DNA of 64,000 nt from Candidatus Oxydemutatoraceae bacterium (lineage in GTDB: Bacteria; Pseudomonadota; Gammaproteobacteria; Poriferisulfidales; Oxydemutatoraceae). The translations under genes were made by a program, and so were the position numbers. The notes below the pieces were generated by a model. The model was not told the DNA's origin. It searched no databases and saw nothing but the letters and a program-made list of their open reading frames with translations. Location of the stretch: the NCBI GenBank assembly GCA_965219575.1, contig OZ244779.1:1036769-1100768 (forward strand), given 5' to 3'. How positions within the stretch are numbered: position 1 is the stretch's first letter; the number at the start of each line of letters is the position of its first letter. Of the stretch, positions 1 through 64,000 are shown one piece after another.

Positions 1-603
1 GTGCGAGGTTGTGCCACCGTATTCGGTTACAAAACCACCTATCTTTTGATGTTCGAACATGATGGTGTCGGCGGGTGCCAAATCGTCCGAGACTATAATA
101 TAACCTTTGAGTTGCTTCGTCTGTTTGTCACCGGTCTGCTTGCCGTCTTTGTCGACGACTTTATCCTTCTCCAGCGCGGTTTGTATCAAGCGGATGATAT
201 GCTCTACATCGTTGCGTCTGGTCTTTAGATAACTATCTTGCATTGCGTCGAAGATTTGAACCAACTTATTCTTTTGTATATCGAGAGCCCACTCGGCATT
301 GCATAATTGCTCTCTTATAATCTGTATCGGAGCTTGCTTCAGAGGTACATCGGCTATCATCAATAAATGCGAGTCTATGAATGTAGCGATTTCCTCGGGC
401 GCATCACCGGGAATCAGTTTTCTAACATTCTTCAAGTGCGCCACCGCAAGTTTGTGCGCTCTATTGAAACGAGCGATTTCCGACCGTACTCGACTTTTGC
501 TTATCTTATAATGGGTAATCTCACCTTCACCGTGCTCGAACAGATGTACCGGACCTATGCCTATGCCTTTAGACACACCGCTACCGTTCAACAACATCGC
601 CAT
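1..603 (-). CDS. ptsI: PEP-protein phosphotransferase (PTS enzyme I), 5' part; runs off the window edge
   Basis: Not in the ORF track. Minus strand from ATG at 603 reads MAMLLNGSGVSKGIGIGPVHL..., a typical EI N-terminus, directly downstream of HPr. Confidence 0.85.
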   Translation of the reverse strand, partial: MAMLLNGSGVSKGIGIGPVHLFEHGEGEITHYKISKSRVRSEIARFNRAHKLAVAHLKNVRKLIPGDAPEEIATFIDSHLLMIADVPLKQAPIQIIREQLCNAEWALDIQKNKLVQIFDAMQDSYLKTRRNDVEHIIRLIQTALEKDKVVDKDGKQTGDKQTKQLKGYIIVSDDLAPADTIMFEHQKIGGFVTEYGGTTSH

Positions 604-605
604 GT

Positions 606-875
606 TTATTCCTCCTCCCCGAAACGGTCGTTTATAAGTTTGCAAAGCCCGTTTGCCGCTTCTTCTTCGTCCTCGCCGTTTATGGTCAGCAACAGCGGCG
701 TGTCTTTTGCCGCAGCCAACATAATAACGCCCATGATGCTCTTGCCGTTGACCGTTTGATCGTCTTTGCTTATCTTTATATCGCTTGCGAAGCTCGACGC
801 AAGTGAAACAAACTTCGCCGCAGCTCGGGCATGCAACCCCAGCTTATTGATAATTGTAGCCTCGAGCTTCACCAC
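606..875 (-). CDS. ptsH: HPr/NPr phosphocarrier protein
   Basis: GLHARAAAKFV His15 motif and GKSIMG Ser46 motif. Confidence 0.95.
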   Translation of the reverse strand: MVKLEATIINKLGLHARAAAKFVSLASSFASDIKISKDDQTVNGKSIMGVIMLAAAKDTPLLLTINGEDEEEAANGLCKLINDRFGEEE

Positions 876-1255
876 GGTCGTACCACGCTATCGCGCCCCC
901 CTTCGTATGCTTTCCGGGCAAGTGCTTCGCCTTCCAAATAATCATAATTCAGCACTTTGAGTAACATCGCTAGATTGAGTCCGCCCACCAACCATCTATT
1001 CGCATCACCGTGAAACTGCATCGCAATATTAGAGGGCGTTGCACCGTACAAGTCGGTCAATAGCAACACACCGGAGCCTTGATCGAGTTCCGCACAATAT
1101 CGCTTTAACCCGATAACTTCGTTCTCCGGCACGCAGTCGTACGATACCGCATAAACGCTTATACGAGTAGACGAAGACGGCATCAATCTTTCGGCGGTCG
1201 CCGCAAGACTATCACCGATACCGTTATGGGTAAGCAATAAAATAGAAGTTGCCAT
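869..1255 (-). CDS. PTS mannose/fructose-type EIIA component
   Basis: LLTH, LLLTDLYGATPSN and GLNLAMLL motifs; located between rapZ and ptsH. Confidence 0.9.
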   Translation of the reverse strand: MATSILLLTHNGIGDSLAATAERLMPSSSTRISVYAVSYDCVPENEVIGLKRYCAELDQGSGVLLLTDLYGATPSNIAMQFHGDANRWLVGGLNLAMLLKVLNYDYLEGEALARKAYEGGRDSVVRPW

Positions 1256-1288
1256 CGTCTTATTTACACCGTGCGAGTCGAGACATCG

Positions 1289-2149
1289 CTATATATCTCT
1301 ATGCTCTTTATTGATATCGTATTCGGGCTTCTCTTCGGATAACTTTAGATAGAGTTTTTCTACCATATACACCGAACGATGGCGCCCACCGGTACATCCC
1401 ACGGATACCGTAAAATAAGAACGTATGTCGGATTCGTAGTACGGTATCCATTTTTCCAAAAAAGCAAAAACATCGTCGAATAACTCTATGCTCTTGGGCG
1501 ACTTATCCAGGAAAGCTCGCACCTCCGAATCAGTGCCCAAGTGCCGTCTCAATTCGGGTATCCAATACGGATTTGCCAAACAACGCACATCAAAAATATA
1601 GTCCGAGTTTGAAGGAACACCTTTTTTGTAACCGAAAGACTTCAGTAGTATAGAGAGTGGCACTTTATTTAATTCTAGCTGCTTGGCGACGATGTCACGC
1701 AATTCGTATTGGTTCATGCTCGTGGTATCTATACAAATACCGGCGCACGAGGCAATCTTGTCGAGCAGGTTCGTCTCGGTTTTTATGCAGGCTTTCAACG
1801 GCTTGCTCTCGTATATAGACAACGGGTGCGGACGACGCGTCTCGTTATAGCGATGCTCCAATACCTCCTCGGATGCTCTTAAAAAAATGAGTTTTGTATC
1901 AAACCCGGCATTTTCCAACCGTTCCAGTATCAATTTAATATCGGTGGATTGGGTGATTAAGTTGCGGGTATCTATGCTGACTGCGATTCTATCGCCGAGT
2001 TTGATTTGCTCGGCGAGCAAGCGCTTAGTCAGTTCGTCGAGAAATTCCAAAGGCATGTTGTCTATGCAGTAAAAGTGATGGTCTTCCAGAGTCTGCAATG
2101 TCACCGACTTGCCGGCACCCGATAGACCGCCGACGATAACAAATCTCAT
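1289..2149 (-). CDS. rapZ: RNase adapter RapZ (P-loop)
   Basis: GLSGAGKS, YNETRRPHPL, SFGYKKG, DVRCLANP and GCTGGRHRSV motifs. Confidence 0.95.
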   Translation of the reverse strand: MRFVIVGGLSGAGKSVTLQTLEDHHFYCIDNMPLEFLDELTKRLLAEQIKLGDRIAVSIDTRNLITQSTDIKLILERLENAGFDTKLIFLRASEEVLEHRYNETRRPHPLSIYESKPLKACIKTETNLLDKIASCAGICIDTTSMNQYELRDIVAKQLELNKVPLSILLKSFGYKKGVPSNSDYIFDVRCLANPYWIPELRRHLGTDSEVRAFLDKSPKSIELFDDVFAFLEKWIPYYESDIRSYFTVSVGCTGGRHRSVYMVEKLYLKLSEEKPEYDINKEHRDI

Positions 2150-3090
2150 CGACCGGCATCCATATAGTTTCTTTGCCGAGCGGCGATTTCCTCTTCGGCG
2201 TAGTAGCCACCGACACGAAGAATATGATTTCTTGCTGCTGCTTCAACCAACACGGCTAGGTTGCGCCCCGGCGCAACCGGCAAGGTGAAAACCGGAATCT
2301 CCAGACCGAGTACGTTCATCGTACGTTGTGCACTTTTTAGGCGGTCTTTATTGACGCTCGGGTCTTTGCCGGCAAATTTAAGATCTATAATCTGACGCAG
2401 ATATTTAGTTTCTTTGACCGCGCTGTTGCCGTACATTTGGCGAATGTTCAAAATACCCAAACCGCGCACCTCCAAAAAATCTTGGATCGTCGGCGGGGCG
2501 GTGCCTTGTACGATATCGGGTGCGATACGAGTGAACACCGGCGAATCGTCGGCTATTAGACGGTGTCCTCGGGTAATCAATTCCAATGCAAGTTCGCTCT
2601 TCCCTACCCCGCTATCGCCGCTAAGCAATACGCCGATGCTGATGACTTCCATGAATACACCGTGCATCGTTAATTTTTCGGCAAGTGTTCGAGATAAATA
2701 ATAGCGCAAATCATCGACTAAGGGTTCTCCACCCAGCGAGGAAATAAATAAGGCGATATTTCGTCTGTCTGCTAAGGCTTGTATATCCGGCATGGGTTTC
2801 TGTGCATTACTGACGAGTACCGCCAAACAAGTCTCGCTGAATAAATTATGTAATGCGTTGTCCAACACACTACCCTTCAACGACTCTAGATACGCCATCT
2901 CGGCATTATCCAATATATGTACCTGACTCGAATGTATAGGATTGAAATAACCTACGATATCAACGGGCTGATTTTCTCCGTGCTTGATGAAACGTTTATC
3001 GGCGGACCCTCGTCCTGCAACCCACTGCAGTTGTAGCTGATCCTTCAGATGGTCGAATAGTTCGCCGACCGTAGGGATATTCGCACTCAT
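2146..3090 (-). CDS. hprK: HPr kinase/phosphorylase
   Basis: GDSGVGKSELALELITRGHRLIADD, LEVRGLGI and PVAPGRNLA motifs. Confidence 0.95.
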   Translation of the reverse strand: MSANIPTVGELFDHLKDQLQLQWVAGRGSADKRFIKHGENQPVDIVGYFNPIHSSQVHILDNAEMAYLESLKGSVLDNALHNLFSETCLAVLVSNAQKPMPDIQALADRRNIALFISSLGGEPLVDDLRYYLSRTLAEKLTMHGVFMEVISIGVLLSGDSGVGKSELALELITRGHRLIADDSPVFTRIAPDIVQGTAPPTIQDFLEVRGLGILNIRQMYGNSAVKETKYLRQIIDLKFAGKDPSVNKDRLKSAQRTMNVLGLEIPVFTLPVAPGRNLAVLVEAAARNHILRVGGYYAEEEIAARQRNYMDAGR

Positions 3091-3536
3091 GAGACGGGCA
3101 TCTTGAGACGATGCAATAAATCGGATTCATTTTTTGCCGACAATAGTTCGTTCACATTAGCCGTCTCGTTAAAATGGCTTGCTAGGCTTGCCAAAATATC
3201 CAAATGCTGTTGTGTTGCATCCGACGGAAAAAGCAAAGCAAATATGAGTTTCACCGGCAACCCATCGGGTGCTTCGTAATCTACCCCTTGCGATACTCGC
3301 AATAATGCCACGATCGGATTGCTCAAACCATCGATGCGGCAATGCGGAATCGCAACTCCTTTGCCTATCGCAGTACTACCCAACTGCTCGCGCTCGAATA
3401 GACTTGCCAGTACGACATGGGGGTCTAGCGGCGTAGATTGACACACCATCTCGGACAATATCACCAAAGATTTCTTTTTGGTTGCCGAGACTATCAGTCT
3501 TATGTGTTCCGAATCTAGATAATCGCTAAAATTCAT
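3087..3536 (-). CDS. ptsN: PTS EIIA(Ntr)
   Basis: EREQLGSTAIGKGVAIPHCR motif. Confidence 0.9.
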   Translation of the reverse strand: MNFSDYLDSEHIRLIVSATKKKSLVILSEMVCQSTPLDPHVVLASLFEREQLGSTAIGKGVAIPHCRIDGLSNPIVALLRVSQGVDYEAPDGLPVKLIFALLFPSDATQQHLDILASLASHFNETANVNELLSAKNESDLLHRLKMPVS

Positions 3537-3538
3537 TG

Positions 3539-3868
3539 CTATCTTTTAGCTTTGATATTATGATGCACAACTTCTTTGGAGTGGTGGTCTCTTAATTTTT
3601 CCTTATGTTTGACTATTTGACGATTGAGCTTAGGAATAAGCCTATCTATCGTCGTGTACATATCGTCGGATTTGGCACGAACAAAAAAATCGTGGTGGCT
3701 GGCATGCACGGTTATCTCCGCAATATGCAAATTTTTCTCTATCTTTAGTACGACATGTGCGGTCACCAGATGGTCGAAGTGTTTGCGTATTTTCTCTAAT
3801 TTTTCGTTGATATGCGTTTCTATAGGTTTTGTAACATCAAAACCTTGTCCGAATATTTGAATTTCCAT
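3539..3868 (-). CDS. hpf: Ribosome hibernation promoting factor (RaiA/HPF family)
   Basis: DMYTTID...KLNRQIVKHKEK motif; upstream of ptsN. Confidence 0.9.
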   Translation of the reverse strand: MEIQIFGQGFDVTKPIETHINEKLEKIRKHFDHLVTAHVVLKIEKNLHIAEITVHASHHDFFVRAKSDDMYTTIDRLIPKLNRQIVKHKEKLRDHHSKEVVHHNIKAKR

Positions 3869-3991
3869 AGATTTCTCCTTGTTTGGCTTCGTATTTTATC
3901 TAAATGCAGTAGGCTTAGTCTATAATACATCTTCCAACACGATTACGATTGATTACTTATTTTATCACTATGCCCGACCGAGGCGCACCCG

Positions 3992-4501
3992 ATGAATAAA
4001 GAAATTATAGAAAAAGCCTCGCAAATAAAACTGGTAGCCTTTGATGTAGACGGTGTATTGACCGACGGCAGACTCATATGGACCAACGAAGGCGGAGAGG
4101 CTAGAAGTTTTGATGTCAAAGACGGAACCGGCATACGCTTATTGCTCGCCCACCGCATAGAAGTTGCGGTAATCAGTGCGCGAAAATCTATCATCGTCGA
4201 AAACAGAATGAAAGATCTCGGTGTCAAGCATGTATTTCAGGGCTGTTTTGATAAAAAATCGATTCTGGATGCCCTGATCGTCATGTTGGATATCACCCTG
4301 CAGCAGGTTGCTTATACGGGCGACGATTTTATAGACTTGCCGGCGATGAACTCGGTGGGTCTTGCCTTAGCTCCTGCCGACTCGCACGAAACAGTCAGGC
4401 AACAAGCCGACTGGATCACTTCAGCGGACGGTGGACGCGGTGCTGCGCGTCAAGTCTGCGACCTTATCCTCAAAGCGCAAAGCCTCGGTCCGTATGAATA
4501 G
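3992..4501 (+). CDS. kdsC: KDO 8-phosphate phosphatase (HAD family)
   Basis: FDVDGVLTDG, FDVKDG, GDDFID and GGRGAARQVCD motifs. Confidence 0.92.
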   Translation: MNKEIIEKASQIKLVAFDVDGVLTDGRLIWTNEGGEARSFDVKDGTGIRLLLAHRIEVAVISARKSIIVENRMKDLGVKHVFQGCFDKKSILDALIVMLDITLQQVAYTGDDFIDLPAMNSVGLALAPADSHETVRQQADWITSADGGRGAARQVCDLILKAQSLGPYE

Positions 4502-4591
4502 ATGCCGACTATTAAAATAATTTTTTTATGCTATACATAGTACAATATGCGATTAAATTAAAGGCAGACCCGCGTCTGCCGATAGAGTTTC

Positions 4592-4662
4592 GGCTAGTTG
4601 GCAGAATGGTCATGCAGCGGCCTGCAAAGCCGTTTACGCCGGTTCGATTCCGGCACTAGCCT
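4592..4662 (+). tRNA. tRNA-Cys(GCA); CCA not encoded
   Basis: GGCTAGT/ACTAGCC acceptor stem, anticodon arm GCGGC-CTGCAAA-GCCGT, T-loop GGTTCGATTCC. Confidence 0.93.
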
Positions 4663-4697
4663 TTGCCGACAAAAAACACCGAAGCCCACGATTGCAT

Positions 4698-4786
4698 GCC
4701 CGGGTGGCGAAATTGGTAGACGCAAGGGACTTAAAATCCCTCGAGCAGTGATGCTCGTGCCGGTTCGACTCCGGCCCCGGGCACCA
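4698..4786 (+). tRNA. tRNA-Leu(TAA)
   Basis: GCCCGGG acceptor, D-loop AATTGGTAGAC, anticodon loop CTTAAAA, long variable arm, GGTTCGACTCC, encoded ACCA end. Confidence 0.95.
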
Positions 4787-4814
4787 CCGAGAATACCCAC
4801 CGGATTCAGCAATA

Positions 4815-4878
4815 CTAATTTCGCCTCGCCGAATATGACAAATAGCCGTATAAAGCTGTTATACACGGTGGTGTCGCA
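4815..4878 (-). pseudogene. 3' remnant of a paralogous GT25 gene
   Basis: 4821-4878 is an imperfect direct repeat of 4892-4949. It translates as ATPPCITALYGYLSYSARRN*, versus VTPPCITALYSYLAYSTRRH in the intact gene. Confidence 0.7.
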
Positions 4879-5851
4879 GAGGAAGATCATGTCGCCTCGT
4901 TGAATATGCCAAATAGCTGTATAAAGCTGTTATGCACGGGGGTGTCACAATAGACAACCTGACCTCGTTGCGTTCGGCTAATGCCTTAGGAATGAAATCA
5001 ATATGTCCATGCTTATCGGTTAATGCTTCCTTTTTCCACTTTTCAGCCGTCTCTAATCTAAGCATATAACCCATACCTCCCTGACAATATTCGGGCAACT
5101 TACTCGCTATATAGTAGTTATCCGTAATGTGGTGCTTGAATGCCTTGTCGTGAGAGAAGGCAGCACCCATTTTGGATACATAATATTGCCAAAAAGCTTG
5201 TTTCTCTTGTACATTTTCAAAATTTATTACTACTCGATTTATATCAAAACTACTTTTGCGGACTATACTATACGGATATAAATGCCAATGGCGTTTAACG
5301 ATATTAAAAGCACATTGCATCGCTATCAAATGTTGCCTTAGACTCAACCGCGGCTTGTGCATATAATGTTTTATCAATTTCCGACACACGGAACGATATG
5401 ACTTATGTCTCATGATACTCACTAGAGTATTTATTAGTCTCCCGACACTATCCGAATGATTAGCGAGCATTAATATGTCCCAGGGAAATTGCTGCACATT
5501 ATTTAATATCTCGGGAAATACGGGGGATATATCGGTATCATCTTCTAATATACAGGCTAGCGGGATATTATTCTTTATCATCGAATTGTAGGCTTTAATG
5601 TGACTGAACAAAATTGCATACGGGGACCATGTAGATGACCATATAGATACATTTTTTTCTATGGCATCTTCGTTCATGCCGAATTCTCGGGCAACCTTGA
5701 GGCGGTAATCTTTAGAGAAAAAATCGCGCCCGTCAAATGCTTCTATAATTTGATATTTCAGATTCAGAGCATCGAGCTGTCTTTGTACGGATAATCTACG
5801 CTCCGGTACTCGCCTTAGACTGATTACATAAATAGGGATGTCGGTGCTCAT
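4859..5851 (-). CDS. Glycosyltransferase family 25 (LPS/LOS biosynthesis-like)
   Basis: IYVISL..VPERR, AFDG, SHIKAY, ILEDD and GYML motifs; AT-rich. Confidence 0.85.
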   Translation of the reverse strand: MSTDIPIYVISLRRVPERRLSVQRQLDALNLKYQIIEAFDGRDFFSKDYRLKVAREFGMNEDAIEKNVSIWSSTWSPYAILFSHIKAYNSMIKNNIPLACILEDDTDISPVFPEILNNVQQFPWDILMLANHSDSVGRLINTLVSIMRHKSYRSVCRKLIKHYMHKPRLSLRQHLIAMQCAFNIVKRHWHLYPYSIVRKSSFDINRVVINFENVQEKQAFWQYYVSKMGAAFSHDKAFKHHITDNYYIASKLPEYCQGGMGYMLRLETAEKWKKEALTDKHGHIDFIPKALAERNEVRLSIVTPPCITALYSYLAYSTRRHDLPLRHHRV

Positions 5852-5908
5852 AAAAAATTAAAATTAGTAGATTGTTTTAGCAGCGACTTAAGTATGGTTT
5901 ATGATTAC

Positions 5909-6316
5909 CTAAGCAATGAGTGTGCAAACCACCGAACGTTTTTTAGCGTGGCTACGATGCTCCCACAAATAAATACCTTGCCATACACCGAGCATCAACC
6001 GTCCCGCTTGTACCGGTAGGTTTAATTCGCTCTTAGTAAGTACCGACCGTATATGCGCGGACATGTCGTCGGGACCTTCGGCGGTATGCCGATACAAAGG
6101 ATCTCCGTCAACCACCAGTCTACTCATAAAATTCTCCAAATCCGAATGAACGGTGGGATCGGCATTCTCGGTGATAACCAACGACGCACTGGTATGCCGA
6201 ACGAACAAATGACACAAGCCTTCGGCATCGGTAGGCAATAGATTCTGAACGTCGCGACTTAAGTCATATAACCCTTTGCCTTCGGTCTCGCACGATATAG
6301 TTCCTAAAAATGTCAT
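5909..6316 (-). CDS. yjbQ: YjbQ/UPF0047 family protein
   Basis: HTSASL..TENADP, H..EGPDDMSAH and LGVWQGIYLWEHR motifs. Start reassigned to ATG 6316 to avoid overlapping ispG. Confidence 0.9.
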   Translation of the reverse strand: MTFLGTISCETEGKGLYDLSRDVQNLLPTDAEGLCHLFVRHTSASLVITENADPTVHSDLENFMSRLVVDGDPLYRHTAEGPDDMSAHIRSVLTKSELNLPVQAGRLMLGVWQGIYLWEHRSHAKKRSVVCTLIA

Positions 6317-6374
6317 CTTATAATTGGCTGTCGTTGTATAATATCCGATACATTTTATACGAGTTGCGCTATAA

Positions 6375-7622
6375 ATGACACAAAACATAAAACTTCCCGC
6401 GATACATAGACGACGCACCGTGCCGGTGCAGGTTGCTAATATCACGATCGGTGGTACGGCACCTATCGTGGTGCAATCGATGACTGCCACCGACACCACC
6501 GACATTGAAGCAACCACTGCGGAAATTATAGAACTCGCACAGGCGGGATCGGAATTGGTGCGTATCACCGTCAATAACGAGGCGGCAGCCCGCGCAATTC
6601 CCGAAATCGTAGAAAAATTGGATGCCTCGGACAATCGTGTTCCGTTAGTAGGCGACTTCCATTACAACGGTCATAAACTAGTACGCAAATATCCCGAATG
6701 TATTGCACATCTGGACAAGCTACGCATCAACCCCGGTAATGTGGGACGCGGTGCTAAACACGACACGCAGTTTGCCGAAATGATAGAATACGCGTGTCTA
6801 CATCAAAAGCCCGTTCGCATCGGTGTGAATTGGGGAAGTTTGGATCAAGACCTGCTAAAAAGCAGACTAGACGATAATGCCAAATTACAAAACCCGCTAT
6901 CGTTGGACGAAATCACTTACAAGACGATGATCGAGTCGGCATTGCAAAGTGCCGAACGAGCCGAGAACTTAGGTTTAGCGCATAACGCAATCATCTTGTC
7001 GTGCAAACTCAGTGATTTGCAAGGTTTGGTTTGCGTGTACCGAATGCTCGCCAAACAATGCGATTATCCGCTTCATTTGGGTCTCACCGAAGCCGGTATG
7101 GGACGGCGTGGGACGGTTAACTCCAGTGCAGCGTTGGCAATCTTACTTCAGGAGGGCATCGGCGATACGATACGAGTTTCGCTCACCCCGAAACCCGGTG
7201 GCAGCCGTAGCGAAGAGGTACGCATTGCGCAAGATATTTTGCAAGCCCTCAAGTTACGCGCTTTTATCCCTTCGGTAATCGCCTGCCCCGGCTGTGGGCG
7301 CACGAGTAGCGATTATTTTCAGAAACTCGCATCCGAAATACAAAGCTACATACAGCAGAGAATGCCCGATTGGAAAACACAATACCCCGGTGCCGAAAAA
7401 ATGACCGTTGCGGTAATGGGATGCGTAGTCAACGGACCCGGGGAAAGTAAGCATGCGGATATAGGCATCAGCTTGCCGGGCAGCGGCGAACGTCCGGTAG
7501 CACCCGTTTATATAGACGGCAAACATGAACTGACTCTATCCGGCGATAGCTTGGTAGCCGACTTCAAGGCACTCATAGAAAGATATGTCGGAGAGAACCA
7601 CCGGAGCATCGGGACAAAGTAG
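6375..7622 (+). CDS. ispG: HMBPP synthase (flavodoxin-dependent)
   Basis: [36 protein letters not shown] and GCVVNGPGE motifs. Confidence 0.97.
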
Positions 7623-7640
7623 CCCCGCCGTTTGTCGCAT

Positions 7641-7672
7641 AGAACCGCCGATTGAACCGGTAGGTCAATCGG
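7641..7672. repeat. Palindrome family P copy
   Basis: AGAACCGCCGATTGAACCGGTAGGTCAATCGG; matches copies at 10295, 44231, 51919, 53168, 57799 and 58716. Confidence 0.85.
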
Positions 7673-7695
7673 ACGCAATTATCCGTTGATATTCT

Positions 7696-8648
7696 CTAGG
7701 TATTCCAATCGTATCCCGAGAAAAAATCATATTTTCCAATAAGCGATGCGATGTTGCGTTTTTTGTCTTTCGTCCAGTCATAGTCCATGCGACTCTTATG
7801 AACTTCTTTATTAACTACGGAGGCGCAATCATCCAGATAATCGGGAGAGACGGGTACTTGTAAAAAATCACAAATTTTAGCTAATTGTGAACGGGGGTTC
7901 GCAACCATATCTTCATGTTTAGACATAAATACATCCTGAGGGTCGCTGTTTTTAAGAATTTCCACATTTTTCTCACAAAGATCTAAAAGTATATCTGCAC
8001 TTTGCATTGTTGCGTATTTACCGTAAATGGTTCCTTTAGTATGCCACATGTCAACACTATATCTTTGCATCGTTGCGTATATATCGTAAGGATTACGGAT
8101 TGTGAAAATAAATTTTAGGCCTATATCTCTTTCCGCTAATTTTTTTCTTAGGTCTTTTAGCATAGAAACTTTGAAATCCTCTAAGTTCCATTCAGAGTCT
8201 TTGTTTCCTATGACTTTCAACTGTTTGAAAAGGCCTTGATACTGATTGGGAACTAAAATATACCTTGCTATTCTGTTTTCATAGGGACCTTTTCTGTGTG
8301 TTATGTATGTATGTATGTATGTATGTATGTATGTATGTATGTATGTATGTATGTATGTATGTATGTATCATTATTTTTATTATGATACATATTATGAAGT
8401 GACAGCATCTTTAAATCATGCTTTAAAAGCCGATCAAATATTCTGTTTAAGTCATTTATTCCGTGCTTTTGTATGTATTGAATAGGATAAAATGCCTCAT
8501 CGGCCATAACGATATTAGGATGTGCCGTCAGCAAATAACCTAGTAATGAACCACCTGATCTAGGAAAACCGAATGTTAACGGCATTATCCGGATATGCTT
8601 ATAAGGTTGTTTGTGATTTTTAGAGATATATTTGAAGAAAGTTCTCAT
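7696..8648 (-). CDS. Sulfotransferase-family gene, currently frameshifted at a tetranucleotide tract (phase-OFF or pseudogene)
   Basis: The 5' ORF has a PAPS-binding-like GFPRSGGSLLGYLLTAHPNI motif. The 3' frame is open from the repeat onward (YILVPNQYQGLFKQLKVIGNK, IRNPYD, HEDMVANP..L..ICDFL). Confidence 0.85.
8302..8368. repeat. Perfect microsatellite (TATG)16+TAT, i.e. (ATAC)n on the coding strand
   Basis: Counted directly: 67 nt, uninterrupted. Confidence 0.98.
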
Positions 8649-8851
8649 GCTATCGCCTCTTCGGATATGCCGGAGGACTGATAGGCTAATAGACCGTGCG
8701 GGGGGATTTCATTATGACTTCTATGTTGATTTTTTATGGTCACTCTTGTATCGTTGGATTAAGTTTTTTTGACTTTTCTAGCTTATCGGAAAAACTCATT
8801 TTAGCATTAGATACTAAATTCGGGGAGAACGTCAGGTCAATCTACGAGATT

Positions 8852-9865
8852 TTAATTCTGCGGGCTTTGGTAAGTGCCTTCGGATGCTTGGCTATTGCGA
8901 TATGCCAGTTCTCCAAATGTTTGTTGTGCTTCTGCAGTTTTGGATTCACCCCACAATTTCATCGCTTGCTGTTGCAGTCCACGACCGTACGAAAAAGTGA
9001 GCCGCCACGGCGCACCTTCGCGCAATGCAAGACGATTGATTGCATCCAAATGGGCGGTTGCTTTTTCATCGCTTTGTCCGCCGGAAAGAAACGCAATGCC
9101 GGGCACCGCTGCCGGCACGGTAGATTTCAAGCAGGCAAGAGTATGTTCGGCAACCGTATTCACATCGGCTTGATCCGGACAATCGCTTCCCGATAAAACC
9201 ATATTGGGTTTTAATACAATTCCGTTCAGCTGGACACCTTGAGTACGTAATTCACTAAACACTTCGTTTTGGGTACATTCGCTGACTTCATAGCAATCTT
9301 CTATACTGTGGTGTCCGTCCATGAGTACTTCGGGTTCGACGATAGGCACTATATTTTGTTCTTGACATAATGCCGCATAACGCGCCAGCGCATGGGCATT
9401 TGCATGGATACAAGCCGAAGACGGCATATCGCCGCCGATAGTAATGACCGCGCGCCATTTTGCGAAACGTGCGCCCATCTCGGCGTATTCTTTCAGACGC
9501 TCGCGCAACCCGTCCAAGCCTTCGGTAATCTTTTCGCCTTCGTAGCCGGCGAGTGCTTTAGCACCTTGGTCTACTTTAATTCCGGGAATAATGCCTCTAG
9601 ATTCAAGGTGTTTTGCAAAAGGGACACCATCGTCGGTTTTTTGGCGTATCGTTTCGTCGAAGAGGATAGCGGCGGATATGTATTGTTCTATGTCGGGTGT
9701 GGTGACCAAAACGCTACGATAGCTTTTGCGGTTCTCTTCGGTTGTAGGGATGCCTAGCTTTGCAAAACGTTTGTCGCAGGTAGGCTTGCTTTCGTCCATT
9801 GCCAAAATGCCTCTGGTAGGTGCGACCATAGCTTGGGCGGTTGCGTGCAGTGTTTCCGAATTCAT
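8852..9865 (-). CDS. Fructose-bisphosphate aldolase class I
   Basis: GILAMDES, GIKVDQG, FAKWRAV, VPIVEPEV, LKPNMV, FLSGGQS and FSYGR motifs. Confidence 0.95.
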   Translation of the reverse strand: MNSETLHATAQAMVAPTRGILAMDESKPTCDKRFAKLGIPTTEENRKSYRSVLVTTPDIEQYISAAILFDETIRQKTDDGVPFAKHLESRGIIPGIKVDQGAKALAGYEGEKITEGLDGLRERLKEYAEMGARFAKWRAVITIGGDMPSSACIHANAHALARYAALCQEQNIVPIVEPEVLMDGHHSIEDCYEVSECTQNEVFSELRTQGVQLNGIVLKPNMVLSGSDCPDQADVNTVAEHTLACLKSTVPAAVPGIAFLSGGQSDEKATAHLDAINRLALREGAPWRLTFSYGRGLQQQAMKLWGESKTAEAQQTFGELAYRNSQASEGTYQSPQN

Positions 9866-9873
9866 AACAGACG

Positions 9874-9902
9874 ATTATACGAATTTGACGAAGTTTTTCA
9901 AT
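9874..9902 (-). promoter_or_regulatory. Putative sigma70 promoter of the aldolase gene
   Basis: Minus strand TTGAAA-16 nt-TATAAT, ending 8 nt before the ATG. Confidence 0.55.
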
Positions 9903-9981
9903 GTTTGTAGAACCACGAGTTAAAGTCCACCCTCAAGGGAAATGATCGGGGGCGGAATAAGGGTGTCGGCAGGAATAAAAA

Positions 9982-10194
9982 CTAAAAAAATAATTTTATC
10001 AGTATAGCGACATTCATAACGAATATTAAGCCTAACACCCAGCGCATATATTTAAGCTCCATTTCTAGCCTTGTTACATCCGCCTTCGTTGCCACGTCCT
10101 TTGAACTTGCAACATCGGCGATCGCTTCCTTTATTTCCGAATCGGTCGCATCGGGTATACGCTTAAATAAATTATATAGGGCTATTTCTGACAT
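9982..10194 (-). CDS. Small coiled-coil membrane protein (ATKAD motif; DUF1640/CCDC90/Bdr-like), paralog A
   Basis: VATKADV, short coiled coil and C-terminal TM helix; AGGAG RBS; paralog of 52263-52514. Confidence 0.75.
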   Translation of the reverse strand: MSEIALYNLFKRIPDATDSEIKEAIADVASSKDVATKADVTRLEMELKYMRWVLGLIFVMNVAILIKLFF

Positions 10195-10269
10195 CTTTGT
10201 TTACTCCTACTAAAATTCCAATTTTAGCATATTTCTCCAATTCTATCGGCTTAGCTCGAAACTTCTAGC

Positions 10270-10328
10270 ATGTTGAAGTTCTGCACAGCATCACGCCGAT
10301 TGATCTATCGGCTCAATCGGCGGTTCTG
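10270..10328 (-). repeat. Palindrome P plus arm; overlaps the pyk stop codon
   Basis: Reverse complement reads CAGAACCGCCGATTGAGCCGATAGATCAATCGGCGTGATGCTGTGCAGAACTTCAAC. Confidence 0.85.
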
Positions 10329-11770
10329 CCGACACGGATGATTTTCATTGCGTTGGTGCCGCCGTGTTGTCCTTTTTTATCGCCTTTGGTGATGATGACT
10401 ACCGAGTCTTTATCGAAGCGGTGATAGGGTTTTAAGGCGTTGACGACTTCTTGATTGATGTCGCCGGAATAATCGCCTTGCAATAGTACCGGGTAGACAC
10501 CGCGATAGAGCGTTACTTTACGGCAGGTTTCTACATGGTGGGTGAGGGCATAAATCGGTATCTTAGAGACGAGGCGGGAAAGCCATTTGGTGGTAGACCC
10601 CGACTCGGTCATCGCTGCAATCGCCGAGACATTTAAGTGGTTTGCGGTGTAGATCGCCGAAAGCGCAATGGCTTGATCGAATTTATATATCTGTTGGTTC
10701 AATAGATAGTCGTTGCTGTGTTGGGTGATATCGCCTTGCTCGGCACCTTGACAAATACGGCTCATCGTTTTCACGACCAGTGCCGGATGTTTGCCGATTG
10801 CCGATTCGGCGGATAACATCAACGCATCGGAACCGTCCAAGACGGCATTTGCGACATCCGATATTTCGGCCCGGGTAGGGACACTGCTGTCGATCATCGA
10901 TTGCAACATCTCGGTCGCAGTGATGACGATGCAGTTGTGTGCGCGTGCTTTAACGATGAGTTGTTTTTGTACTGCGGTCAAAGCTGCGTCTCCGATTTCA
11001 ATGCTGAGATCGCCTCTGGCAATCATCACACCGTCTACGACTTCGAGTATGTCGTCGATACAATCGAGTGCCTCGCTGCGTTCTATTTTGGCAATCAGTG
11101 CGGCATTTCCACCCGCTCGTTGCATCAGTTTTTTTGCGTAAAGCATATCCTCGGGACTCTTGGGAAAGGAAACCGCCAGATAATCCACTCCTATCTTTGT
11201 TGCGAGTTCGATGTCCAGTTTGTCTTTATCGGTGATGGTTTGTGCCGACAAACCGCCGCCGCGCCGATTGACACCTTTATTGTTCGATAGCACGCCGCCG
11301 ATTTTAACCGTCGTTATTACTTGCCGATCCTTTATTTGTTCTACTTCCAGGGTGATGCGACCGTCGTCGAGTAGTAGTTCGTCTCCTTTTTTGACATCTT
11401 TATAGAGGTCTGCATAGCTTATGCCGACGCGACTCTCGTCGCCGGCGTTCTGTTCCAACCCAGCATCCAAAACAAAACACTGTCCCGTTTCGAGTTCTAT
11501 TCGGTCGTTGACGAAACGTTGTATTCTTATTTTAGGTCCTTGCAAATCACCGAGTATGCCGATATGGTATTTTTTTTGTGCCGCTATCTTGCGTACCAGT
11601 TGGGCGTGTCGAAGTTGCTCTTCGGCATCGCCGTGCGAGAAGTTCATTCTGACCACATCTACACCGGCGTCTATGAGTTCTTCGATTGTTTGCTCGTTGT
11701 CGGTAGCAGGACCTAAGGTCGTGATGATTTTTGTGGTTCTGGATTTTTTTGCAAGATTGATTTCGGTCAT
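10313..11770 (-). CDS. pyk: Pyruvate kinase
   Basis: TKIITTLGP, RMNFSHG, DLQGPKIR, MIARGDL, PTRAE and MLSAESA motifs. Confidence 0.97.
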   Translation of the reverse strand: MTEINLAKKSRTTKIITTLGPATDNEQTIEELIDAGVDVVRMNFSHGDAEEQLRHAQLVRKIAAQKKYHIGILGDLQGPKIRIQRFVNDRIELETGQCFVLDAGLEQNAGDESRVGISYADLYKDVKKGDELLLDDGRITLEVEQIKDRQVITTVKIGGVLSNNKGVNRRGGGLSAQTITDKDKLDIELATKIGVDYLAVSFPKSPEDMLYAKKLMQRAGGNAALIAKIERSEALDCIDDILEVVDGVMIARGDLSIEIGDAALTAVQKQLIVKARAHNCIVITATEMLQSMIDSSVPTRAEISDVANAVLDGSDALMLSAESAIGKHPALVVKTMSRICQGAEQGDITQHSNDYLLNQQIYKFDQAIALSAIYTANHLNVSAIAAMTESGSTTKWLSRLVSKIPIYALTHHVETCRKVTLYRGVYPVLLQGDYSGDINQEVVNALKPYHRFDKDSVVIITKGDKKGQHGGTNAMKIIRVGRTAD

Positions 11771-11787
11771 CGTTAATGCGCCGAGTG

Positions 11788-11851
11788 GGGTTGTTGAAAA
11801 AGTACCGTTGGTGCAGAAATGAGACCGTCGTGTGCCATTGATTTTTGCAAA
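11788..11851. repeat. Truncated or minimal MITE-like unit between pgk and pyk
   Basis: GGGTTGTTGAAAAAGTACCGTT matches the element end at 44138 and the reverse complement of the end at 58964; the unit finishes TTTTTGCAAAC. Confidence 0.6.
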
Positions 11852-13054
11852 CTATACATCGTTTGCCGCTTTGTGGTTCAGCATCGTCAAGGCGGGCAGT
11901 TCCTGTCCCGAGACAAGTTGCAGAAAAGCACCGCCTCCGGTAGAGATATACATATTATCTCTTTGCAGTTCAAACTTTTTTATTGCCGCAAGCGTATCTC
12001 CGCCGCCGGCGACGACATGTGCCGAGCTTTGTTTAATCGCTTGCACGAGTGCCCGAGTGCCGCCGGCAAAAGGCGCATATTCAAAGGCACCGAGCGGACC
12101 GTTCCACAGTACGCAATCGGCTTCGGCTATTGCATCGCCGTAGACGGTTTGTGTTGCCGTGCCTATATCCAGTATCATTTCGTCTGCCTGCACATTATCT
12201 ATGGTTTTGCATACGGTGTCTTGGCTTTCCGATAATTCTTTTGCGCATATCACATCGGACGGCAACAACAGCCGCTTGTGTTGCTCTTTCATTTTATACT
12301 GCAACTCGGCCCCGAAGGAGACGAGGTCTTTTTCATACAACGAGCGTCCTATATTATGTCCGGCTGCGGCAATAAAGGTATTTGCGATGCCGCCGCCTAT
12401 AATCAAGGTGTCTACATGTTCCGATAAAGCCGATAGCAGTTCTAGCTTGCCCGATACTTTAGAACCACCGACAACGGCAACGCGCTGTAGATAGAGCGGA
12501 TCGTCGGTTTCGATATTTCCTAAGGCACTGCGAATCTCGCGAACTTCTCGTGCGAACAACGAACCTGCGCAAGCGGTTTTTGCATATTTTATGGCTTTGT
12601 GCGTGGAGGCGTGGGCGCGGTGCGCACACCCGAAGGCGTTCATCACATAGATATCACAAAGATCTGCCAAGCGGCTCGCCAGTGTATCGTCGTCTTCGAT
12701 CTCACCCGATTGAAAACGAATATTTTCGTACATCACAAGTTCTCCGGGCTGCACGGTGACATCGCTCGAATAATCGGAAACTAAGGATACGGTTTTACCC
12801 AGCAACTCGGACAAGTGCGATGCCACCGGCTGCAGGGAAAATGCCCGGTTATTATCGCTTGCCTCGGGACGTCCCAAGTGCGAGATCAGCGACAATGCGG
12901 CACCTGCATCCAGAGCCATTTTTATATCGGGCAGGCAAGCACGAATTCTTTGATCGTCGCTTACCATGCCTTCGTCAACGGGAACATTCATATCGACGCG
13001 CATCATCACCCGCTTGTTTGCGAGTGCGACTTGATCCATGCGTAGAAATTCCAT
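11852..13054 (-). CDS. pgk: Phosphoglycerate kinase
   Basis: RVDMNVP, SHLGRP, AFGCAHRAHAS, GGSKVSGK, WNGPLG and STGGGA motifs; start taken at ATG 13054. Confidence 0.96.
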   Translation of the reverse strand: MEFLRMDQVALANKRVMMRVDMNVPVDEGMVSDDQRIRACLPDIKMALDAGAALSLISHLGRPEASDNNRAFSLQPVASHLSELLGKTVSLVSDYSSDVTVQPGELVMYENIRFQSGEIEDDDTLASRLADLCDIYVMNAFGCAHRAHASTHKAIKYAKTACAGSLFAREVREIRSALGNIETDDPLYLQRVAVVGGSKVSGKLELLSALSEHVDTLIIGGGIANTFIAAAGHNIGRSLYEKDLVSFGAELQYKMKEQHKRLLLPSDVICAKELSESQDTVCKTIDNVQADEMILDIGTATQTVYGDAIAEADCVLWNGPLGAFEYAPFAGGTRALVQAIKQSSAHVVAGGGDTLAAIKKFELQRDNMYISTGGGAFLQLVSGQELPALTMLNHKAANDV

Positions 13055-13083
13055 ATAGGTCTGAAGGTGAATTATCGTCTCAC

Positions 13084-14097
13084 CTATTTTGCGTTCATCA
13101 ATACTTCGGACATGTCGATCATCCGACACGCATAAGCCCACTCGTTGTCGTACCACGCCGACACCTTGACCAGAGTATCCTGCATCACTTGGGTGAGGGT
13201 CGAGTCATAAACTGCCGATACCGGATTGTGGTTGAAGTCGCAAGACACCAGAGGTTCGTCGTTGTATGCGATGATACCCTTCATCGAACCCTGCGCCGCC
13301 GCAAGCACGGCATCGTTCACCGCTTGCTTGTTCGTAGGACCGGAGGCGGTAAAAGTGAAGTCGACCAGAGATACATTTAAGGTCGGAATACGCAACGCAT
13401 AACCGTGCAATTTTCCGGCTAATTCCGGTAGCACCAACCCGACCGCCTTGGCCGCACCGGTTTTGGTCGGAACGATAGAAGTCGTCGCCGATCTCGCCCG
13501 TCGCAGTTCTTTATGCGGAGAGTCAATCAATACCTGATCGTTGGTGTAGGCGTGTATCGTGGTCAATAAACCGTGTTCTATGCCGATTGCCTCGTACAAC
13601 ACTCTGGCAACCGGGGCTAAGCAGTTCGTGGTACACGAGGCATTCGAAACGATGCAATCGTCGGCTTTTAACAGCCATTCGTTGACACCGTAGACCACGG
13701 TTGCATCTACATCGTCTTGCCCGGGTGCCGATATCAATACTTTGCGCGCACCGCCGTCCAAGTGTGCCTGCGCAAGTGCCTTGCTCTTGAACTTGCCGGT
13801 ACATTCGCAAACTACATCCACACCGACTTCATGCCAAGGAATCTTGGTCGGATCGCGCTCCGAGTAGACTCTGATCAAGTCTCCGTTGATGCTCAAATGT
13901 TTATCGTCGGCGATCCGCACATCGGCGTTGAAACGGCCGTGTGTCGTGTCGTGTCGTGTCAGATACAATACGGTTTCCAGATCGGTGCTTGCATTGATTG
14001 CAGCTAAGCGAATGTTATCGGTGCGGCGATATTCGTATAAAGCCCGTACGATGCAACGCCCGATGCGCCCGTATCCGCTAATCGCGATGTTAATCAT
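13084..14097 (-). CDS. gap: Glyceraldehyde-3-phosphate dehydrogenase type I
   Basis: GYGRIGR, SNASCTTNCLAP, HAYTNDQ, PTKTGAAKAVG and WYDNE motifs. Confidence 0.93.
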   Translation of the reverse strand: MINIAISGYGRIGRCIVRALYEYRRTDNIRLAAINASTDLETVLYLTRHDTTHGRFNADVRIADDKHLSINGDLIRVYSERDPTKIPWHEVGVDVVCECTGKFKSKALAQAHLDGGARKVLISAPGQDDVDATVVYGVNEWLLKADDCIVSNASCTTNCLAPVARVLYEAIGIEHGLLTTIHAYTNDQVLIDSPHKELRRARSATTSIVPTKTGAAKAVGLVLPELAGKLHGYALRIPTLNVSLVDFTFTASGPTNKQAVNDAVLAAAQGSMKGIIAYNDEPLVSCDFNHNPVSAVYDSTLTQVMQDTLVKVSAWYDNEWAYACRMIDMSEVLMNAK

Positions 14098-16102
14098 TGA
14101 TACTCCCATGCTGTTGGTTGATTAAAGATTGTGCCGTTGTGTAGATATTTTCTACGCTGAAGCCGAAGTGTTCGAATAGATCTTTGCCCGGTGCCGATGC
14201 GCCGTAGGTGTCTATACCGATTATTGCGCCGTTTGTTCCTACATATCGGTACCACCAATCGCCTTTGCCGGCTTCTATCACCAATTTCGGAACCGTCGGC
14301 GGCAACACCGTTTCTCTATAGCGTTGCGGTTGGCGGTCGAAGACTTCGGCACAGGGTACCGACACCAAATTGACCCGATAATTGTCCTTGATTAGCCGCT
14401 CGCAAAGCTGTGATGCCAATGCGACTTCGGAACCTGTTGCAATAACAATCAACGCAGGCTCCGTAGTTTCGCGCAATAGATAAGCACCTTTGCATATAAG
14501 TTGTAATTGCTCGTCCGATCTATCGCAATGCGCCAAAGTTTGTCGAGACAGAACCAGTGCGCTCGGGTGGTTTTCGGCTTCTATCGCAGCTTTCCATGCG
14601 ACTGCGGTCTCTACCGAGTCGCAAGGTCTCCATACATCCAAGCCGGGCATCAAGCGTAGACTGCCCAAATGTTCTATCGGTTGATGCGTAGGGCCGTCTT
14701 CGCCCAGACCTATAGAGTCGTGGGTATAGATAAAGACGACTTTTGCTTCCATCATTGCCGAAAGGCGTAATGCATTGCGAGCGTAGTCCGAGAATACCAA
14801 AAAGGTAGCCGCAAACGGAATGAACCCGCCGTGCAGTGCGATGCCGTTGGCAATCGCCGACATCGCAAACTCGCGCACCCCGAAATAAATGTAGTTGCCG
14901 TCGTGTTGTTCGGCACCTATGGCTCGGCTCCCCTCCCACAGTGTGCCGTTCGAGCCTGCCAAATCGGCGGAGCCGCCGATTAATTCCGGCAAACATTCGC
15001 TGAACGATGCCAGTGTTCGGCAAGAGGCTTGGCGAGTTGCGAGTGCTTTCTTTTGTTTGTGATTTTGCTCGATCCACTGCGTTGCATGGTTTTGCCAATT
15101 GCTCGGCAGTTGTCCGCCTATGCGACGTTCGAATTCCTCTGCCAGTTCGGGATATTCCGACCGATACGCAGCTAATTTTTCCTGCCAATTTGACTGCTGT
15201 ATGCGACCTTTCTCTTTGGCATCCCACGCCGAGCGTATCTCGTCCGGTATTTCAAACGGTGGGTAGTGCCAATCTAATGTTGCTCGGGCTTGTGCGATTG
15301 CCTCAAAGCCCAAAGGCGTACCGTGTACCGATTCACTGCCTTGCATCGGTGAACCGTAGCCGATAATCGTTTTACAGCACAGCAGGCTGGGAGCCGGGTT
15401 TGAATGTGCGGCCTCGATCGCTTCGGCAACGGCGATGGGGTCGTGTCCGTCTATTTTGCGGATCACATGCCAGCCGTATGCCTCGAAACGCTTGGGTGTA
15501 TCGTCGCCGAACCATTTTTGTACCGGTCCGTCTATGGAGATGCCGTTATCGTCGTAAAAGACAATGAGCTTGCCGAGTTTTAAGGTTCCTGCCAGCGAGC
15601 ACGCTTCGTGCGAGATGCCTTCCATTAGGCAGCCGTCGCCGGCGAATACATAGCTGTAATGGTCGACGATATTAAAGTTGCCACGGTTAAAATGTTGTGC
15701 CAGAGTGCGTTCCGCAATCGCCATACCGACTGCGTTTGCCAGCCCCTGTCCGAGCGGTCCGGTGGTGGCTTCTACGCCTACGGTGATACCGAACTCGGGA
15801 TGTCCGGGCGTCGTTGAACCCAACTGTCTAAAGCGGGTAATGTCTGCTATGCCGAGCGGGTAGCCGCTGAGATGAAGCAATGCATAATGCAACATGCAAC
15901 CATGACCGTTCGAGAGTATAAAGCGATCTCTATCAAACCAAGTGCTATCGCCGGGGTTGTGTTTCAGATAATCGTTCCATAATACTTCGGCGATATCGGC
16001 CATGCCCATAGGCATGCCGGGGTGCCCGGAGCGCGCTTTTTGTACGGCATCCATGCTGAGCACTCTAATCGCATTGGCGAGCTGTTCACGGGGTGGCATC
16101 AC
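14090..16102 (-). CDS. tkt: Transketolase
   Basis: SGHPGMPMG, GDGCLMEG, GVREFAM and EDGPTHQP motifs. Confidence 0.97.
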   Translation of the reverse strand: MMPPREQLANAIRVLSMDAVQKARSGHPGMPMGMADIAEVLWNDYLKHNPGDSTWFDRDRFILSNGHGCMLHYALLHLSGYPLGIADITRFRQLGSTTPGHPEFGITVGVEATTGPLGQGLANAVGMAIAERTLAQHFNRGNFNIVDHYSYVFAGDGCLMEGISHEACSLAGTLKLGKLIVFYDDNGISIDGPVQKWFGDDTPKRFEAYGWHVIRKIDGHDPIAVAEAIEAAHSNPAPSLLCCKTIIGYGSPMQGSESVHGTPLGFEAIAQARATLDWHYPPFEIPDEIRSAWDAKEKGRIQQSNWQEKLAAYRSEYPELAEEFERRIGGQLPSNWQNHATQWIEQNHKQKKALATRQASCRTLASFSECLPELIGGSADLAGSNGTLWEGSRAIGAEQHDGNYIYFGVREFAMSAIANGIALHGGFIPFAATFLVFSDYARNALRLSAMMEAKVVFIYTHDSIGLGEDGPTHQPIEHLGSLRLMPGLDVWRPCDSVETAVAWKAAIEAENHPSALVLSRQTLAHCDRSDEQLQLICKGAYLLRETTEPALIVIATGSEVALASQLCERLIKDNYRVNLVSVPCAEVFDRQPQRYRETVLPPTVPKLVIEAGKGDWWYRYVGTNGAIIGIDTYGASAPGKDLFEHFGFSVENIYTTAQSLINQQHGSIND

Positions 16103-16226
16103 AAAAAGAATGTCAAATCGGTATTTTGTAAATCAAGGTGCATTTTGTGCCATAGTATACTACATAACCGCTTGAGGCTTACAGGGGCGCATACCGAAAA
16201 TTGAATAAATAATTGAGGTATGTATA

Positions 16227-19200
16227 ATGATTGAAATTATTATAAGTTTCTATATTTTTATGATTCATAAGCGTCAAATAGAAGTAGATTTTAGGGTATC
16301 TATTCTCTTACTGTGTTTAGGGTTGCTCGTTGCGCAACCGCTATTCGCACAAGCCCCTTCTTTTGAGATGGCATGTAATACCGAAGACATAGACGACAAT
16401 GACAATGGTTTGATAGAACTGTGTTATCTGGAAGATGTCGCTGCGATACAGCGTGACGGCACCGGTCTACGGCGGGGGACTGCAACACTGGCTGAAGGTT
16501 GCCCTACAAGTGGTTGCAACGGCTATGAGTTGGTCAGGAATTTAGATTTTACGACGACGCAGAGTTATATGACGGGTGTAGTCAACAGCAACTGGATACT
16601 TAACGCTGCCGATTTTATGGGTACTGCGAGACAAGGCTGGGATCCTATCGGTTCTGTTGCCAACAATGATTGTAGCGATTCGGGTAGCAGATGTTTCGCC
16701 GCTATTTTGGAAGGCAACGGCTATAGCATTTCCAATCTGCAAATCAATAGAGACGGTGCTAACGAGATCGGTCTGTTTGCCGGCAATACCGGCACCATTC
16801 GCAATCTCGGTTTGCGAGAAATAGAAGTAGAAGGTAATAATAGGGTCGGTGGGCTGGTCGGTCGCAACGAGGGTAATCTAATCAATGCCCATGTGATTGA
16901 CAGCCGTGTTGAGGGATCAGCGAACAACGCCGGTCTTTTAGTCGGCGTAAGCCGGCCGAGTGCGTTAATTATCAACAGTTATGTGCGTGGCACTGTGGAA
17001 GGTTCTCGTTGGGTCGGTGGCATCTGTGGCCTAAACTTCGGCAGAATCATCAATAGCTATGCCGAGGTCATGGCAAGTGGCGTGAGGGAAGTCGGTGGTT
17101 TAGTGGCTGAAAATCAACACGGGACTATTCGTAATAGTTATGCGATGGGTTCTGCGCATATAACCGCTAACGACAGTGAAAATCGCCGCAGCGTAGGGGG
17201 TCTGCTCGCTGTATTATGGAGAGTCAGTGACTCAAACCCTAATCCGAGCGTTACAAACAGCTATTCGACCGTCAGAGTGACAGGCAATTTAGCGCGAAAC
17301 AACGTCGGCGGTTTGATCGGCAATACAAACATATCCGACCCACTGATAACCGCTAGCTACTGGGATACCGAGACGAGTGAGCGAACAGCCTCTCCGGGAG
17401 GTGGCACACCTCAGACGACCGATGGATTGCAAATGCCGACTGCACCGGGAACAATGGCGAGCGATGTGTATTATCAATGGAGTACCGACGATTGGGATTT
17501 CGGCACCATGCAGACTTATGCTGCACTGCGCTATGCCATCGGCGACGACAACGACAACCCCGGCTGCGATGTAGAACCCGATACGCCACTGCCGCCTTGC
17601 GGTGCATTGTTATCCGGTCAAGCCGGTCGCGATCGGGGTTTGAATACCTTGTTTTTCGTAATAAACGGTGACCGGCAAGATAATACCAGAGTATTCCGAG
17701 ACCGGCCCTTTTCACCGTTGGTGTTCGACTACGATATAAAACTTCCGAGTCTCCAAACTACGATTGAACTAATACCGTATGCTGTCAACGACACTGCAAC
17801 GATTTCGGTCTTTAGCGCATCGGACCAGGACGACGACCTTTTTATGGGCAGGCGCAGTGGTCAGGAAAGCCGTCCTATCACTCTGCAAGCGAATACGAAC
17901 GAAACGATGATGGTCGAGGTAGATGGATTAACCTATAATTTTAATCTGATTAGAGGACCACAGCCTTCGGTTGAGATTGTCTCCTTCGGCACTATACCCC
18001 CGACCGGCACCGTTGACGAAGGTGACGATATTGTGTTTGAAGCGGTGTTTCGCAACGGGAGCGAGGACTATCAATATTCGTTGCAACAGGGCGGCACGGC
18101 ACTCGGTCAAGGGCAAAATAGCACTGCGACTGTCACCGTCACCATACCCGATAATTTGGTGGCAGCCGGCGAAGAAACAACGCAAACTATTTATACGATA
18201 ACGGTGGACGATAGCTTTGACATAGTTTCCAGGGAACTCATGCTAACCGTCAACAAAATCGACAACGGCGAACCGCAACTGGAATTGAGTGTCAGTCCTA
18301 CTATGTTAAGCATAACTTCTAGTGTGGACGATATCGACGGTGTCGGAACATTCAGCTATCAATGGCAGAGCCGTGACGAGGGCGATAGTGGTTGGAACAA
18401 TCTTCCTTCGGTTACTAATTCCCAGATGGTGGCGGGCAATTCTGCGAATACGATCCGCTATCGTGTCATCGTCAATCATACCGACGGGCAAGGACACGGC
18501 AAAGAATATACGATAGGTTTGTTCCCTAGGGATGTGGACGGAGACGACGACGGTTTGATAGATATTTATTATTTGGAAGACTTGAATGTAATACGCTATC
18601 AGGTCGACGGTAGCGGTTATACGATAAATCCCGAGTCGGACAATATCATTGCAGATAAAATCGTCTCGGGTTGTCCTGCGAATACATGCACCGGCTACGA
18701 GTTGTTAAGAGACTTGGATTTCACGACTGCCCGAAGCTATGTAGATGCAACCGCAGAGGTTCAAGATCAAACCACGGTACTAGACGAATGGACGGTGGAT
18801 GATCCTATGAATGACTCGGATACCGGTTGGTTGCCTTTAGCAACCGCAGATGTCCCGTTCGCGAGTCTATTCAACGGCAACAATAACAACATTTCTAATT
18901 TGCAGATAAACAGGGATACGGCTGACGACTCCGATATCGGATTGTTTGCGGTGCTGTCGCCGTCGGCAAGACTGGAGAATGTCGGCGTATTGGATGTTTC
19001 TATCGAAGGCAGAGGCTATGTAGGTGGCTTGGTTGCGCAAAACGAGGGTGTCATCGTCAATAGCTATGCGCAGGGCGAAGTTGCAGGAGCACAACATAGC
19101 GTCGGTGGCTTGGTTGCGCTCAATTCTACTGCGACCGGCGTGATTATCAACAGCTATGCAAATGTGAGGTTAATGTCCGCCGGTGCTTTATTATCGGGTG

Positions 19201-22200
19201 GTTTGGTCGGCAACAACGATGGAAAGATAAGAAACAGCTATGCTGCAGGTAATGTCGGCGGTGCTTGTGATGTCGGTGGCTTGGTTGCCGAAAACGGTAG
19301 CGAAGGTGAAATCGTCAATAGCTATGCCTCAGGTGCGGTAAACAGGTCGGGAAGCTGTGGCGATGACGGCACCCGCAACCGTGCCGGCGGTTTAGTTGCC
19401 GATAATGCAGGATTGATAAGGAATAGCTATGTGCGTGGGCCTATCTCGGCCGGTGGTGGCACGGCAGGTGGTTTGTTTGCTGTGGGGGCAACCGGCACGG
19501 TTGAGTTCAGCTATTGGGATAGTACGGTGAATAGTGATATTACCGCCGACTCTACGGCTCAGACGACCGCTGATTTGCTAAGTCTGCCGTCTGAAACGGG
19601 TATCTATACTAACTGGAATAGTGCCGACTGGGATTTCGGCACCGCAATGCAATATCCGCTGTTAAGATATACTTCGCCGACCGACATTGCTATCGCAGCG
19701 GTATGCGATGACGACCTCAACACGGCACTACCGCCTTGCGGTAGTATATTGTTGGCTCAAGGAGAGAAAGGATTGAGCAATCTATTATTCTTTACCGGCG
19801 ATGATGCCGTGGCACTCAATCGGCCTTTTTCTCTTTCGCTCCTTTCGGGCTACACGGTTAATGTAGAGGATCAAACCACAATAGAGTTATTGCCGTACGG
19901 GATCAATCCACGAGGCGAGTCTATTACAATCACCCAAAATACAACGAACACCGACTATTTTGTGGGCAAGCTTAGTGGTGAGCAGAGTATGCCGATTCCT
20001 ATTTCAAAGGGAGAGTCGGTTCTGACAATCTCCGTCGGGAATGATCCCACCGATACCAACCCGGTCACTTATAGTGTCACCGTAAATAATATGGTAAGCC
20101 CGGTACAAGTAACAGATGTAACCGGTCCCGATACGGCGGTTGAAGGTGACCCCATTAGTCTGAGTCAAACAGCTACGGGTGGCATCGGCGTAAATTATAC
20201 CTATCGATGGACTTCGGAGCCGGCAGATTTTCTAGACGGGCAAACCGTTACTAATGCGACTTTAAGTTTTAATGTACCCACCGATTTTGTGTTGGGTGAA
20301 AATACAAGTCGCAGCGTAGTCATTAAATCAATCGTCGGCGACAGTTTTTCGGAAAGTAGTGCGATTAAGACCGTGAACATCGTGAAAGACGACAATGGTA
20401 ATCCGGACTTTAGAACCGAAGTGACCGTATCGACGATAAGCATAGAGGCTGTGCCGGGAAGCGATCCCGACGGCGACGGTATGATTACCGGTGCGAGTTG
20501 GGAGCGGCGCACCGTGGATGATGTCGAATGGATGCCGATTCCCGGCCAGACATCGGCGATGTATAGCATCCCGACCGAAGACAGGGGTGACACCCGCTAT
20601 CGAGCGCAGGTGGTCTATATCGATGCCCAGGGTTATAGTCATACGAGTAGTGTCTTAGGTCCCTATAGGGCCGATATAGACGACGACGACGACGGTTTGA
20701 TAGATATCTATTACTTGGAAGATTTGGATACGGTGCGCTATCAAACCGACGGTAGCGGTTATAGAGCGAGCAATGAAGCGACTAGAAGTAGCCGAGGTTG
20801 TATGCCGGTCGACACTACGGAGACCTGTTCGGGTTATGAACTGCGTAGAGACTTGGATTTCATGACTACCCGAAGCTATTTAGTTGCGACGATGAATAGA
20901 ACGATATGGACGGTTAATAACTTTGGTACCGATGCCGATACCGGCTGGCAACCTATCGGGTCTATTGACGGCAATAGCTGTAGCAATACGAGTAGTGATT
21001 GTTTTACCGGTGTTTTCGAAGGTAACGGCTATAGCATTTCCAATCTGCGGATTAATAGAGACAGCACGACCGGTTCCTTGAGCGATAATATAGGTTTGTT
21101 TGTTGGAAATACCGGTACTATTCGCAATTTAGGGTTATCGGGAATAAAAGTACACGGTCATCGAAGGGTTAGTGGTTTGGTCGGTCTCAATGCGGGTAAT
21201 CTAATAAATGTTTATGTGGACGAAGGTGAGGTCGAAGGAAGAAATAACGGCGTGGGGCTTTTAGCCGGCAGAAGTGAGGGATTAATCATCAATAGTTATG
21301 TGCGTGGTACTGTTTTCTCGGCAGGTCGTTTTGCAGGAGGCATCTGTGGCGCAACACTCGGTAGTGGAATTTCCAATAGCTATGCAATCGTCGATGTTAC
21401 GGCAATGGGGAACATAGGCGGATTAGCAGGCGACACGCTAGGACCTATTCGCAATAGTTATGCGATGGGTTCTGTGCGTTTAACTGCAAATGCGAACAGT
21501 GGCCTAGTCGTAGGTGGTCTTGTAGGTGTAATGGCTGTCTTTAACGAGCCAAGTATTACCAACAGCTATTCGACCGTTGCGGTGACAGCTGATAATCCAA
21601 CCGGCAATATAATTAGCGGTTTAATCGGGGACAGGACAGAAGCTGTAGACGCATCGGCGATAAGCGACAGCTACTGGGATAGCAACACGAGTATGCAGAC
21701 GACCTCTATGGGAGGTGGCACCTCTAAAACAACCGTTGAATTGCAAATGCCGACTAATCGAACTGCTGAAATAGGTATCTATGCCAACTGGAATAGTGCC
21801 GATTGGGATTTCGGCACCTCGCAGACTTATGCTGCATTGCGCTATGCCATCGGCGACGATAATGCCAACCCCGGCTGCGATGCCGATCCCGATACCGCCT
21901 TGCCACAGTGTGGTGATTTATTGCCGGGTCAAATTGCAACGGTACTCCCGATAGAAATAACGAATATAACGGTTCCCGAAACGGTGAATGAAGGTGATGT
22001 CATTAATTTGAGTGCGGCGGTTATGGGTGGCAACAGCGATAGTTATAGTTATAGATGGACGTCGGAACCGGCGTCTCTACTCGCCGGCGTATCGGAGACG
22101 GACATCGCCAATCCTACTCTAAGTTTCATCGTCCCCACCGATTTTGTACTCGGCGAAGCCTCAAATCGGGATGCCGTGATCGAACTGACTGTCGGCGACG

Positions 22201-25200
22201 GTTTGATAGAGAGCACTGCGACCGGAACCGTTACGGTTGAGAAGGTCGACAACGGTAATTTGAGCTTGTCGGCGACGGTGACGACATCGACGATAAGTAT
22301 CGAGATATTGGAAAATGATCCCGACGGTGCCGGTAGCGTCGCTTATACTTGGGAGCAGCGTAGTATCGCGCGCGCCGGTTGGCAACCGATTCTCAATCCC
22401 TCTAATAGCTATACGGTGCCGGCACAAGACGCAAGTAGTTTTCGCTATCGTGTGCGACTAAGCTATACCGATGCACAAGGTTATCCTTATACCAGCGGTG
22501 TGCTGGGTCCTTTTAGAGCCGAGATAGACGACGACGACGACGGTTTGATAGATATCTACTATTTGGAGGATTTGGATGCGGTGCGTTATCAACTTGACGG
22601 CACCGGCTATACCCCAAGCACCACTACGGTCAAAATCACCCGAGGTTGCCCCTTAGCCGGCGATAATACCGAAACCTGTTCGGGATACGAGTTGCGTAGA
22701 GATTTAAGTTTCACGGCGATGCAAAGCTATGTAGATGCGACGACGAATAGAGACGAATGGACGGTTGATAATCCCATGAACGACTTGGATACCGGTTGGC
22801 CCCCTATAGGAGGCTCTTTCGGTAGTACCTTCGAAGGCAACGGCTATAGCATTTCCAATTTGCAAATCAACAGAGATACGGTTGATGACTCCGATATCGG
22901 ATTGTTTGCGGTACTGTCGTCGTCGGCGAGGATAAAGAATGTCGGCCTATTGAATGTAGCCGTTGAAGGCAGAGGCTATGTCGGTGGTTTGGTTGCGCAA
23001 AACGAGGGCGAAATCGTCAATAGCTATGTGCAAGGGGAAGTCAAGGGAGCACAGCATAGCGTAGGCGGATTGGTTGCGTTTAATTCTAGTTCTACGACCG
23101 GCGTGATTGTCAACAGCTATGCAAACGCAACGGTAATGTCTACCGGTGCGCTATTGTCGGGTGGTTTGGTCGGCAACAATCACGGCACGATAAGAAACAG
23201 CTATGCGGCAGGTCATGTGAGTGGTGTTTGTGATGTAGGGGGTTTGGTTGCCGAGAACGGTAGCGGAAGTGAAATTATCAATAGCTATGTGTCGGGTGAG
23301 ATAAGCAGATCCGGAAGCTGTATCGATGACGGCAACCGGAATCGTGTCGGTGGTTTAGTAGCCGATAATGCAGGATTGATAAGGAATAGTTATGTGCGTG
23401 GTCGTGTTAGCGGTAGCGGAGCTATAGGTGGTTTGTTTGCTGTGGGGGCGACCGGCACGGTTGAGTCCAGCTATTGGGATAGCACGGTTAATAGTGGTAT
23501 TACTATCGATACCAATGCTAGGATTAGCGCCGATTTGCAAATGCCGACTATGCCGGGGACAATACCGACCGAGATTTATTACGACTGGAGTACTGCCGAT
23601 TGGGACTTCGGCGATATGACGAGTTATCCTGCGCTGCGTTATGCCGAGGTTGACGGTGTCGATTCTTGCGATAATGATGCGAATACGGCGTTGCCGCGTT
23701 GCGCTACATTGCTATCCGATCAAGCCGGTCGCAACGAAGGTTTGAGCGCACTGTTTTTCGTGATAAACGGTGCCGAGCAGGATAATGACCGAATATTTAG
23801 AAACCAGCCTTTTTCATCGTTGTTGTTCGACTACGATGTGGTAATCCCGAATACCATGAATTTTCAATTAAGACCTTATGCTATCAATAACACTACGATG
23901 ATTTCAATCGTCAAAGAAGCAGACACGAGCATAGACTATTTTGATAGCAGGCTTAGCGGTGAATCTAGTCTTGACATCCCCGTATCGGAGGGTATAAGTG
24001 AAGTCATAAGGATTACGGTCGACGGTGTTGTTTATACTTTGAATCTAAGGGTGAGCCCCGAGAATCCGGTTAGAATTACGAGCCTCGTCGCTGATCCGGT
24101 AGCCGGTAGCATTGTGGATGAAGGGCAGTCCGTCACTTTAATGTTTGCGGTTGCCGACGGTAGTAGCGATAATTATCGTTATTCGTTGCAACAGGCGGGC
24201 AGAGTGATCGCTCGGAGTACCGATACGACTACGTTTACCGCCGTCGTGCCGACGGACTTTGTGCAAGCCGACCTGACGACACAGAGCATCGTCTATACGA
24301 TAACGGTTGACGATAGTTTTAGCACTGCGTCTGCCGAACTGATGCTAATTGCTCGAAAGATCAATAACAGCATCCCGCAACTGGAATTAAATATCGGTCC
24401 GGCACTATTGAGCATAAGCACTACTGCGGATGCGGACGGTATCGGCACATTTATGTATCAATGGGAACGACGAGATCGGGTTGATAGCGGTTGGATAGAC
24501 GATTCTACCAGCGCCAGTGCTACGGTGCCGGCTAATTCCTCCAGTGAAATTCGCTATCGCGTGACGGTGCGCCATACCGACGGACAAGGAGATAGTAATA
24601 CCTATCGGATAAACCCGTTTCCCGTTATCGTTGACGGCGACAGCGACGGTTTGATAGATCTTTATTATCTGGAAGACTTGGATACGATACGCAATTCTTC
24701 GGACGGCAGCGGTTATGATATAGACACCGAACGCGACGATATCACTATAGACAAGAATACTCTGGGTTGTCCGAACGGTGGCTGCATAGGTTACGAGTTG
24801 AGCAGAAGTTTGGATTTCGACGACGATAACAGCTATAGCTCGACAGCCAACAAAATTACATGGACGACGGGAGCGGGTTGGCAACCGATAGGAAGTATTA
24901 GTAATGATGACTGTGGTGATTCGGCTAGCGATTGTTTCAATAGTATTTTTGAGGGCAACAATAATCAGCTTTCTAATTTACGGATAAACAGAGATACGGT
25001 TGACGATGCGCATATCGGATTGTTCACCGCAGTGTCGCAAGATGCGAGAATAGAGAATGTCGGGATATTGGATGTGGCTATTGAAGGCAGGGGCTATGTA
25101 GGCGGTTTGGTTGCTAGAAACGCAGGTGTTATCGTCAATAGTTATGTGCAAGGAGGAGCAGTCACCGGAACACAACATAGCCTGGGTGGCTTGGTTGCAA

Positions 25201-28200
25201 TTAACGACAGCGGTGTTTCAACACGCGCAACGATTACCAACAGCTATGCGAGTGTGATGACAATCTCTACCGTCGTGCTATCGACAGGTGCTTTGGTCGG
25301 TCGCAATCGCGGCGTGATTAGGAATAGCTATGCGTCGGGCAATGCGAGTGGTTCTTGTGATGTAGGCGGTTTGGTTGCCGAGAACGGCAATGGAAGTGAA
25401 ATCGTCAATAGCTATGCGTCGGGTACAGTAAACAGGTCGGGAAGTTGTAGCGATGCCACCCGTGATCGTGCTGCCGGTTTAGTCGCATATAACGCAGGAT
25501 CAATAGAGAATAGTTATGTGAGCGGTCGTGTTAGCGGTAGCGGTGCGGTTGGTGGTTTGGTCGGCAATGCCGAGCCGACCGGCACGGTTACGTCCAGTTA
25601 CTGGGATAGTACGGTTAATAGTGGTATTACCGCCGATGCCGATGACGGTATTGCGACCGGCACCGCTGCGTTACAAGAGCCGACTGCACCGGGGAGCATA
25701 GCAACCCAGATTTATCACAACTGGAGTACTGCCGATTGGGATTTCGGCACTTCGCGCACTTATGCCGTGTTGCGCTATGCCGGAGGCGACGACAGCGACA
25801 ACCCGGCATGCGATCTAGATCCCGATACACCACTACCACCGTGTGGTGCTTTATTGCTTGATCAGGGCGGCGCGGATAGAAAAGGACTGGGTGGTCTATT
25901 TTTCTTTGTTGACGGCGAACCTCTGGATATGTCGCTACTGAATAAGCCTTTCTCGTTCTCGGTATTCTCCGGCTATGTTATAAATTTAGAGAATAAAGCC
26001 TTAATTGAGTTATCGCCGTACGGGCTCAATGCTCGCGGTCAGTCTATTTCAATATTCAGAATGGGAGACACACCGCGCCGCGACTACTTTGACGAAAAGC
26101 ACAGTGGCGAGTTGAGCGAACCTATTCGTATTCCGAGAGGTAGGTCGGTTCTGACAATCGTCGTCGGAGATGCGCCCGGAGATCCCGATCCGGTCACCTA
26201 TAGCTTCACCGTGAACAATGAGGTAACTACGGTAGAGATAACCGATCTAACCAGCAATGCTACTATGTTGGAAGAAGGAGAAACGATCAACATAGAAGCG
26301 ACGGTGAGTGGTGGTGCCCGACTCAATTATCGCTATCAATGGACTGCCGAGCCGGCCGAGCTATTGGGCCGTGTGTCGAACGCCGACATCACGAGTCCTA
26401 CTTTGAGTTTTAGTATTCCTCCCGATTTCGTATCACTAGAGGCGACAACCCGAAGTGCCATGATTATACTGACCGTAAGAGACAACCTGTCGGAAAGTAG
26501 AGCGACCGAAACCGTGGTCATAGAGAAGGTCGACAACGGTGCTCGACTTTTTATGACGACGGTGACAACATCGGAGATAAACATTGCGACGGTAGCAGAT
26601 GATCCCGACGGCAACGGCGACGGCACGGTGGATTATTCTTGGGAACTGCGTAGCATAGACGATGACGATTGGATGTCGACTTCGATCGTGTCCAATCGCT
26701 ATACGGTGCCGGCACAAGACGCAAGTAGTTTTCGCTATCGTGTGCGAGTAAGCTATACCGATGCGCAGGGTTATGATTTTGATCGCCTGTTCGGTCCGTA
26801 CAGAGCCGATATAGACGACGATGACGACGGTTTGATAGATATCTACTATTTGGAGGATTTGGATGCGGTGCGTTATCAAACCGACGGCAGCGGTTATACC
26901 ACAAGTACTGCTACGGTCAAAATTACTCGCGGGTGTCGGCCGATCGATAATATCGAAACCTGTTCGGGTTACGAGTTGCGTAGAGACTTGGATTTTGCAA
27001 CCACCCGAAGCTATGTGAATGCGGCAAGGCACAGAGGCGAATGGACGGTCGATAACTTTGCCACCGGTAGCGACGGCTGGCAACCGATAGGGGAAATTCC
27101 TAGTGGTCTTTTTGTAGATTGTAATGCCACCGGTAGCGATTGTTTGAATAGTATTTTTGAAGGCAACGGCTATAGTATTTCCAATTTGCAGATCAATAGA
27201 GACCTTGATGGCGTAGGTCTGTTCGCCGGGAACAACGGAACCATTAGAAATCTCGGTTTATCGGAAATAAGGATAGAAGGCGGGAATCAGGTCGGTGGCA
27301 TCGTCGCTTCCAATGACGGGATATTGATGAACAGTCATGTAGATAGCTCTGTAGCCGGAGTGGACAGGTCGGTTACAGGATCACTCAGAGTGGGTCTTTT
27401 AGCCGCTGCCAATAACGGGTTAATCATCAACAGCTATGCGCGTGGTGATGTGAGAGCTAATACTTTTGTAGGTGGCATCTGTGGCTATAGCGGAGGCGAA
27501 ATTATCAATAGCTATGCCGATGCCGAGGTGGTGGCAAATAATAGCTCTGCAGGTGGTTTAGTCGGATTGATGAGCAGAATCAACGAAATTGATGCAATCA
27601 TCACCGATAGTTATGCGACGGGTTCTGTCGGTGCGCAGGATAGCCAAGGCAGCCAGGGCGGCATTGTCGGTTTCTTAGCGCAAAATACAAATATTAGAAA
27701 CAGCTATTCAACTGCCGAGGTGACAACAATGACCGCTTCTGCAGGTGGTTTGGTCGGTACATCCAATGCGAGTGTTTTCGATAGCTATTGGGATGTCGAG
27801 ACGAGTATGCAGATGCGCTCGGCAGGCGGCACTTCTAGCACGACCGCCGAATTGCAAATGCCGACTATACCGGGGACAACGGCAACCGAAGTTTATTACA
27901 ACTGGAGTCCCGATAATTGGGATTTCGGTAATACGATGAGTTATCCTGCGCTGCGTTATACCGACGGCGGTGTCGATGCCTGCGCTGCGAATCCCGAGAC
28001 GGCGTTGCCGCGTTGCGGTGCGTTGCTACCCGAACAGAACGGGCGCGACGAAGGTTTGAGCATTTTGTTTTTCGTAATAGACGATGAGGAACAGGATAAT
28101 GCCGATATATTTGTCAACCAGCCTTTTTCATCACTGTTGTTTAACTACGATGTGACGATCCCGTATACCGAGAACTTCCGATTAAGACCGTACGCTATCA

Positions 28201-31200
28201 ATAGCACTGCGGCGATTTCAATTACCCGAGCAGGGGATACGCAAGGCATCGACTATTTCAACGATGCGAGTGGTGAGTTAAGCGATAAAATCCCGCTACG
28301 AGGAAATATGACCGAAGTCCTGACGATTACGGTAGACGGTGTCGATTATACTTTGAATATAAGGGTCGGTCCCCAGGATCCGGTCGAGATTACCGATTTC
28401 AGTAGTGTGCCCGTCGCCGGAAGTACCGTCGATGAAGGGGATTCTGTCAGCTTAAACATAGAGATTGACGGGAGTAGCGGAGACTACGATTATTTGCTAC
28501 AGCCGGGAGGCATAGAGATTAGCCGAGTAGCGACTACTGCGACTTTTAGCGTCGTCATACCCGATACTTTTGTCGAAGCCGGCTCGACGACACAAAGCAT
28601 CACCTATACGATAACGGTTGACGACGGCTTCGGCACGGCTTCTGCCGAACTGATGCTGGTCGTGCGAAAAACCGACAACGGCGAACCGCAGCTGGAATTC
28701 AATGTCGGTGCTAATTCATTAGAGATAACACCTACGGTAGCCGACATCGACGGTGTCGGCACATTTAGGTATCGATGGCAAAGTCGTGCCGAGGGTGCGA
28801 ATGATTGGACCGATATTTCTGCAACTAATCGCTATACGGTGTCGGGCACTCCCGCTAGCACGGTCCGCTATCGCGTGATAGTCAACCACACCGACGGGCA
28901 ACAACATAGCAGAGAATATATCATCGGTCCGTTTCCTATCAATGTCGACGGCGACGGCGACGGTTTGATAGATGTTTATTATCTGGAGGATTTGGATGCA
29001 ATACGCAATCGCCTGGACGGTAGCGGATACAGCGTAGATCCCGGTTCCGATAGTATTAGCGTAGATAAAATCACTCTGGGCTGCCCTTCCGATACATGCG
29101 TCGGCTACGAATTGTTAAGGGACTTGAATTTCACGACCGAGCAGAGCTATGTAGATGCGACCGCGCAAGTTCAAGGTCAAACCACGCTACTAGACGAATG
29201 GACGGTGAATGATCCTACCGATGACTCGGATAGCGGCTGGTTGCCCATAGGAAGCGGCGATACTCCGTTTGCCGCCTTATTTAGGGCCGACAATCATAAG
29301 ATTTTTAATTTGCAGATAAACAGAGATACGGTTGACGATGCGCATATCGGATTGTTCGCCGCGTTGTCGCAAAATGCGAGGATAGAGAATATCGGTCTAT
29401 TGGATGTCGCTATCGAAGGCAGGGGTCATGTAGGGAGCTTGGTTGCTCAAAACGAAGGTGTCGTCGTCAATAGTTATGTGCAGGGAGGAGAAATTACCGG
29501 CACACAACATAGCCTAGGCGGGTTGGTTGCGTCCAATTCCAGTATGACCGGCGTGGTCATCAATAGCTATGCGAGTGTGACGACGACTTCTACCGAAGTG
29601 TTCTCGCCGGGCGGTTTGGTCGGCAGCAACCGAGGCGTGATTAGAAATAGCTATGCAACGGGTGATGTCAGCGGTCCTTGCGATGTCGGTGGTTTGGTTG
29701 CCGAGAGTTTTGTCGGAAGTCAAATCGTCAATAGCTATGCGTCGGGCAATGTACACAGAGCGGGTAGCTGTATGGATGACGGAACACTGGATAGTGTGGG
29801 CAGTTTGGTGGGCTATCACCGAGGATTGATAAGGAATAGTTATGGGAGCGGTCGTGTTAGCGGTAGCGGCACGAAAGGGGGTTTAGTCGGCGATGCCGAG
29901 AACAGCACGGTTACGTTCAGCTACTGGGATGTTGAGACGAGTATGCAGATGCGCTCGGCAGGTGGCACCTCTCAAACTACTGCCGAATTGCAAATGCCGA
30001 CCGCACCGGGGAGCATAGCAAACCAGGTTTATTTCAACTGGAGTACTGCCGATTGGGATTTCGGCACTTCGCTAAACTATCCGATAATTAGATACACGAC
30101 GGCAACCGATATCCTTAGCGAACCGGCGTGCGACGACAACCTCGACACGCCACTACCGCAGTGTGGTGGTGTATTGCTCGGTCAGGGAGATATCGGGTTA
30201 AGCAGTATATTATTCTTTGCCGGCGACGATACTTTGAATGAAGCGGAACTAGATCCGCCTTTCTCTCTCTCGGTATTATCCGGCTATACGGTCAACACGG
30301 TAGACGAAGTCTTGATCCGCTTATTGCCGTACGGGATCGATGTTCTCGGTGAGACGATTGCAATATTCAAAACCGGAGACACACTGAGCGTCGACTATTT
30401 CGAGGATAGGCGCAGTGGTGAGTTGAGCGCACCGATTCCCATTTCAAGAGGGCAGTCGGTTGTGACGGTTCGAGTCGGTGACGATCCCGACACGGTGGAC
30501 TATAGCTTTATCGTGAACAACGAGGTGAGCGCGGTAGAAGTAACGGATGTCGCCGGTGATTTCACTATGCGCCGAGAGGGAGAAACCGTTAGTTTGAGTG
30601 CAACGGTGCAAGGTGGTATAAGCGATAATTATAGTTATCGCTGGACCTCGGAGCCGGCTTCTCTGTTGGCCGGCTTGTCGGAAGCGGATATCACGAGTCG
30701 TACCTTAAGTTTTAGTATTCCCCTGGATTTTGTATCCCGTGATGTATTAAGTCGGGATGCCGAAATCAAACTGACCGTCGGCGACGGTTTTTCGGTAAGT
30801 AGTGCCACCGAGACCGTGACCGTAGAGAAAGTTAACGACGGTGATCCGAACTTCACGGCGACGGTGACCGCAGCGGAGATAAGCATCGCAACGGTAGGGG
30901 ATGATCCCGACGGCATCGGTGTTACTGTTTATGCTTGGGAGCAGCGCAGTATCGCGAATGTGGTTTGGGAGCCGATTCCCGGTGTCCCTAATACATCCAA
31001 TACCTATACGGTACCACCGCAAAACGCAAGTAGTTTCCGCTATCGTGTGCGACTAAGCCACACCGACGCACAAGGCAACCCTTTTAGTCAAGTGTTAGGT
31101 CCTTTTAGAGCCGAGATAGACGACGACGACGACGGTTTGATAGATATCTACTATTTGGAGGATTTGGATGCGGTGCGTTATCAAACCGACGGCAGTGCTT

Positions 31201-34200
31201 ATACCATAAGTACTGCTACGGTCGGCATCACCCGAGGCTGCCGGTTAGCCGGCGATAATACCGAGACCTGTTCGGGTTACGAGTTGCGTAGAGATTTGGA
31301 TTTTGCAACCACCCGAAGCTATGTAGATGCGACGACGAATAGAGACGAATGGACGGTGGATGATCCCATGAATGACTCGGATAGCGGTTGGCTACCTATC
31401 GGTTCTATTGTTAGCAACGACTGTGAAGACTCGGGCAGCAATTGTTTTACTAGTACTTTTGAAGGCAACGGCTACGACATTTCCAATTTGCAAATCAACA
31501 GAGATACGGTCGACGACTCCGATATCGGATTGTTTGCAGTGCTGTCGTCGTCGGCGAGGATAGAGAATGTCGGCCTATTGAATGTAGCCGTTGAAGGCAG
31601 AGGTCATGTCGGTGGCTTGGTTGCGCAAAACGAGGGTGAAATCGTCAATAGCTATGTGCGAGGGGAAGTCAAGGGAACACAGCATAGCGTCGGCGGATTG
31701 GTTGCGTCTAATTCCAGTTCTATGACTAGCGTGATTGTCAACAGCTATGCAGACGCAACGGTAATGTCTACCGATGCGCTATTATCGGGTGGTTTGGTCG
31801 GCAACAATCACGGCAAGATTAGAAACAGCTATGCGGCGGGTAATGTGCGTGGTTCTTGTAATGTAGGAGGTTTGGTTGCCGAAAACGGAAGTGAAAGTGA
31901 AATTGTCAATAGCTATGTGTCGGGTGAGATAAGTAGATCCGGAAGCTGTAGCGATGACGGCACGCGGAATCGCGTCGGTGGTTTAGTTGTCGATAATGCA
32001 GGATTGATAAGGAATAGTTATGTGCGCGGTCGTGTTAGCGGTAGCGGCACTATAGGTGGTTTGATTGGCGATGCCGAGGCAACCGGCACGGTTGAGTTCA
32101 GCTATTGGGATAGCACGGTGAATAGCGGTCTTACCACCGATACCAATGCCAGGATCAGCACCGATTTGCAGTCGCCGGTTGCGGCAATCGGCATCTATGC
32201 ACAATGGAACACTGCCGATTGGGACTTCGGTGGTACGACGAGTTATCCTGCGCTGCGTTATGCCGAGGTTGACGGTGTCGATGCTTGCGATAGCGATGCG
32301 AATACGGCGTTGCCGCGTTGCGGTGCGTTGCTATCCGATCAAGCCGGTCGCGACGAGGGTTTGAGCGCATTGTTTTTCGTGATAAACAGTGCCGAGCAGG
32401 ATAATGATCGCATATTCGGCAATCAGCCTTTTTCATCGTTGGTGTTTGACTACGATGTAGTGATCCCGAATACTGCGGAGTTTCAACTGAGACCGTATGC
32501 TATCGACAGCGAGGCAACGATTTCAATCGTCAAAGTAGCAGATACGAGTACCGACTATTTTGATGGCAGGCTTAGCGGTGAGTCTAGTCTTGACATTCCC
32601 GTATCGGAGGGTATAACCGAAGTCATAAGGATTACGGTGGACGGTGTTGCTTATACTTTGCGTCTAAGAGTGAGCCCCGAGAATCCGGTTAGAATTACGA
32701 ACTTTGTCAGTGATCCGGTAGCCGGTAGCATTGTGGATGAAGGACAGTCTGCTACTTTAACTTTTGCGGTTGCCGACGGTAGTAGTGTAAATTATCGTTA
32801 TTCGTTGCAACAAGCAGGCAGAGAGATTGCCCAAAGTAATGATCCTACTTTTACCGCCGTCATACCGTTGGATTTTGTGCAAGCCGACCTGACGACACAG
32901 AGCATCGTCTATACGATAACGGTTGACGATAGTTTTAGCACTGCGTCCGCCGAACTTGAGCTCATTGCGAATAAAGAGAATAACGGCGAGCCGCAACTGG
33001 AATTGCGCATCACGCCTACTTTCCTAAGCACAACTTCTACCGTAGCCGATGTCGATGGTGCCGGTACATTTACATATCGCTGGGAACGACGAGAGCGGAT
33101 TGATGTTAGCTGGATGGAGGTCTCTACGACTTTTGGTGTTTCGATACCTGCCGATACTCCTGGCGAGGTTCGTTATCGTGTGACAATAGACCATACCGAC
33201 GGGCAGGGATATCGCAATACCTATCTGATTGGACCGTTTCCTGCCGGCATCGACGGCAATAACAACGGCTTGATAGATATTTATTATTTGGAAGACTTGG
33301 ATGCGATGCGTAATCAGCTCGACGGTAGCGGTTATAGCATAAATTCCGGATACAGCAATATCATCGTAGATGAGAACACCTCGGGTTGTCCCGACGGCGG
33401 TTGCAGGGGCTACGAATTGAGTAGGAGTTTGGACTTTAACGAAGATACACACTACCTTGATGCTGCTGCAAACAAAGAGAGATGGACGACGGGTACGGGT
33501 TGGCAGCCGATCGGTGATTTTGATAATCCTTTCAGTGCGATATTCATGGCGAGTACCGAGAGCTTGACTATCTCTAATTTGACGATAGATAGGCGCAATG
33601 AGTCGGGTGTAGGGTTGTTCGGTGAGTCGTCGGGTCGCATAACCGATATTCGTTTAAGCGATGTATCGGTTAGAGGATATAGCGTAGTCGGTGGTTTGGT
33701 GGGTTCCAATAGAGGTCAAATAACCGCCGGTTCGGTAACCGGTTCCGTGGAAAGTGTGGACACATGGGCCGGAGGCTTGGTCGGCACCCATTGGAATGAG
33801 ATTAAGAACAGCTACGCACAGGTTGATGTGTCGGGGTATAGTTCGGTCGGTGGCTTGGTAGGCTATAGCTTCGGAACCATAGCCGATAGCTATGCCTTCG
33901 GTGATGTGAAAGCAAGGATCTTCGGCGGTGGTTTGGTCGGCTTTAACCAAGGCCCTATAGCTCGTAGCTATGCGAGTGGTAGCGTTGAGAGTGCCTTTTA
34001 CGCCGGCGGGTTAATCGGCTACAACGATAGTTATATAGATGCTATCGGCAGAGGTGGAGTAATTGAAAATGTTTATGCGACCGGCAATGTCATCGGTGGC
34101 ACTTATCTCGGTGGCTTGGCAGGTTATAACGACAGCGATATAAACAACGGATATGCGATCGGTCGCGTTATCGGAGGCGGTGGTTCGGGTGGTTTGGTCG

Positions 34201-37200
34201 GCTTCAACGACAACGAGGGTGTGATTACAAACAGCTACTGGGATATTGACACGACCGGGCAAGCAACCTCCGACGGTGGGATCCCTAGGACGACCGTGCA
34301 GTTGCAAATGCCGACCGAACCGGGGGCGACGGCGGATATGACTTATTACCAATGGAGCGATAGTGCTTGGAACTTCGGTAGTACGACCGAATATCCGACG
34401 CTCAAAGACGAGGACGGCAACGATTTACCGTTGCTCGAGACTCGGCTGGGTACATCGCTCGGGCTCGGTGCGCTGGTGTTAAGCGGATTACAATTATCGG
34501 ACGGTATGTTGGAACCGCCGTTTGACCCGACTAAGACAAGCTACGAGCTATTGGATCTAGCCGGCGAACAGACGACGATGACGGCGACGACGGCAGCGGA
34601 AAATGCAGTTATTTCTATAGAAGTAGATAGTCAAACGGCGTCTACGGGCAATCTGGCAGTGGCTACCCGAATAACGGATACGGTAAATAATATCGTTATC
34701 AGAGTGACGGTGTCAGGGCGTAGCACGGCAACCTATACGGTCGTATTGCCCGCCAACCGTCCGTCGCTGGCCGGCATACCTAAAGAACCCTGTAGTCTGA
34801 CGGATGTAGATCAAGACGACGACCGCCTGATAGAGATTTGCGACATAGAGGGACTGTATGCGATGCGCTATCGTTTGGACGGCAGTGCGTATAAAGCGAG
34901 CAGTGCGGCAGCGGAGATTGACAGCGGTTGTCCGCAGAGTGGCTGTATAGGCTATGAATTGATGAATGATTTGGACTTCGGTAATCCCGACCACTATAGG
35001 GATGGTAGCAACCGAGCGATATGGACGGTTACCGATTACGCCGACGATAGCGATAAAGGCTGGCGACCGATAGGGGATTTTGCCGTCTCGTTTAATGCCA
35101 CATTCAAGGCGAACAGTCATACGATTTCGGGTTTGCAGACCAACAGAGACGACAACACAAACGGCAGAGATTACGCAGGTCTTTTCGGGCATATAGGGGC
35201 GCGTGCGCAACTTGACGGGGTCGATTTGTCCGCTATAGATGTAAGGGGCAGATTTGTAGTCGGTGGTTTGGTCGGGCGGAGCGACGGTGGGACGGTAATC
35301 AATAGTTCTGTAGAAGGCATTGTAGCGGGAAGCCCGGTCATTAATTCGTTGGGTTCAAGCTGGATAGGCGGTATGGTAGGTTCTAATAACGGTGCAATCG
35401 TCAACAGCTATGCGCAAGCGAGCGTATTCGGACACACGACGATCGGTGGTTTGGTGGGTGTTGCAACAAAGGGTAGCGACATCCGAAATAGTTACGCTCT
35501 GGGTAGTGTGAACGGCATCAACTATGTAGGCGGTCTGGCCGGCTTTAATCAAGGTCGTTTTGAAAACTGCTATGCGAGAGTCTCAATCGGTGGTGTTTTT
35601 TCGGTTGCCGGTCTGGTCGCTTTGAACGACGACGAAGGTGTTATAAGGAATAGCTATGCTGTTCCCGACTCATTTTTTCCTATAGCCGGTTTGGTGGAGA
35701 CTAATCAGGGTACTATCATCGATAGTTACTGGCAACGAAGCGATACGGTAAGCAGTAGCGACGGAGGTATCGGTTTGATGCCGGAAGTACTGCAAGCGTC
35801 GGCTTCGTTTCCCGGATGGTTGTCGGCGAACTGGGATTTTACCGACGGTGAGTATCCGGGACTGAAGTATGCCGAGGGCGGCGATCCCGATAATCCTGCG
35901 TGCGAGACACCGCCGCCGGATACGCAACTGCCGAACTGCGGCACCTTATTGGCGAATCAAAGACTTGGACTGGAGCGCATAGAATTAGTCGGAGTCGAAC
36001 TGTTCCCGAATTTCAATTCTGCGATAAACAACTATTCTGCGAGTGTTTCCGTTGAGACGACGAATGTCATGATAGTCGTGAGCTCAAATAACGTAATGAC
36101 ACCGATAAATATAAACGGCGTTGAGGCATCGGGTAATGTTAGTAGTATCGTAAAATTAGCCGAGACCGAAGATACTAAAATTACGATTGCAAGCGTAGAG
36201 GATGCTACAACCTATACCGTCGTCATCGTAAAGCAGTCGGAGATCGCCGGTTTTGTGCCTAGCCGTTTTGCAGGACGGCCCGCCGACCCACAATGCAGAA
36301 ACTGCAATCCGACCGTCGACGGTGTTGTGCAGATACGCTTTGCCGACGAGACCTTATCGCAAAGTGGAGATAGCATACGGGTTAAGCTCCAATTTAGAAG
36401 ACTATTCGGTGGTGATGGCGATAGTCGCTATATTGCCTCCGCCGGTTTAGGTTTGAGATATAACCCCGCCGTTTTCGGCCAATGTACCCATGAACGTTCG
36501 GATTTCTTCACCGCTACCGATAATTACGCTATTTCGTTTTCCGATACCGATGTCGATGAGTTGCGTATAGCCGAGACAGGTATAGATCTAAATGCAGGCT
36601 CCGACGAATTTAGTGCGTTGGGTGAGGCATGGAAAGATTTGGTAACGCTGACCTGTGCGATACCGAATCGGGAGAACGAACTGGGAGCGGCAATAGCCGG
36701 TACCGCTGCCCGACAAGTTGTCTTATATAGGTACGACAGCGACGGTGATGCGATACCGAGTGTGGCGTTGCTGTCGGCAAACAACGATTTGCGAGGATTG
36801 AGAGCCGACGACAGGAGCTATGTGGAGGCGTATATGCGTCACAGCGACGGCAAGGGCGTACGCTTGAAGTTTTCCAAAGGTGTGGCGGTATTTCCCGATG
36901 TGCGCGGTGGCACACAATCGGATGCAGTCGCTTTGACGACCGACAATTTTAGTCTAGCTATGTCTACCGATGCGGCGATTAGTACCGTGACCCATGTGGT
37001 CGGTAGCCGCTATGTCAATATCGAGTTTGACCGAGTGGTGGTGAATAATATATTGAGGCTGGTCAGCACATCGACAAGCATAATCTACGATGTCGACGAC
37101 GCAATAATGCAAGGTGAGGCATTGGCACATGACAGTTTTGCTGCCGAATTGGCATACGACAGCGAAGCCCCGGTGGTCGAGCGTTTGGTTGAAAGTGTTA

Positions 37201-39953
37201 CCGTGGTTCAAGAAACAACGAGAAACATAATATTTAACAAGCCTCTAAACCCGGCGACGGTGAGCATAGAAGCCTTATGTTTGGCCGATGAAGAGGGTCT
37301 TTGTGCCGGCGACGACGAAGCAACGGGAAGCAGTATTACCTCGGTGGTACTGATGGAAGACAACAGCGTGTTGCAAGTAGGTATAAGTAGTGCCGAGCAG
37401 GTGGCAAGAGATGCTCGCATAGAGTTTAGACGCGGTGCGTTATTGGGAACCGATTACAGGTGGGTTGAAGAGTATCAAGTCGCATTGAGAGACCCGATAA
37501 CGATACCGGATGTTGTGGCACCGACGATCACGGTATCGGCGGTCGATGGTACGGCGAATATAGAAACACAAACGCATACGCGCATCACTTACGGTATGAG
37601 TTTCACGGTCTCTGCCAACGAACCCGTAGTCGGTTTGAATACGACAAGTTCTTACAGCTTATTGCGAGTCCCGGATACCGGTGATGCGGTGCTCGTAGAA
37701 AATGCCGTGCCGAGTACAACAACGGTATCGGGGACGAATCAAGTGACAGTGAGCTACAGTGGTATAGAGGTTCCGGTGTCGGATGTTACGAACACCAGAG
37801 GTTTTACGCTGAGAAGAACGAGCGATACATCGCTACAAGATTTATCGGGTAAAGATCCTATCGGGTCGTCCTCCGGCTTTTTGGACGCTACCGGTGTTAG
37901 CAACGGAAGTGCCGTAGCGCAGACCGGAGATTTAGATAATACGGCACAATTAATGAGTTTGAGCCTATCGGTAGAGAGCGAGAGCAGTCCATTGTCACCG
38001 CCCTTTGATCCTGCGGTTGCGGTTAGAAGTTATAGCATAGCAAATGTTGCAAATTCGGTGGGTGATACCACGATAAGCGTGACCGCACAAAACCCGGCAA
38101 ACATTAGACTAATAAGAATAGGGAGTAGCTCCGACGACGATATAGCGGTCAATGCGTTATCGGTGACCAGCGACGCCATACCGCTGGAAGAAGGTGGGAC
38201 GACGACGATTACCATCGTGGTTATTGCGCAAGACGGCACAACCGAAGAGGAATATACCGTTGCGGTAGAACGTTTGCCGAGTATGGTTGCCGACTTAGAA
38301 GCATTGGAGGTAGTAGGCGACAGTGGCACGATAGAATTGGATCCCGACTTTTCTACGGGTGAAACCGAATATACGGCACGAGTGCGAAACGATTTAGAGA
38401 CGATTTTGATAAACACGACGGCAACGCAAAGCGCGGCGACAATTCAAATCGCAAAAACCGAAATTATGGATAACACGCCGAGAATGCCTCGTCGATCGAT
38501 CTCCTTAGATCAAGGAACGACGACAACCATCGTCGTACGAGTAACTGCGCAAGACGGAACAACCACCGCAAACTATGTAGTTACGGTAGTACGCCTGCCG
38601 AGTACGGTTGCCGGCTTGGAAGCATTGGAGATAGTAGGCACTAGTGGCACGATAGAATTGGATCCCGACTTTTCTACGGGTGAAACCGAATATACGGCAC
38701 GAGTGCGAAACGATTTAGAGACGATTTTGATAAACACGACGGCAACGCAAAGCGCGGCGACAATTCAAATCGCAAAAACCGAAATTATGGATAACACGCC
38801 GAGAATGCCTCGTCGATCGATCTCCTTAGATCAAGGAACGACGACAACCATCGTCGTACGAGTAACTGCGCAAGACGGAACAACCACCGCAAACTATGTA
38901 GTTACGGTAGTACGCCTGCCGAGTACGGTTGCCGGCTTGGAAGCATTGGAGATAGTAGGCACTAGTGGCACGATAGAATTGGATCCCGACTTTTCTACGG
39001 ATGAAACCGAGTATACGGCACGAGTGCGAAACGATTTGGAGACGGTTTCGATAAACACGACGGCAACGCAAAGCGCAGCGACAATTCAAATCGCAAAGAC
39101 CGAAATTATGGATAACACGCCGAGGATGCCTCGTCGATCGATTACCTTAGATCGAGGAACGACGACGACTGTCGTCGTACGAGTAACTGCGCAAGACGGA
39201 ACAACCACCGCAAACTATGTAGTTACGGTAGTACGCCTGCCGAGTACGGTTGCCGACTTGGAAGCATTGGAGGTAGTAGGCGACAGTGGCACGATAGAAT
39301 TGGATCCCGACTTTTCTACGGGTGAAACCGAATATACGGCACGAGTGCGAAACGATTTAGAGACGATTTTGATAAACACGACGGCAACGCAAAGCGCGGC
39401 GACAATTCAAATCGCAAAAACCGAAATTATGGATAACACGCCGAGAATGCCTCGTCGATCGATCTCCTTAGATCAAGGAACGACGACAACCATCGTCGTA
39501 CGAGTAACTGCGCAAGACGGAACAACCACCGCAAACTATGTAGTTACGGTAGTACGCCTGCCGAGTACGGTTGCCGGCTTGGAAGCATTGGAGATAGTAG
39601 GCACTAGTGGCACGATAGAATTGGATCCCGACTTTTCTACGGGTGAAACCGAATATACGGCACGAGTGCGAAACGATTTAGAGACGATTTTGATAAACAC
39701 GACGGCAACGCAAAGCGCGGCGACAATTCAAATCGCAAAAACCGAAATTATGGATAACACGCCGAGAATGCCTCGTCGATCGATTACCTTAGATCAAGGA
39801 ACGACGACGACCATCATCGTACGGGTAACCGCGCAAGACGGCACAACCCCCCTCGAAGACTATACGATTACGGTAGTACGTTTGCCGAGTACGGATGCCA
39901 TGAATGCCATCCGCATTCGCGTCAAAGTATTCTTGGAAGGCCCCCTGCAATAG
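16227..39953 (+). CDS. Giant (7908 aa) exported repetitive protein with GLUG-motif modules and cadherin-like beta-sandwich domains; putative adhesin or surface protein
   Basis: Single 23.7-kb open frame with a GAGG RBS. Hydrophobic N-terminal segment ending LFA-Q. Ten DxDxDGLIDIYYLEDL modules followed by VGGLVG.N.G.I.NSYA arrays, then PFDP..T.Y-type domains. Confidence 0.9.
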   Translation: MIEIIISFYIFMIHKRQIEVDFRVSILLLCLGLLVAQPLFAQAPSFEMACNTEDIDDNDNGLIELCYLEDVAAIQRDGTGLRRGTATLAEGCPTSGCNGYELVRNLDFTTTQSYMTGVVNSNWILNAADFMGTARQGWDPIGSVANNDCSDSGSRCFAAILEGNGYSISNLQINRDGANEIGLFAGNTGTIRNLGLREIEVEGNNRVGGLVGRNEGNLINAHVIDSRVEGSANNAGLLVGVSRPSALIINSYVRGTVEGSRWVGGICGLNFGRIINSYAEVMASGVREVGGLVAENQHGTIRNSYAMGSAHITANDSENRRSVGGLLAVLWRVSDSNPNPSVTNSYSTVRVTGNLARNNVGGLIGNTNISDPLITASYWDTETSERTASPGGGTPQTTDGLQMPTAPGTMASDVYYQWSTDDWDFGTMQTYAALRYAIGDDNDNPGCDVEPDTPLPPCGALLSGQAGRDRGLNTLFFVINGDRQDNTRVFRDRPFSPLVFDYDIKLPSLQTTIELIPYAVNDTATISVFSASDQDDDLFMGRRSGQESRPITLQANTNETMMVEVDGLTYNFNLIRGPQPSVEIVSFGTIPPTGTVDEGDDIVFEAVFRNGSEDYQYSLQQGGTALGQGQNSTATVTVTIPDNLVAAGEETTQTIYTITVDDSFDIVSRELMLTVNKIDNGEPQLELSVSPTMLSITSSVDDIDGVGTFSYQWQSRDEGDSGWNNLPSVTNSQMVAGNSANTIRYRVIVNHTDGQGHGKEYTIGLFPRDVDGDDDGLIDIYYLEDLNVIRYQVDGSGYTINPESDNIIADKIVSGCPANTCTGYELLRDLDFTTARSYVDATAEVQDQTTVLDEWTVDDPMNDSDTGWLPLATADVPFASLFNGNNNNISNLQINRDTADDSDIGLFAVLSPSARLENVGVLDVSIEGRGYVGGLVAQNEGVIVNSYAQGEVAGAQHSVGGLVALNSTATGVIINSYANVRLMSAGALLSGGLVGNNDGKIRNSYAAGNVGGACDVGGLVAENGSEGEIVNSYASGAVNRSGSCGDDGTRNRAGGLVADNAGLIRNSYVRGPISAGGGTAGGLFAVGATGTVEFSYWDSTVNSDITADSTAQTTADLLSLPSETGIYTNWNSADWDFGTAMQYPLLRYTSPTDIAIAAVCDDDLNTALPPCGSILLAQGEKGLSNLLFFTGDDAVALNRPFSLSLLSGYTVNVEDQTTIELLPYGINPRGESITITQNTTNTDYFVGKLSGEQSMPIPISKGESVLTISVGNDPTDTNPVTYSVTVNNMVSPVQVTDVTGPDTAVEGDPISLSQTATGGIGVNYTYRWTSEPADFLDGQTVTNATLSFNVPTDFVLGENTSRSVVIKSIVGDSFSESSAIKTVNIVKDDNGNPDFRTEVTVSTISIEAVPGSDPDGDGMITGASWERRTVDDVEWMPIPGQTSAMYSIPTEDRGDTRYRAQVVYIDAQGYSHTSSVLGPYRADIDDDDDGLIDIYYLEDLDTVRYQTDGSGYRASNEATRSSRGCMPVDTTETCSGYELRRDLDFMTTRSYLVATMNRTIWTVNNFGTDADTGWQPIGSIDGNSCSNTSSDCFTGVFEGNGYSISNLRINRDSTTGSLSDNIGLFVGNTGTIRNLGLSGIKVHGHRRVSGLVGLNAGNLINVYVDEGEVEGRNNGVGLLAGRSEGLIINSYVRGTVFSAGRFAGGICGATLGSGISNSYAIVDVTAMGNIGGLAGDTLGPIRNSYAMGSVRLTANANSGLVVGGLVGVMAVFNEPSITNSYSTVAVTADNPTGNIISGLIGDRTEAVDASAISDSYWDSNTSMQTTSMGGGTSKTTVELQMPTNRTAEIGIYANWNSADWDFGTSQTYAALRYAIGDDNANPGCDADPDTALPQCGDLLPGQIATVLPIEITNITVPETVNEGDVINLSAAVMGGNSDSYSYRWTSEPASLLAGVSETDIANPTLSFIVPTDFVLGEASNRDAVIELTVGDGLIESTATGTVTVEKVDNGNLSLSATVTTSTISIEILENDPDGAGSVAYTWEQRSIARAGWQPILNPSNSYTVPAQDASSFRYRVRLSYTDAQGYPYTSGVLGPFRAEIDDDDDGLIDIYYLEDLDAVRYQLDGTGYTPSTTTVKITRGCPLAGDNTETCSGYELRRDLSFTAMQSYVDATTNRDEWTVDNPMNDLDTGWPPIGGSFGSTFEGNGYSISNLQINRDTVDDSDIGLFAVLSSSARIKNVGLLNVAVEGRGYVGGLVAQNEGEIVNSYVQGEVKGAQHSVGGLVAFNSSSTTGVIVNSYANATVMSTGALLSGGLVGNNHGTIRNSYAAGHVSGVCDVGGLVAENGSGSEIINSYVSGEISRSGSCIDDGNRNRVGGLVADNAGLIRNSYVRGRVSGSGAIGGLFAVGATGTVESSYWDSTVNSGITIDTNARISADLQMPTMPGTIPTEIYYDWSTADWDFGDMTSYPALRYAEVDGVDSCDNDANTALPRCATLLSDQAGRNEGLSALFFVINGAEQDNDRIFRNQPFSSLLFDYDVVIPNTMNFQLRPYAINNTTMISIVKEADTSIDYFDSRLSGESSLDIPVSEGISEVIRITVDGVVYTLNLRVSPENPVRITSLVADPVAGSIVDEGQSVTLMFAVADGSSDNYRYSLQQAGRVIARSTDTTTFTAVVPTDFVQADLTTQSIVYTITVDDSFSTASAELMLIARKINNSIPQLELNIGPALLSISTTADADGIGTFMYQWERRDRVDSGWIDDSTSASATVPANSSSEIRYRVTVRHTDGQGDSNTYRINPFPVIVDGDSDGLIDLYYLEDLDTIRNSSDGSGYDIDTERDDITIDKNTLGCPNGGCIGYELSRSLDFDDDNSYSSTANKITWTTGAGWQPIGSISNDDCGDSASDCFNSIFEGNNNQLSNLRINRDTVDDAHIGLFTAVSQDARIENVGILDVAIEGRGYVGGLVARNAGVIVNSYVQGGAVTGTQHSLGGLVAINDSGVSTRATITNSYASVMTISTVVLSTGALVGRNRGVIRNSYASGNASGSCDVGGLVAENGNGSEIVNSYASGTVNRSGSCSDATRDRAAGLVAYNAGSIENSYVSGRVSGSGAVGGLVGNAEPTGTVTSSYWDSTVNSGITADADDGIATGTAALQEPTAPGSIATQIYHNWSTADWDFGTSRTYAVLRYAGGDDSDNPACDLDPDTPLPPCGALLLDQGGADRKGLGGLFFFVDGEPLDMSLLNKPFSFSVFSGYVINLENKALIELSPYGLNARGQSISIFRMGDTPRRDYFDEKHSGELSEPIRIPRGRSVLTIVVGDAPGDPDPVTYSFTVNNEVTTVEITDLTSNATMLEEGETINIEATVSGGARLNYRYQWTAEPAELLGRVSNADITSPTLSFSIPPDFVSLEATTRSAMIILTVRDNLSESRATETVVIEKVDNGARLFMTTVTTSEINIATVADDPDGNGDGTVDYSWELRSIDDDDWMSTSIVSNRYTVPAQDASSFRYRVRVSYTDAQGYDFDRLFGPYRADIDDDDDGLIDIYYLEDLDAVRYQTDGSGYTTSTATVKITRGCRPIDNIETCSGYELRRDLDFATTRSYVNAARHRGEWTVDNFATGSDGWQPIGEIPSGLFVDCNATGSDCLNSIFEGNGYSISNLQINRDLDGVGLFAGNNGTIRNLGLSEIRIEGGNQVGGIVASNDGILMNSHVDSSVAGVDRSVTGSLRVGLLAAANNGLIINSYARGDVRANTFVGGICGYSGGEIINSYADAEVVANNSSAGGLVGLMSRINEIDAIITDSYATGSVGAQDSQGSQGGIVGFLAQNTNIRNSYSTAEVTTMTASAGGLVGTSNASVFDSYWDVETSMQMRSAGGTSSTTAELQMPTIPGTTATEVYYNWSPDNWDFGNTMSYPALRYTDGGVDACAANPETALPRCGALLPEQNGRDEGLSILFFVIDDEEQDNADIFVNQPFSSLLFNYDVTIPYTENFRLRPYAINSTAAISITRAGDTQGIDYFNDASGELSDKIPLRGNMTEVLTITVDGVDYTLNIRVGPQDPVEITDFSSVPVAGSTVDEGDSVSLNIEIDGSSGDYDYLLQPGGIEISRVATTATFSVVIPDTFVEAGSTTQSITYTITVDDGFGTASAELMLVVRKTDNGEPQLEFNVGANSLEITPTVADIDGVGTFRYRWQSRAEGANDWTDISATNRYTVSGTPASTVRYRVIVNHTDGQQHSREYIIGPFPINVDGDGDGLIDVYYLEDLDAIRNRLDGSGYSVDPGSDSISVDKITLGCPSDTCVGYELLRDLNFTTEQSYVDATAQVQGQTTLLDEWTVNDPTDDSDSGWLPIGSGDTPFAALFRADNHKIFNLQINRDTVDDAHIGLFAALSQNARIENIGLLDVAIEGRGHVGSLVAQNEGVVVNSYVQGGEITGTQHSLGGLVASNSSMTGVVINSYASVTTTSTEVFSPGGLVGSNRGVIRNSYATGDVSGPCDVGGLVAESFVGSQIVNSYASGNVHRAGSCMDDGTLDSVGSLVGYHRGLIRNSYGSGRVSGSGTKGGLVGDAENSTVTFSYWDVETSMQMRSAGGTSQTTAELQMPTAPGSIANQVYFNWSTADWDFGTSLNYPIIRYTTATDILSEPACDDNLDTPLPQCGGVLLGQGDIGLSSILFFAGDDTLNEAELDPPFSLSVLSGYTVNTVDEVLIRLLPYGIDVLGETIAIFKTGDTLSVDYFEDRRSGELSAPIPISRGQSVVTVRVGDDPDTVDYSFIVNNEVSAVEVTDVAGDFTMRREGETVSLSATVQGGISDNYSYRWTSEPASLLAGLSEADITSRTLSFSIPLDFVSRDVLSRDAEIKLTVGDGFSVSSATETVTVEKVNDGDPNFTATVTAAEISIATVGDDPDGIGVTVYAWEQRSIANVVWEPIPGVPNTSNTYTVPPQNASSFRYRVRLSHTDAQGNPFSQVLGPFRAEIDDDDDGLIDIYYLEDLDAVRYQTDGSAYTISTATVGITRGCRLAGDNTETCSGYELRRDLDFATTRSYVDATTNRDEWTVDDPMNDSDSGWLPIGSIVSNDCEDSGSNCFTSTFEGNGYDISNLQINRDTVDDSDIGLFAVLSSSARIENVGLLNVAVEGRGHVGGLVAQNEGEIVNSYVRGEVKGTQHSVGGLVASNSSSMTSVIVNSYADATVMSTDALLSGGLVGNNHGKIRNSYAAGNVRGSCNVGGLVAENGSESEIVNSYVSGEISRSGSCSDDGTRNRVGGLVVDNAGLIRNSYVRGRVSGSGTIGGLIGDAEATGTVEFSYWDSTVNSGLTTDTNARISTDLQSPVAAIGIYAQWNTADWDFGGTTSYPALRYAEVDGVDACDSDANTALPRCGALLSDQAGRDEGLSALFFVINSAEQDNDRIFGNQPFSSLVFDYDVVIPNTAEFQLRPYAIDSEATISIVKVADTSTDYFDGRLSGESSLDIPVSEGITEVIRITVDGVAYTLRLRVSPENPVRITNFVSDPVAGSIVDEGQSATLTFAVADGSSVNYRYSLQQAGREIAQSNDPTFTAVIPLDFVQADLTTQSIVYTITVDDSFSTASAELELIANKENNGEPQLELRITPTFLSTTSTVADVDGAGTFTYRWERRERIDVSWMEVSTTFGVSIPADTPGEVRYRVTIDHTDGQGYRNTYLIGPFPAGIDGNNNGLIDIYYLEDLDAMRNQLDGSGYSINSGYSNIIVDENTSGCPDGGCRGYELSRSLDFNEDTHYLDAAANKERWTTGTGWQPIGDFDNPFSAIFMASTESLTISNLTIDRRNESGVGLFGESSGRITDIRLSDVSVRGYSVVGGLVGSNRGQITAGSVTGSVESVDTWAGGLVGTHWNEIKNSYAQVDVSGYSSVGGLVGYSFGTIADSYAFGDVKARIFGGGLVGFNQGPIARSYASGSVESAFYAGGLIGYNDSYIDAIGRGGVIENVYATGNVIGGTYLGGLAGYNDSDINNGYAIGRVIGGGGSGGLVGFNDNEGVITNSYWDIDTTGQATSDGGIPRTTVQLQMPTEPGATADMTYYQWSDSAWNFGSTTEYPTLKDEDGNDLPLLETRLGTSLGLGALVLSGLQLSDGMLEPPFDPTKTSYELLDLAGEQTTMTATTAAENAVISIEVDSQTASTGNLAVATRITDTVNNIVIRVTVSGRSTATYTVVLPANRPSLAGIPKEPCSLTDVDQDDDRLIEICDIEGLYAMRYRLDGSAYKASSAAAEIDSGCPQSGCIGYELMNDLDFGNPDHYRDGSNRAIWTVTDYADDSDKGWRPIGDFAVSFNATFKANSHTISGLQTNRDDNTNGRDYAGLFGHIGARAQLDGVDLSAIDVRGRFVVGGLVGRSDGGTVINSSVEGIVAGSPVINSLGSSWIGGMVGSNNGAIVNSYAQASVFGHTTIGGLVGVATKGSDIRNSYALGSVNGINYVGGLAGFNQGRFENCYARVSIGGVFSVAGLVALNDDEGVIRNSYAVPDSFFPIAGLVETNQGTIIDSYWQRSDTVSSSDGGIGLMPEVLQASASFPGWLSANWDFTDGEYPGLKYAEGGDPDNPACETPPPDTQLPNCGTLLANQRLGLERIELVGVELFPNFNSAINNYSASVSVETTNVMIVVSSNNVMTPININGVEASGNVSSIVKLAETEDTKITIASVEDATTYTVVIVKQSEIAGFVPSRFAGRPADPQCRNCNPTVDGVVQIRFADETLSQSGDSIRVKLQFRRLFGGDGDSRYIASAGLGLRYNPAVFGQCTHERSDFFTATDNYAISFSDTDVDELRIAETGIDLNAGSDEFSALGEAWKDLVTLTCAIPNRENELGAAIAGTAARQVVLYRYDSDGDAIPSVALLSANNDLRGLRADDRSYVEAYMRHSDGKGVRLKFSKGVAVFPDVRGGTQSDAVALTTDNFSLAMSTDAAISTVTHVVGSRYVNIEFDRVVVNNILRLVSTSTSIIYDVDDAIMQGEALAHDSFAAELAYDSEAPVVERLVESVTVVQETTRNIIFNKPLNPATVSIEALCLADEEGLCAGDDEATGSSITSVVLMEDNSVLQVGISSAEQVARDARIEFRRGALLGTDYRWVEEYQVALRDPITIPDVVAPTITVSAVDGTANIETQTHTRITYGMSFTVSANEPVVGLNTTSSYSLLRVPDTGDAVLVENAVPSTTTVSGTNQVTVSYSGIEVPVSDVTNTRGFTLRRTSDTSLQDLSGKDPIGSSSGFLDATGVSNGSAVAQTGDLDNTAQLMSLSLSVESESSPLSPPFDPAVAVRSYSIANVANSVGDTTISVTAQNPANIRLIRIGSSSDDDIAVNALSVTSDAIPLEEGGTTTITIVVIAQDGTTEEEYTVAVERLPSMVADLEALEVVGDSGTIELDPDFSTGETEYTARVRNDLETILINTTATQSAATIQIAKTEIMDNTPRMPRRSISLDQGTTTTIVVRVTAQDGTTTANYVVTVVRLPSTVAGLEALEIVGTSGTIELDPDFSTGETEYTARVRNDLETILINTTATQSAATIQIAKTEIMDNTPRMPRRSISLDQGTTTTIVVRVTAQDGTTTANYVVTVVRLPSTVAGLEALEIVGTSGTIELDPDFSTDETEYTARVRNDLETVSINTTATQSAATIQIAKTEIMDNTPRMPRRSITLDRGTTTTVVVRVTAQDGTTTANYVVTVVRLPSTVADLEALEVVGDSGTIELDPDFSTGETEYTARVRNDLETILINTTATQSAATIQIAKTEIMDNTPRMPRRSISLDQGTTTTIVVRVTAQDGTTTANYVVTVVRLPSTVAGLEALEIVGTSGTIELDPDFSTGETEYTARVRNDLETILINTTATQSAATIQIAKTEIMDNTPRMPRRSITLDQGTTTTIIVRVTAQDGTTPLEDYTITVVRLPSTDAMNAIRIRVKVFLEGPLQ
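38272..39890 (+). repeat. Five tandem 321-bp (107-aa) near-identical cadherin-like repeats
   Basis: The anchor GATCCCGAC recurs at 38340, 38661, 38982, 39303 and 39624. Confidence 0.97.
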
Positions 39954-40004
39954 TACCTCATCATTAACCAACTATCTTGCGTAGGGCTAGTTGATGTGTG
40001 TCCA

Positions 40005-40598
40005 TCATATTGGGTTGATGACGGCGATCACTCCGATGACCGGGTGGTCTATATAGAATAGTTCTTCATCGGTCATAATTCTTTCTAAGTGTATAGGGAT
40101 AGAAAAAGTTTGTGGTGTGTCTACGAATCGAGGTGCTTCGTCGAAGGCGGGGTCGTATTGAAAATCTAATATCAGTTTGAAATAACTCTCAAAACTCATC
40201 CAAGCAGTCGCTTTGAGTAATCCGTTTTGAGGTTCGTTTAAGATATCGATGTAGGGTGTTTGGGCGCGGTTTAAGGGCGGTTGCCGCCACCCACCGTGAT
40301 AGAGTAATTCATAGCGGCTGTCTAGCTCGATTTTTTGTGCTTCGTCGGTTAATCTCAACTGACCCTCGGTTACCGCCCGTATATCGTCGTAGGCATCGGT
40401 TTGAGATAGATCCAAAGCTGCGCGTTCCGCATGCCGGCTTGTCTGCATATGGCTTAGGTCTTTGAGTTTGTCTATTGCGATATCGGCTTCTATTTGCTTG
40501 AAGACGATAATCTCTGCTTGGTATAGTTCGGCGGTGTCTTGTGCACCTGCATCGCTACAGCATATTAAAAGCGATATCGATAAAAATAGAATTTTCAT
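40005..40598 (-). CDS. CsiV-like peptidoglycan-binding protein
   Basis: Signal peptide; YQAEIIVF, YELLYHGGWRQP and YIDHPVIG motifs; usual position downstream of mfd. Confidence 0.75.
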   Translation of the reverse strand: MKILFLSISLLICCSDAGAQDTAELYQAEIIVFKQIEADIAIDKLKDLSHMQTSRHAERAALDLSQTDAYDDIRAVTEGQLRLTDEAQKIELDSRYELLYHGGWRQPPLNRAQTPYIDILNEPQNGLLKATAWMSFESYFKLILDFQYDPAFDEAPRFVDTPQTFSIPIHLERIMTDEELFYIDHPVIGVIAVINPI

Positions 40599-43500
40599 TT
40601 AAGCCACCTCCTTTAGCGATAATAGTTTAATAAAATCTTTTATTTTCGATTCCCGTACGGCAATGGTTTCCATGCCGTCGTCGTTCTCGCTTACGATGAG
40701 TTTTTGATTGCCTATAAAGCGATATTTCTCGGGTTCTTTTTTCACCATTTCAATCAGTTTATCCAGATCGAGTTTGGGTTGTTCTTCAAAGTGTATATTC
40801 AATTCGGATTCGTCGGCTCTTAATTTTCGTATACCTATATTGTGGCATATTATTCTAATCGCTGCATTGATATATAGATTTTTGGTGTAATCCGGCAGTG
40901 CGCCGAAGCGATCTATCATTTCTACTTTGAGTTCTGCTAGGCTCTCCTCGTCGCTCGCCGCAGCGATGCGGCGATAAAGCACTAGGCGTAGATTGACATC
41001 CGGGATGTAATCCGGCGGGATTAGTGCGGGTTCGCCCAAGTTGATTTCGGCTACCGTATCGAGCGGTCTATCGGGGTCGGGAAGTTGTCCCGATTTGAGC
41101 GTCTCTACGGCGCGTCGTAATAGTTTGTTATACATCGCAAAACCGACTTTTTGTATATGCCCACTCTGCTCTTCGCCCAATAATTCTCCCGCACCTCTGA
41201 TTTCCAAGTCGTGGCTTGCGATAGTGAAACCGATGCTTAAATCTTCCAAAGACTCTATCACCTCGAGACGTTTTGTTGCGTCGTCGGTAATTTCCGAGCG
41301 CGTCGGAATGAGTAGATACGCATAAGCGGCGTGGTGCGATCTCCCGACGCGTCCGCGGAGTTGGTGCAGTTGTGCCAACCCCAAGTGATCGGCACGATTG
41401 ATGATTATCGTATTCGCATTCGGTATGTCTATGCCGCTTTCTATAATCGTCGTGCAGACGAGGACATGATGATTGTGGTTGTAAAAATCCATCATCGTTC
41501 GTTCCAAGTCTTTTTCGTTCATCTGCCCGTGTGCCACCACGATTTTTGCATCGGGTAGTAGCGATCTTAACGCTTCTGCGGTATCGTCTATGGTTCGCAC
41601 TTCGTTGTGTAGGAAAAAGATTTGCCCGCCGCGACGGAGTTCTCGATTGCACGCTTCGCAGATTAAGGCATCGTCCCATTGTGTCACAAAGGTTTTAATC
41701 GCTCGGCGTCCCGGGGGCGGTGTTGCAATGATAGACAAAGACCTGAGCCCGCCGAGGCTCATGCCGAGGGTGCGCGGTATCGGTGTGGCGGTCAATGTCA
41801 ATACATCCGCCGATGTGCGTATGGATTTTATCTGCTCTTTGTCTTTGACACCGAAGCAGTGCTCTTCGTCTATTACGATCAGTCCTAAATTCTTGAAATC
41901 GGGCGGCGTGCGCAGTAGGGTATGCGTACCGATGACGATATCGACATCGCCTTTTTGTATTGCGCTCAAGATTTGTTTTTTTCGTTTACCCGAGACGAAG
42001 CGCGACAACATCTCTATGCGTACCGGCCATTTTGCAAAACGCTCTCTGAATGCCTCGAAGTGCTGTATCGCAAGCAGTGTGGTCGGCACCAATACGGCAA
42101 CCTGTTTGTGGTTGTGTACGGCGACAAAAGCGGCGCGTATCGCAACTTCGGTTTTGCCGAAGCCCACATCGCCGCAGACGATCCGGTCCATGAGTTTATC
42201 GCTGTTCATATCTCGTAGCACATCGTCTATTGCGCTTTTTTGATCGGGCGTTTCTCTATAAGCAAAGGTGGCGGCGAAAGCGTGGTAGTCCGAATGGTCT
42301 ATCTCAAAGCGTATATTGGGCGAAGCGTTGCGGCGCGCTTGTATATCCAACAGTTCGGCTGCAACATCGTGTGCCTTGATTGCCGCTTTGCGTTTTGCGG
42401 TATTCCATGCTCGGCCGTTGAGATTATCGAGTTTGATATGTTGTGAAGGATTGCCGGTGTAACGGCTCAGTAGATGTAGTGCGGTGACCGGGACATAAAG
42501 TTTATCTTTATCGGCATATTCTAATACGCAAAACTCCGATAGATAACCCCCTACCTCCATCGCCTTTATGCCGACGAAACGGCCTACACCGTAGTCTTGA
42601 TGTACGGTCGCACTACCGATTTCCAAATCTCCTATGCTCTGTATCAACGCCGCAACATTACGCGCTTGCTTCGATTGTGTGCCGGTGCTTGTCGGTTTCG
42701 TGACAATATCGTGATAACCGAGTAGTGCGATGTTCGGTTCCTCGAGGATAACGCTTTGATGTAGGTCGGCGCAACAAATGCAAAGTTTTGCAGAACTTTT
42801 AAGAAATGTTTGCCAATTTTCTACTACTTTGGGGCGTATGCGATAGGGTGCGAGTATTTCGGAAAGTTGTTCCGAATAGCCCTGTGTGGGTGCATGGAGT
42901 AGGATGCGTCCCGTATAGGTGCGTATAAAATCCTCCAGCTTAGCGGCGGGTGATTTCTGTTGCGGATCTAATGCAACGGGTGGTGGCAAGCGAGTTTTGA
43001 AATTACGGATACCGTGCTGCCGGGAATCTGCGTAATACTTAAAGGCTTGGGTTTCAATGTTGTCGAAGTGTTTTAAGCGTTGCGCTAGTTCATCGCTATT
43101 TAGGTAGAGTAGACCGGGGTTTAGTAGGGCGCGCGCTTCGGCACGGGCGAGCAATCGGTATCTTTCCTCTACATATTCCAGATGTTTTGCCGCGGTCTCG
43201 AGGACTTCTTTCGTATAGATGCAAACCGTGTCGGGACCGAGGTAATCGAACAGTGTTGCCGTTGTGTCGTGAAAAAACGGCAGATAATATTCTATGCCTG
43301 CCGGGATGATGCGCTCGCTGATGCTCGAATAAACGAAGCATTGATCCGGTTGTATGCTGAAGTGCAAGCGGAATTTGTATCTGAACGATTTTATGGTCTG
43401 CTTGTCTATTAAGAATTCTCGCGCCGGTAACAATATCGTAGAGTTTATTTTTTCTATCGTTTGTTGGGAGTCCGAATTAAACGATCGTAAAGTATCTATT

Positions 43501-44060
43501 TGATCGTCCCATAGATCTATGCGCGTAGGATAATCGGACGACGGAGAATAAAAATCTATGATCGAACCGCGTATCGCATATTCTCCGTACCGTTGTACTT
43601 GCGAGACCGAGGTATAACCCAGAGTGAATAACCGCGAGCGAAAATCCTCTATATCGAGTTGATCGCCTATAGAAATCTTGACGCTGTTGTTTTCGACAAA
43701 ACTGCGCGGCGGCAGACGCTGCAATAAAGTCGGTATCGCTACGATACAAATCCAGCTGTCTTCGGCGCGCAGTTGCGATAGTATGCCGAGACGCTCGGCA
43801 AGGATATTCTCGTCGGGAGAAAATTGATCGTAAACCAGAGTCTCGTAATTCGGAAACAGCAGTAATGTATCGTCCGTGCCTAAAAAAAATTGCAGTTGAT
43901 CGTATAGACGGCCGGCAGTCGTAGTATCGGTACAAACGAGCAGTAGCGGGCGTTTGTGTCGATAGTAAAAGTTTGCGGTTTGATAGGCGAAACTACAGCC
44001 TAATAATTCTCCCCAGCGCAGCAGTGTGTGTTCTTGTTTCGATGGTTGTGTGGACGACAT
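40599..44060 (-). CDS. mfd: Transcription-repair coupling factor
   Basis: CGDVGFGKTEVA, DEEH, TATPIPRTL, QLRGRVGRS and DLEIRGAGE motifs. Confidence 0.97.
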   Translation of the reverse strand: MSSTQPSKQEHTLLRWGELLGCSFAYQTANFYYRHKRPLLLVCTDTTTAGRLYDQLQFFLGTDDTLLLFPNYETLVYDQFSPDENILAERLGILSQLRAEDSWICIVAIPTLLQRLPPRSFVENNSVKISIGDQLDIEDFRSRLFTLGYTSVSQVQRYGEYAIRGSIIDFYSPSSDYPTRIDLWDDQIDTLRSFNSDSQQTIEKINSTILLPAREFLIDKQTIKSFRYKFRLHFSIQPDQCFVYSSISERIIPAGIEYYLPFFHDTTATLFDYLGPDTVCIYTKEVLETAAKHLEYVEERYRLLARAEARALLNPGLLYLNSDELAQRLKHFDNIETQAFKYYADSRQHGIRNFKTRLPPPVALDPQQKSPAAKLEDFIRTYTGRILLHAPTQGYSEQLSEILAPYRIRPKVVENWQTFLKSSAKLCICCADLHQSVILEEPNIALLGYHDIVTKPTSTGTQSKQARNVAALIQSIGDLEIGSATVHQDYGVGRFVGIKAMEVGGYLSEFCVLEYADKDKLYVPVTALHLLSRYTGNPSQHIKLDNLNGRAWNTAKRKAAIKAHDVAAELLDIQARRNASPNIRFEIDHSDYHAFAATFAYRETPDQKSAIDDVLRDMNSDKLMDRIVCGDVGFGKTEVAIRAAFVAVHNHKQVAVLVPTTLLAIQHFEAFRERFAKWPVRIEMLSRFVSGKRKKQILSAIQKGDVDIVIGTHTLLRTPPDFKNLGLIVIDEEHCFGVKDKEQIKSIRTSADVLTLTATPIPRTLGMSLGGLRSLSIIATPPPGRRAIKTFVTQWDDALICEACNRELRRGGQIFFLHNEVRTIDDTAEALRSLLPDAKIVVAHGQMNEKDLERTMMDFYNHNHHVLVCTTIIESGIDIPNANTIIINRADHLGLAQLHQLRGRVGRSHHAAYAYLLIPTRSEITDDATKRLEVIESLEDLSIGFTIASHDLEIRGAGELLGEEQSGHIQKVGFAMYNKLLRRAVETLKSGQLPDPDRPLDTVAEINLGEPALIPPDYIPDVNLRLVLYRRIAAASDEESLAELKVEMIDRFGALPDYTKNLYINAAIRIICHNIGIRKLRADESELNIHFEEQPKLDLDKLIEMVKKEPEKYRFIGNQKLIVSENDDGMETIAVRESKIKDFIKLLSLKEVA

Positions 44061-44137
44061 GATTAAGGTCAATCACAGTTTGGTTTTGGTTTCCATAGAT
44101 CAAATTAATGAATATATAAAATAGTGCAGACTCCGCT

Positions 44138-44431
44138 GGGACTGTTGAAAAAGTATCGTCAGCGTGCAACCGTAACCGCTTGCGCCGTGAATTTATAATA
44201 ACCACCAAGCCGTAGGGGCAGGATAAAGCCGCCGATTGAGCCGGTAGATCAATCGGCAACTCTGATGTCTGCCCTTAAGTGTCGTTCTGCACAGCCGTAA
44301 CCGCTTTCGCCGTATGGTTTTGGTTTCCATAAATTGGATGAATGAATGTATAAATCGTGCAGGTGCAACGCGTTATGGGCGGACATATAAGTCCGCCCCT
44401 ACCACTCTATGAAATACTTTTTCAACAGCCT
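44138..44431. mobile_element. Non-autonomous MITE/REPIN-like element with two inverted GTAG-REPs
   Basis: Ends GGGACTGTTGAAAAA and TTTTTCAACAGCC. REP at 44212-44275 (interrupted by P) and inverted REP at 44377-44402. Aligns with the reverse complement of 58700-58964. Confidence 0.85.
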
Positions 44432-44438
44432 GCCGCTG

Positions 44439-44473
44439 CAACCACCCCGTCAGGCCGCGCCTGCCACCCCTCC
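44439..44473. repeat. Third repeat family (CAACCACCCCGTCAGG...CCACCCCTCC)
   Basis: Also at 58972-59017, inverted at 57841-57858, and as a fragment at 53204-53217. Confidence 0.75.
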
Positions 44474-44494
44474 ACAAATTAAAGCAAAATATTA

Positions 44495-45784
44495 TCAAGC
44501 GAACATATCTTGGACGATATTCTCGAACCAGCTATGCGCGTATTCAACTTCTCTTTCTCTGGCAAAGTCGGTTGCATCCATAGGCGTTAGCCCACCGGCT
44601 ATTTTTTCTATGTTGCTTTTGTCTTCGGAAAGCTTATACACTGCGGCTACCGAAATACCGTAATCCGGTGCGACGATACTATAGCAGGTATTGACATAAG
44701 AGGGTACCTCCGTCGGTTTTTCATGGAGGCTCGCAACAACCGCCATGGCACATATTTTGGCCTCGGAGTTTGCCGCATAACCCGATTTGGGCAATCCGGT
44801 TGCAATGCTCGCATCTCCGACGATATAAATGTCTTTTTGCAGGGTTGACTCAAAAGTGTCTAAATGTATCGGGCACCAGCCCGAATCGTCTGCAACGCCG
44901 CTATTTTGAGCAATCCGACCTGCTTTTTGAGGGGGTATCAGGTTGATCACATCGCCCTTGAAGTCGTCGAACTCGGTGGAGACCGTCATCTTTGTGGTGT
45001 CAACCGCAACGACACCTCTGCTACCCGTATCCGCCCCCGAAACCCACTCGATCATTCCTGCATAGCGTTCTTCCCAGGCTTGCATGAAAAGTTCCTGTTT
45101 GGAGAATTTGTCTTTGGCATCGATAACCATGATTTTTGATTTGGGTTTGTTGTTTTTTAGGTAGTGGGCTATTTGGCAGGCGCGCTCGTAAGGACCCGGC
45201 GGGCACCGGAAAGGATTACCCGGTGGTGTGATGATGACCACACCGCCGTCCTGCATCGCTTCGAGTTGTTGCCTCAAGAGCATCGTTTGTTCGCCCGCTT
45301 TGTACGCGTGTGGCATGACTTCGCTTGCCGCTTGCGTATAACCGTCTACGGCATCCCATTGAAAATCTATGCCGGGTGACAATACCAGCTTATTGTAAGG
45401 TAGCTTGGCACCGCTTGCGGTAGTAATTATTTTTTTCTCGGGATCGACCGTATCCGCCGTTTCGTTAACCACTTTGATGCCGCGTGCCCTCAAGCCATCG
45501 TAGCCGAATTGTAGGGTGGCTAAATCGCGCCCGCCGCCGATAACTTCATTGCTCATAAAACAGGTATAATAATTCGGGTTTGCTTCTATCAGTGTCACAT
45601 TGATAGATTGGTCCATCATTTTGATGTACTTAGCGGCGATCGCGCCGCCTGCGCCCCCACCGATAACCGCAACCTCGTGCGAGGTACCCAAAGCCAGTTG
45701 AGGAAAACCTAATATTGTGGCCCCGCCGGCAACGGTGCCGCAAGCACTTAGTTTGATAAAATCTCTTCTGTTGATGTTCGACAT
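44495..45784 (-). CDS. fccB: Flavocytochrome c sulfide dehydrogenase, flavoprotein subunit
   Basis: Tat signal (RRDFIK), [32 protein letters not shown] and NTCYS motifs. Confidence 0.93.
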
Positions 45785-45812
45785 TTCACTATCTCCTTGA
45801 TAATTGTTGGGC

Positions 45813-46484
45813 TTAATTACGTACGCTGGCGTAGTACTGCAACAAGTTGTATATGCTCTCGTCGCCGTGTACTTCAAGCATTTCCGTGAGTTTGGTGCGC
45901 ATTTTTTTAGGCATCTCACGACGGTCTTCTATATAATCCTCCAGAGTATACTGCAGATAAGGTATCCATTGTCCCGCCAACAGACCGACATCGTCGGCGG
46001 TCGAAAGACCACCGTCTTCATGACATTTACCGCAATACTCCTCGTGCAGTTCCTCACCTATGGCAACTTTTGATTTATCGTAATCTTGTTCGACGACTAC
46101 GACCTCGGAGCCGTCCAATGCATTCGCCATCGTGATAATCTCTTCGAGTGTATAGCCCGATGCGATACGAGACATAATCGTGCTAAAGCGAGGATATGCT
46201 TCTACATACTCGTACTCCTCGTCTTGATACAATATCTCGAGCGCAGCGTCTAAGCCGGCTTCGTCGTCGGTGTATTTATATGCGAGCATGGTACCTATAA
46301 AATAGTTTTTGGTTATCCCGGCGAGAGACGGGATTGCCGGGCCGCTGCTGACACCGTTCTCACCGTGGCACGCTACGCAACTATTCAGTAGCATTTGTGC
46401 CGATGCCGTCTGCGCTTGAGCAACCGTCGTTACTCCGAATAGCAAAGTTAAAGCAAGAAATAGAAAATTAAGTCTTTTGATCAT
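45813..46484 (-). CDS. fccA: Flavocytochrome c diheme cytochrome subunit
   Basis: Signal peptide; CVACH and CGKCH; [10 protein letters not shown] and LAGQW motifs. Confidence 0.88.
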
Positions 46485-46655
46485 TTTGAAAGCCTCGTTC
46501 TCGTTAAAAAGTCGGTCGTTAAATTTAGGGTATCATACAGCGATTGGTGGTTTTGTGCAAGTGGTGTGGTTTATGTATGTCATTCTCAATTTCTGCAAGC
46601 AACCAATAGGGGTAGATTATCGAGCCGGCGATTCAATATCTCGTTTCGGTTTTCG

Positions 46656-47210
46656 TCAATCGAGCGAGGCACTTTGATTGTCGCTCGGTTGTTTGGGTTT
46701 TTTCGGTGTTTTGTGGGCGACACCGACATGGCACGAAATACAATTTTCGCCTTCGGCGTGGGCGCGTTCGTGTTTGCGTTTTGCGGTTCTATCTTGTTCG
46801 TCGAGATCCATAGCTTGGAATTGATGGCAACTCAGGCACGTTGTCGAGTACGACGAATCGAGCTTGCCCCATACCTTGTTTGCCATTCTCCATCTGTGTG
46901 CCTCGAATTTTTCTTGACTGTCTATAGTGCCGAGTATTTCGTGCCACACATCTTTTGCCGCCATCAGTTTGGCGTGTAGCTTTAGATCGAGCTGATCGGG
47001 TACATGACAATCGCTACATTGGGCGCGTATGCCTTGTAGATTTGAGTAGTGAACCGACTCTTTCCATTCCGCTTCGACCCACTGCATAGAGTGGCAAGAG
47101 GTACAGAACTCGGTGGTGTTTGTCGCTTCTAGGGTGGTTGTAAATGCGCCGGTTGCAACGATGCCGGCAATAAAAACCACACCGATTGAAATAATTCCTT
47201 TGTATTTCAT
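46656..47210 (-). CDS. NapC/NirT family tetraheme cytochrome c
   Basis: N-terminal TM helix; CTSCH, CSDCH, CLSCH and CISCH; HVP motif. Confidence 0.92.
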   Translation of the reverse strand: MKYKGIISIGVVFIAGIVATGAFTTTLEATNTTEFCTSCHSMQWVEAEWKESVHYSNLQGIRAQCSDCHVPDQLDLKLHAKLMAAKDVWHEILGTIDSQEKFEAHRWRMANKVWGKLDSSYSTTCLSCHQFQAMDLDEQDRTAKRKHERAHAEGENCISCHVGVAHKTPKKPKQPSDNQSASLD

Positions 47211-47282
47211 TTAAATGTCCGTATACGGATTATAATTATATATCAATTATCGAGTTTAGTCGCCTTATTTTATGAAAACAAA

Positions 47283-47918
47283 GTGAACAGCAGGGTGTTA
47301 TTCGAGGTGCGCGCATTGCATCTGAGGCGAGGTACGGCAGTCGAACATGCACTAAACTTTGCCTTGCGTGCCGGGCAGTGGTGTGTGTTGAGTGGAGAAA
47401 ACGGATCGGGTAAGACAACTTTGCTGCGGGTGTTATGCGGTTTGTCGGAACCGCGTAAGGGGTTTGTAGGTTGGCGAGGTTTTGCTATCGGCTATTACCG
47501 CGAGCGTTATCGTCAAACCTTTATCTATATCGGACACAAGTTAGGATTTAGAGGTGGTTTGAGCGTCAAAGAAAATTTGAGGTTCTATCGTGATTTAAGA
47601 AATCGGCGCGGTGTTGCCGGTATTGACGAAGCGATAGATCACTTGGGACTCGAAAATGTAGCCGACCGTCCCTATGCCTCTTTGTCGCACGGTCAGCGAC
47701 AGCGCGGTGCATTGTGTCGTTTGATGACCGAAGAAGCCCAACTGTGGTTACTCGACGAACCTACCGGTGCATTGGACAATCGAGGCCATAATATTTTTCA
47801 GGAACTTTTAAGCGCACATTTGGACAGAGGTGGCATGGCAGTCGTCGCAACACACAAGCCGTTCGCGCACGACGCATTGCAGAGTGCGCACCAACTGAGA
47901 TTGACCGCCGATGTTTAA
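47283..47918 (+). CDS. ccmA: Heme exporter ATP-binding protein
   Basis: GENGSGKTT, LSHGQRQR and LWLLDEP motifs. Confidence 0.93.
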   Translation: MNSRVLFEVRALHLRRGTAVEHALNFALRAGQWCVLSGENGSGKTTLLRVLCGLSEPRKGFVGWRGFAIGYYRERYRQTFIYIGHKLGFRGGLSVKENLRFYRDLRNRRGVAGIDEAIDHLGLENVADRPYASLSHGQRQRGALCRLMTEEAQLWLLDEPTGALDNRGHNIFQELLSAHLDRGGMAVVATHKPFAHDALQSAHQLRLTADV

Positions 47919-48579
47919 GCCCTTATTTGCGTTACTTAAATGGGATTTGTTGTCGGTGGTGCGGGAGCGTAGCGACTGGATGATTGCGATTATTTTTTTT
48001 ACGATTATCGTCAGTTTATTTCCACTGGGTGTCGATGCACAGAGTTCGGTGTTGAGTATCTTTGCACCCACTGCGATATGGATTGCCGCGTTATTGTCCG
48101 GTTTGTTGTCGCTGGAGCGAGTTTTCAAGGATGATTTTGACAACGGTATTTTGGAGCAACTGATGTTGAGTACTCGTAACATCTATACGATAGTGGGGGC
48201 GCGTGTTTTCACACACTGGTGTACTACCGGATTGCCGTTCACGATACTTGCCCCGTTATACGGTTATGCTCTGGGTATTCCTATTAATGCCTTGACAGAT
48301 GTAATCTTCGGTTTATTATTAGGTACGCCGACCCTGAGTATCTTAGGTTCCTTGGGTGCAGCGTTGACCGTTTCCTTGAGGCAAGGGGGCATGTTGTTGG
48401 CATTACTGATAATGCCTTTTTACATACCTTTGTTGATATTCGGAACGAATGCGATCGATTTGGCGGCGAGCGGATTGCCGACGAATGCACCTCTGGCTTT
48501 TCTGGGTGCCATGCTGATTATCGGTATCGCTTTGGTGCCGATTGCCGTTTACGGTGCGTTGCGGGTCGTGTTGGATTGA
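47911..48579 (+). CDS. ccmB: Heme exporter permease
   Basis: LFPLG, F.DDFDNG.LEQL and PLLIFG motifs. Confidence 0.94.
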   Translation: MFKPLFALLKWDLLSVVRERSDWMIAIIFFTIIVSLFPLGVDAQSSVLSIFAPTAIWIAALLSGLLSLERVFKDDFDNGILEQLMLSTRNIYTIVGARVFTHWCTTGLPFTILAPLYGYALGIPINALTDVIFGLLLGTPTLSILGSLGAALTVSLRQGGMLLALLIMPFYIPLLIFGTNAIDLAASGLPTNAPLAFLGAMLIIGIALVPIAVYGALRVVLD

Positions 48580-48585
48580 TTTGAT

Positions 48586-49335
48586 ATGGATATTAGAACT
48601 TTTTATAGGTGGGGTACTCTGCCTTTTTTCTACCGCTGGACGACCGGTGCGCAACCGTGGTTGTTTTCGGTCACATTGATATTATTTGCATTCGGCTTAC
48701 TGTGGGCTTTGTATATTGCGCCACCCGACTATAAACAGGGAGAAGCCTATCGCATTATCTACATACATGTGCCGGCAGCGTGGATGTCTTTATTCGTTTA
48801 TATCGTGATGGCGTTCGCCGGATTAATCTTGTTGGTGTGGCGAGTCAAGCTCGCCGAGTTGATACACCGTGAATGTGCGGTGATCGGCGCAGCGTTTACC
48901 GCAATCACTTTGCTGACCGGGATGCTGTGGGGAAAGCCGATGTGGGGTGCTTTTTGGGTATGGGATGCGCGTTTGACTTCGGAGTTGATACTACTGTTTT
49001 TGTATCTAGGCGTTATCGTATTGGGTTCTGCAATCGACGACCGCGAAAAAGCGGCGCGTGCAACCGCAGTACTTGCAATCGTCGGTGTCGTCAATATCCC
49101 GATTATTCATTATTCGGTTATCTGGTGGAACACCCTGCATCAGGGACCTACGATTACCAAATTGGATGCACCGTCGGCGCATGTTAGTATTGTGCTACCG
49201 CTACTTTATATGGCAGTGGTATTTAAGTTATACTTTATCACCACGCTGCTTGCCCGCATCCGGATGCGGATTGCCGATGCGTGTCGCGAGCAACATTGGT
49301 TTAAGCGATACTATGATTTAATAGAGGTTAATTAA
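48586..49335 (+). CDS. ccmC: Heme exporter protein C
   Basis: YIHVPAAW and the WWD motif WGKPMWGAFWVWDARLTS. Confidence 0.95.
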   Translation: MDIRTFYRWGTLPFFYRWTTGAQPWLFSVTLILFAFGLLWALYIAPPDYKQGEAYRIIYIHVPAAWMSLFVYIVMAFAGLILLVWRVKLAELIHRECAVIGAAFTAITLLTGMLWGKPMWGAFWVWDARLTSELILLFLYLGVIVLGSAIDDREKAARATAVLAIVGVVNIPIIHYSVIWWNTLHQGPTITKLDAPSAHVSIVLPLLYMAVVFKLYFITTLLARIRMRIADACREQHWFKRYYDLIEVN

Positions 49336-49484
49336 TGAACTGGTTTTTAATGGGTGGTTATGCATGGTTTGTATGGCCCTCTTATATAGCATGTGTATCG
49401 ATATTGTTGTGGCTTGCGGTGTCGCCGCATCGCCGCCATCGGCGCACAATCGAGAAACTCAAGCAATCGCCGAGTAGCCGATGA
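49335..49484 (+). CDS. ccmD: Heme exporter protein D (49 aa; not in the ORF track)
   Basis: MNWFLMGGYAWFVWPSYIACVSILLWLAVSPHRRHRR...; overlaps the ccmC stop and the ccmE start. Confidence 0.9.
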   Translation: MNWFLMGGYAWFVWPSYIACVSILLWLAVSPHRRHRRTIEKLKQSPSSR

Positions 49485-49912
49485 CATCGAGGCACAAACA
49501 AAGACTGGCTTTTGTCACTATTTTGCTACTTGCGTTTAGTGCGGCTACGGTTCTGGTGTTATACGCACTGGAGGAGAACCTGCTTTATTTTTATACTCCC
49601 AGTCAACTGGCGGAACACGCACCGCCCGAAGGTCGCAGCTTCAATCTAGGCGGAATGGTTGTAGAGGGTAGCGTGCGTCATAGCGATGCGGTTTATTTTT
49701 CGTTGACCGATTACGAAGACACCGTCAATGTCGTCTACCGCGATATTTTGCCCGATTTATTCGGTGAAGGACAGGGAGTCATCGCAACCGGACGCTTAAA
49801 CCCCGAGGGTATTTTCGTCGCCGATACCGTACTGGCAAAACACGATGAAAACTACATGCCACCCGATGTTGCCGAAGCACTGAATATGCCCATTCCTTTG
49901 AAACAAAAATAA
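49481..49912 (+). CDS. ccmE: Heme chaperone
   Basis: LPDLFGEGQG and VLAKHDENYMPP motifs. Confidence 0.96.
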   Translation: MTSRHKQRLAFVTILLLAFSAATVLVLYALEENLLYFYTPSQLAEHAPPEGRSFNLGGMVVEGSVRHSDAVYFSLTDYEDTVNVVYRDILPDLFGEGQGVIATGRLNPEGIFVADTVLAKHDENYMPPDVAEALNMPIPLKQK

Positions 49913-49923
49913 TCTTAGAATCG

Positions 49924-51858
49924 ATGATTGTAGAATTAGGACATTTTTTATTGGTGCTTGCGTTGAGCGTTTCCTTGCTGCAGGGTTTCGTCGGTTTGGC
50001 CGGCGCGCAATTCAACAGTGTTGCACTGATGGCGGTTGCCCGCCCGGCGAGCTATGCGTTATTCGTGTTATTACTGCTGTCGTATCTCGCACTGAGTTAC
50101 GCTTTTGCAACCGACGATTTTTCGGTGCTTTATGTTGCCGCCCATTCCAATACGAGTTTGCCTATCTACTACAAGTTATCTGCGGTTTGGGGTGGACACG
50201 AAGGTTCTTTATTGCTATGGGCATTTGTGTTAGCGGCGTGGATATTTGCAGTCGCATTATTGAGCCGTAAACTTCCCGATATTTTTTCGGTTAGAGTGTT
50301 GGGTGTTATGGGACTTATTGCCACCGGCTTTTTGCTGTTTATGCTGGCAACCTCCAACCCTTTCGAGCGGCTATTTCCGATGCCCGCCGACGGCAAGGAT
50401 TTGAACCCGTTGTTGCAGGACCCCGGTTTGATCTTTCATCCACCGATGCTTTATATGGGCTACGTAGGCTTTTCGGTTGCTTTCGCTTTCGCAATTGCAG
50501 CGTTGCTCGGCGGCAAGTTTGATTCGAGTTGGGCACGGTGGTCCAGACCGTGGGTACTGGCAGCGTGGGTGTTTTTAACGATCGGTATTACACTCGGTAG
50601 CTGGTGGGCGTATCACGAACTGGGATGGGGCGGTTGGTGGTTTTGGGATCCGGTTGAAAATGCATCTTTTATGCCGTGGTTGGTCGGCACCGCACTCATT
50701 CATTCGCTTGCCGTAACCGAGAAAAGAAATGCGTTTAGAAGCTGGACCTTGTTGCTTGCGATATTGGCGTTCTCGTTGAGTTTGCTGGGTACTTTTTTAG
50801 TGCGCTCCGGTGTGTTGGTATCGGTGCATGCATTTGCAAACGACCCGGAGCGAGGTGTTTATATATTGGCATTTCTTACCGTCGTTATCGGCAGTGCTCT
50901 GCTACTCTATGCGACACGCAGTCCGCAGATCAAAAGCGGCGGCGTATTCGCATTGGTTTCACGCGAGCATCTATTATTGATCAATAATGTATTGCTGGTG
51001 GTGGCAATGGCGTGTATTTTGATCGCTACCCTATATCCCTTGGCGATGGATGTGTTGGGTCTCGATAAAATATCGGTGGGTGCGCCGTATTTCTCGGCGG
51101 TATTCGTGCCACTGACCTTGCCGTTGGTGTTCTTGGCCGGATTGGGACCCAAAATGCAGTGGAAGCAAGCAAGTCTGAAGCAGTTGTGGCAAGCGACACG
51201 AGGCGTACTCGGTATTGCAATCGTCGTCGGAACAATTTTATTACTTTTGGTCGGCGACCATTTCTCGTTGTTGACCGTGCTGGGCGTTATTGCCGGAGTG
51301 TGGATTATCTTTGCAATGCTCAATACGTTGTTTAAGCTGGATAATAAAACCTTCTCCGGATCATTCACTCTGAATCGGTTGCGGAGCTTGCCGGCTTCTT
51401 TTTACGGCATGAACATGGCACATATCGGGATGGGAATTTTCGTTTTGGGGGTTACCTTCAGTGGTGCTTATAGCGAGGAGAAAAACGCATTACTCGGCGA
51501 GGGGGAGACGATCACGATCGCCGGTTATCGTTTTGTATTCAACGGGGTCGGCAACAAAGAAGGTCCGAACTATAGCGCACTGGAGGGCGAACTCGATGTC
51601 TATAAAGACGGCAAGCAAGTTGCAACGCTCTATCCGCAAAAACGCGTCTACCGGGTACAGACAAACCCGATGACCGAGGCGGCGATAGATGCAACTTTAT
51701 TAAGAGACCTGTATGTTTCGTTGGCGGAACCGGTCGGCGACCGTTTCGGGGTGCGGGTTTATTACAAACCTTTTATACGCTGGATTTGGATCGGTGCATT
51801 GCTGATGGCACTCGGCGGTTTGTGGTCGATCGGCGATAGACGTTATCGCTCGGACTAA
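49924..51858 (+). CDS. ccmF: Heme lyase CcmF
   Basis: WGGHEGSLLLW, LNPLLQD, WGGWWFWDPVENAS and SVHAFA motifs. Confidence 0.97.
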   Translation: MIVELGHFLLVLALSVSLLQGFVGLAGAQFNSVALMAVARPASYALFVLLLLSYLALSYAFATDDFSVLYVAAHSNTSLPIYYKLSAVWGGHEGSLLLWAFVLAAWIFAVALLSRKLPDIFSVRVLGVMGLIATGFLLFMLATSNPFERLFPMPADGKDLNPLLQDPGLIFHPPMLYMGYVGFSVAFAFAIAALLGGKFDSSWARWSRPWVLAAWVFLTIGITLGSWWAYHELGWGGWWFWDPVENASFMPWLVGTALIHSLAVTEKRNAFRSWTLLLAILAFSLSLLGTFLVRSGVLVSVHAFANDPERGVYILAFLTVVIGSALLLYATRSPQIKSGGVFALVSREHLLLINNVLLVVAMACILIATLYPLAMDVLGLDKISVGAPYFSAVFVPLTLPLVFLAGLGPKMQWKQASLKQLWQATRGVLGIAIVVGTILLLLVGDHFSLLTVLGVIAGVWIIFAMLNTLFKLDNKTFSGSFTLNRLRSLPASFYGMNMAHIGMGIFVLGVTFSGAYSEEKNALLGEGETITIAGYRFVFNGVGNKEGPNYSALEGELDVYKDGKQVATLYPQKRVYRVQTNPMTEAAIDATLLRDLYVSLAEPVGDRFGVRVYYKPFIRWIWIGALLMALGGLWSIGDRRYRSD

Positions 51859-52262
51859 GCGGAGCGCATTACCGACGACACCAATAGGGTTATTTCAATA
51901 AATCAAAAACAGCAAAATAGAACTGCCGATTGAGCTTGTAGGGGCAGACTTGCATGTCTGCTCGATAGGCCAATCGGCATGATATTGCGCAGAACTTTAG
52001 CGTATTATTAGCTAAGGCATACATTCAGTTGTGAATGTGTTAATATGTGAGTATTGGTGAGTCAATGGCTAAATTAAGGAATATAAATATCCGAGCAGTG
52101 TTGGAATACGGAGAATTATTTGATGAGGTATTGCGTATGCAGATGCGTGCTTGGGGTGGATGATGACTGCAAAGGTCGCAAGCCGTCGCAAACGACGGCA
52201 TTGGATGCGATATTAGCGGTTGCCGATAAACATTGAGACGAGTTGATAAGGAGTAAATAGAG

Positions 52263-52514
52263 ATGACCGATATTGCTTTGTATAATTTATTGCGGCGGAT
52301 ACCTGATGCTACCGATGACGAAGTAGAGAAGGCAGTTAATGATGTTGCGAGTTCAAGGGAAGTGGCTACGAAGGCGGATATAGCGAGGGTAGATAAAACT
52401 ATCGCCGAACTAAAGGGTGAGTTGAAAGCGGATATAGAGAGAATGGGTCGGATTATGATTATGTGGATAGTCGGTATTGGTTTAGCGGTTATTGGAGTGA
52501 TTAAATATTTGTAG
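52263..52514 (+). CDS. Small coiled-coil membrane protein (ATKAD motif), paralog B
   Basis: MTDIALYNLLRRIPDATD...VATKADI...C-terminal TM helix; AAGGAG RBS. Confidence 0.8.
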   Translation: MTDIALYNLLRRIPDATDDEVEKAVNDVASSREVATKADIARVDKTIAELKGELKADIERMGRIMIMWIVGIGLAVIGVIKYL

Positions 52515-52629
52515 AATGTAATGGATAGAAACAGAAATACTTTTTTGAGACTTTAATCTAAATTGTGTAAGTTCAAATTAAGATAAACTAGGTGGCAACA
52601 CCAAACTAATAAAGGAGAACTTTTATATT

Positions 52630-53043
52630 ATGAATAATTATCAGAAAATTTCACTTGTTATAGCAAGCCTAGCTTTGCTAATAGGGATTGCAACATATAT
52701 ACACAATATGCAGCGACCGAAGAATGAAATTGCTATACAGAAATTACAAGAATTACAAGAAATTGTAACCTCCGATACCGGCAAATTTAATGGTATTCTT
52801 AACGCCGCCGTACTTTCACAGGAACTCTCTGAACAGAATTTTAATGAGTTGTTTAAGATATATGCTAATGTGCGAGATGCCTACAAAGGTAGACATCAAT
52901 ATATTGGAAAATCAGCCAGAAATAAGATCGATAAAAAGATAGACGATTTAGAAACCAATTACATAAAAAAGCAAAAGATTAGTTATGAAGGTATAGAAGC
53001 CATGAGTAGCATTATGGAACTTATTAAGATATCGTCGCAGTAG
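52630..53043 (+). CDS. Hypothetical protein with N-terminal TM helix and helical domain
   Basis: 137-aa AT-rich ORF with AAAGGAG upstream; no recognised family. Confidence 0.6.
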   Translation: MNNYQKISLVIASLALLIGIATYIHNMQRPKNEIAIQKLQELQEIVTSDTGKFNGILNAAVLSQELSEQNFNELFKIYANVRDAYKGRHQYIGKSARNKIDKKIDDLETNYIKKQKISYEGIEAMSSIMELIKISSQ

Positions 53044-53274
53044 AGCAAGTGGCGTGACTTTGTGCAGAACCTGCCCGCTGTAAGCCACATAATTATATAA
53101 CCACCCCATGACCCCATGGAAAGGTTTTACATTTCGTACCATGTGCTAAGATTCTGCATAACGTTACGCCGGTTGACCTACTGATTCAATCGGCGGTTCT
53201 GTTGCGCCTGCCACCCTAAGGTTAGACATACCAGTCCGTCCCTGCGGTGTATGGAATACTGTTTCAACAGCCCC

Positions 53275-53689
53275 ACATTTCATTTAAGTTTTGGTCTTGA
53301 AAATGGGGGAAGGTCAGACCAATTGCGACGGCGACGGTGCTTCCGGGATTTACTTGCGTCTCGCAAAGCGGATACACCGAACTCGTCAAAGCACTTTTTT
53401 CAGCGGTATAGAGTGGAACGGCTCACTCCGACAAAGTCTTGGGTTGCGTTTAAGCCGTGTTTGTTCCATGTCTAGTGCATTAAGTTTTTGTTTGGCATCT
53501 GTTGCCATCATAGCCTCCATTTTGTTGGGAAAAGAGGCTATTTTATAAAAACCTATAATGCGGTAGCCGATGTGCTGATTGCGCATGTCGGCTACTTTAA
53601 TTTAGGAGATATTTTCCCGCTAGAAAAAGCACTTTTCCTAGCGGAAAAATTAGGTTCTAAAGAGTCCAATATGTATCTGGCATTATACA
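53275..53689 (-). pseudogene. Decayed IS481-like transposase 5' fragment with probable left end
   Basis: Allowing one frameshift, it reads ...AKQKLNALD/WNKHGLNATQDFVGVSRSTLYR*KK...GVSALRD (HTH, TGA at the expected Trp). Minus-strand TGTATAATGCCAGATACATATTGGAC at 53689 resembles a TGT-start IR. Confidence 0.65.
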
Positions 53690-53826
53690 AGGATTTTCAT
53701 CGGTAAATCAAAAGGAATATAGTAAAATCACACTATATGACGATGAAAAATAAAATTGCCGCTTGCCGTATCCTAAGTTTCTATGACTAAAATTTTTAAG
53801 GGTATTAAAAGTGCCTTAACAGAACG

Positions 53827-54372
53827 ATGCGATTGATAGTGTTATTGACAGCTTTTTTTGCAATGCTGGCACTATTTGCCGTCGGCTTGAAGTTGGATCC
53901 TTCGCATGTGCCGTCGCCGTTGGTCGGTAAAACGATGCCGGCTTTTGCAGCCGAAGATCTGCAACAACCGACGCAGCGTATAGAACAGAGCGACTGGTTG
54001 GGACAACCTGCGCTGGTTAACATCTGGGCAAGTTGGTGCGTGGCGTGCTTGAACGAACATCCGTTGCTGATGGAATTTTCACGACGCGAAGCATTCCCTA
54101 TCTACGGTATAGGTTATAAGGATGTTCGCGAAGACGCGCTACAATGGCTGGCACGGCACGGCAATCCCTATGCGATGAGTTTGCACGATATCGACGGGCG
54201 CATCGGGATAGATTGGGGTGTGTACGGTGTGCCGGAAACTTTTGTGATAGACCACACCGGTGTTATACACTATAAACATATAGGTCCTATAAACGAGATA
54301 CTGATGCAAGAAACACTGCTACCGCTACTGCAAAGATTACGCACCGAGCAATACGATGAAACCACAGGCTAA
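53827..54372 (+). CDS. ccmG: Thiol:disulfide interchange protein CcmG/DsbE
   Basis: NIWASWCVAC and GVYGVPETF motifs. Confidence 0.95.
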   Translation: MRLIVLLTAFFAMLALFAVGLKLDPSHVPSPLVGKTMPAFAAEDLQQPTQRIEQSDWLGQPALVNIWASWCVACLNEHPLLMEFSRREAFPIYGIGYKDVREDALQWLARHGNPYAMSLHDIDGRIGIDWGVYGVPETFVIDHTGVIHYKHIGPINEILMQETLLPLLQRLRTEQYDETTG

Positions 54373-54784
54373 AATCATTTTTCGCATATTGAATATAATT
54401 TTATTGTGGTCTTCGGTATGTTCTATCGCCGTTGCCTTATCGACTACCGGTTTATTGCCCGAACAAGAACAACGCTATCATGATTTGCTTAGAGAATTGC
54501 GTTGCTTGGTGTGCCAGAATCAATCGCTCGCCGAGTCCGATGCCGGTTTGGCAGTCGATTTGCGAGACGAGGTAAAGGCGATGATAATGGAAGGAGCCGA
54601 CGACAACGAGATTTTTAAGTTTATGACCGAGCGATACGGCGATTTTGTTTTGTATCAGCCACCGTTCAAGCCACAGAATTATCTATTGTGGGTTGCGCCG
54701 TTTCTATTATTGTTGATAGGTCTGGCGGTATTAATTAGAAATGTTGCGCAGCAAAACCGTGCGATAAAACCCGAGGCTGATTAA
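54356..54784 (+). CDS. ccmH: Cytochrome c biogenesis protein CcmH
   Basis: LRCLVCQNQS and RYGDFVLY.PP motifs. Confidence 0.95.
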   Translation: MKPQAKIIFRILNIILLWSSVCSIAVALSTTGLLPEQEQRYHDLLRELRCLVCQNQSLAESDAGLAVDLRDEVKAMIMEGADDNEIFKFMTERYGDFVLYQPPFKPQNYLLWVAPFLLLLIGLAVLIRNVAQQNRAIKPEAD

Positions 54785-55887
54785 TGCTGGTATTCTGGGG
54801 TGTTGCGGCACTAACATGGCTATTGCTGTTGCTTGTTTTGTTGAAGCCGCTGCTTAGACGGCACGGCGCGAACCAACCGCATCAGCCGAGTGCCTACAAA
54901 AGACGTCTGCTTGTTTCGGTAGCGACGGCGGTTTTTATCGTCGTTTCCAGTGCCTCGCTTTATGTATACTGGTCAAACGGCTATTCGCTGCTCATCGCCT
55001 CTTCCGATAGAGAGAGCAATATGGTGGAATTGACCGAACAGCTGGCTCAAGAACTGGAACAATCTCCGGATAATCCGCAAGGATGGTTATTACTTGCTAA
55101 TTCGTACACCGCACTGGGAGAATACGATAAAGCCGTGACCGCTTATCAGCAGGCGGAACGTTATACCGAACTCGAAGCGTGGGCGCAGATTGCCTATGCC
55201 GAAGTACTGCTTGTTGCCGAAGGTTCGTTGAACGCCAAAGCCAAAGACTTGTTGGAGGTGGCCGTAGCGAGCAGACCCGATGACCCGCAGGGTTTATTTT
55301 TGATAGGGCTTGCGCATCTGGAGCGAGCAGATTATTTGCAAACTATTTCTTATTGGGAACGTTTGCTGGCATTGTTGGAAGCCGACAACCCCTTGGCGAA
55401 TGCGGTGGAGGAGAAGCTCGTCGAAGTCAGAGCATTAGCCGCCGAAGTGCCCGAGACGAGTCGCAACCAACCGCCGCAAGACACATCGGATAAGCAAGCC
55501 GAGGACTCGGAGGCGAGACAATCTACATCCGAGGAAGCACCCTGTTTTATACGCGTCGGTGTCGGCTTGGATGCCGAACTTTATTCAAAAATATCGCCGC
55601 AAGACACATTATTCGTTTATGCAAAAGCGGCAACGGGGCCGCCGATGCCGCTTGCGATTAAGCAATTCACCGCGGATGCTTTGCCGCTGGAAACTTGCTT
55701 GGGACCCGACGATGCGATGATAGGAGGTATGACCATCGACAATTTTGATCCGATTCAAATTATTGCGCGCATCTCAAAATCGGGTTTGGCGGCACCACAA
55801 CCGGGAGATCTGCAAGCTGCAAGCGAACCGTTGCCGACAAAAAATGGTAGTGCGGTTTCTTTGTCGATCGACGAGATATTGGAATAA
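54784..55887 (+). CDS. ccmI: CcmI/CycH TPR protein
   Basis: P.N..GWLLLA TPR repeats and C-terminal LFVYAKA..GPPMPLA domain. Confidence 0.88.
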   Translation: MLVFWGVAALTWLLLLLVLLKPLLRRHGANQPHQPSAYKRRLLVSVATAVFIVVSSASLYVYWSNGYSLLIASSDRESNMVELTEQLAQELEQSPDNPQGWLLLANSYTALGEYDKAVTAYQQAERYTELEAWAQIAYAEVLLVAEGSLNAKAKDLLEVAVASRPDDPQGLFLIGLAHLERADYLQTISYWERLLALLEADNPLANAVEEKLVEVRALAAEVPETSRNQPPQDTSDKQAEDSEARQSTSEEAPCFIRVGVGLDAELYSKISPQDTLFVYAKAATGPPMPLAIKQFTADALPLETCLGPDDAMIGGMTIDNFDPIQIIARISKSGLAAPQPGDLQAASEPLPTKNGSAVSLSIDEILE

Positions 55888-55889
55888 CG

Positions 55890-57131
55890 GTGTCCGTAGA
55901 ATATCTTGTCGGCTGGCGGTATACCCGCGGCAAAAAACATAACCACTTCATCTCTTTCGTATCGCTGATATCTATCTTGGGTATCGCGGTCGGGATTACC
56001 GTTATCATTACCGTACTCTCGGTAATGAACGGCTTCAAGGAAGAGATCAGAAATAAGATACTCGATGTGGTTTCGCATAATACTCTGAGCAGTCTGGACG
56101 GTACCATTGACGACTGGCAAGTGCTTCGTCCCGAGCTTGAGAACGAGCCCGGTGTTGCTGCGACGGCACCCTTCGTCGAGATGCAAGTGATGCTGATGAA
56201 AGGCGATAAGGTCAGAGGGGCTTATGCACGCGGGGTGGTACCCGAACTCGAGAAGCAAGTATCCAACATAGAGGGTTATCTCGAAGCAGGTGAGATTGAA
56301 AGTCTGACAGCCGACGACTATCATATCATCTTAGGACACTCGCTCGCTTTTTCGTTGAGAGCCGAGCTCGGCGATAAGATCACCTTGATCAGTCCGCAAG
56401 CGGCGGTCACCCCGGCCGGTGTATTACCGAGAATGCGGAGCTTCGTCGTGTCGGGGATATTCGATACCGGATTGTCGGAGTTCGACCGCGGTGTCGTATT
56501 GTTAAATCTGGAGGACGCAAGCCGTCTTGCTCGCTTGGACGATAATGTCAACGGTATCCGCCTGCGATTGGACGATCTATTCGAATCCCCCGAACTCAGC
56601 AACCGTCTCAATTTGCGCTTGGGTCCGCAATATTGGGTTACCGATTGGACGCGCAACCACCGTAATTTTTTCAGGGCTCTGGAGATGGAAAAACTGTTAT
56701 TGTTCCTGATCATGGCACTGATTATTGCGGTTGCCGCATTCAATATCATCTCGATGCTGGTGATGGTGGTGATAGAGAAACAATCCGATATTGCCATCTT
56801 GAGAACGATGGGAATGCAGCCTATTCAAGTCATGAAAGTTTTTATAACCCAAGGTTGTCTGATCGGTTTTATGGGCAACATCACCGGTATAGTCGGTGGC
56901 GTACTGCTGGCAAGCTATGTAGAAGATTTGGTGACTGCGATAGAACGCGCAACGGGGGTCAAGTTTTTGTCGCCGGATGTTTATCCGATTACCGAAGTAC
57001 CGTCTAAGTTGATAGCCGAGGATGTTATCGTTGTTGCGGTGCTGACTTTTGTGATGACGGTGTTGTCTACGCTCTATCCGGCGTGGCGTGCGTCGCGCTT
57101 GAGGCCGGCGGAAGTTCTGAGAGGCGGATGA
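55890..57131 (+). CDS. Lipoprotein-releasing ABC transporter permease (LolC/E family)
   Basis: VLSVMNGF, VAAFNIIS.L and LYPAWRA motifs. Confidence 0.93.
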   Translation: MSVEYLVGWRYTRGKKHNHFISFVSLISILGIAVGITVIITVLSVMNGFKEEIRNKILDVVSHNTLSSLDGTIDDWQVLRPELENEPGVAATAPFVEMQVMLMKGDKVRGAYARGVVPELEKQVSNIEGYLEAGEIESLTADDYHIILGHSLAFSLRAELGDKITLISPQAAVTPAGVLPRMRSFVVSGIFDTGLSEFDRGVVLLNLEDASRLARLDDNVNGIRLRLDDLFESPELSNRLNLRLGPQYWVTDWTRNHRNFFRALEMEKLLLFLIMALIIAVAAFNIISMLVMVVIEKQSDIAILRTMGMQPIQVMKVFITQGCLIGFMGNITGIVGGVLLASYVEDLVTAIERATGVKFLSPDVYPITEVPSKLIAEDVIVVAVLTFVMTVLSTLYPAWRASRLRPAEVLRGG

Positions 57132-57820
57132 CGATGAACCCGTTGCTGGAATGTCGGGCGATCACCCGATATTACGACGACGGCGTGTCGCGTACCGAAG
57201 TCCTAAAAGGATTGGATTTAGAGGTGATGCCGGGTAGTACGCTGGCAATCGTCGGTGTATCGGGTTCCGGCAAGAGTACCTTATTGCATCTACTGGGTGG
57301 TTTAGACACGCCGAACGAAGGCGATATCACAATTCAAGGGCAGCGCATCGATACGATGTCGGAGACCGAGCGTAGCCGCTTCAGGAATCGGCATATCGGC
57401 TTTATCTACCAGTTTCATCATCTACTGGGCGACTTTAATGTACTGGAAAATGTGGTGATGCCGTTGCTGTTGCGGGGACAATCTTTTGCTAAAGTAGAAA
57501 GCCTAGGCGCGCAACTACTTGCCAAGACCGGTCTTAAAGAACGGGCAAAACACAAACCGTACCAATTATCGGGCGGGGAACGTCAACGGGTTGCTATCTG
57601 TAGGGCGATGATAACCCAGCCGAGCATTATTTTGGCGGACGAACCGACCGGGCAGTTGGATAGAAATAGTGCCGAAGCCGTCACCACCGAACTATTGAAC
57701 TTGAGTGCCGATAACCGAACCGCATTGATATTTGCCACGCACGATCAAGATTTGGTGAGCCGCTTACCCGAAGTGTATAGAATTGACGGTGGGCTATTGA
57801 ACCGCCGATTGAGCCGGTAG
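57128..57820 (+). CDS. lolD: Lipoprotein-releasing ABC transporter ATPase
   Basis: GVSGSGKST, GFIYQFHHLL, LSGGERQR and ADEPTG motifs; ATGA overlap with the permease. Confidence 0.93.
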   Translation: MTMNPLLECRAITRYYDDGVSRTEVLKGLDLEVMPGSTLAIVGVSGSGKSTLLHLLGGLDTPNEGDITIQGQRIDTMSETERSRFRNRHIGFIYQFHHLLGDFNVLENVVMPLLLRGQSFAKVESLGAQLLAKTGLKERAKHKPYQLSGGERQRVAICRAMITQPSIILADEPTGQLDRNSAEAVTTELLNLSADNRTALIFATHDQDLVSRLPEVYRIDGGLLNRRLSR

Positions 57821-58020
57821 GTCAATCGGCGGTTCTATTCAGCCTGACGGGATGGTTGTGTCGTGAGGCTGTTGAAAAAATGCTGTTCTGCAAAACTGTA
57901 ACCGCTTGCGCCATTGAATTTACGATAACCACCGAGCCGTAGGGGCGGACTGGCATGTCCGCCCTAAAGTACCGTTCGGCACAAACCCAACCGCTTGCGC
58001 CACCTAATTACGACAACCAC
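57790..58020. repeat. Left repeat cluster of the RAYT locus (P, third-family motif, TIR, GTAG-REP)
   Basis: P at 57799-57836, GGCTGTTGAAAAA at 57867, and GTAGGGGCGGACTGGCATGTCCGCCCT at 57939-57965 between two imperfect direct repeats. Confidence 0.88.
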
Positions 58021-58129
58021 TCGTCGTTTATTTGCTACCGTCTGTCGAATTGCTAAATAGACAAACTCACTATCCTGATAAATTTTTGATATACACATCT
58101 ATTCAATTCTTAACCCACAAGGATTATTT

Positions 58130-58696
58130 ATGAGAAACAAAAATGTCAAACCTAAAACTTATGCTCGCCGTCGTCAATCTATGCGATTGAAAGGATACGA
58201 CTATGCTCAACCGGGAATGTATTTCGTCACAATCTGTGTTCGGAATAAATTATATTTATTCGGCGATATTATCAATAATCAAATGCAATGTAATGATGCC
58301 GGTAATATGCTATGGTTTTGGTTTTATCAAATTGAGCATCAGTTTGCCGGTATAAAATGCGATGAGTGCATGGTGATGCCGAATCACATTCATTTTATTA
58401 TTGCTATTACAGAAGCGCAGCAACAATGCCATTCTATCGTTGCGTATGATAACCAAAAAATATCTTTAAGTTGTATTGTGCGATGGTGGAAGACTATGAC
58501 AACCACAGATTATATTCGTGGTGTTAAGCGATACGGCTGGGAGAGATTCGATAATAAGCTATGGCAGCGCAGTTATTGGGATGGTATTATCGATAATGAG
58601 ATATTTTTACATGAAATCCGTAAATACATCAAATATAACCCACAGAAATGGTCAACCGATACATTGAATACAGAAAATAAAGTTGCAAGGGGTTGA
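58130..58696 (+). CDS. REP-associated tyrosine transposase (RAYT; Y1 HUH family)
   Basis: R.SMRL.GYDY...G.YFVTIC, MPNHIH (HUH), LWQRSY and YIKYNP (catalytic Tyr) motifs. Confidence 0.92.
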   Translation: MRNKNVKPKTYARRRQSMRLKGYDYAQPGMYFVTICVRNKLYLFGDIINNQMQCNDAGNMLWFWFYQIEHQFAGIKCDECMVMPNHIHFIIAITEAQQQCHSIVAYDNQKISLSCIVRWWKTMTTTDYIRGVKRYGWERFDNKLWQRSYWDGIIDNEIFLHEIRKYIKYNPQKWSTDTLNTENKVARG

Positions 58697-58699
58697 CAT

Positions 58700-58964
58700 G
58701 GGGCTATTGAAAAACAGAACTGTCGATTGAACCAGTAGGTCAATCGGCGTAGCGTTGTGTAGAATTGTGATGCGTTGCGTCTGCACAAATAAAATCGTAC
58801 ACCAGTTAATTTATGGAAACCAAACCCAAATGGCGCAAGCGGTTGCGGCTGTTCAGAACGGCACTTTAGGGCGGACATGTTAGTCCGCCCCTACGGGTGG
58901 GTTGGATAATTATTCGGCGCATAGCGGTTGGGTTCGTGCAGAACGGTACTTTTTCAACAGCCCC
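58700..58964. mobile_element. MITE/REPIN-like unit to the right of RAYT
   Basis: Ends GGGGCTATTGAAAAA and TTTTTCAACAGCCCC; contains P at 58716-58748 and an inverted REP at 58868-58894. Confidence 0.85.
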
Positions 58965-59028
58965 ACTTCTGCAACCACCCCGTCAGGCTCCGCCTACCAC
59001 CCCTCCGAAGGAGGGGAATGTATCATGT

Positions 59029-60237
59029 TCAATGTCGAGGTGTATTGGCTCCCAGCTCTTTTATGATATGTCTAAATAGTAAATCGGGTTTATAGAAATA
59101 ATCTCGTTTGACAAAATCGGTTGTTAGGTATTTATAAATAGCTATAAATTTGAACCACCGAGGGATTGTATGTGAAGAATTTGTATATAGAAGTTTAGGG
59201 CATGCCCTTGCTCGTACTATCTTAATGTGCGAGTATTGTAGGATATTTTTTTCTACCGAATAGAGCATTGCGTTGTCGCTCTCTTTTTTGTCTTTATTAA
59301 TAACCAAAGCCTTTAATTCCGGAAAATCGAAATATCGGTATACGGTGTAGTTTTTATTTAGAAAATCAAAATAGCGAGGCTCAGTAATATCCGACATCAG
59401 GTATATTATCGAGCCTTCGGGTATTGCGTGTTTCAGGATGCGCTTGAGGTTGTTTTGGTTCGCACCGTATTGATTACTAATATGCTTGAGTGAGTCGTTA
59501 CCTCGTACATGCAAGCAAGCATAATAAAGCGGATATTCCTGTGAAAAATTTACTTTATAGTTATTTTGTCCTTGTTGTAGCGGCGCATTGTGGTAAAAGA
59601 AAAAGCGTTTTTTCACGCTATCGAGGCTGGTGCCTATAGATTTTAGGACGATGTCGCTTAGACCTTCGACTTTGCTTGAAGGATGAAGACTTACCAACAG
59701 ACGGTCGGCACCGTCGTCGTAGCGATAGCGATTCGTTCTTCGTACTATGACTTTATATTGATCGTTTTGTTGCGCAGTAATACACTCGTTGTTTTCCATG
59801 ATAAGTAGGTTTTCGTTGATCGGTGTAGGGGCGTGCTTAGAGTCTTCGCCCACGAAGTTGCCGGTTTTAAGAACGGCTTCGGGATTATCGGTATAGGTGC
59901 TTAAATCAAAATCCTCCTCGCTGATATAGCGCAAAGGTTTTTCTACTCTTCGCATACCCCCATTATTTTCTAATTCGCATATTTCGGTTTTTGCTAAATT
60001 GATATAACGTTCAAATTCGATATTTTTGTATTCGGGTTTGTTTTTGATGTCGGCGGCGGTAATTTGGCTATATACGAGATTTTGGTAGTGCCATATAGCG
60101 AATTTCCTCAGAACAAGGACTCTATCTAGTCGCACGGCTTCTTTAATAGCACATTTTAGGGTACTGAGCTTGTGATCCAGCCCGGCCGGAAAGCAATTCG
60201 CGGTATCAAATATCAGATAGTTGTCGCTTGTTTCCAT
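59029..60237 (-). CDS. Putative O-fucosyltransferase-like (GT-B) protein, paralog 1
   Basis: AGLDHKL..LKCAIKEA..LDRVLV, YACLHVRGND, IYLMSD and DNAMLYSVEKNIL resemble fucosyltransferase motifs. Confidence 0.5.
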   Translation of the reverse strand: METSDNYLIFDTANCFPAGLDHKLSTLKCAIKEAVRLDRVLVLRKFAIWHYQNLVYSQITAADIKNKPEYKNIEFERYINLAKTEICELENNGGMRRVEKPLRYISEEDFDLSTYTDNPEAVLKTGNFVGEDSKHAPTPINENLLIMENNECITAQQNDQYKVIVRRTNRYRYDDGADRLLVSLHPSSKVEGLSDIVLKSIGTSLDSVKKRFFFYHNAPLQQGQNNYKVNFSQEYPLYYACLHVRGNDSLKHISNQYGANQNNLKRILKHAIPEGSIIYLMSDITEPRYFDFLNKNYTVYRYFDFPELKALVINKDKKESDNAMLYSVEKNILQYSHIKIVRARACPKLLYTNSSHTIPRWFKFIAIYKYLTTDFVKRDYFYKPDLLFRHIIKELGANTPRH

Positions 60238-61249
60238 CGTATTGCGTGGTGTGCCCGATTAAAGATTGATACCATGATAGAAACTTGTATCGCCAAGGGG
60301 TCGTGTGGGAAGCGTTGCTATAGATTATAGGAAAACCGGATAGATCTTCAAAAGGAGTCATTTTAATAGCGGCGTATTGCAGAATATTTTTTTCTACCGA
60401 GTAGAGCATCGCGCTATTGATTCTCTTTTTATTTTTGCCGGAAACCAGAGCTTTTAATTCCGGGAAGTCGTAGTACCGATATAGGGTACATTGTTTTTTA
60501 AGCGGTTCAAAATAATCGGCATCATCGATATCCGATATAACATAAACGGTTCTATCTTTGGTTATTCTAGCTCTTTTGAAGATTGCTCGGATTTGACGGA
60601 TGCTGGTTGCGTATAGTTTTTCGGGTGTAACCGTAGTATCGCCGTGTTGCAAACATAGGCAGGCATAATGAGCCGGACCGGCAGGCGTTTTCGTTTGGTA
60701 AAAGTCGGAGTTCGCTGCGTAATCGACACCGTAGTGAATCTCGGCACATTGTTTTACCGCTTCAAGGCCGGTTCCCATGGCATTTAGCACGATATCGCTG
60801 AGGCGATCAACTTCTTCCGAAGCGGGAAGGTGTACTAAAATATCCGCATAACGATGGCTATATTTATCGCCGGTTATTTTTCGTACGATCACTTCGTATT
60901 GATGACTCGGTTCTGCAGAAATGGATTTATTTTTCACCGACAGCACTTCGTTGTCGGAATATGCTTTTAGATCGAAATCTTCTGCATTGATATAGTGAAA
61001 CGGTTCGTTAAGTTGTTCGATATCGCCGTCTATTATTCTGCATATTCGGGTTTTGTTTAAGTCCACATAACGATCGAAACCGGTATTTTTGAGCGTACGG
61101 CCGAAGTTGCCGCCGGCACCGATAGTAAATGTTCCGACAACGAGCGTTCTATTCAGGTACACCGCTTCTCGGACGGCATCGCTTAATATATCGAGTGCAT
61201 GCTCTATATTTCTAAGCGGTTTTTTTATATCGAGTAATAAATACTTCAC
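60206..61249 (-). CDS. Putative O-fucosyltransferase-like protein, paralog 2 (degenerate motif)
   Basis: Shares EAV.L.R.LV, YRY.DFPELKALV and AMLYSVEKNILQY with paralog 1, but has YACLCLQHGD in place of YACLHVRGND. Confidence 0.45.
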   Translation of the reverse strand: MKYLLLDIKKPLRNIEHALDILSDAVREAVYLNRTLVVGTFTIGAGGNFGRTLKNTGFDRYVDLNKTRICRIIDGDIEQLNEPFHYINAEDFDLKAYSDNEVLSVKNKSISAEPSHQYEVIVRKITGDKYSHRYADILVHLPASEEVDRLSDIVLNAMGTGLEAVKQCAEIHYGVDYAANSDFYQTKTPAGPAHYACLCLQHGDTTVTPEKLYATSIRQIRAIFKRARITKDRTVYVISDIDDADYFEPLKKQCTLYRYYDFPELKALVSGKNKKRINSAMLYSVEKNILQYAAIKMTPFEDLSGFPIIYSNASHTTPWRYKFLSWYQSLIGHTTQYDGNKRQLSDI

Positions 61250-61785
61250 TTGCTTTTATATGCGTTCACCCCGTTATCTCTTCTAATGCGACGCTGCTTT
61301 AGATAAGAAAGTATATGTATACGCCATAAAACTTTAACCGTTGTATATCCGACTATGGAGGATATACAACTCATGACAAAGCAACCCAATAAGAAGGGTT
61401 GCCATAGATGGCTAATTTCCAAAATTTGATTCATATCCGACGAATCATGAAATTCGCTCATCGGTGTTTGTAATATCAGCTGTCCCACTTTGTAGCATAG
61501 ATAGAATATCGGTGCGACCGTGAGCGGGTTGCTAATCCACACGAGTAATATCGACACCGGGATATTCGCACCGATCCAAACCGCGATCAATGCTGCCGGG
61601 ATCATTTGAAAAGGTATCGGGATAAATACGCAGAATAACCCGACGGCAAAGGCGTTGGCGATCGAGTTGCGGTTGACATGCCACAGATTTTCTTTGTGGA
61701 TCAGGGTATCGAGGTACTTGAGCTGAGGGTGCGTTCGCATCTCGTGCATTTTCGGGGAAAGTCGTTTTATCAGTTTTTTAGGCAT
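61246..61785 (-). CDS. DUF2062 membrane protein
   Basis: LWHVNRNSIA.AFAVGLF..FIPIPFQM and VWISNPLT motifs; typical neighbour of comEC. Confidence 0.85.
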   Translation of the reverse strand: MPKKLIKRLSPKMHEMRTHPQLKYLDTLIHKENLWHVNRNSIANAFAVGLFCVFIPIPFQMIPAALIAVWIGANIPVSILLVWISNPLTVAPIFYLCYKVGQLILQTPMSEFHDSSDMNQILEISHLWQPFLLGCFVMSCISSIVGYTTVKVLWRIHILSYLKQRRIRRDNGVNAYKSK

Positions 61786-61836
61786 CTTCGGCAGTTTTAT
61801 TAACCACGCATATTTTAAGCTACTTATGATGTTTTC

Positions 61837-64000
61837 ATGCTATCTACAATCTATATTTTTGCGTTTTCTTTTTTGGCAGGAAATTTATCTCTGCAATTTT
61901 TGCCGGTACTCCCGAAAGTGCATAGTCTGATTTTTTTGGCTTTCGGTTTTTTATTATTTTCTTCTAAGTTAAAGTGGCGTTTATTGGGTGGTTTTTGTTT
62001 GGGTTTGTTCTGGACTGCTTACGCCGTGCCGTTGGATACCGAAGGCGAAGCCGCAAATACTTGGGAAGGGAAGACCGTTGAAGTCGTAGCTCAAGTTGAA
62101 ACAATTCCTATTCGGCGAACCGACAGCACACAATTTATACTGAAGGTGATAGAACATCCCGATGCGGACCAGCCTTTCCCCGAGCGTGTTAGAGCGAGCA
62201 TTTATCGTTATCAAGAGCCGATAAAGGTCTCGGATTTTTTACGCGCCCGGATCAAATTAAAAGATCGCTACGGTTTTGCCAACCCGAATACCTTTGATTA
62301 TGAACGCTGGTTGACGATGCAAGGCATAGAAGCTATCGGATATATAGTGTCTTATCAAAAGCTCGAGGCATCGGCGACGGCATCGGGATATAGCCTCGAG
62401 CGATGGCGACAACGGCTTTTTGATAAACTGGAATCGTACAAGCACCTGTACGCCCAAGTTGATTCCATCGCTGCCATCACGTTGGGTTTGAGTTCGCTTC
62501 TGTCGCATCGGCAAAGAGAAATTCTAAGTGCCACCGGCACGAATCATTTATTTGCCGTTTCGGGTTTGCATATCGGTATGGTTTTCGGTCTGTTTTTCGT
62601 GTTGATAGAACGTCTATGGCGTTACTTGTTTTTGAGCCGTTATTTATACCCGTCTCGTGATGTCGCTTTACTGGGTGCATTGCCGGTAGCAATCGCCTAT
62701 GCGGCACTCGCCGGCTTTTCGGTGCCGACGCAGCGGGCTTTGATTATGCTGGTATGTGTCGTCTGTGCCAACTTCTTTAGATACAAGATATCTTTATCGC
62801 AGTCTTTGACCGTCGCCTTATTACTGATTCTTATATACGACCCTTCGGCAACTCTGTCTATTTCCTTCTGGTTGTCGTTTGCCGCCGTTGCGATGATTGC
62901 ATTTTTTTTGTTGATCGCACCGAACCTGAAAGGATGGAAATTATGGTTCGGCATGCAAGCGTATATTGCCACGGTAATGATAATACCTTCTCTACTGTTT
63001 TTTACCCAAGGCGCACCGATTTCGCCGCTAGCCAATATGGTAATCGTTCCACTAACCGCCTTTTTGGTATTGCCGTGTTCGTTGATTGCCGTCGCTTCTT
63101 TTATGATGAGTGAACCGATCGCATCATTTTTCATGCAGGCTGCCGACTTGCTGTTCGAGATGTTATGGCAAATCAACGGCTGGTTTGCAAGCCATACCCT
63201 AAGATGGTTTCATCACATAGATAATTTGACGGCATTATTTGCCTTGACCGGTATTTTGTTGTTTATCGTGTTGAGAAAAAAGCTCGTGCGTAGTCTGGCA
63301 GTATTGTTACTATTTCCGCTGTTGCCGTTTTTCAGCACACCGTTGTCGCTGCCGTCGGGTGCTTTTCGGGTCGTATTTTTTGATGTAGGGCAAGGCTTGT
63401 CGGTTTTAGTACGCACACGAGAACATACTTTGGTCTACGATACCGGGCCGTATTATCGTTCGGGATTCAACACGATGGATAGCGTGGTTTTACCGTACTT
63501 ACGCTCGCGCCGCATCGATACGATCGACACCCTGGTCGTATCGCACGCCGACAACGATCACGCCGGCGGTGCAGAAGTATTGATGCGGCATATTTCACCG
63601 CACCGTTTGCTCGGCGGCGAACCCTTAACGGTTGCCAGCCGTACTTTTGAACCTTGCGTTCAGGGTCAATCTTGGGTTTGGGACGATGTGCGCTTTGAAA
63701 TACTCTATCCTCGATCCGGCACTATTTATAAAGGCAATAATGCATCGTGCGTGTTGCGCATTTCCAACCGCAGCCACTCGCTGTTGTTGACCGCCGACAT
63801 AGAGAAAGCTGCAGAGCGCATTTTATCGCATCACCCGTCTTTGCCGAGCGATGTGTTACTCGTTCCGCATCACGGTAGCCGTACTTCGTCGACACCCGAG
63901 TTTATATCGTCGGTCTCACCTTTACTTGCGGTAGTCACCTCCGGTTATCGCAATCGCTTTGCGTTGCCGAGGACCGATATCGTAGCGCGCTATTACGAGC
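61837..64000 (+). CDS. comEC: DNA uptake competence protein ComEC/Rec2; runs off the window end
   Basis: Not in the ORF track. The frame from ATG 61837 contains TGTNHLFAVSGLHIG, FDVGQG, SHADNDHAGG and PHHGS. Confidence 0.92.
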   Translation, partial: MLSTIYIFAFSFLAGNLSLQFLPVLPKVHSLIFLAFGFLLFSSKLKWRLLGGFCLGLFWTAYAVPLDTEGEAANTWEGKTVEVVAQVETIPIRRTDSTQFILKVIEHPDADQPFPERVRASIYRYQEPIKVSDFLRARIKLKDRYGFANPNTFDYERWLTMQGIEAIGYIVSYQKLEASATASGYSLERWRQRLFDKLESYKHLYAQVDSIAAITLGLSSLLSHRQREILSATGTNHLFAVSGLHIGMVFGLFFVLIERLWRYLFLSRYLYPSRDVALLGALPVAIAYAALAGFSVPTQRALIMLVCVVCANFFRYKISLSQSLTVALLLILIYDPSATLSISFWLSFAAVAMIAFFLLIAPNLKGWKLWFGMQAYIATVMIIPSLLFFTQGAPISPLANMVIVPLTAFLVLPCSLIAVASFMMSEPIASFFMQAADLLFEMLWQINGWFASHTLRWFHHIDNLTALFALTGILLFIVLRKKLVRSLAVLLLFPLLPFFSTPLSLPSGAFRVVFFDVGQGLSVLVRTREHTLVYDTGPYYRSGFNTMDSVVLPYLRSRRIDTIDTLVVSHADNDHAGGAEVLMRHISPHRLLGGEPLTVASRTFEPCVQGQSWVWDDVRFEILYPRSGTIYKGNNASCVLRISNRSHSLLLTADIEKAAERILSHHPSLPSDVLLVPHHGSRTSSTPEFISSVSPLLAVVTSGYRNRFALPRTDIVARYYE

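Follow-up and report, generated by a model that had tools for sequence, protein, structure and literature searches.

A giant beta-helix and beta-sandwich protein of a gammaproteobacterium ends in a conserved tail, a candidate sorting or anchoring tag

Results

The locus

The window, by which we mean the whole stretch of 64,000 nucleotides that was analysed, contains a single open frame of 7908 codons which runs for 23.7 kb without a stop (Table 1). Its product (P0001) is a protein of about 840 kDa, with a pI of 4.18 and 73 cysteines. Translation could start at 16260 instead of 16227: the signal peptides of the homologues are 25 residues long and align to ...DFRVSILLLCLGLLVAQPLFAQ, a promoter-like site ends at 16228, and 16227 has a GAGG in front of it. 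The signal peptide was called from features of the sequence and from the homologues, in which the CLGL..VQP.FAQ signal is found again. Windows of 19 residues with KD >1.6 start at aa 17-26 and once at aa 6448, and nowhere else in the protein. We counted 36 pairs of neighbouring cysteines at most 35 residues apart, among which the spacings 5, 7, 9-11 and 30 recur. Hence, the first elements of the preliminary description (a gene standing between tkt and csiV-mfd, a Sec-like hydrophobic N-terminus and many paired cysteines) were all recovered, the assignment to Sec being a prediction. A search of Rfam gave no match within or beside the gene.

The window also carries fccAB-like genes and a tkt-gap-pgk-pyk-fba cluster, and it has REP-like intergenic motifs in common with loci of Candidatus Porisulfidus (4 matches against 0.01 expected, and 1 against 0). 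Judged from these letters, the host is a sulfur-oxidising gammaproteobacterium related to Porisulfidus, which one paper presents as a known sponge symbiont (PMC12988363) and another uses as outgroup to SUP05 (PMC9123188).

Table 1. Features of the giant gene and of its flanks (positions in the window; aa, residues of the giant protein)
Feature	Position	Strand	Remarks
tkt	14090-16102	-	flank of the giant gene
Whole gene	16227..39953	+	7908 codons plus stop; alternative start ATG 16260
Sec-type signal peptide (predicted)	16227..16349	+	aa 1-41; n-region HKRQ...R, h-region SILLLCLGLLVA, likely cleavage LFA|QA
Module 1	16380..18536	+	aa 52-770
Module 2	18537..20678	+	aa 771-1484; Glug E 5.3e-14
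Module 3	20679..22526	+	aa 1485-2100; lacks the first, cadherin-like beta-sandwich
Module 4	22527..24632	+	aa 2101-2802; structure predicted
Module 5	24633..26813	+	aa 2803-3529
Module 6	26814..28946	+	aa 3530-4240
Module 7	28947..31118	+	aa 4241-4964
Module 8	31119..33251	+	aa 4965-5675; 80% identity to module 4
Module 9	33252..34805	+	aa 5676-6193; shortened, beta-helix and one beta-sandwich; collinearity with P0002 stops near aa 5692
Module 10	34806..36230	+	aa 6194 to ~6668; shortened, beta-helix and one Cadherin-like domain (aa 6591-6668)
Pfam-unmatched region	36294..37871	+	aa ~6690-7215; cohesin-like jelly-roll, then Ig-like domains
Cadherin-like beta-sandwich array (PF12733)	37965..39908	+	includes a 321-nt tandem array, 5.1 copies, 38259-39899
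C-terminal tail IRIRVKVFLEGPLQ	39909..39950	+	aa 7895-7908; proposed sorting/anchoring tag; stop 39951-39953
CsiV-family gene	40005-40598	-	PF10972, E 9e-17
mfd	40599-44072	-	flank of the giant gene

Ten modules and their fold

Ten modules were announced by the preliminary description, and every start that we determined lies within about 10 nt of its figures. The motifs GYEL, YW[DQ] and W[DN]F[GT] occur ten times each in the protein, and Y[LI]ED[LV] nine times; a DxDxDG loop was expected in every module, which is right for the eight strict occurrences, modules 1 and 10 having variants of it. In module 1, a Ca-loop-like DxNxNG, a helix with its cap (GC..C.GYEL..NLDF) and the GLUG beta-helix are followed by a C-cap SYWD...WDFG, a CxxxxxxxxxxC loop and three beta-sandwich domains. 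The segment formed by the DxDxDG motif and the helix looks like the helix and strand with which such beta-helices are commonly capped; a reading as dockerin was dropped, as Pfam gave no dockerin match.

Pfam recognised Glug in the two halves of the protein (E 6.8e-52 and 6.1e-44), Cadherin-like in eight stretches of the C-terminal half (E 9.2e-71), and nothing else. In the AF2 model of module 4 (mean pLDDT 73.8), the beta-helix covers residues ~100-315 at a pLDDT of 80-95 and three beta-sandwiches are predicted at ~400-700, the first 95 residues being of low confidence; the Foldseek matches of this model are tandem Ig, FN3 and cadherin folds. A profile of the ten modules matched the IgA1 protease structures 6xja, 6xjb and 7jgj over ~175 positions, in the beta-helix (E 1.2e-15), which makes the GLUG beta-helix a homologue of the solved N-terminal domain of the pneumococcal IgA1 protease. 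When PDB was searched with module 2 (phmmer), nothing came up beyond a weak Ig match to a phage decoration protein. The sole NCBIfam match of the whole protein is a weak one to ZmpA, which at 24-31 bits stays far below the cut-off of 3000, HExxH does not occur in the protein and no peptidase model of Pfam exceeds its cut-off. Each module would thus consist of an IgA1-protease-type (GLUG) beta-helix with a conserved cap and of up to three beta-sandwich domains, and the protein is a beads-on-a-string chain without catalytic signature.

With repeats in the reading frame, the gene might be an artefact of assembly (inflated repeats) or a decaying pseudogene, and some Porisulfidus copies of the tail described below are indeed preceded by short frames. 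The 321-nt array is the only near-identical repeat in the gene; as its copies match at 95%, their number could be off. The modules are 60-93% identical in DNA and 34-80% in protein, the contig is listed at 2.37 Mb, no stop interrupts 23.7 kb, and an independent relative from another contig (P0002) is 90% identical and collinear over aa 1-5692, beyond which the two proteins are entirely different, the tail being kept in both. Since the modules have diverged in DNA and the relative is collinear, we rejected an artefact of assembly and concluded that the giant gene is real and intact. The inflated mis-assembly which the preliminary description had envisaged is unlikely, and the explanation by artefact or decay as a whole extremely improbable.

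The C-terminal part

The modules would be followed by a cohesin-like/Ig-like block and then by a cadherin-like array. The AF2 model of the block (mean pLDDT 75.6, pTM 0.71) resembles cohesins in Foldseek at TMt 0.49-0.60 (among them 4ums at 0.60 and 5lxv_C at 0.53), and the adhesins FdeC and Bap were matched too. Neither cohesin nor dockerin was matched by Pfam in the giant protein, and the ESM Atlas gave no usable match for aa 6661-7298. The block has 59 relatives at E<=1e-3; in relatives it is placed at the mature N-terminus, directly behind a signal peptide. The tail is present in 16 of the 59, and a hydrophobic stretch plus RRRR in 14 (15 by eye); in two relatives a choice-of-anchor U match lies just upstream of the RRRR ending (P0103, 34.3 bits for a cut-off of 32). 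Other endings are seen elsewhere: the GLUG giants P0057 and P0059 close with a C-terminal hydrophobic stretch plus RRRRR, P0069 has the T9SS domain PF18962, and Cadherin-like arrays of other proteins have T9SS, autotransporter or SLH modules at their end. Other C-terminal signals thus take the place of the tail in homologues of other lineages.

A tail fixed at the carboxyl end

The protein does not stand alone: besides the homology to IgA1 protease, at least 78 giant homologues exist, of which 48 end in [IL]-R-[IV]-R-x-K-V-F-L-E-G-P-L-[QR]-COOH, a motif internal in none. Of the 266 proteins retrieved (827,226 residues), 84 have the tail at their C-terminus and none has an internal copy; its broader form reads [ILV]-R-[ILV]-R-x-[KR]-V-F-[LP]-E-G-[PL]-L-[QR]-COOH, any last residue being accepted when membership was decided. 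Among the unique tails, E is invariant (59/59), G nearly so (58/59), and the two always stand equally far from the carboxyl end.

The domains which precede the tail are of several kinds (Cadherin-like, Big_9, Big_2, He_PIG, PKD, or none with a Pfam match), the tail is also found behind a helical LDSR...IIRAI segment, and it closes giants devoid of GLUG. A complete tail-bearing protein may be as small as 439 aa, with a signal peptide of its own (L022). A simple rule recognises a signal-peptide-like N-terminus in 56 of the 84 tailed proteins, while the 28 others begin within repeat domains and look like fragments; an earlier, stricter rule had undercounted (37/68). The N-terminus of one of these 28 (P0213) is EF-P-like. 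A search with a tail profile in proteins of 71-2000 aa gave 13 matches at E<=10, mostly C-terminal fragments of giants; P0099, P0118 and P0092 are complete and have signal peptides. When shorter proteins were searched with the last 349 aa, the generic Cadherin-like domain dominated, and the gain was limited to the sight of other C-terminal anchors and to 11 more tails. The only features common to the whole family, which is restricted to this lineage and mostly made up of giants, appear to be the N-terminal Sec signal peptide and the 14-residue C-terminal tail.

We then scanned 185,579 species genomes for a degenerate DNA pattern of K-[VI]-F-L-E-G-P-L-x-stop. It has 29 matches, 26 of which fall in three MAGs of Ca. 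Porisulfidus, with 11, 9 and 6 matches each; all 26 are preceded by the greater part of [ILV]-R-[ILV]-R, which is absent from the search pattern. The remaining three are ORFs of 11-45 codons, for about 4 matches expected by chance. The tail-bearing Porisulfidus genomes are of 2.2-2.9 Mb and have 6-11 strict-tail genes each, to which further giants with variant tails must be added. Three of the 26 tails sit behind open frames of just 27-63 codons, which means that some copies may have decayed. From the contig of the window (2,369,097 bases), the giant protein is the only one among the matches listed in searches restricted by protein length, so this genome may hold few tail-bearing substrates.

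The conserved 3' end might be thought to reflect an element of the DNA (for example a terminator, a site of recombination or the border of a mobile cassette), the more so as close relatives have exchanged their C-terminal parts and several tail genes have REP-like repeats downstream. Against this, the 26 loci and the window together make use of every synonymous codon (six for Leu at one position, four for Pro), all three stop codons occur, and the conservation of bases drops to background directly past the stop. Such free variation of codons and stops, together with a conservation which ends at the stop, points to selection acting on the tail peptide and not on a DNA element, an idea to which we give practically no credence.

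No model of Pfam or NCBIfam contains the tail. In the last 109 aa of the giant protein, the matches of Pfam are confined to Cadherin-like and, weakly, FixG_C; for the last 50 aa, NCBIfam gave at E<=10 a single noise match (BasC, E 0.063) and no CTERM model. Four tail strings, matched anywhere, are absent from the searchable literature, and titles and beginnings of abstracts on the GLUG motif, domain or repeat, also in combination with sponge or symbiont, held nothing relevant. To judge by its sequence, the tail looks like a previously undescribed sorting or anchoring tag.

Secretion route

We looked for the signatures of known routes in the protein and for their genes in the window. RTX nonapeptides (GGxGxDxUx) number 0 and no RTX Pfam model matches; PF03797 or a related autotransporter beta-barrel is absent from both halves and from the last 109 aa; for two-partner secretion, Pfam is empty on aa 1-160, NPN[GL] is absent from the first 400 aa, the regular expression for NPNL/NPNG has 0 matches over the whole protein, and no TpsB is encoded in the window. 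The T9SS domains PF18962 and PF13585 have no match in the giant protein, and no hydrophobic window lies near its C-terminus, where a helix of PEP-CTERM type would be placed. None of the 31 window ORFs scanned is a secretion-system gene, the ABC systems of the window being Ccm and Lol only. The absence of autotransporter, RTX, TPS and T1SS/TpsB features in the preliminary description is therefore borne out, as is its statement that the protein is unlike LapA, SiiE and FHA, to whose families it does not belong. Its claim that no route of secretion is visible holds for canonical signatures and for genes of the window, and fails in so far as a conserved terminal tail of 14 residues is present.

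Type I secretion, as for the giant adhesins LapA and SiiE, with transporter genes elsewhere in the genome, would agree with a protein that is giant, acidic (pI 4.18) and repetitive and that has Ig/cadherin-like domains with DxDxDG loops, and SiiE (2yn3) is among the many Ig-tandem matches of Foldseek. The Sec-type signal peptide and the ~36 close Cys pairs speak against it (the T1SS adhesins known to us have no Sec signal), as do the RTX counts given above and the lack of ABC/MFP/TolC genes in the window beyond Ccm and Lol. We hold it to be highly improbable.

Neither the window nor the neighbourhoods of the 26 tail genes revealed a partner, receptor or processing enzyme for the tail: in the 2 kb after each tail gene, no gene recurs across non-orthologous loci. 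What follows is the next giant gene (L004, L025), pnp-like genes, a hydrolase, a PilB/GspE-like ATPase (L009, L021) and others. The ATPase, convergent to the orthologous tail genes L009 and L021, scores 446 bits with PilB and 444 bits with GspE, below the cut-offs because its ORF is cut. Hence, one may suppose that after Sec the protein takes a general route (type II secretion, vesicles or lysis) and that the tail is a structural or interaction element and no sorting signal, for instance a strand which caps the end or mediates oligomerisation, or else a non-covalent anchor to lipopolysaccharide. The lack of dedicated machinery in the window and after the tail genes fits this supposition, as does the convergent GspE/PilB-type ATPase, and an amphipathic basic strand could bind anionic surfaces. 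However, the tail is preceded by structurally unrelated domains and by a helical segment, so that it does not form the final strand of a single fold, the near-invariant E-G and the fixed distance to the carboxyl end are typical of a recognised tag, and classical sorting tails stand in for the tail in relatives. This makes the general route unlikely in our eyes.

Discussion

Our preferred reading, with a probability of about 0.6, is that the giant protein is a Sec-exported, disulfide-rich, adhesin-like protein which is sorted or anchored via a new C-terminal tag. It would be exported through Sec, and its disulfides would form in the periplasm, as the paired cysteines suggest. A lineage-specific partner would then recognise the tail and move the protein to the surface and/or hold it there. 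The tail would form an amphipathic strand, in which hydrophobic residues alternate with Arg/Lys ahead of FLEGPL, suited to strand addition to a partner protein or to binding to the anionic outer-membrane surface. It would in this way play the part which the T9SS C-terminal domain or the hydrophobic-plus-basic sorting tail plays elsewhere. To judge by its types of domains, the protein might finally be displayed to other cells or to the matrix of the host, in the role of a long adhesin or of a coat protein. As the tail is short, its conservation could also serve folding, oligomerisation or turnover and not sorting.

One can go further and see in the tail a new C-terminal sorting system without transmembrane segment, confined to this clade of sponge-associated sulfur oxidisers. 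A dedicated machine of the outer membrane or periplasm would bind the free C-terminus of proteins exported through Sec, strand addition being one conceivable mode, and would see to the export or anchoring of an entire set of giant adhesins. We propose this extension tentatively, its odds being somewhat short of even.

Few routes are known by which very large, folded and disulfide-bonded proteins reach the Gram-negative surface. A short tag common to many giant proteins is a concrete handle on the missing export machinery, made stronger by the restriction of the tag to a single symbiont lineage and by the known sorting signals which stand in its place elsewhere. It can be used in comparative genomics, in metaproteomics of C-terminal peptides and in structure prediction of complexes. 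It points, too, to a large gene family which probably shapes the contact between sponge symbiont and host, and to which many genes of 13-24 kb belong in these small genomes. The tail narrows the secretion puzzle of the giant protein; it does not close it.

Comparison with known systems

With the T1SS adhesins LapA, SiiE and MpIBP, the giant protein has in common its size, its acidity and its tandem Ig/cadherin-like domains, and by analogy a likely Ca dependence and an adhesin-like role; it differs from them by its predicted Sec signal and disulfide pairs and by the absence of RTX repeats and of T1SS genes nearby. Its very large size, its beta-helical build and its Sec signal recall filamentous haemagglutinin and other two-partner exoproteins, but its beta-helix is of the GLUG type and broken up by beta-sandwiches, and it has neither TPS domain nor NPNL/NPNG. 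The GLUG beta-helix is what brings it close to the streptococcal M26 IgA1 protease and ZmpA-C (PF05342 is precomputed on many homologues), from which it departs by its ten beta-helix copies per chain and its Gram-negative Sec signal, and by the lack of HExxH, protease domain and LPXTG.

The giant cargo of the Bacteroidota T9SS combines, in the same manner, a Sec signal and a C-terminal signal on huge beta-sandwich/beta-helix arrays, and even the passengers are homologous, as in P0069 with its PF18962 and in many PF12733 proteins with PF13585 or PF18962. The T9SS signal is, however, a folded domain of ~70-100 residues, whereas the tail has 14 residues and a gammaproteobacterial host. Finally, PEP-CTERM/exosortase, GlyGly-CTERM/rhombosortase and MYXO-CTERM resemble the tail as short, lineage-restricted tags present on many Sec-exported proteins per genome, attached to varied domains and exchangeable with other anchors. 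Those tags contain a membrane-spanning helix followed by basic residues; the tail of the giant protein does without the hydrophobic helix and has its basic residues before the conserved motif.

A conserved C-terminal tail

The preliminary description had held P0001, the 7,908-residue giant protein of the window, to be exported with no visible secretion route. This stands in so far as the protein carries none of the canonical T1SS, T5SS, TPS and T9SS signatures looked for, but it overlooked a shared C-terminal tail of 14 residues (aa 7895-7908). We first spotted this tail by comparing the ends of at least 78 giant homologues of module 2 (P0001 has ten modules, each made of a GLUG beta-helix and beta-sandwiches): 48 of the 78 listed end in [KR][VIL][FLV][LP]E[GS][PLF][LF], with one to a few residues after it. 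No internal copy occurs in the 78, and the other 30 are either incomplete through truncation or frameshift, or come from other clades and end differently. A slightly broader version of the motif closes 84 of the 266 fetched proteins (827,226 residues in total) and is internal in none. Among 59 unique tails, E is found in 59, G in 58, F in 54 and V in 52, and the five positions ahead of the conserved residues are hydrophobic and basic in alternation. No signal peptide is visible in 28 of the 84 tailed proteins, which look truncated. One tailed protein, P0213 (annotated as a cadherin-like protein, Chromatiales MAG), has an EF-P-like N-terminus and is probably a gene-call fusion. Among the matches listed, P0001 is the only fetched protein on the window's own contig. 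Neither Pfam nor NCBIfam contains a model that hits the tail, and four tail strings do not occur in searchable papers.

A degenerate DNA pattern encoding K-[VI]-F-L-E-G-P-L-x-stop, run against a single genome per species (185,579 species), gave 29 matches where about 4 are expected by chance (arithmetic estimate). Three Candidatus Porisulfidus MAGs hold 26 of them (11, 9 and 6); the other 3 come from unrelated MAGs and are short ORFs (11-45 codons). The window's own tail is absent from these matches, hence the scanned collection lacks the window's species. In the 26 Porisulfidus loci and the window, the upstream context, which the pattern did not demand, has [ILV] at -14 and -12 in 27/27 cases, R at -11 in 26/27 and R at -13 in 21/27. 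In the same genes synonymous codons vary freely (one position shows six different Leu codons), each of the three stop codons is used, and conservation stops at the stop codon. It is the peptide which is conserved and not a DNA element.

Three of the 26 Porisulfidus tails (L005, L027 and L029) lie behind open frames of just 63, 27 and 39 codons, and may be decayed or frameshifted copies. Two loci of Ca. Porisulfidus OZ241323.1, L004 and L025, hold tandem giant genes: another GLUG giant, whose signal peptide resembles that of P0001, begins 681 nt and 327 nt, respectively, past the end of the tail gene.

Interchange with known C-terminal signals

At 23 loci, the domains ahead of the tail are Cadherin-like, Big_9, Big_2, He_PIG, PKD, or have no Pfam match; the tail is also found behind a helical segment, and locus L022 encodes a complete 439-aa protein which has its own signal peptide and ends in the tail. 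Among the 59 listed relatives of the C-terminal block of P0001 (aa about 6690-7215), the tail closes 16, a hydrophobic stretch followed by RRRR closes 14 by rule (15 when judged by eye), and 29 have neither end, most of the latter being short fragments and three having degenerate tails. In two hydrophobic-tail proteins, an NCBIfam choice-of-anchor U match lies just upstream of that tail. In other clades, the GLUG giants P0057 and P0059 end in a hydrophobic stretch and RRRRR and the GLUG giant P0069 carries the T9SS domain PF18962; Cadherin-like arrays elsewhere have T9SS, autotransporter or SLH modules at their end. A C-terminal signal for sorting or anchoring typically shows interchange of this kind.

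The gene and the folds of its parts

Against the mis-assembly envisaged in the preliminary description stand the modules, which are diverged (34-80% protein identity between modules; 60-93% within DNA repeat families), and P0002, a protein of 6,742 aa from a different contig, which matches P0001 collinearly, with 90% identity, from aa 1 to 5692. This means that two assemblies agree on the first eight modules. The sole near-identical array in the gene consists of 321 nt x 5.1 copies, and we concluded that the gene is real, apart from the copy number of this array. Beyond aa 5692 (window 33300-39953) the two proteins diverge completely and both end in the same 14-residue tail: the C-terminal part, a thousand or more residues, has been swapped.

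The ten modules, delimited by motif positions and a MAFFT alignment, begin where they had been placed before. Modules 1-8 are built alike, from an acidic DxDxDG loop, LIDIYYLEDL..(I/V)R leading to GC..C.GYEL.RDLDF, NSY/GGLV rungs in series, SYWD...LQ.PT...W...WDFG...YP.LRY, a C..D..T.LP.CG loop and three beta-sandwich domains. In module 3 the first beta-sandwich is missing, and modules 9 and 10 are short versions (alignment). The hydrophobic N-terminus and paired cysteines noticed earlier are found again: the sole strongly hydrophobic segment is N-terminal, and most of the 73 Cys are paired at short recurring spacings, in a protein of about 840 kDa and pI 4.18. RTX repeats and a TPS domain had been reported missing; a pattern search of P0001 found no RTX nonapeptide, HExxH or NPNL/NPNG, its only Pfam matches are Glug and Cadherin-like beta sandwich, and NCBIfam gives a faint ZmpA match and nothing else.

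The GLUG array and Ig/cadherin-like spacers proposed for each module agree with Pfam and with a model of module 4. A profile built from all ten modules aligns over the beta-helix with solved structures of pneumococcal IgA1 protease (6xja, 6xjb and 7jgj; E 1.2e-15). In the AlphaFold2 model of module 4 (alignment of the ten modules; mean pLDDT 73.8), residues about 100-315 form a confidently predicted beta-helix and about residues 400-700 three beta-sandwiches, confidence being low for the first 95 residues; Foldseek on this model finds Ig, FN3 and cadherin domains in tandem, as in SiiE and GhpA. The C-terminal block matches no Pfam family; a search of 1.84 billion representatives gave it at least 59 relatives (E<=1e-3). 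In its model (pLDDT 75.6, pTM 0.71) the first domain is a predicted jelly-roll resembling cohesins (Foldseek, TMt 0.49-0.60; 4ums 0.60, 5lxv_C 0.53), followed by Ig-like domains as in the adhesins FdeC and Bap. In most listed relatives, the homologue of this block comes directly after the signal peptide and starts a GLUG-free giant. Hence P0001 looks like a fusion of a GLUG-module giant with a second kind of giant surface protein.

Gene neighbourhood and organism

The flanks are as first described, with tkt upstream and, on the opposite strand downstream, a CsiV-family gene and mfd. The reported absence of T1SS and TpsB genes also holds, none of the 31 scanned window ORFs being a secretion-system gene; the ABC systems are Ccm and Lol. 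Genes in the window include those for flavocytochrome c sulfide dehydrogenase-like proteins, those for c-type cytochrome maturation and the cluster tkt-gap-pgk-pyk-fba. From the flavoprotein and cytochromes listed in the table the organism is taken as a sulfur oxidiser, and we read it as a gammaproteobacterium of or near the Porisulfidus lineage. Passages of PMC12988363 present Porisulfidus as a known sponge symbiont, and passages of PMC9123188 and of a bioRxiv preprint use it as an outgroup to SUP05. The REP-like intergenic motif GCTGTTGAAAAAGTATT, matched 4 times in the window where 0.01 is expected, and a GC-rich palindrome occur both in the window and at Ca. Porisulfidus loci; a further count of shared REP-like motifs is 1 against 0 expected.

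The listed pgk ORF (GTG start) and gap overlap by 73 nt, and pgk probably begins at a site further downstream. A low-GC region (about 0.40) with short ORFs only (<=137 aa) and no Rfam match lies between ccmF and dsbE/ccmG, and splits a ccm cluster that is compact in its other parts. Another region of low GC (0.40-0.42), next to comEC and a DUF2062 gene, contains two ORFs (402 and 347 aa) without Pfam or NCBIfam match. Enzymes that may modify a surface glycan are encoded by a glycosyltransferase family 25 gene and a sulfotransferase-like ORF.

Positions of the features in the window and at Porisulfidus loci
Feature	Position	Strand
P0001 gene, 7,908 codons without interruption (ORF reading)	16227..39953	+
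Module starts, aa 52, 771, 1485, 2101, 2803, 3530, 4241, 4965, 5676, 6194	nt 16380 to 34806	+
Jelly-roll, first domain of C-terminal block	36294-36800	
321-nt array	38259-39899	
Glycosyltransferase family 25 gene; sulfotransferase-like ORF	4859-5851; 7696-8220	-
pgk ORF and gap gene (overlapping)	11852-13156; 13084-14109	-
Flavocytochrome c sulfide dehydrogenase-like flavoprotein, dihaem cytochrome, NapC/NirT-type cytochrome	44495-47210	-
Low-GC region in ccm cluster	51860-53826	
REP-associated tyrosine transposase-like gene	58130-58696	
402- and 347-aa ORFs	59029-61249	-
REP-like motif / GC-rich palindrome	44141-44157, 44413-44429, 53255-53271, 58945-58961, 58993-59014	
REP-like motif / GC-rich palindrome	3' of stop codon in L001, L004, L006, L015, L023, L025, L027	

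Possible mode of action and comparison with known systems

At the level of sequence, P0001 has a Sec-type N-terminus, paired cysteines and a terminal tail under peptide-level selection, and this tail is modular, restricted to a lineage and interchangeable with known sorting tails. The protein would be exported by Sec, its disulfides would form in the periplasm, a lineage-specific partner would recognise the free C-terminus for export and/or anchoring, and the product would be displayed as a long adhesin or coat. The hydrophobic/basic alternation of the tail would suit a beta-strand added to the sheet of a partner, or one lying on an anionic membrane surface; the likeness of a tail strand joining a partner's sheet to donor-strand complementation is an analogy only. 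At the 26 Porisulfidus loci no partner was found, and the genes 3' of the tail differ among loci. In two Porisulfidus genomes a PilB/GspE-type ATPase gene (L009, 2-1135; L021) is convergent to orthologous tail genes; it scores about equally as PilB and as GspE and is ambiguous.

Symbiont genomes commonly encode giant repetitive surface proteins, so that P0001 in itself is a variation on a known type; what is new is the tail, a tag of a new form. The beta-helix belongs to the GLUG/IgA1-protease N-domain family, P0001 itself not being a protease. Every defining feature tested of T1SS adhesins, of autotransporters and of TPS exoproteins fails in P0001. Those tested for T9SS cargo and for helix-containing CTERM tags fail as well, yet both share with it a Sec signal and a C-terminal tag, and it is T9SS cargo and CTERM-tagged proteins that P0001 would work most like.

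Follow-up and report, generated by a model that had tools for sequence, protein, structure and literature searches.

The cellulosomal X-module and dockerin resemble in fold an unannotated C-terminal module of ~220 aa, made up of an Ig-like X-type sandwich and dockerin-like EF-hand repeats, that we found in Bacteroidota, Ignavibacteriota, Calditrichota and their allies (57 ORF entries at 55 loci). The earlier note on this DNA had described KVFLEGP as the opening strand of a domain in Bacteroidota surface proteins, and in that phylum and its allies this module indeed opens with [KLT][VA]FLEGP[FY]. Among 41 distinct complete module ORFs (A1), which were chosen via the motif itself, the distance from motif to C-terminus is 185-251 aa; in 120 further proteins, gathered via a word index possibly using motif words, the module starts with F in 106, L in 118, E in 112, G in 119 and P in 114, and ends within 25 aa of the C-terminus in 106. 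Its cargo domains are unrelated to one another (S8, M14 and M43 peptidases, GH9, lysyl oxidase, CotH, FG-GAP, PKD and MAM). An AF2 model of the module reached pLDDT 90 and pTM 0.89, and all nine of its Foldseek PDB matches at E<=0.001 were type II X-dockerin chains. The symbiont tail considered here matches strand 1 of the module alone, whereas FCB-group proteins have the module whole.

The tail of a giant acidic protein

In the window (the whole 64,000-nucleotide stretch that was analysed), a giant ORF (Table 1) has a C-terminus that reads ...VVRLPSTDAMNAIRIRVKVFLEGPLQ, followed by the stop. The tail had been placed at 39903..39953; these bounds also take in the preceding Asn codon (39903) and the stop codon (39951-39953), neither of which belongs to the tail. 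As the same note had proposed, the tail stands outside any repeat, directly after the last tandem array, and interior repeats run on ...RLPSTVAGLEALEIV... where the final repeat switches to ...RLPSTDAMNAIRIR.... It is also short and basic (K+R 3, D+E 1) on a very acidic protein (pI 4.18; D+E 1028, K+R 465), and as read from its sequence it has neither a hydrophobic helix nor a PEP, GG or LPxTG motif. Translated in all six frames, the window contains the motif a single time. Pfam domains in the ORF are PF07581 Glug (1.5e-54 and 2.7e-39) and PF12733 Cadherin-like (6.4e-76, eight stretches). Translation may really begin at the internal Met of MIHKRQ; at the other end of the ORF, a convergent CsiV-like gene terminates at 40005, 51 bp past the stop.

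Table 1. Features of the giant ORF and its tail (positions in the window)
Feature	Position	Strand	Remarks
Giant ORF, 7908 aa	16227..39953	+	GLUG repeat units, then 8 cadherin-like beta-sandwich domains; tail-bearing
Putative Sec-type signal peptide (...RVSILLLCLGLLVAQPLFAQA/PS)	16227..16355	+	judged from sequence by eye
Tandem array, 5.1 units x 321 bp, 95% matches	38259..39899	+	codes for final cadherin-like repeats
C-terminal tail AIRIRVKVFLEGPLQ, 15 residues	39906..39950	+	
Core motif KVFLEGP	39924..39944	+	same as opening motif of XDoc-like C-terminal module of FCB-group bacteria
TAG stop of giant ORF	39951..39953	+	no read-through of frame into any domain

Recurrence of the tail and selection on it

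Other giant proteins end in the same way, and the motif is therefore terminal in more than this one protein. The tail lies at the end of all seven word-search matches (among 14 candidates), and a scan of genome contigs for the motif yielded 94 loci. Eight gammaproteobacterial loci, from Porisulfidus and another gammaproteobacterial MAG, have ORFs between 612 and at least 2676 aa long that end in the tail or a GPYEYR variant, with the stop 2-4 residues past FLEGP. Similar tails on large proteins of sponge-associated gammaproteobacterial MAGs, which the note had mentioned, were found (Porisulfidus and 'Chromatiales' MAGs). We compared a tail profile with 1.84 billion representatives and obtained 55 cluster representatives at E<=1e-3, of which eight matched in the cadherin-like part only. 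The other 47 (35 of them read directly) all carry the motif at the extreme C-terminus, although many are fragments and so stand for fewer than 47 independent genes. The last domain before the tail is of at least four kinds (Cadherin-like, Big_2, He_PIG, ASH/HYDIN-type, or none recognised). On both counts, the strictly terminal motif and the variety of last domains, the proposal of a tag common to a family of giant surface proteins holds. The expectation that many unrelated proteins would end this way did not hold, in that most carriers are related, with GLUG or cadherin-like parts in common. Judged by eye, their N-termini look Sec-exported. In a neighbourhood comparison, no gene was conserved beside the tail-bearing genes.

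The family consensus is [IL]-[RKHQF]-[IVL]-[RN]-x-[KR]-[VI]-F-L-E-G-P-[LYH]-[QRE], with the protein end immediately after. Mean pairwise identity among 14 proteins (91 pairs) was 0.89 over the last 14 residues, compared to 0.30 over the preceding 86. Among seven genes compared, all 14 sense codons of the tail vary, yet 12 of the 14 positions have one residue throughout, and the stop codons and downstream DNA differ; even three paralogues on one chromosome (L021, L023 and L025) show synonymous differences in the tail. Independent genes repeat this ending in different codons, which puts the tail beyond chance. We conclude that a strictly C-terminal tail of ~14 residues is real and under purifying selection in giant repeat proteins of sponge-associated sulfur-oxidising Gammaproteobacteria.

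Origin and possible role

We infer that strand 1 is all that the symbiont lineage retained of such a module. The link between tail and module is based on 7-13 residues, and convergence could also have produced the resemblance. The motif does open a full domain elsewhere, so that in an evolutionary sense homologs continue into one, but simple truncation of this gene is rejected because its giant-protein relatives all share this end point and purifying selection acts on the stub.

Tentatively, and with somewhat less than an even chance of being right, we favor a retained first strand whose role would be that of donor strand or attachment tag. In an AF2 model of the last 250 aa, two domains fold at pLDDT ~90, and residues 231-250 (54-61) form no strand and are undocked. 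Co-folding the module lacking strand 1 (A1 residues 22-230) with a 32-aa tail alignment gave 0.89, compared to 0.01 for the best of three controls; the acceptor was a stand-in, taken from a different organism and made by splitting a domain, and such halves tend to pass by likeness. Of 157 solved complexes, 116 attained the mark used, as did 2 of 215 mismatched pairs; these counts are only rough here because our own alignments were used. The runs share at least 94% of contacts (partner pLDDT at least 58), in which tail residues 16-32 meet module strands at 91-97, 139-146 and 166-172. This modeling shows that tail and slot are compatible, not that they bind each other in the symbiont. The proposed strand complementation or export was modeled with this stand-in only, and a native partner was not found: a module HMM searched against six-frame translations of the window and nine loci (~190 kb; the eight tail-bearing gammaproteobacterial loci plus L037) matched only the tails themselves and no acceptor.

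If this reading holds, the giant protein would leave by Sec export with its tail then free and flexible. The tail would complete an acceptor by beta-strand complementation, filling the empty strand-1 slot of its X-like sandwich or a similar groove, and insertion would tether the giant proteins to the cell surface or assemble them there. The tail is possibly the surviving strand of an anchoring domain, and as such may serve the attachment of giant symbiont proteins.

The tail and its carriers

The giant ORF ends ...VVRLPSTDAMNAIRIRVKVFLEGPLQ*, and its last residues form a basic peptide (three K+R, one D+E) on an acidic protein (pI 4.18; 1028 D+E vs 465 K+R). Pfam placed GLUG motifs along the whole protein and eight PF12733 cadherin-like beta-sandwich domains at its C-terminal end, and the N-terminus (...LLLCLGLLVAQPLFAQA, then PS) reads by eye as a Sec-like signal. 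Since the last tandem array stops at 39899, the tail starts at the end of the repeats, and the claim in the earlier note that it lies outside any repeat was borne out, as the array ends before the tail begins at 39906. The array consists of five near-identical 321-bp units (95% matches), and its assembled copy number may be unreliable. At the start of each large GLUG unit stands D.D.DGLIDIYYLEDL.A.R (8 strict matches), an acidic loop with an apparent likeness to those of calcium-binding EF-hands or dockerins. The motif itself occurs once in the six-frame translation of the window.

With the last 46 residues as the query, a word search returned 7 proteins among 14 candidates, all seven ending [IL]R[VI]RVKVFLEGPL[RQ], and the six that are named come from 'Chromatiales bacterium' MAGs. 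We also scanned 185,579 species genomes for DNA able to encode VKVFLEGP and found 94 loci. Six of these, in 'candidatus Porisulfidus' MAGs, end ...R[IV]RVKVFLEGPLQ*, while L051 and L079 (one in a Porisulfidus MAG, one in another gammaproteobacterial MAG), together with protein P0010, end ...GIQVNVKVFLEGPYEYR*, a second type of terminal stub that we call GPYEYR. In all eight gammaproteobacterial loci the tail closes an ORF, the lengths ranging from 612 to at least 2676 aa, and some contigs bear several tail-bearing genes (three on OZ241323.1, two on CBDAVG010000002.1). Porisulfidus is referred to as a known sponge symbiont in PMC12988363.

To these searches we added a profile built from nine tails, run against 1.84 billion cluster representatives with a cut-off of E<=1e-3, which matched 55 proteins. 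For 47 of the 55 the matched stretch contains the motif and runs to within 0-3 residues of the C-terminus; the remaining 8 cover only the cadherin-like strand preceding the motif. Terminal position was read directly in 35 of the 47 sequences and judged from the match table in the other 12; the 47 proteins span 54-6742 aa and many are fragments, so that 47 over-counts genes. Their consensus is [IL]-[RKHQF]-[IVL]-[RN]-x-[KR]-[VI]-FLEGP-[LYH]-[QRE], after which the chain stops, and in all five carriers with a known N-terminus (the window protein, L008, P0026, P0003 and L051/P0010) a Sec-like start could be recognized by eye. As to the database check proposed in the earlier note, the motif stands at the C-terminus in 47/47 motif-containing representatives, and the note's mention of similar tails on large proteins of sponge-associated gammaproteobacteria agrees with the terminal tail shared by the Porisulfidus and 'Chromatiales' loci. 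We treated as chance matches the 31 of 96 ORF entries with neither module nor gammaproteobacterial stub; a Poribacteria locus (L037, ...VKVFLEGPRR*) was judged likewise, since it is a 115-aa ORF without a repeat domain. The motif strings had no full-text hit in the literature searched.

The tail follows several kinds of domain. In most carriers a cadherin-like domain precedes it, with or without GLUG, whereas Big_2 does so in P0042 and P0044, He_PIG in P0045, and no recognised domain in P0038/P0051, P0054 and P0056. The GPYEYR stub carriers (L051, L079, P0010) are giants with Ig repeats of the ASH/HYDIN/DUF1573 type, an architecture unrelated to the GLUG/cadherin-like proteins. The tail is therefore modular.

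Conservation is concentrated in the peptide, the level at which selection operates. Mean identity was 0.89 in the last 14 residues, compared to 0.30 in the preceding 86 (14 carriers, 91 pairs), and among seven genes all 14 sense codons vary, 12 of them encoding the same residue in all seven. The stop codons of these genes differ (four TAG, three TAA), as does the downstream DNA, and a DNA element rather than a peptide was ruled out because codons, stops and downstream DNA all differ. Moreover, the paralogues L021, L023 and L025, on one chromosome, differ synonymously in the tail, which argues against gene conversion as well as a DNA-level element. We conclude with high confidence that the tail is a real, conserved, terminal feature.

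An XDoc-like module as the probable parent

In 57 ORF entries from 55 loci the motif opens a longer conserved region. These loci are mostly from Bacteroidota, Ignavibacteriota, Calditrichia, KSB1 and unclassified MAGs, with one MAG labelled Burkholderiales, and in 41 distinct complete ORFs, the set that we aligned (A1), 185-251 residues separate the motif from the C-terminus, the module itself measuring ~220 aa. The consensus of the region is VKVFLEGPY..M.T.L...PL.QPY..PW.Y.G.E...VDWVLVELR...HRNHL..YDFT..., then two GD.n.DG.i...D repeats. Neither Pfam nor NCBIfam holds a model for it; Pfam Dockerin_1 matched two of four module proteins below the cut-off (E 0.011 and 0.061).

A profile search limited to proteins of 108-461 aa yielded 435 matches. 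Among the best 120 of these, the module starts [LV][DN][LIV][KLT][VA]FLEGP[FY] (F in 106, L in 118, E in 112, G in 119 and P in 114), a conservation to be read knowing that the motif was what A1 had been selected by, and that the word index behind the search may also favour it. In 106 of the 120 the module ends no more than 25 residues from the C-terminus, and all 120 are called 'hypothetical' or named for their N-terminal part. The cargo is unrelated from protein to protein, including S8, M14 and M43 peptidases, GH9, lysyl oxidase and CotH, as well as FG-GAP, PKD, MAM, cadherin and HYDIN-type Ig; a few module proteins also have cohesin PF00963. Only P0117 of the 120 starts after strand 1, which is probably a matter of start-codon calling. 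In L005 and L018 the module ORFs stop after ~125 module positions, with the X-like sandwich kept and the dockerin-like part absent; natural shortened forms of the module therefore exist.

AlphaFold2 modelled A1 with pLDDT 90 and pTM 0.89, placing strand 1 at residues 8-14. All nine Foldseek matches in the PDB with E<=0.001 were type II X-module-dockerin (XDoc) chains of cellulosomal scaffoldins (4u3s_B, 4wi0_B, 2b59_B, 4fl4, 3kcp, 5g5d_B and 5k39_B among them; E 4.9e-5 to 9.4e-4, TM by target 0.34-0.63). Scaffoldins are held at the cell surface by their XDoc dyad, which binds a cohesin. Like this dyad, the module is C-terminal and joins an Ig-like sandwich to dockerin-like EF-hand repeats, although sequence identity is only ~10%.

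The opening strand of the module ([KLT][VA]FLEGP[FY]) is present in the tail, with KVFLEGP identical, and positions 2-14 of the module HMM align with the tails, at E-values of 0.008-2.4 that are weak because the match is short. The statement in the earlier note that KVFLEGP opens a domain of Bacteroidota surface proteins fits the module of Bacteroidota and their allies, which starts with the FLEGP strand. Since the motif opens an XDoc-like module elsewhere, we take that module as the parent and the window tail as corresponding to its first strand. Retention of this first strand is the most economical reading of the tail's origin, and we hold it with moderate to high confidence.

Nothing else of the module is present in the window protein. 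The rest of the Ig-like sandwich (M.T.L, PL.QPY, VDWVLVELR, HRNHL, YDFT) is absent, the stop coming 2 residues past FLEGP; the tail has no dockerin-like paired EF-hand repeats, and compared to type II XDoc the protein has a first strand only, with neither sandwich nor dockerin. No module-like continuation was found in the downstream frame or in the six frames of the window. The possibility raised earlier, that homologs continue into a full domain, thus applies to proteins elsewhere but not to this frame, which has no hidden module downstream. Read-through or frameshifting into a hidden domain was likewise rejected, since the downstream frames lack the module and a CsiV-like gene ends 51 bp away.

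Surroundings of the tail-bearing genes

On the 3' side of the giant ORF lie the convergent CsiV-like gene, which ends 51 bp from it, mfd and a gene for flavocytochrome c sulfide dehydrogenase. The remaining window holds housekeeping genes (a glycolysis/Calvin-cycle cluster, ccm genes, LolCDE-like genes and ComEC), and the sulfide dehydrogenase and carbon cluster together are consistent with a sulfur-oxidising autotrophic gammaproteobacterium. Within the window we found no secretion system or sortase-like gene, no pilin, chaperone or usher genes, and no cohesin. No conserved neighbour or partner gene emerged among the window and the 8 tail-bearing loci. The one small ORF shared among them resembles a REP-associated tyrosine transposase; the relative of the window copy at L008 is 75% identical, adjoins the tail-bearing gene there, and has long short-repeat arrays on either side.

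Coordinates of features in the window and at other loci
Feature	Position	Strand	Basis or remark
Giant ORF, 7908 residues	16227-39953	+	
Tail, 15 residues	39906-39950	+	ORF read directly
TAG stop of giant ORF	39951-39953	+	
Last tandem array	38259-39899		Tandem Repeats Finder; period 321 bp, 5.1 copies, 95% matches; copy number may be unreliable
GLUG-unit acidic loop starts	18537, 20679, 22527, 24633, 26814, 28947, 31119, 33252		
Transketolase-GAPDH-PGK-pyruvate kinase-aldolase cluster	8852-16102		
Flavocytochrome c sulfide dehydrogenase and cytochrome c gene	44495-46484		
REP-associated tyrosine transposase-like ORF	58130-58696	+	NF047646, 5.4e-13, below cut-off
402-aa ORF	59029-60237	-	no Pfam (E<=1e-5) or NCBIfam (E<=0.01) match
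347-aa ORF	60206-61249	-	no Pfam (E<=1e-5) or NCBIfam (E<=0.01) match
Transposase-like relative	L008:9250-9645	-	75% identical
Short-repeat arrays flanking it	L008:8047-13156		
GPYEYR stubs	L051:7988-8026, L079:7988-8026	-	
Module examples	L013:7965-8663, L012:7965-8642, L063:7965-8753, L024:470-1159		37 others in A1

Candidate roles of the tail

In chaperone-usher and type V pili, a short alternating beta-strand at the end of one chain completes the incomplete Ig-like fold of another. We co-folded the module lacking strand 1 (A1 residues 22-230) with a 32-residue tail alignment, and the pair scored 0.89, compared to 0.01 for the best of three controls. The mark is reached by 116/157 solved complexes vs 2/215 mismatched pairs, counts that hold only roughly here because our own alignments were used. 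The runs share at least 94% of contacts, with partner pLDDT of at least 58, and tail residues 16-32 contact strands at 91-97, 139-146 and 166-172 as well as some of the dockerin-like region. In the model the tail is seated in the vacant strand-1 slot, an arrangement like that of donor-strand pili; the difference is that its carriers are giant repeat proteins and the acceptor is hypothetical. The acceptor in the model is an artificially split domain from another organism, and such halves pass by likeness, so that the co-fold shows, as a prediction, that the symbiont tail fits the slot, and speaks to fit rather than to the existence of an acceptor. The module HMM found no acceptor in ~190 kb (the window, the 8 tail-bearing loci and L037).

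We tentatively propose, at somewhat less than an even chance, that the tail acts as a donor-strand or attachment tag. A split anchoring domain is a more specific form of the proposal, and one that seems doubtful to us: the giant cargo proteins would bear only strand 1 of the XDoc-like module, a separately encoded, surface-fixed acceptor would supply the remaining sandwich and perhaps also the dockerin part, and donor-strand insertion would rebuild the domain, fastening the tagged protein to the symbiont surface.

We considered that the tail might instead be an export or sorting signal, read and perhaps cleaved by an outer-membrane translocation or processing machine. Like the PEP-CTERM, GlyGly-CTERM, LPXTG and T9SS signals, it is a lineage-restricted element at the extreme C-terminus of many Sec-type surface proteins; its strictly C-terminal position at a fixed distance from the end (47/47), the Sec-like starts (5/5, by eye) and the position of the parent module, which lies where sorting domains do and comes after unrelated cargo, all favour such a signal. 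However, the tail has no TM helix or known sorting motif: the PEP motif, TM helix and basic cluster of PEP-CTERM/exosortase and the Gly-Gly, TM helix and basic residues of GlyGly-CTERM/rhombosortase are absent, both without an NCBIfam match, as are, on reading the sequence, the LPXTG, hydrophobic helix and positive tail of sortase substrates, in line with what the earlier note had said of TM helices. A T9SS sorting domain is a beta-sandwich of 70-100 aa and the tail only 14-15 aa; with hits allowed up to E 10, NCBIfam gave no T9SS or other sorting model for the last 200 aa, and Pfam likewise yielded none for the protein. The features of type I secretion (RTX adhesins with RTX repeats, no Sec signal, a C-terminal signal that stays uncleaved, and adjacent ABC/MFP/TolC genes) do not apply either, the giant protein having a Sec-like N-terminus (by eye) and no RTX family in Pfam, and the ABC genes of the window being CcmA-like and LolCDE-like. 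The beta-signal of outer-membrane beta-barrels is a C-terminal amphipathic beta-strand with an aromatic last residue; the tail resembles it as a strand, but ends in Q, R or E on carriers that are not barrels. With no secretion or sortase-like gene in the window or common to the other loci, an export signal is possible, if rather improbable.

It is distinctly unlikely that the tails pair among themselves, or with domains of the giant proteins that bear them, to give a surface mesh without a separate acceptor. The alternating I-R-I-R-V-K-V-F pattern, the free tail of the monomer model and the several tail-bearing genes per genome would suit it; yet the most conserved part is the FLEGP turn, unneeded for simple strand pairing, and the module HMM found no acceptor-like domain within the giant ORF. 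That the tail caps the last beta-sandwich domain of its own chain, completing or shielding it, strikes us as very unlikely: the tail always comes directly after a beta-sandwich repeat, but it does so after at least four different domain types, and AlphaFold2 on the last 250 residues gave two cadherin-like domains (pLDDT ~90) with residues 231-250 at pLDDT 54-61, undocked and without a strand, which argues against a cap. The idea that the tail is what remains of a deleted module, has no function and was spread by duplication or gene conversion has the full modules elsewhere and the shortened L005 and L018 on its side, but was already disfavoured and is highly improbable given the contrast in identity, the synonymous change at 14/14 codons with hardly any replacement (seen between paralogues within a genome too), and a second stub (GPYEYR) that stops almost where the first does although its architecture is unrelated.

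The probable parent is a large unannotated C-terminal module of Bacteroidota, Ignavibacteriota, Calditrichota and their allies, carried on peptidases, glycoside hydrolases and adhesin-like proteins, which suggests a widespread, unstudied anchoring system behind it. Cadherin-type repeat proteins are mentioned in parts of the sponge-microbiome literature, and no matched model explains how the cell holds on to such giants. Being only 14 residues long and under strong selection, the tag is a concrete handle on this, and its motif marks the surface repertoire of the lineage in metagenomes. If donor-strand attachment through a split domain is true, such tagging would be a modular attachment system as yet undescribed in Gram-negative bacteria, bearing on adhesin display by sponge symbionts.
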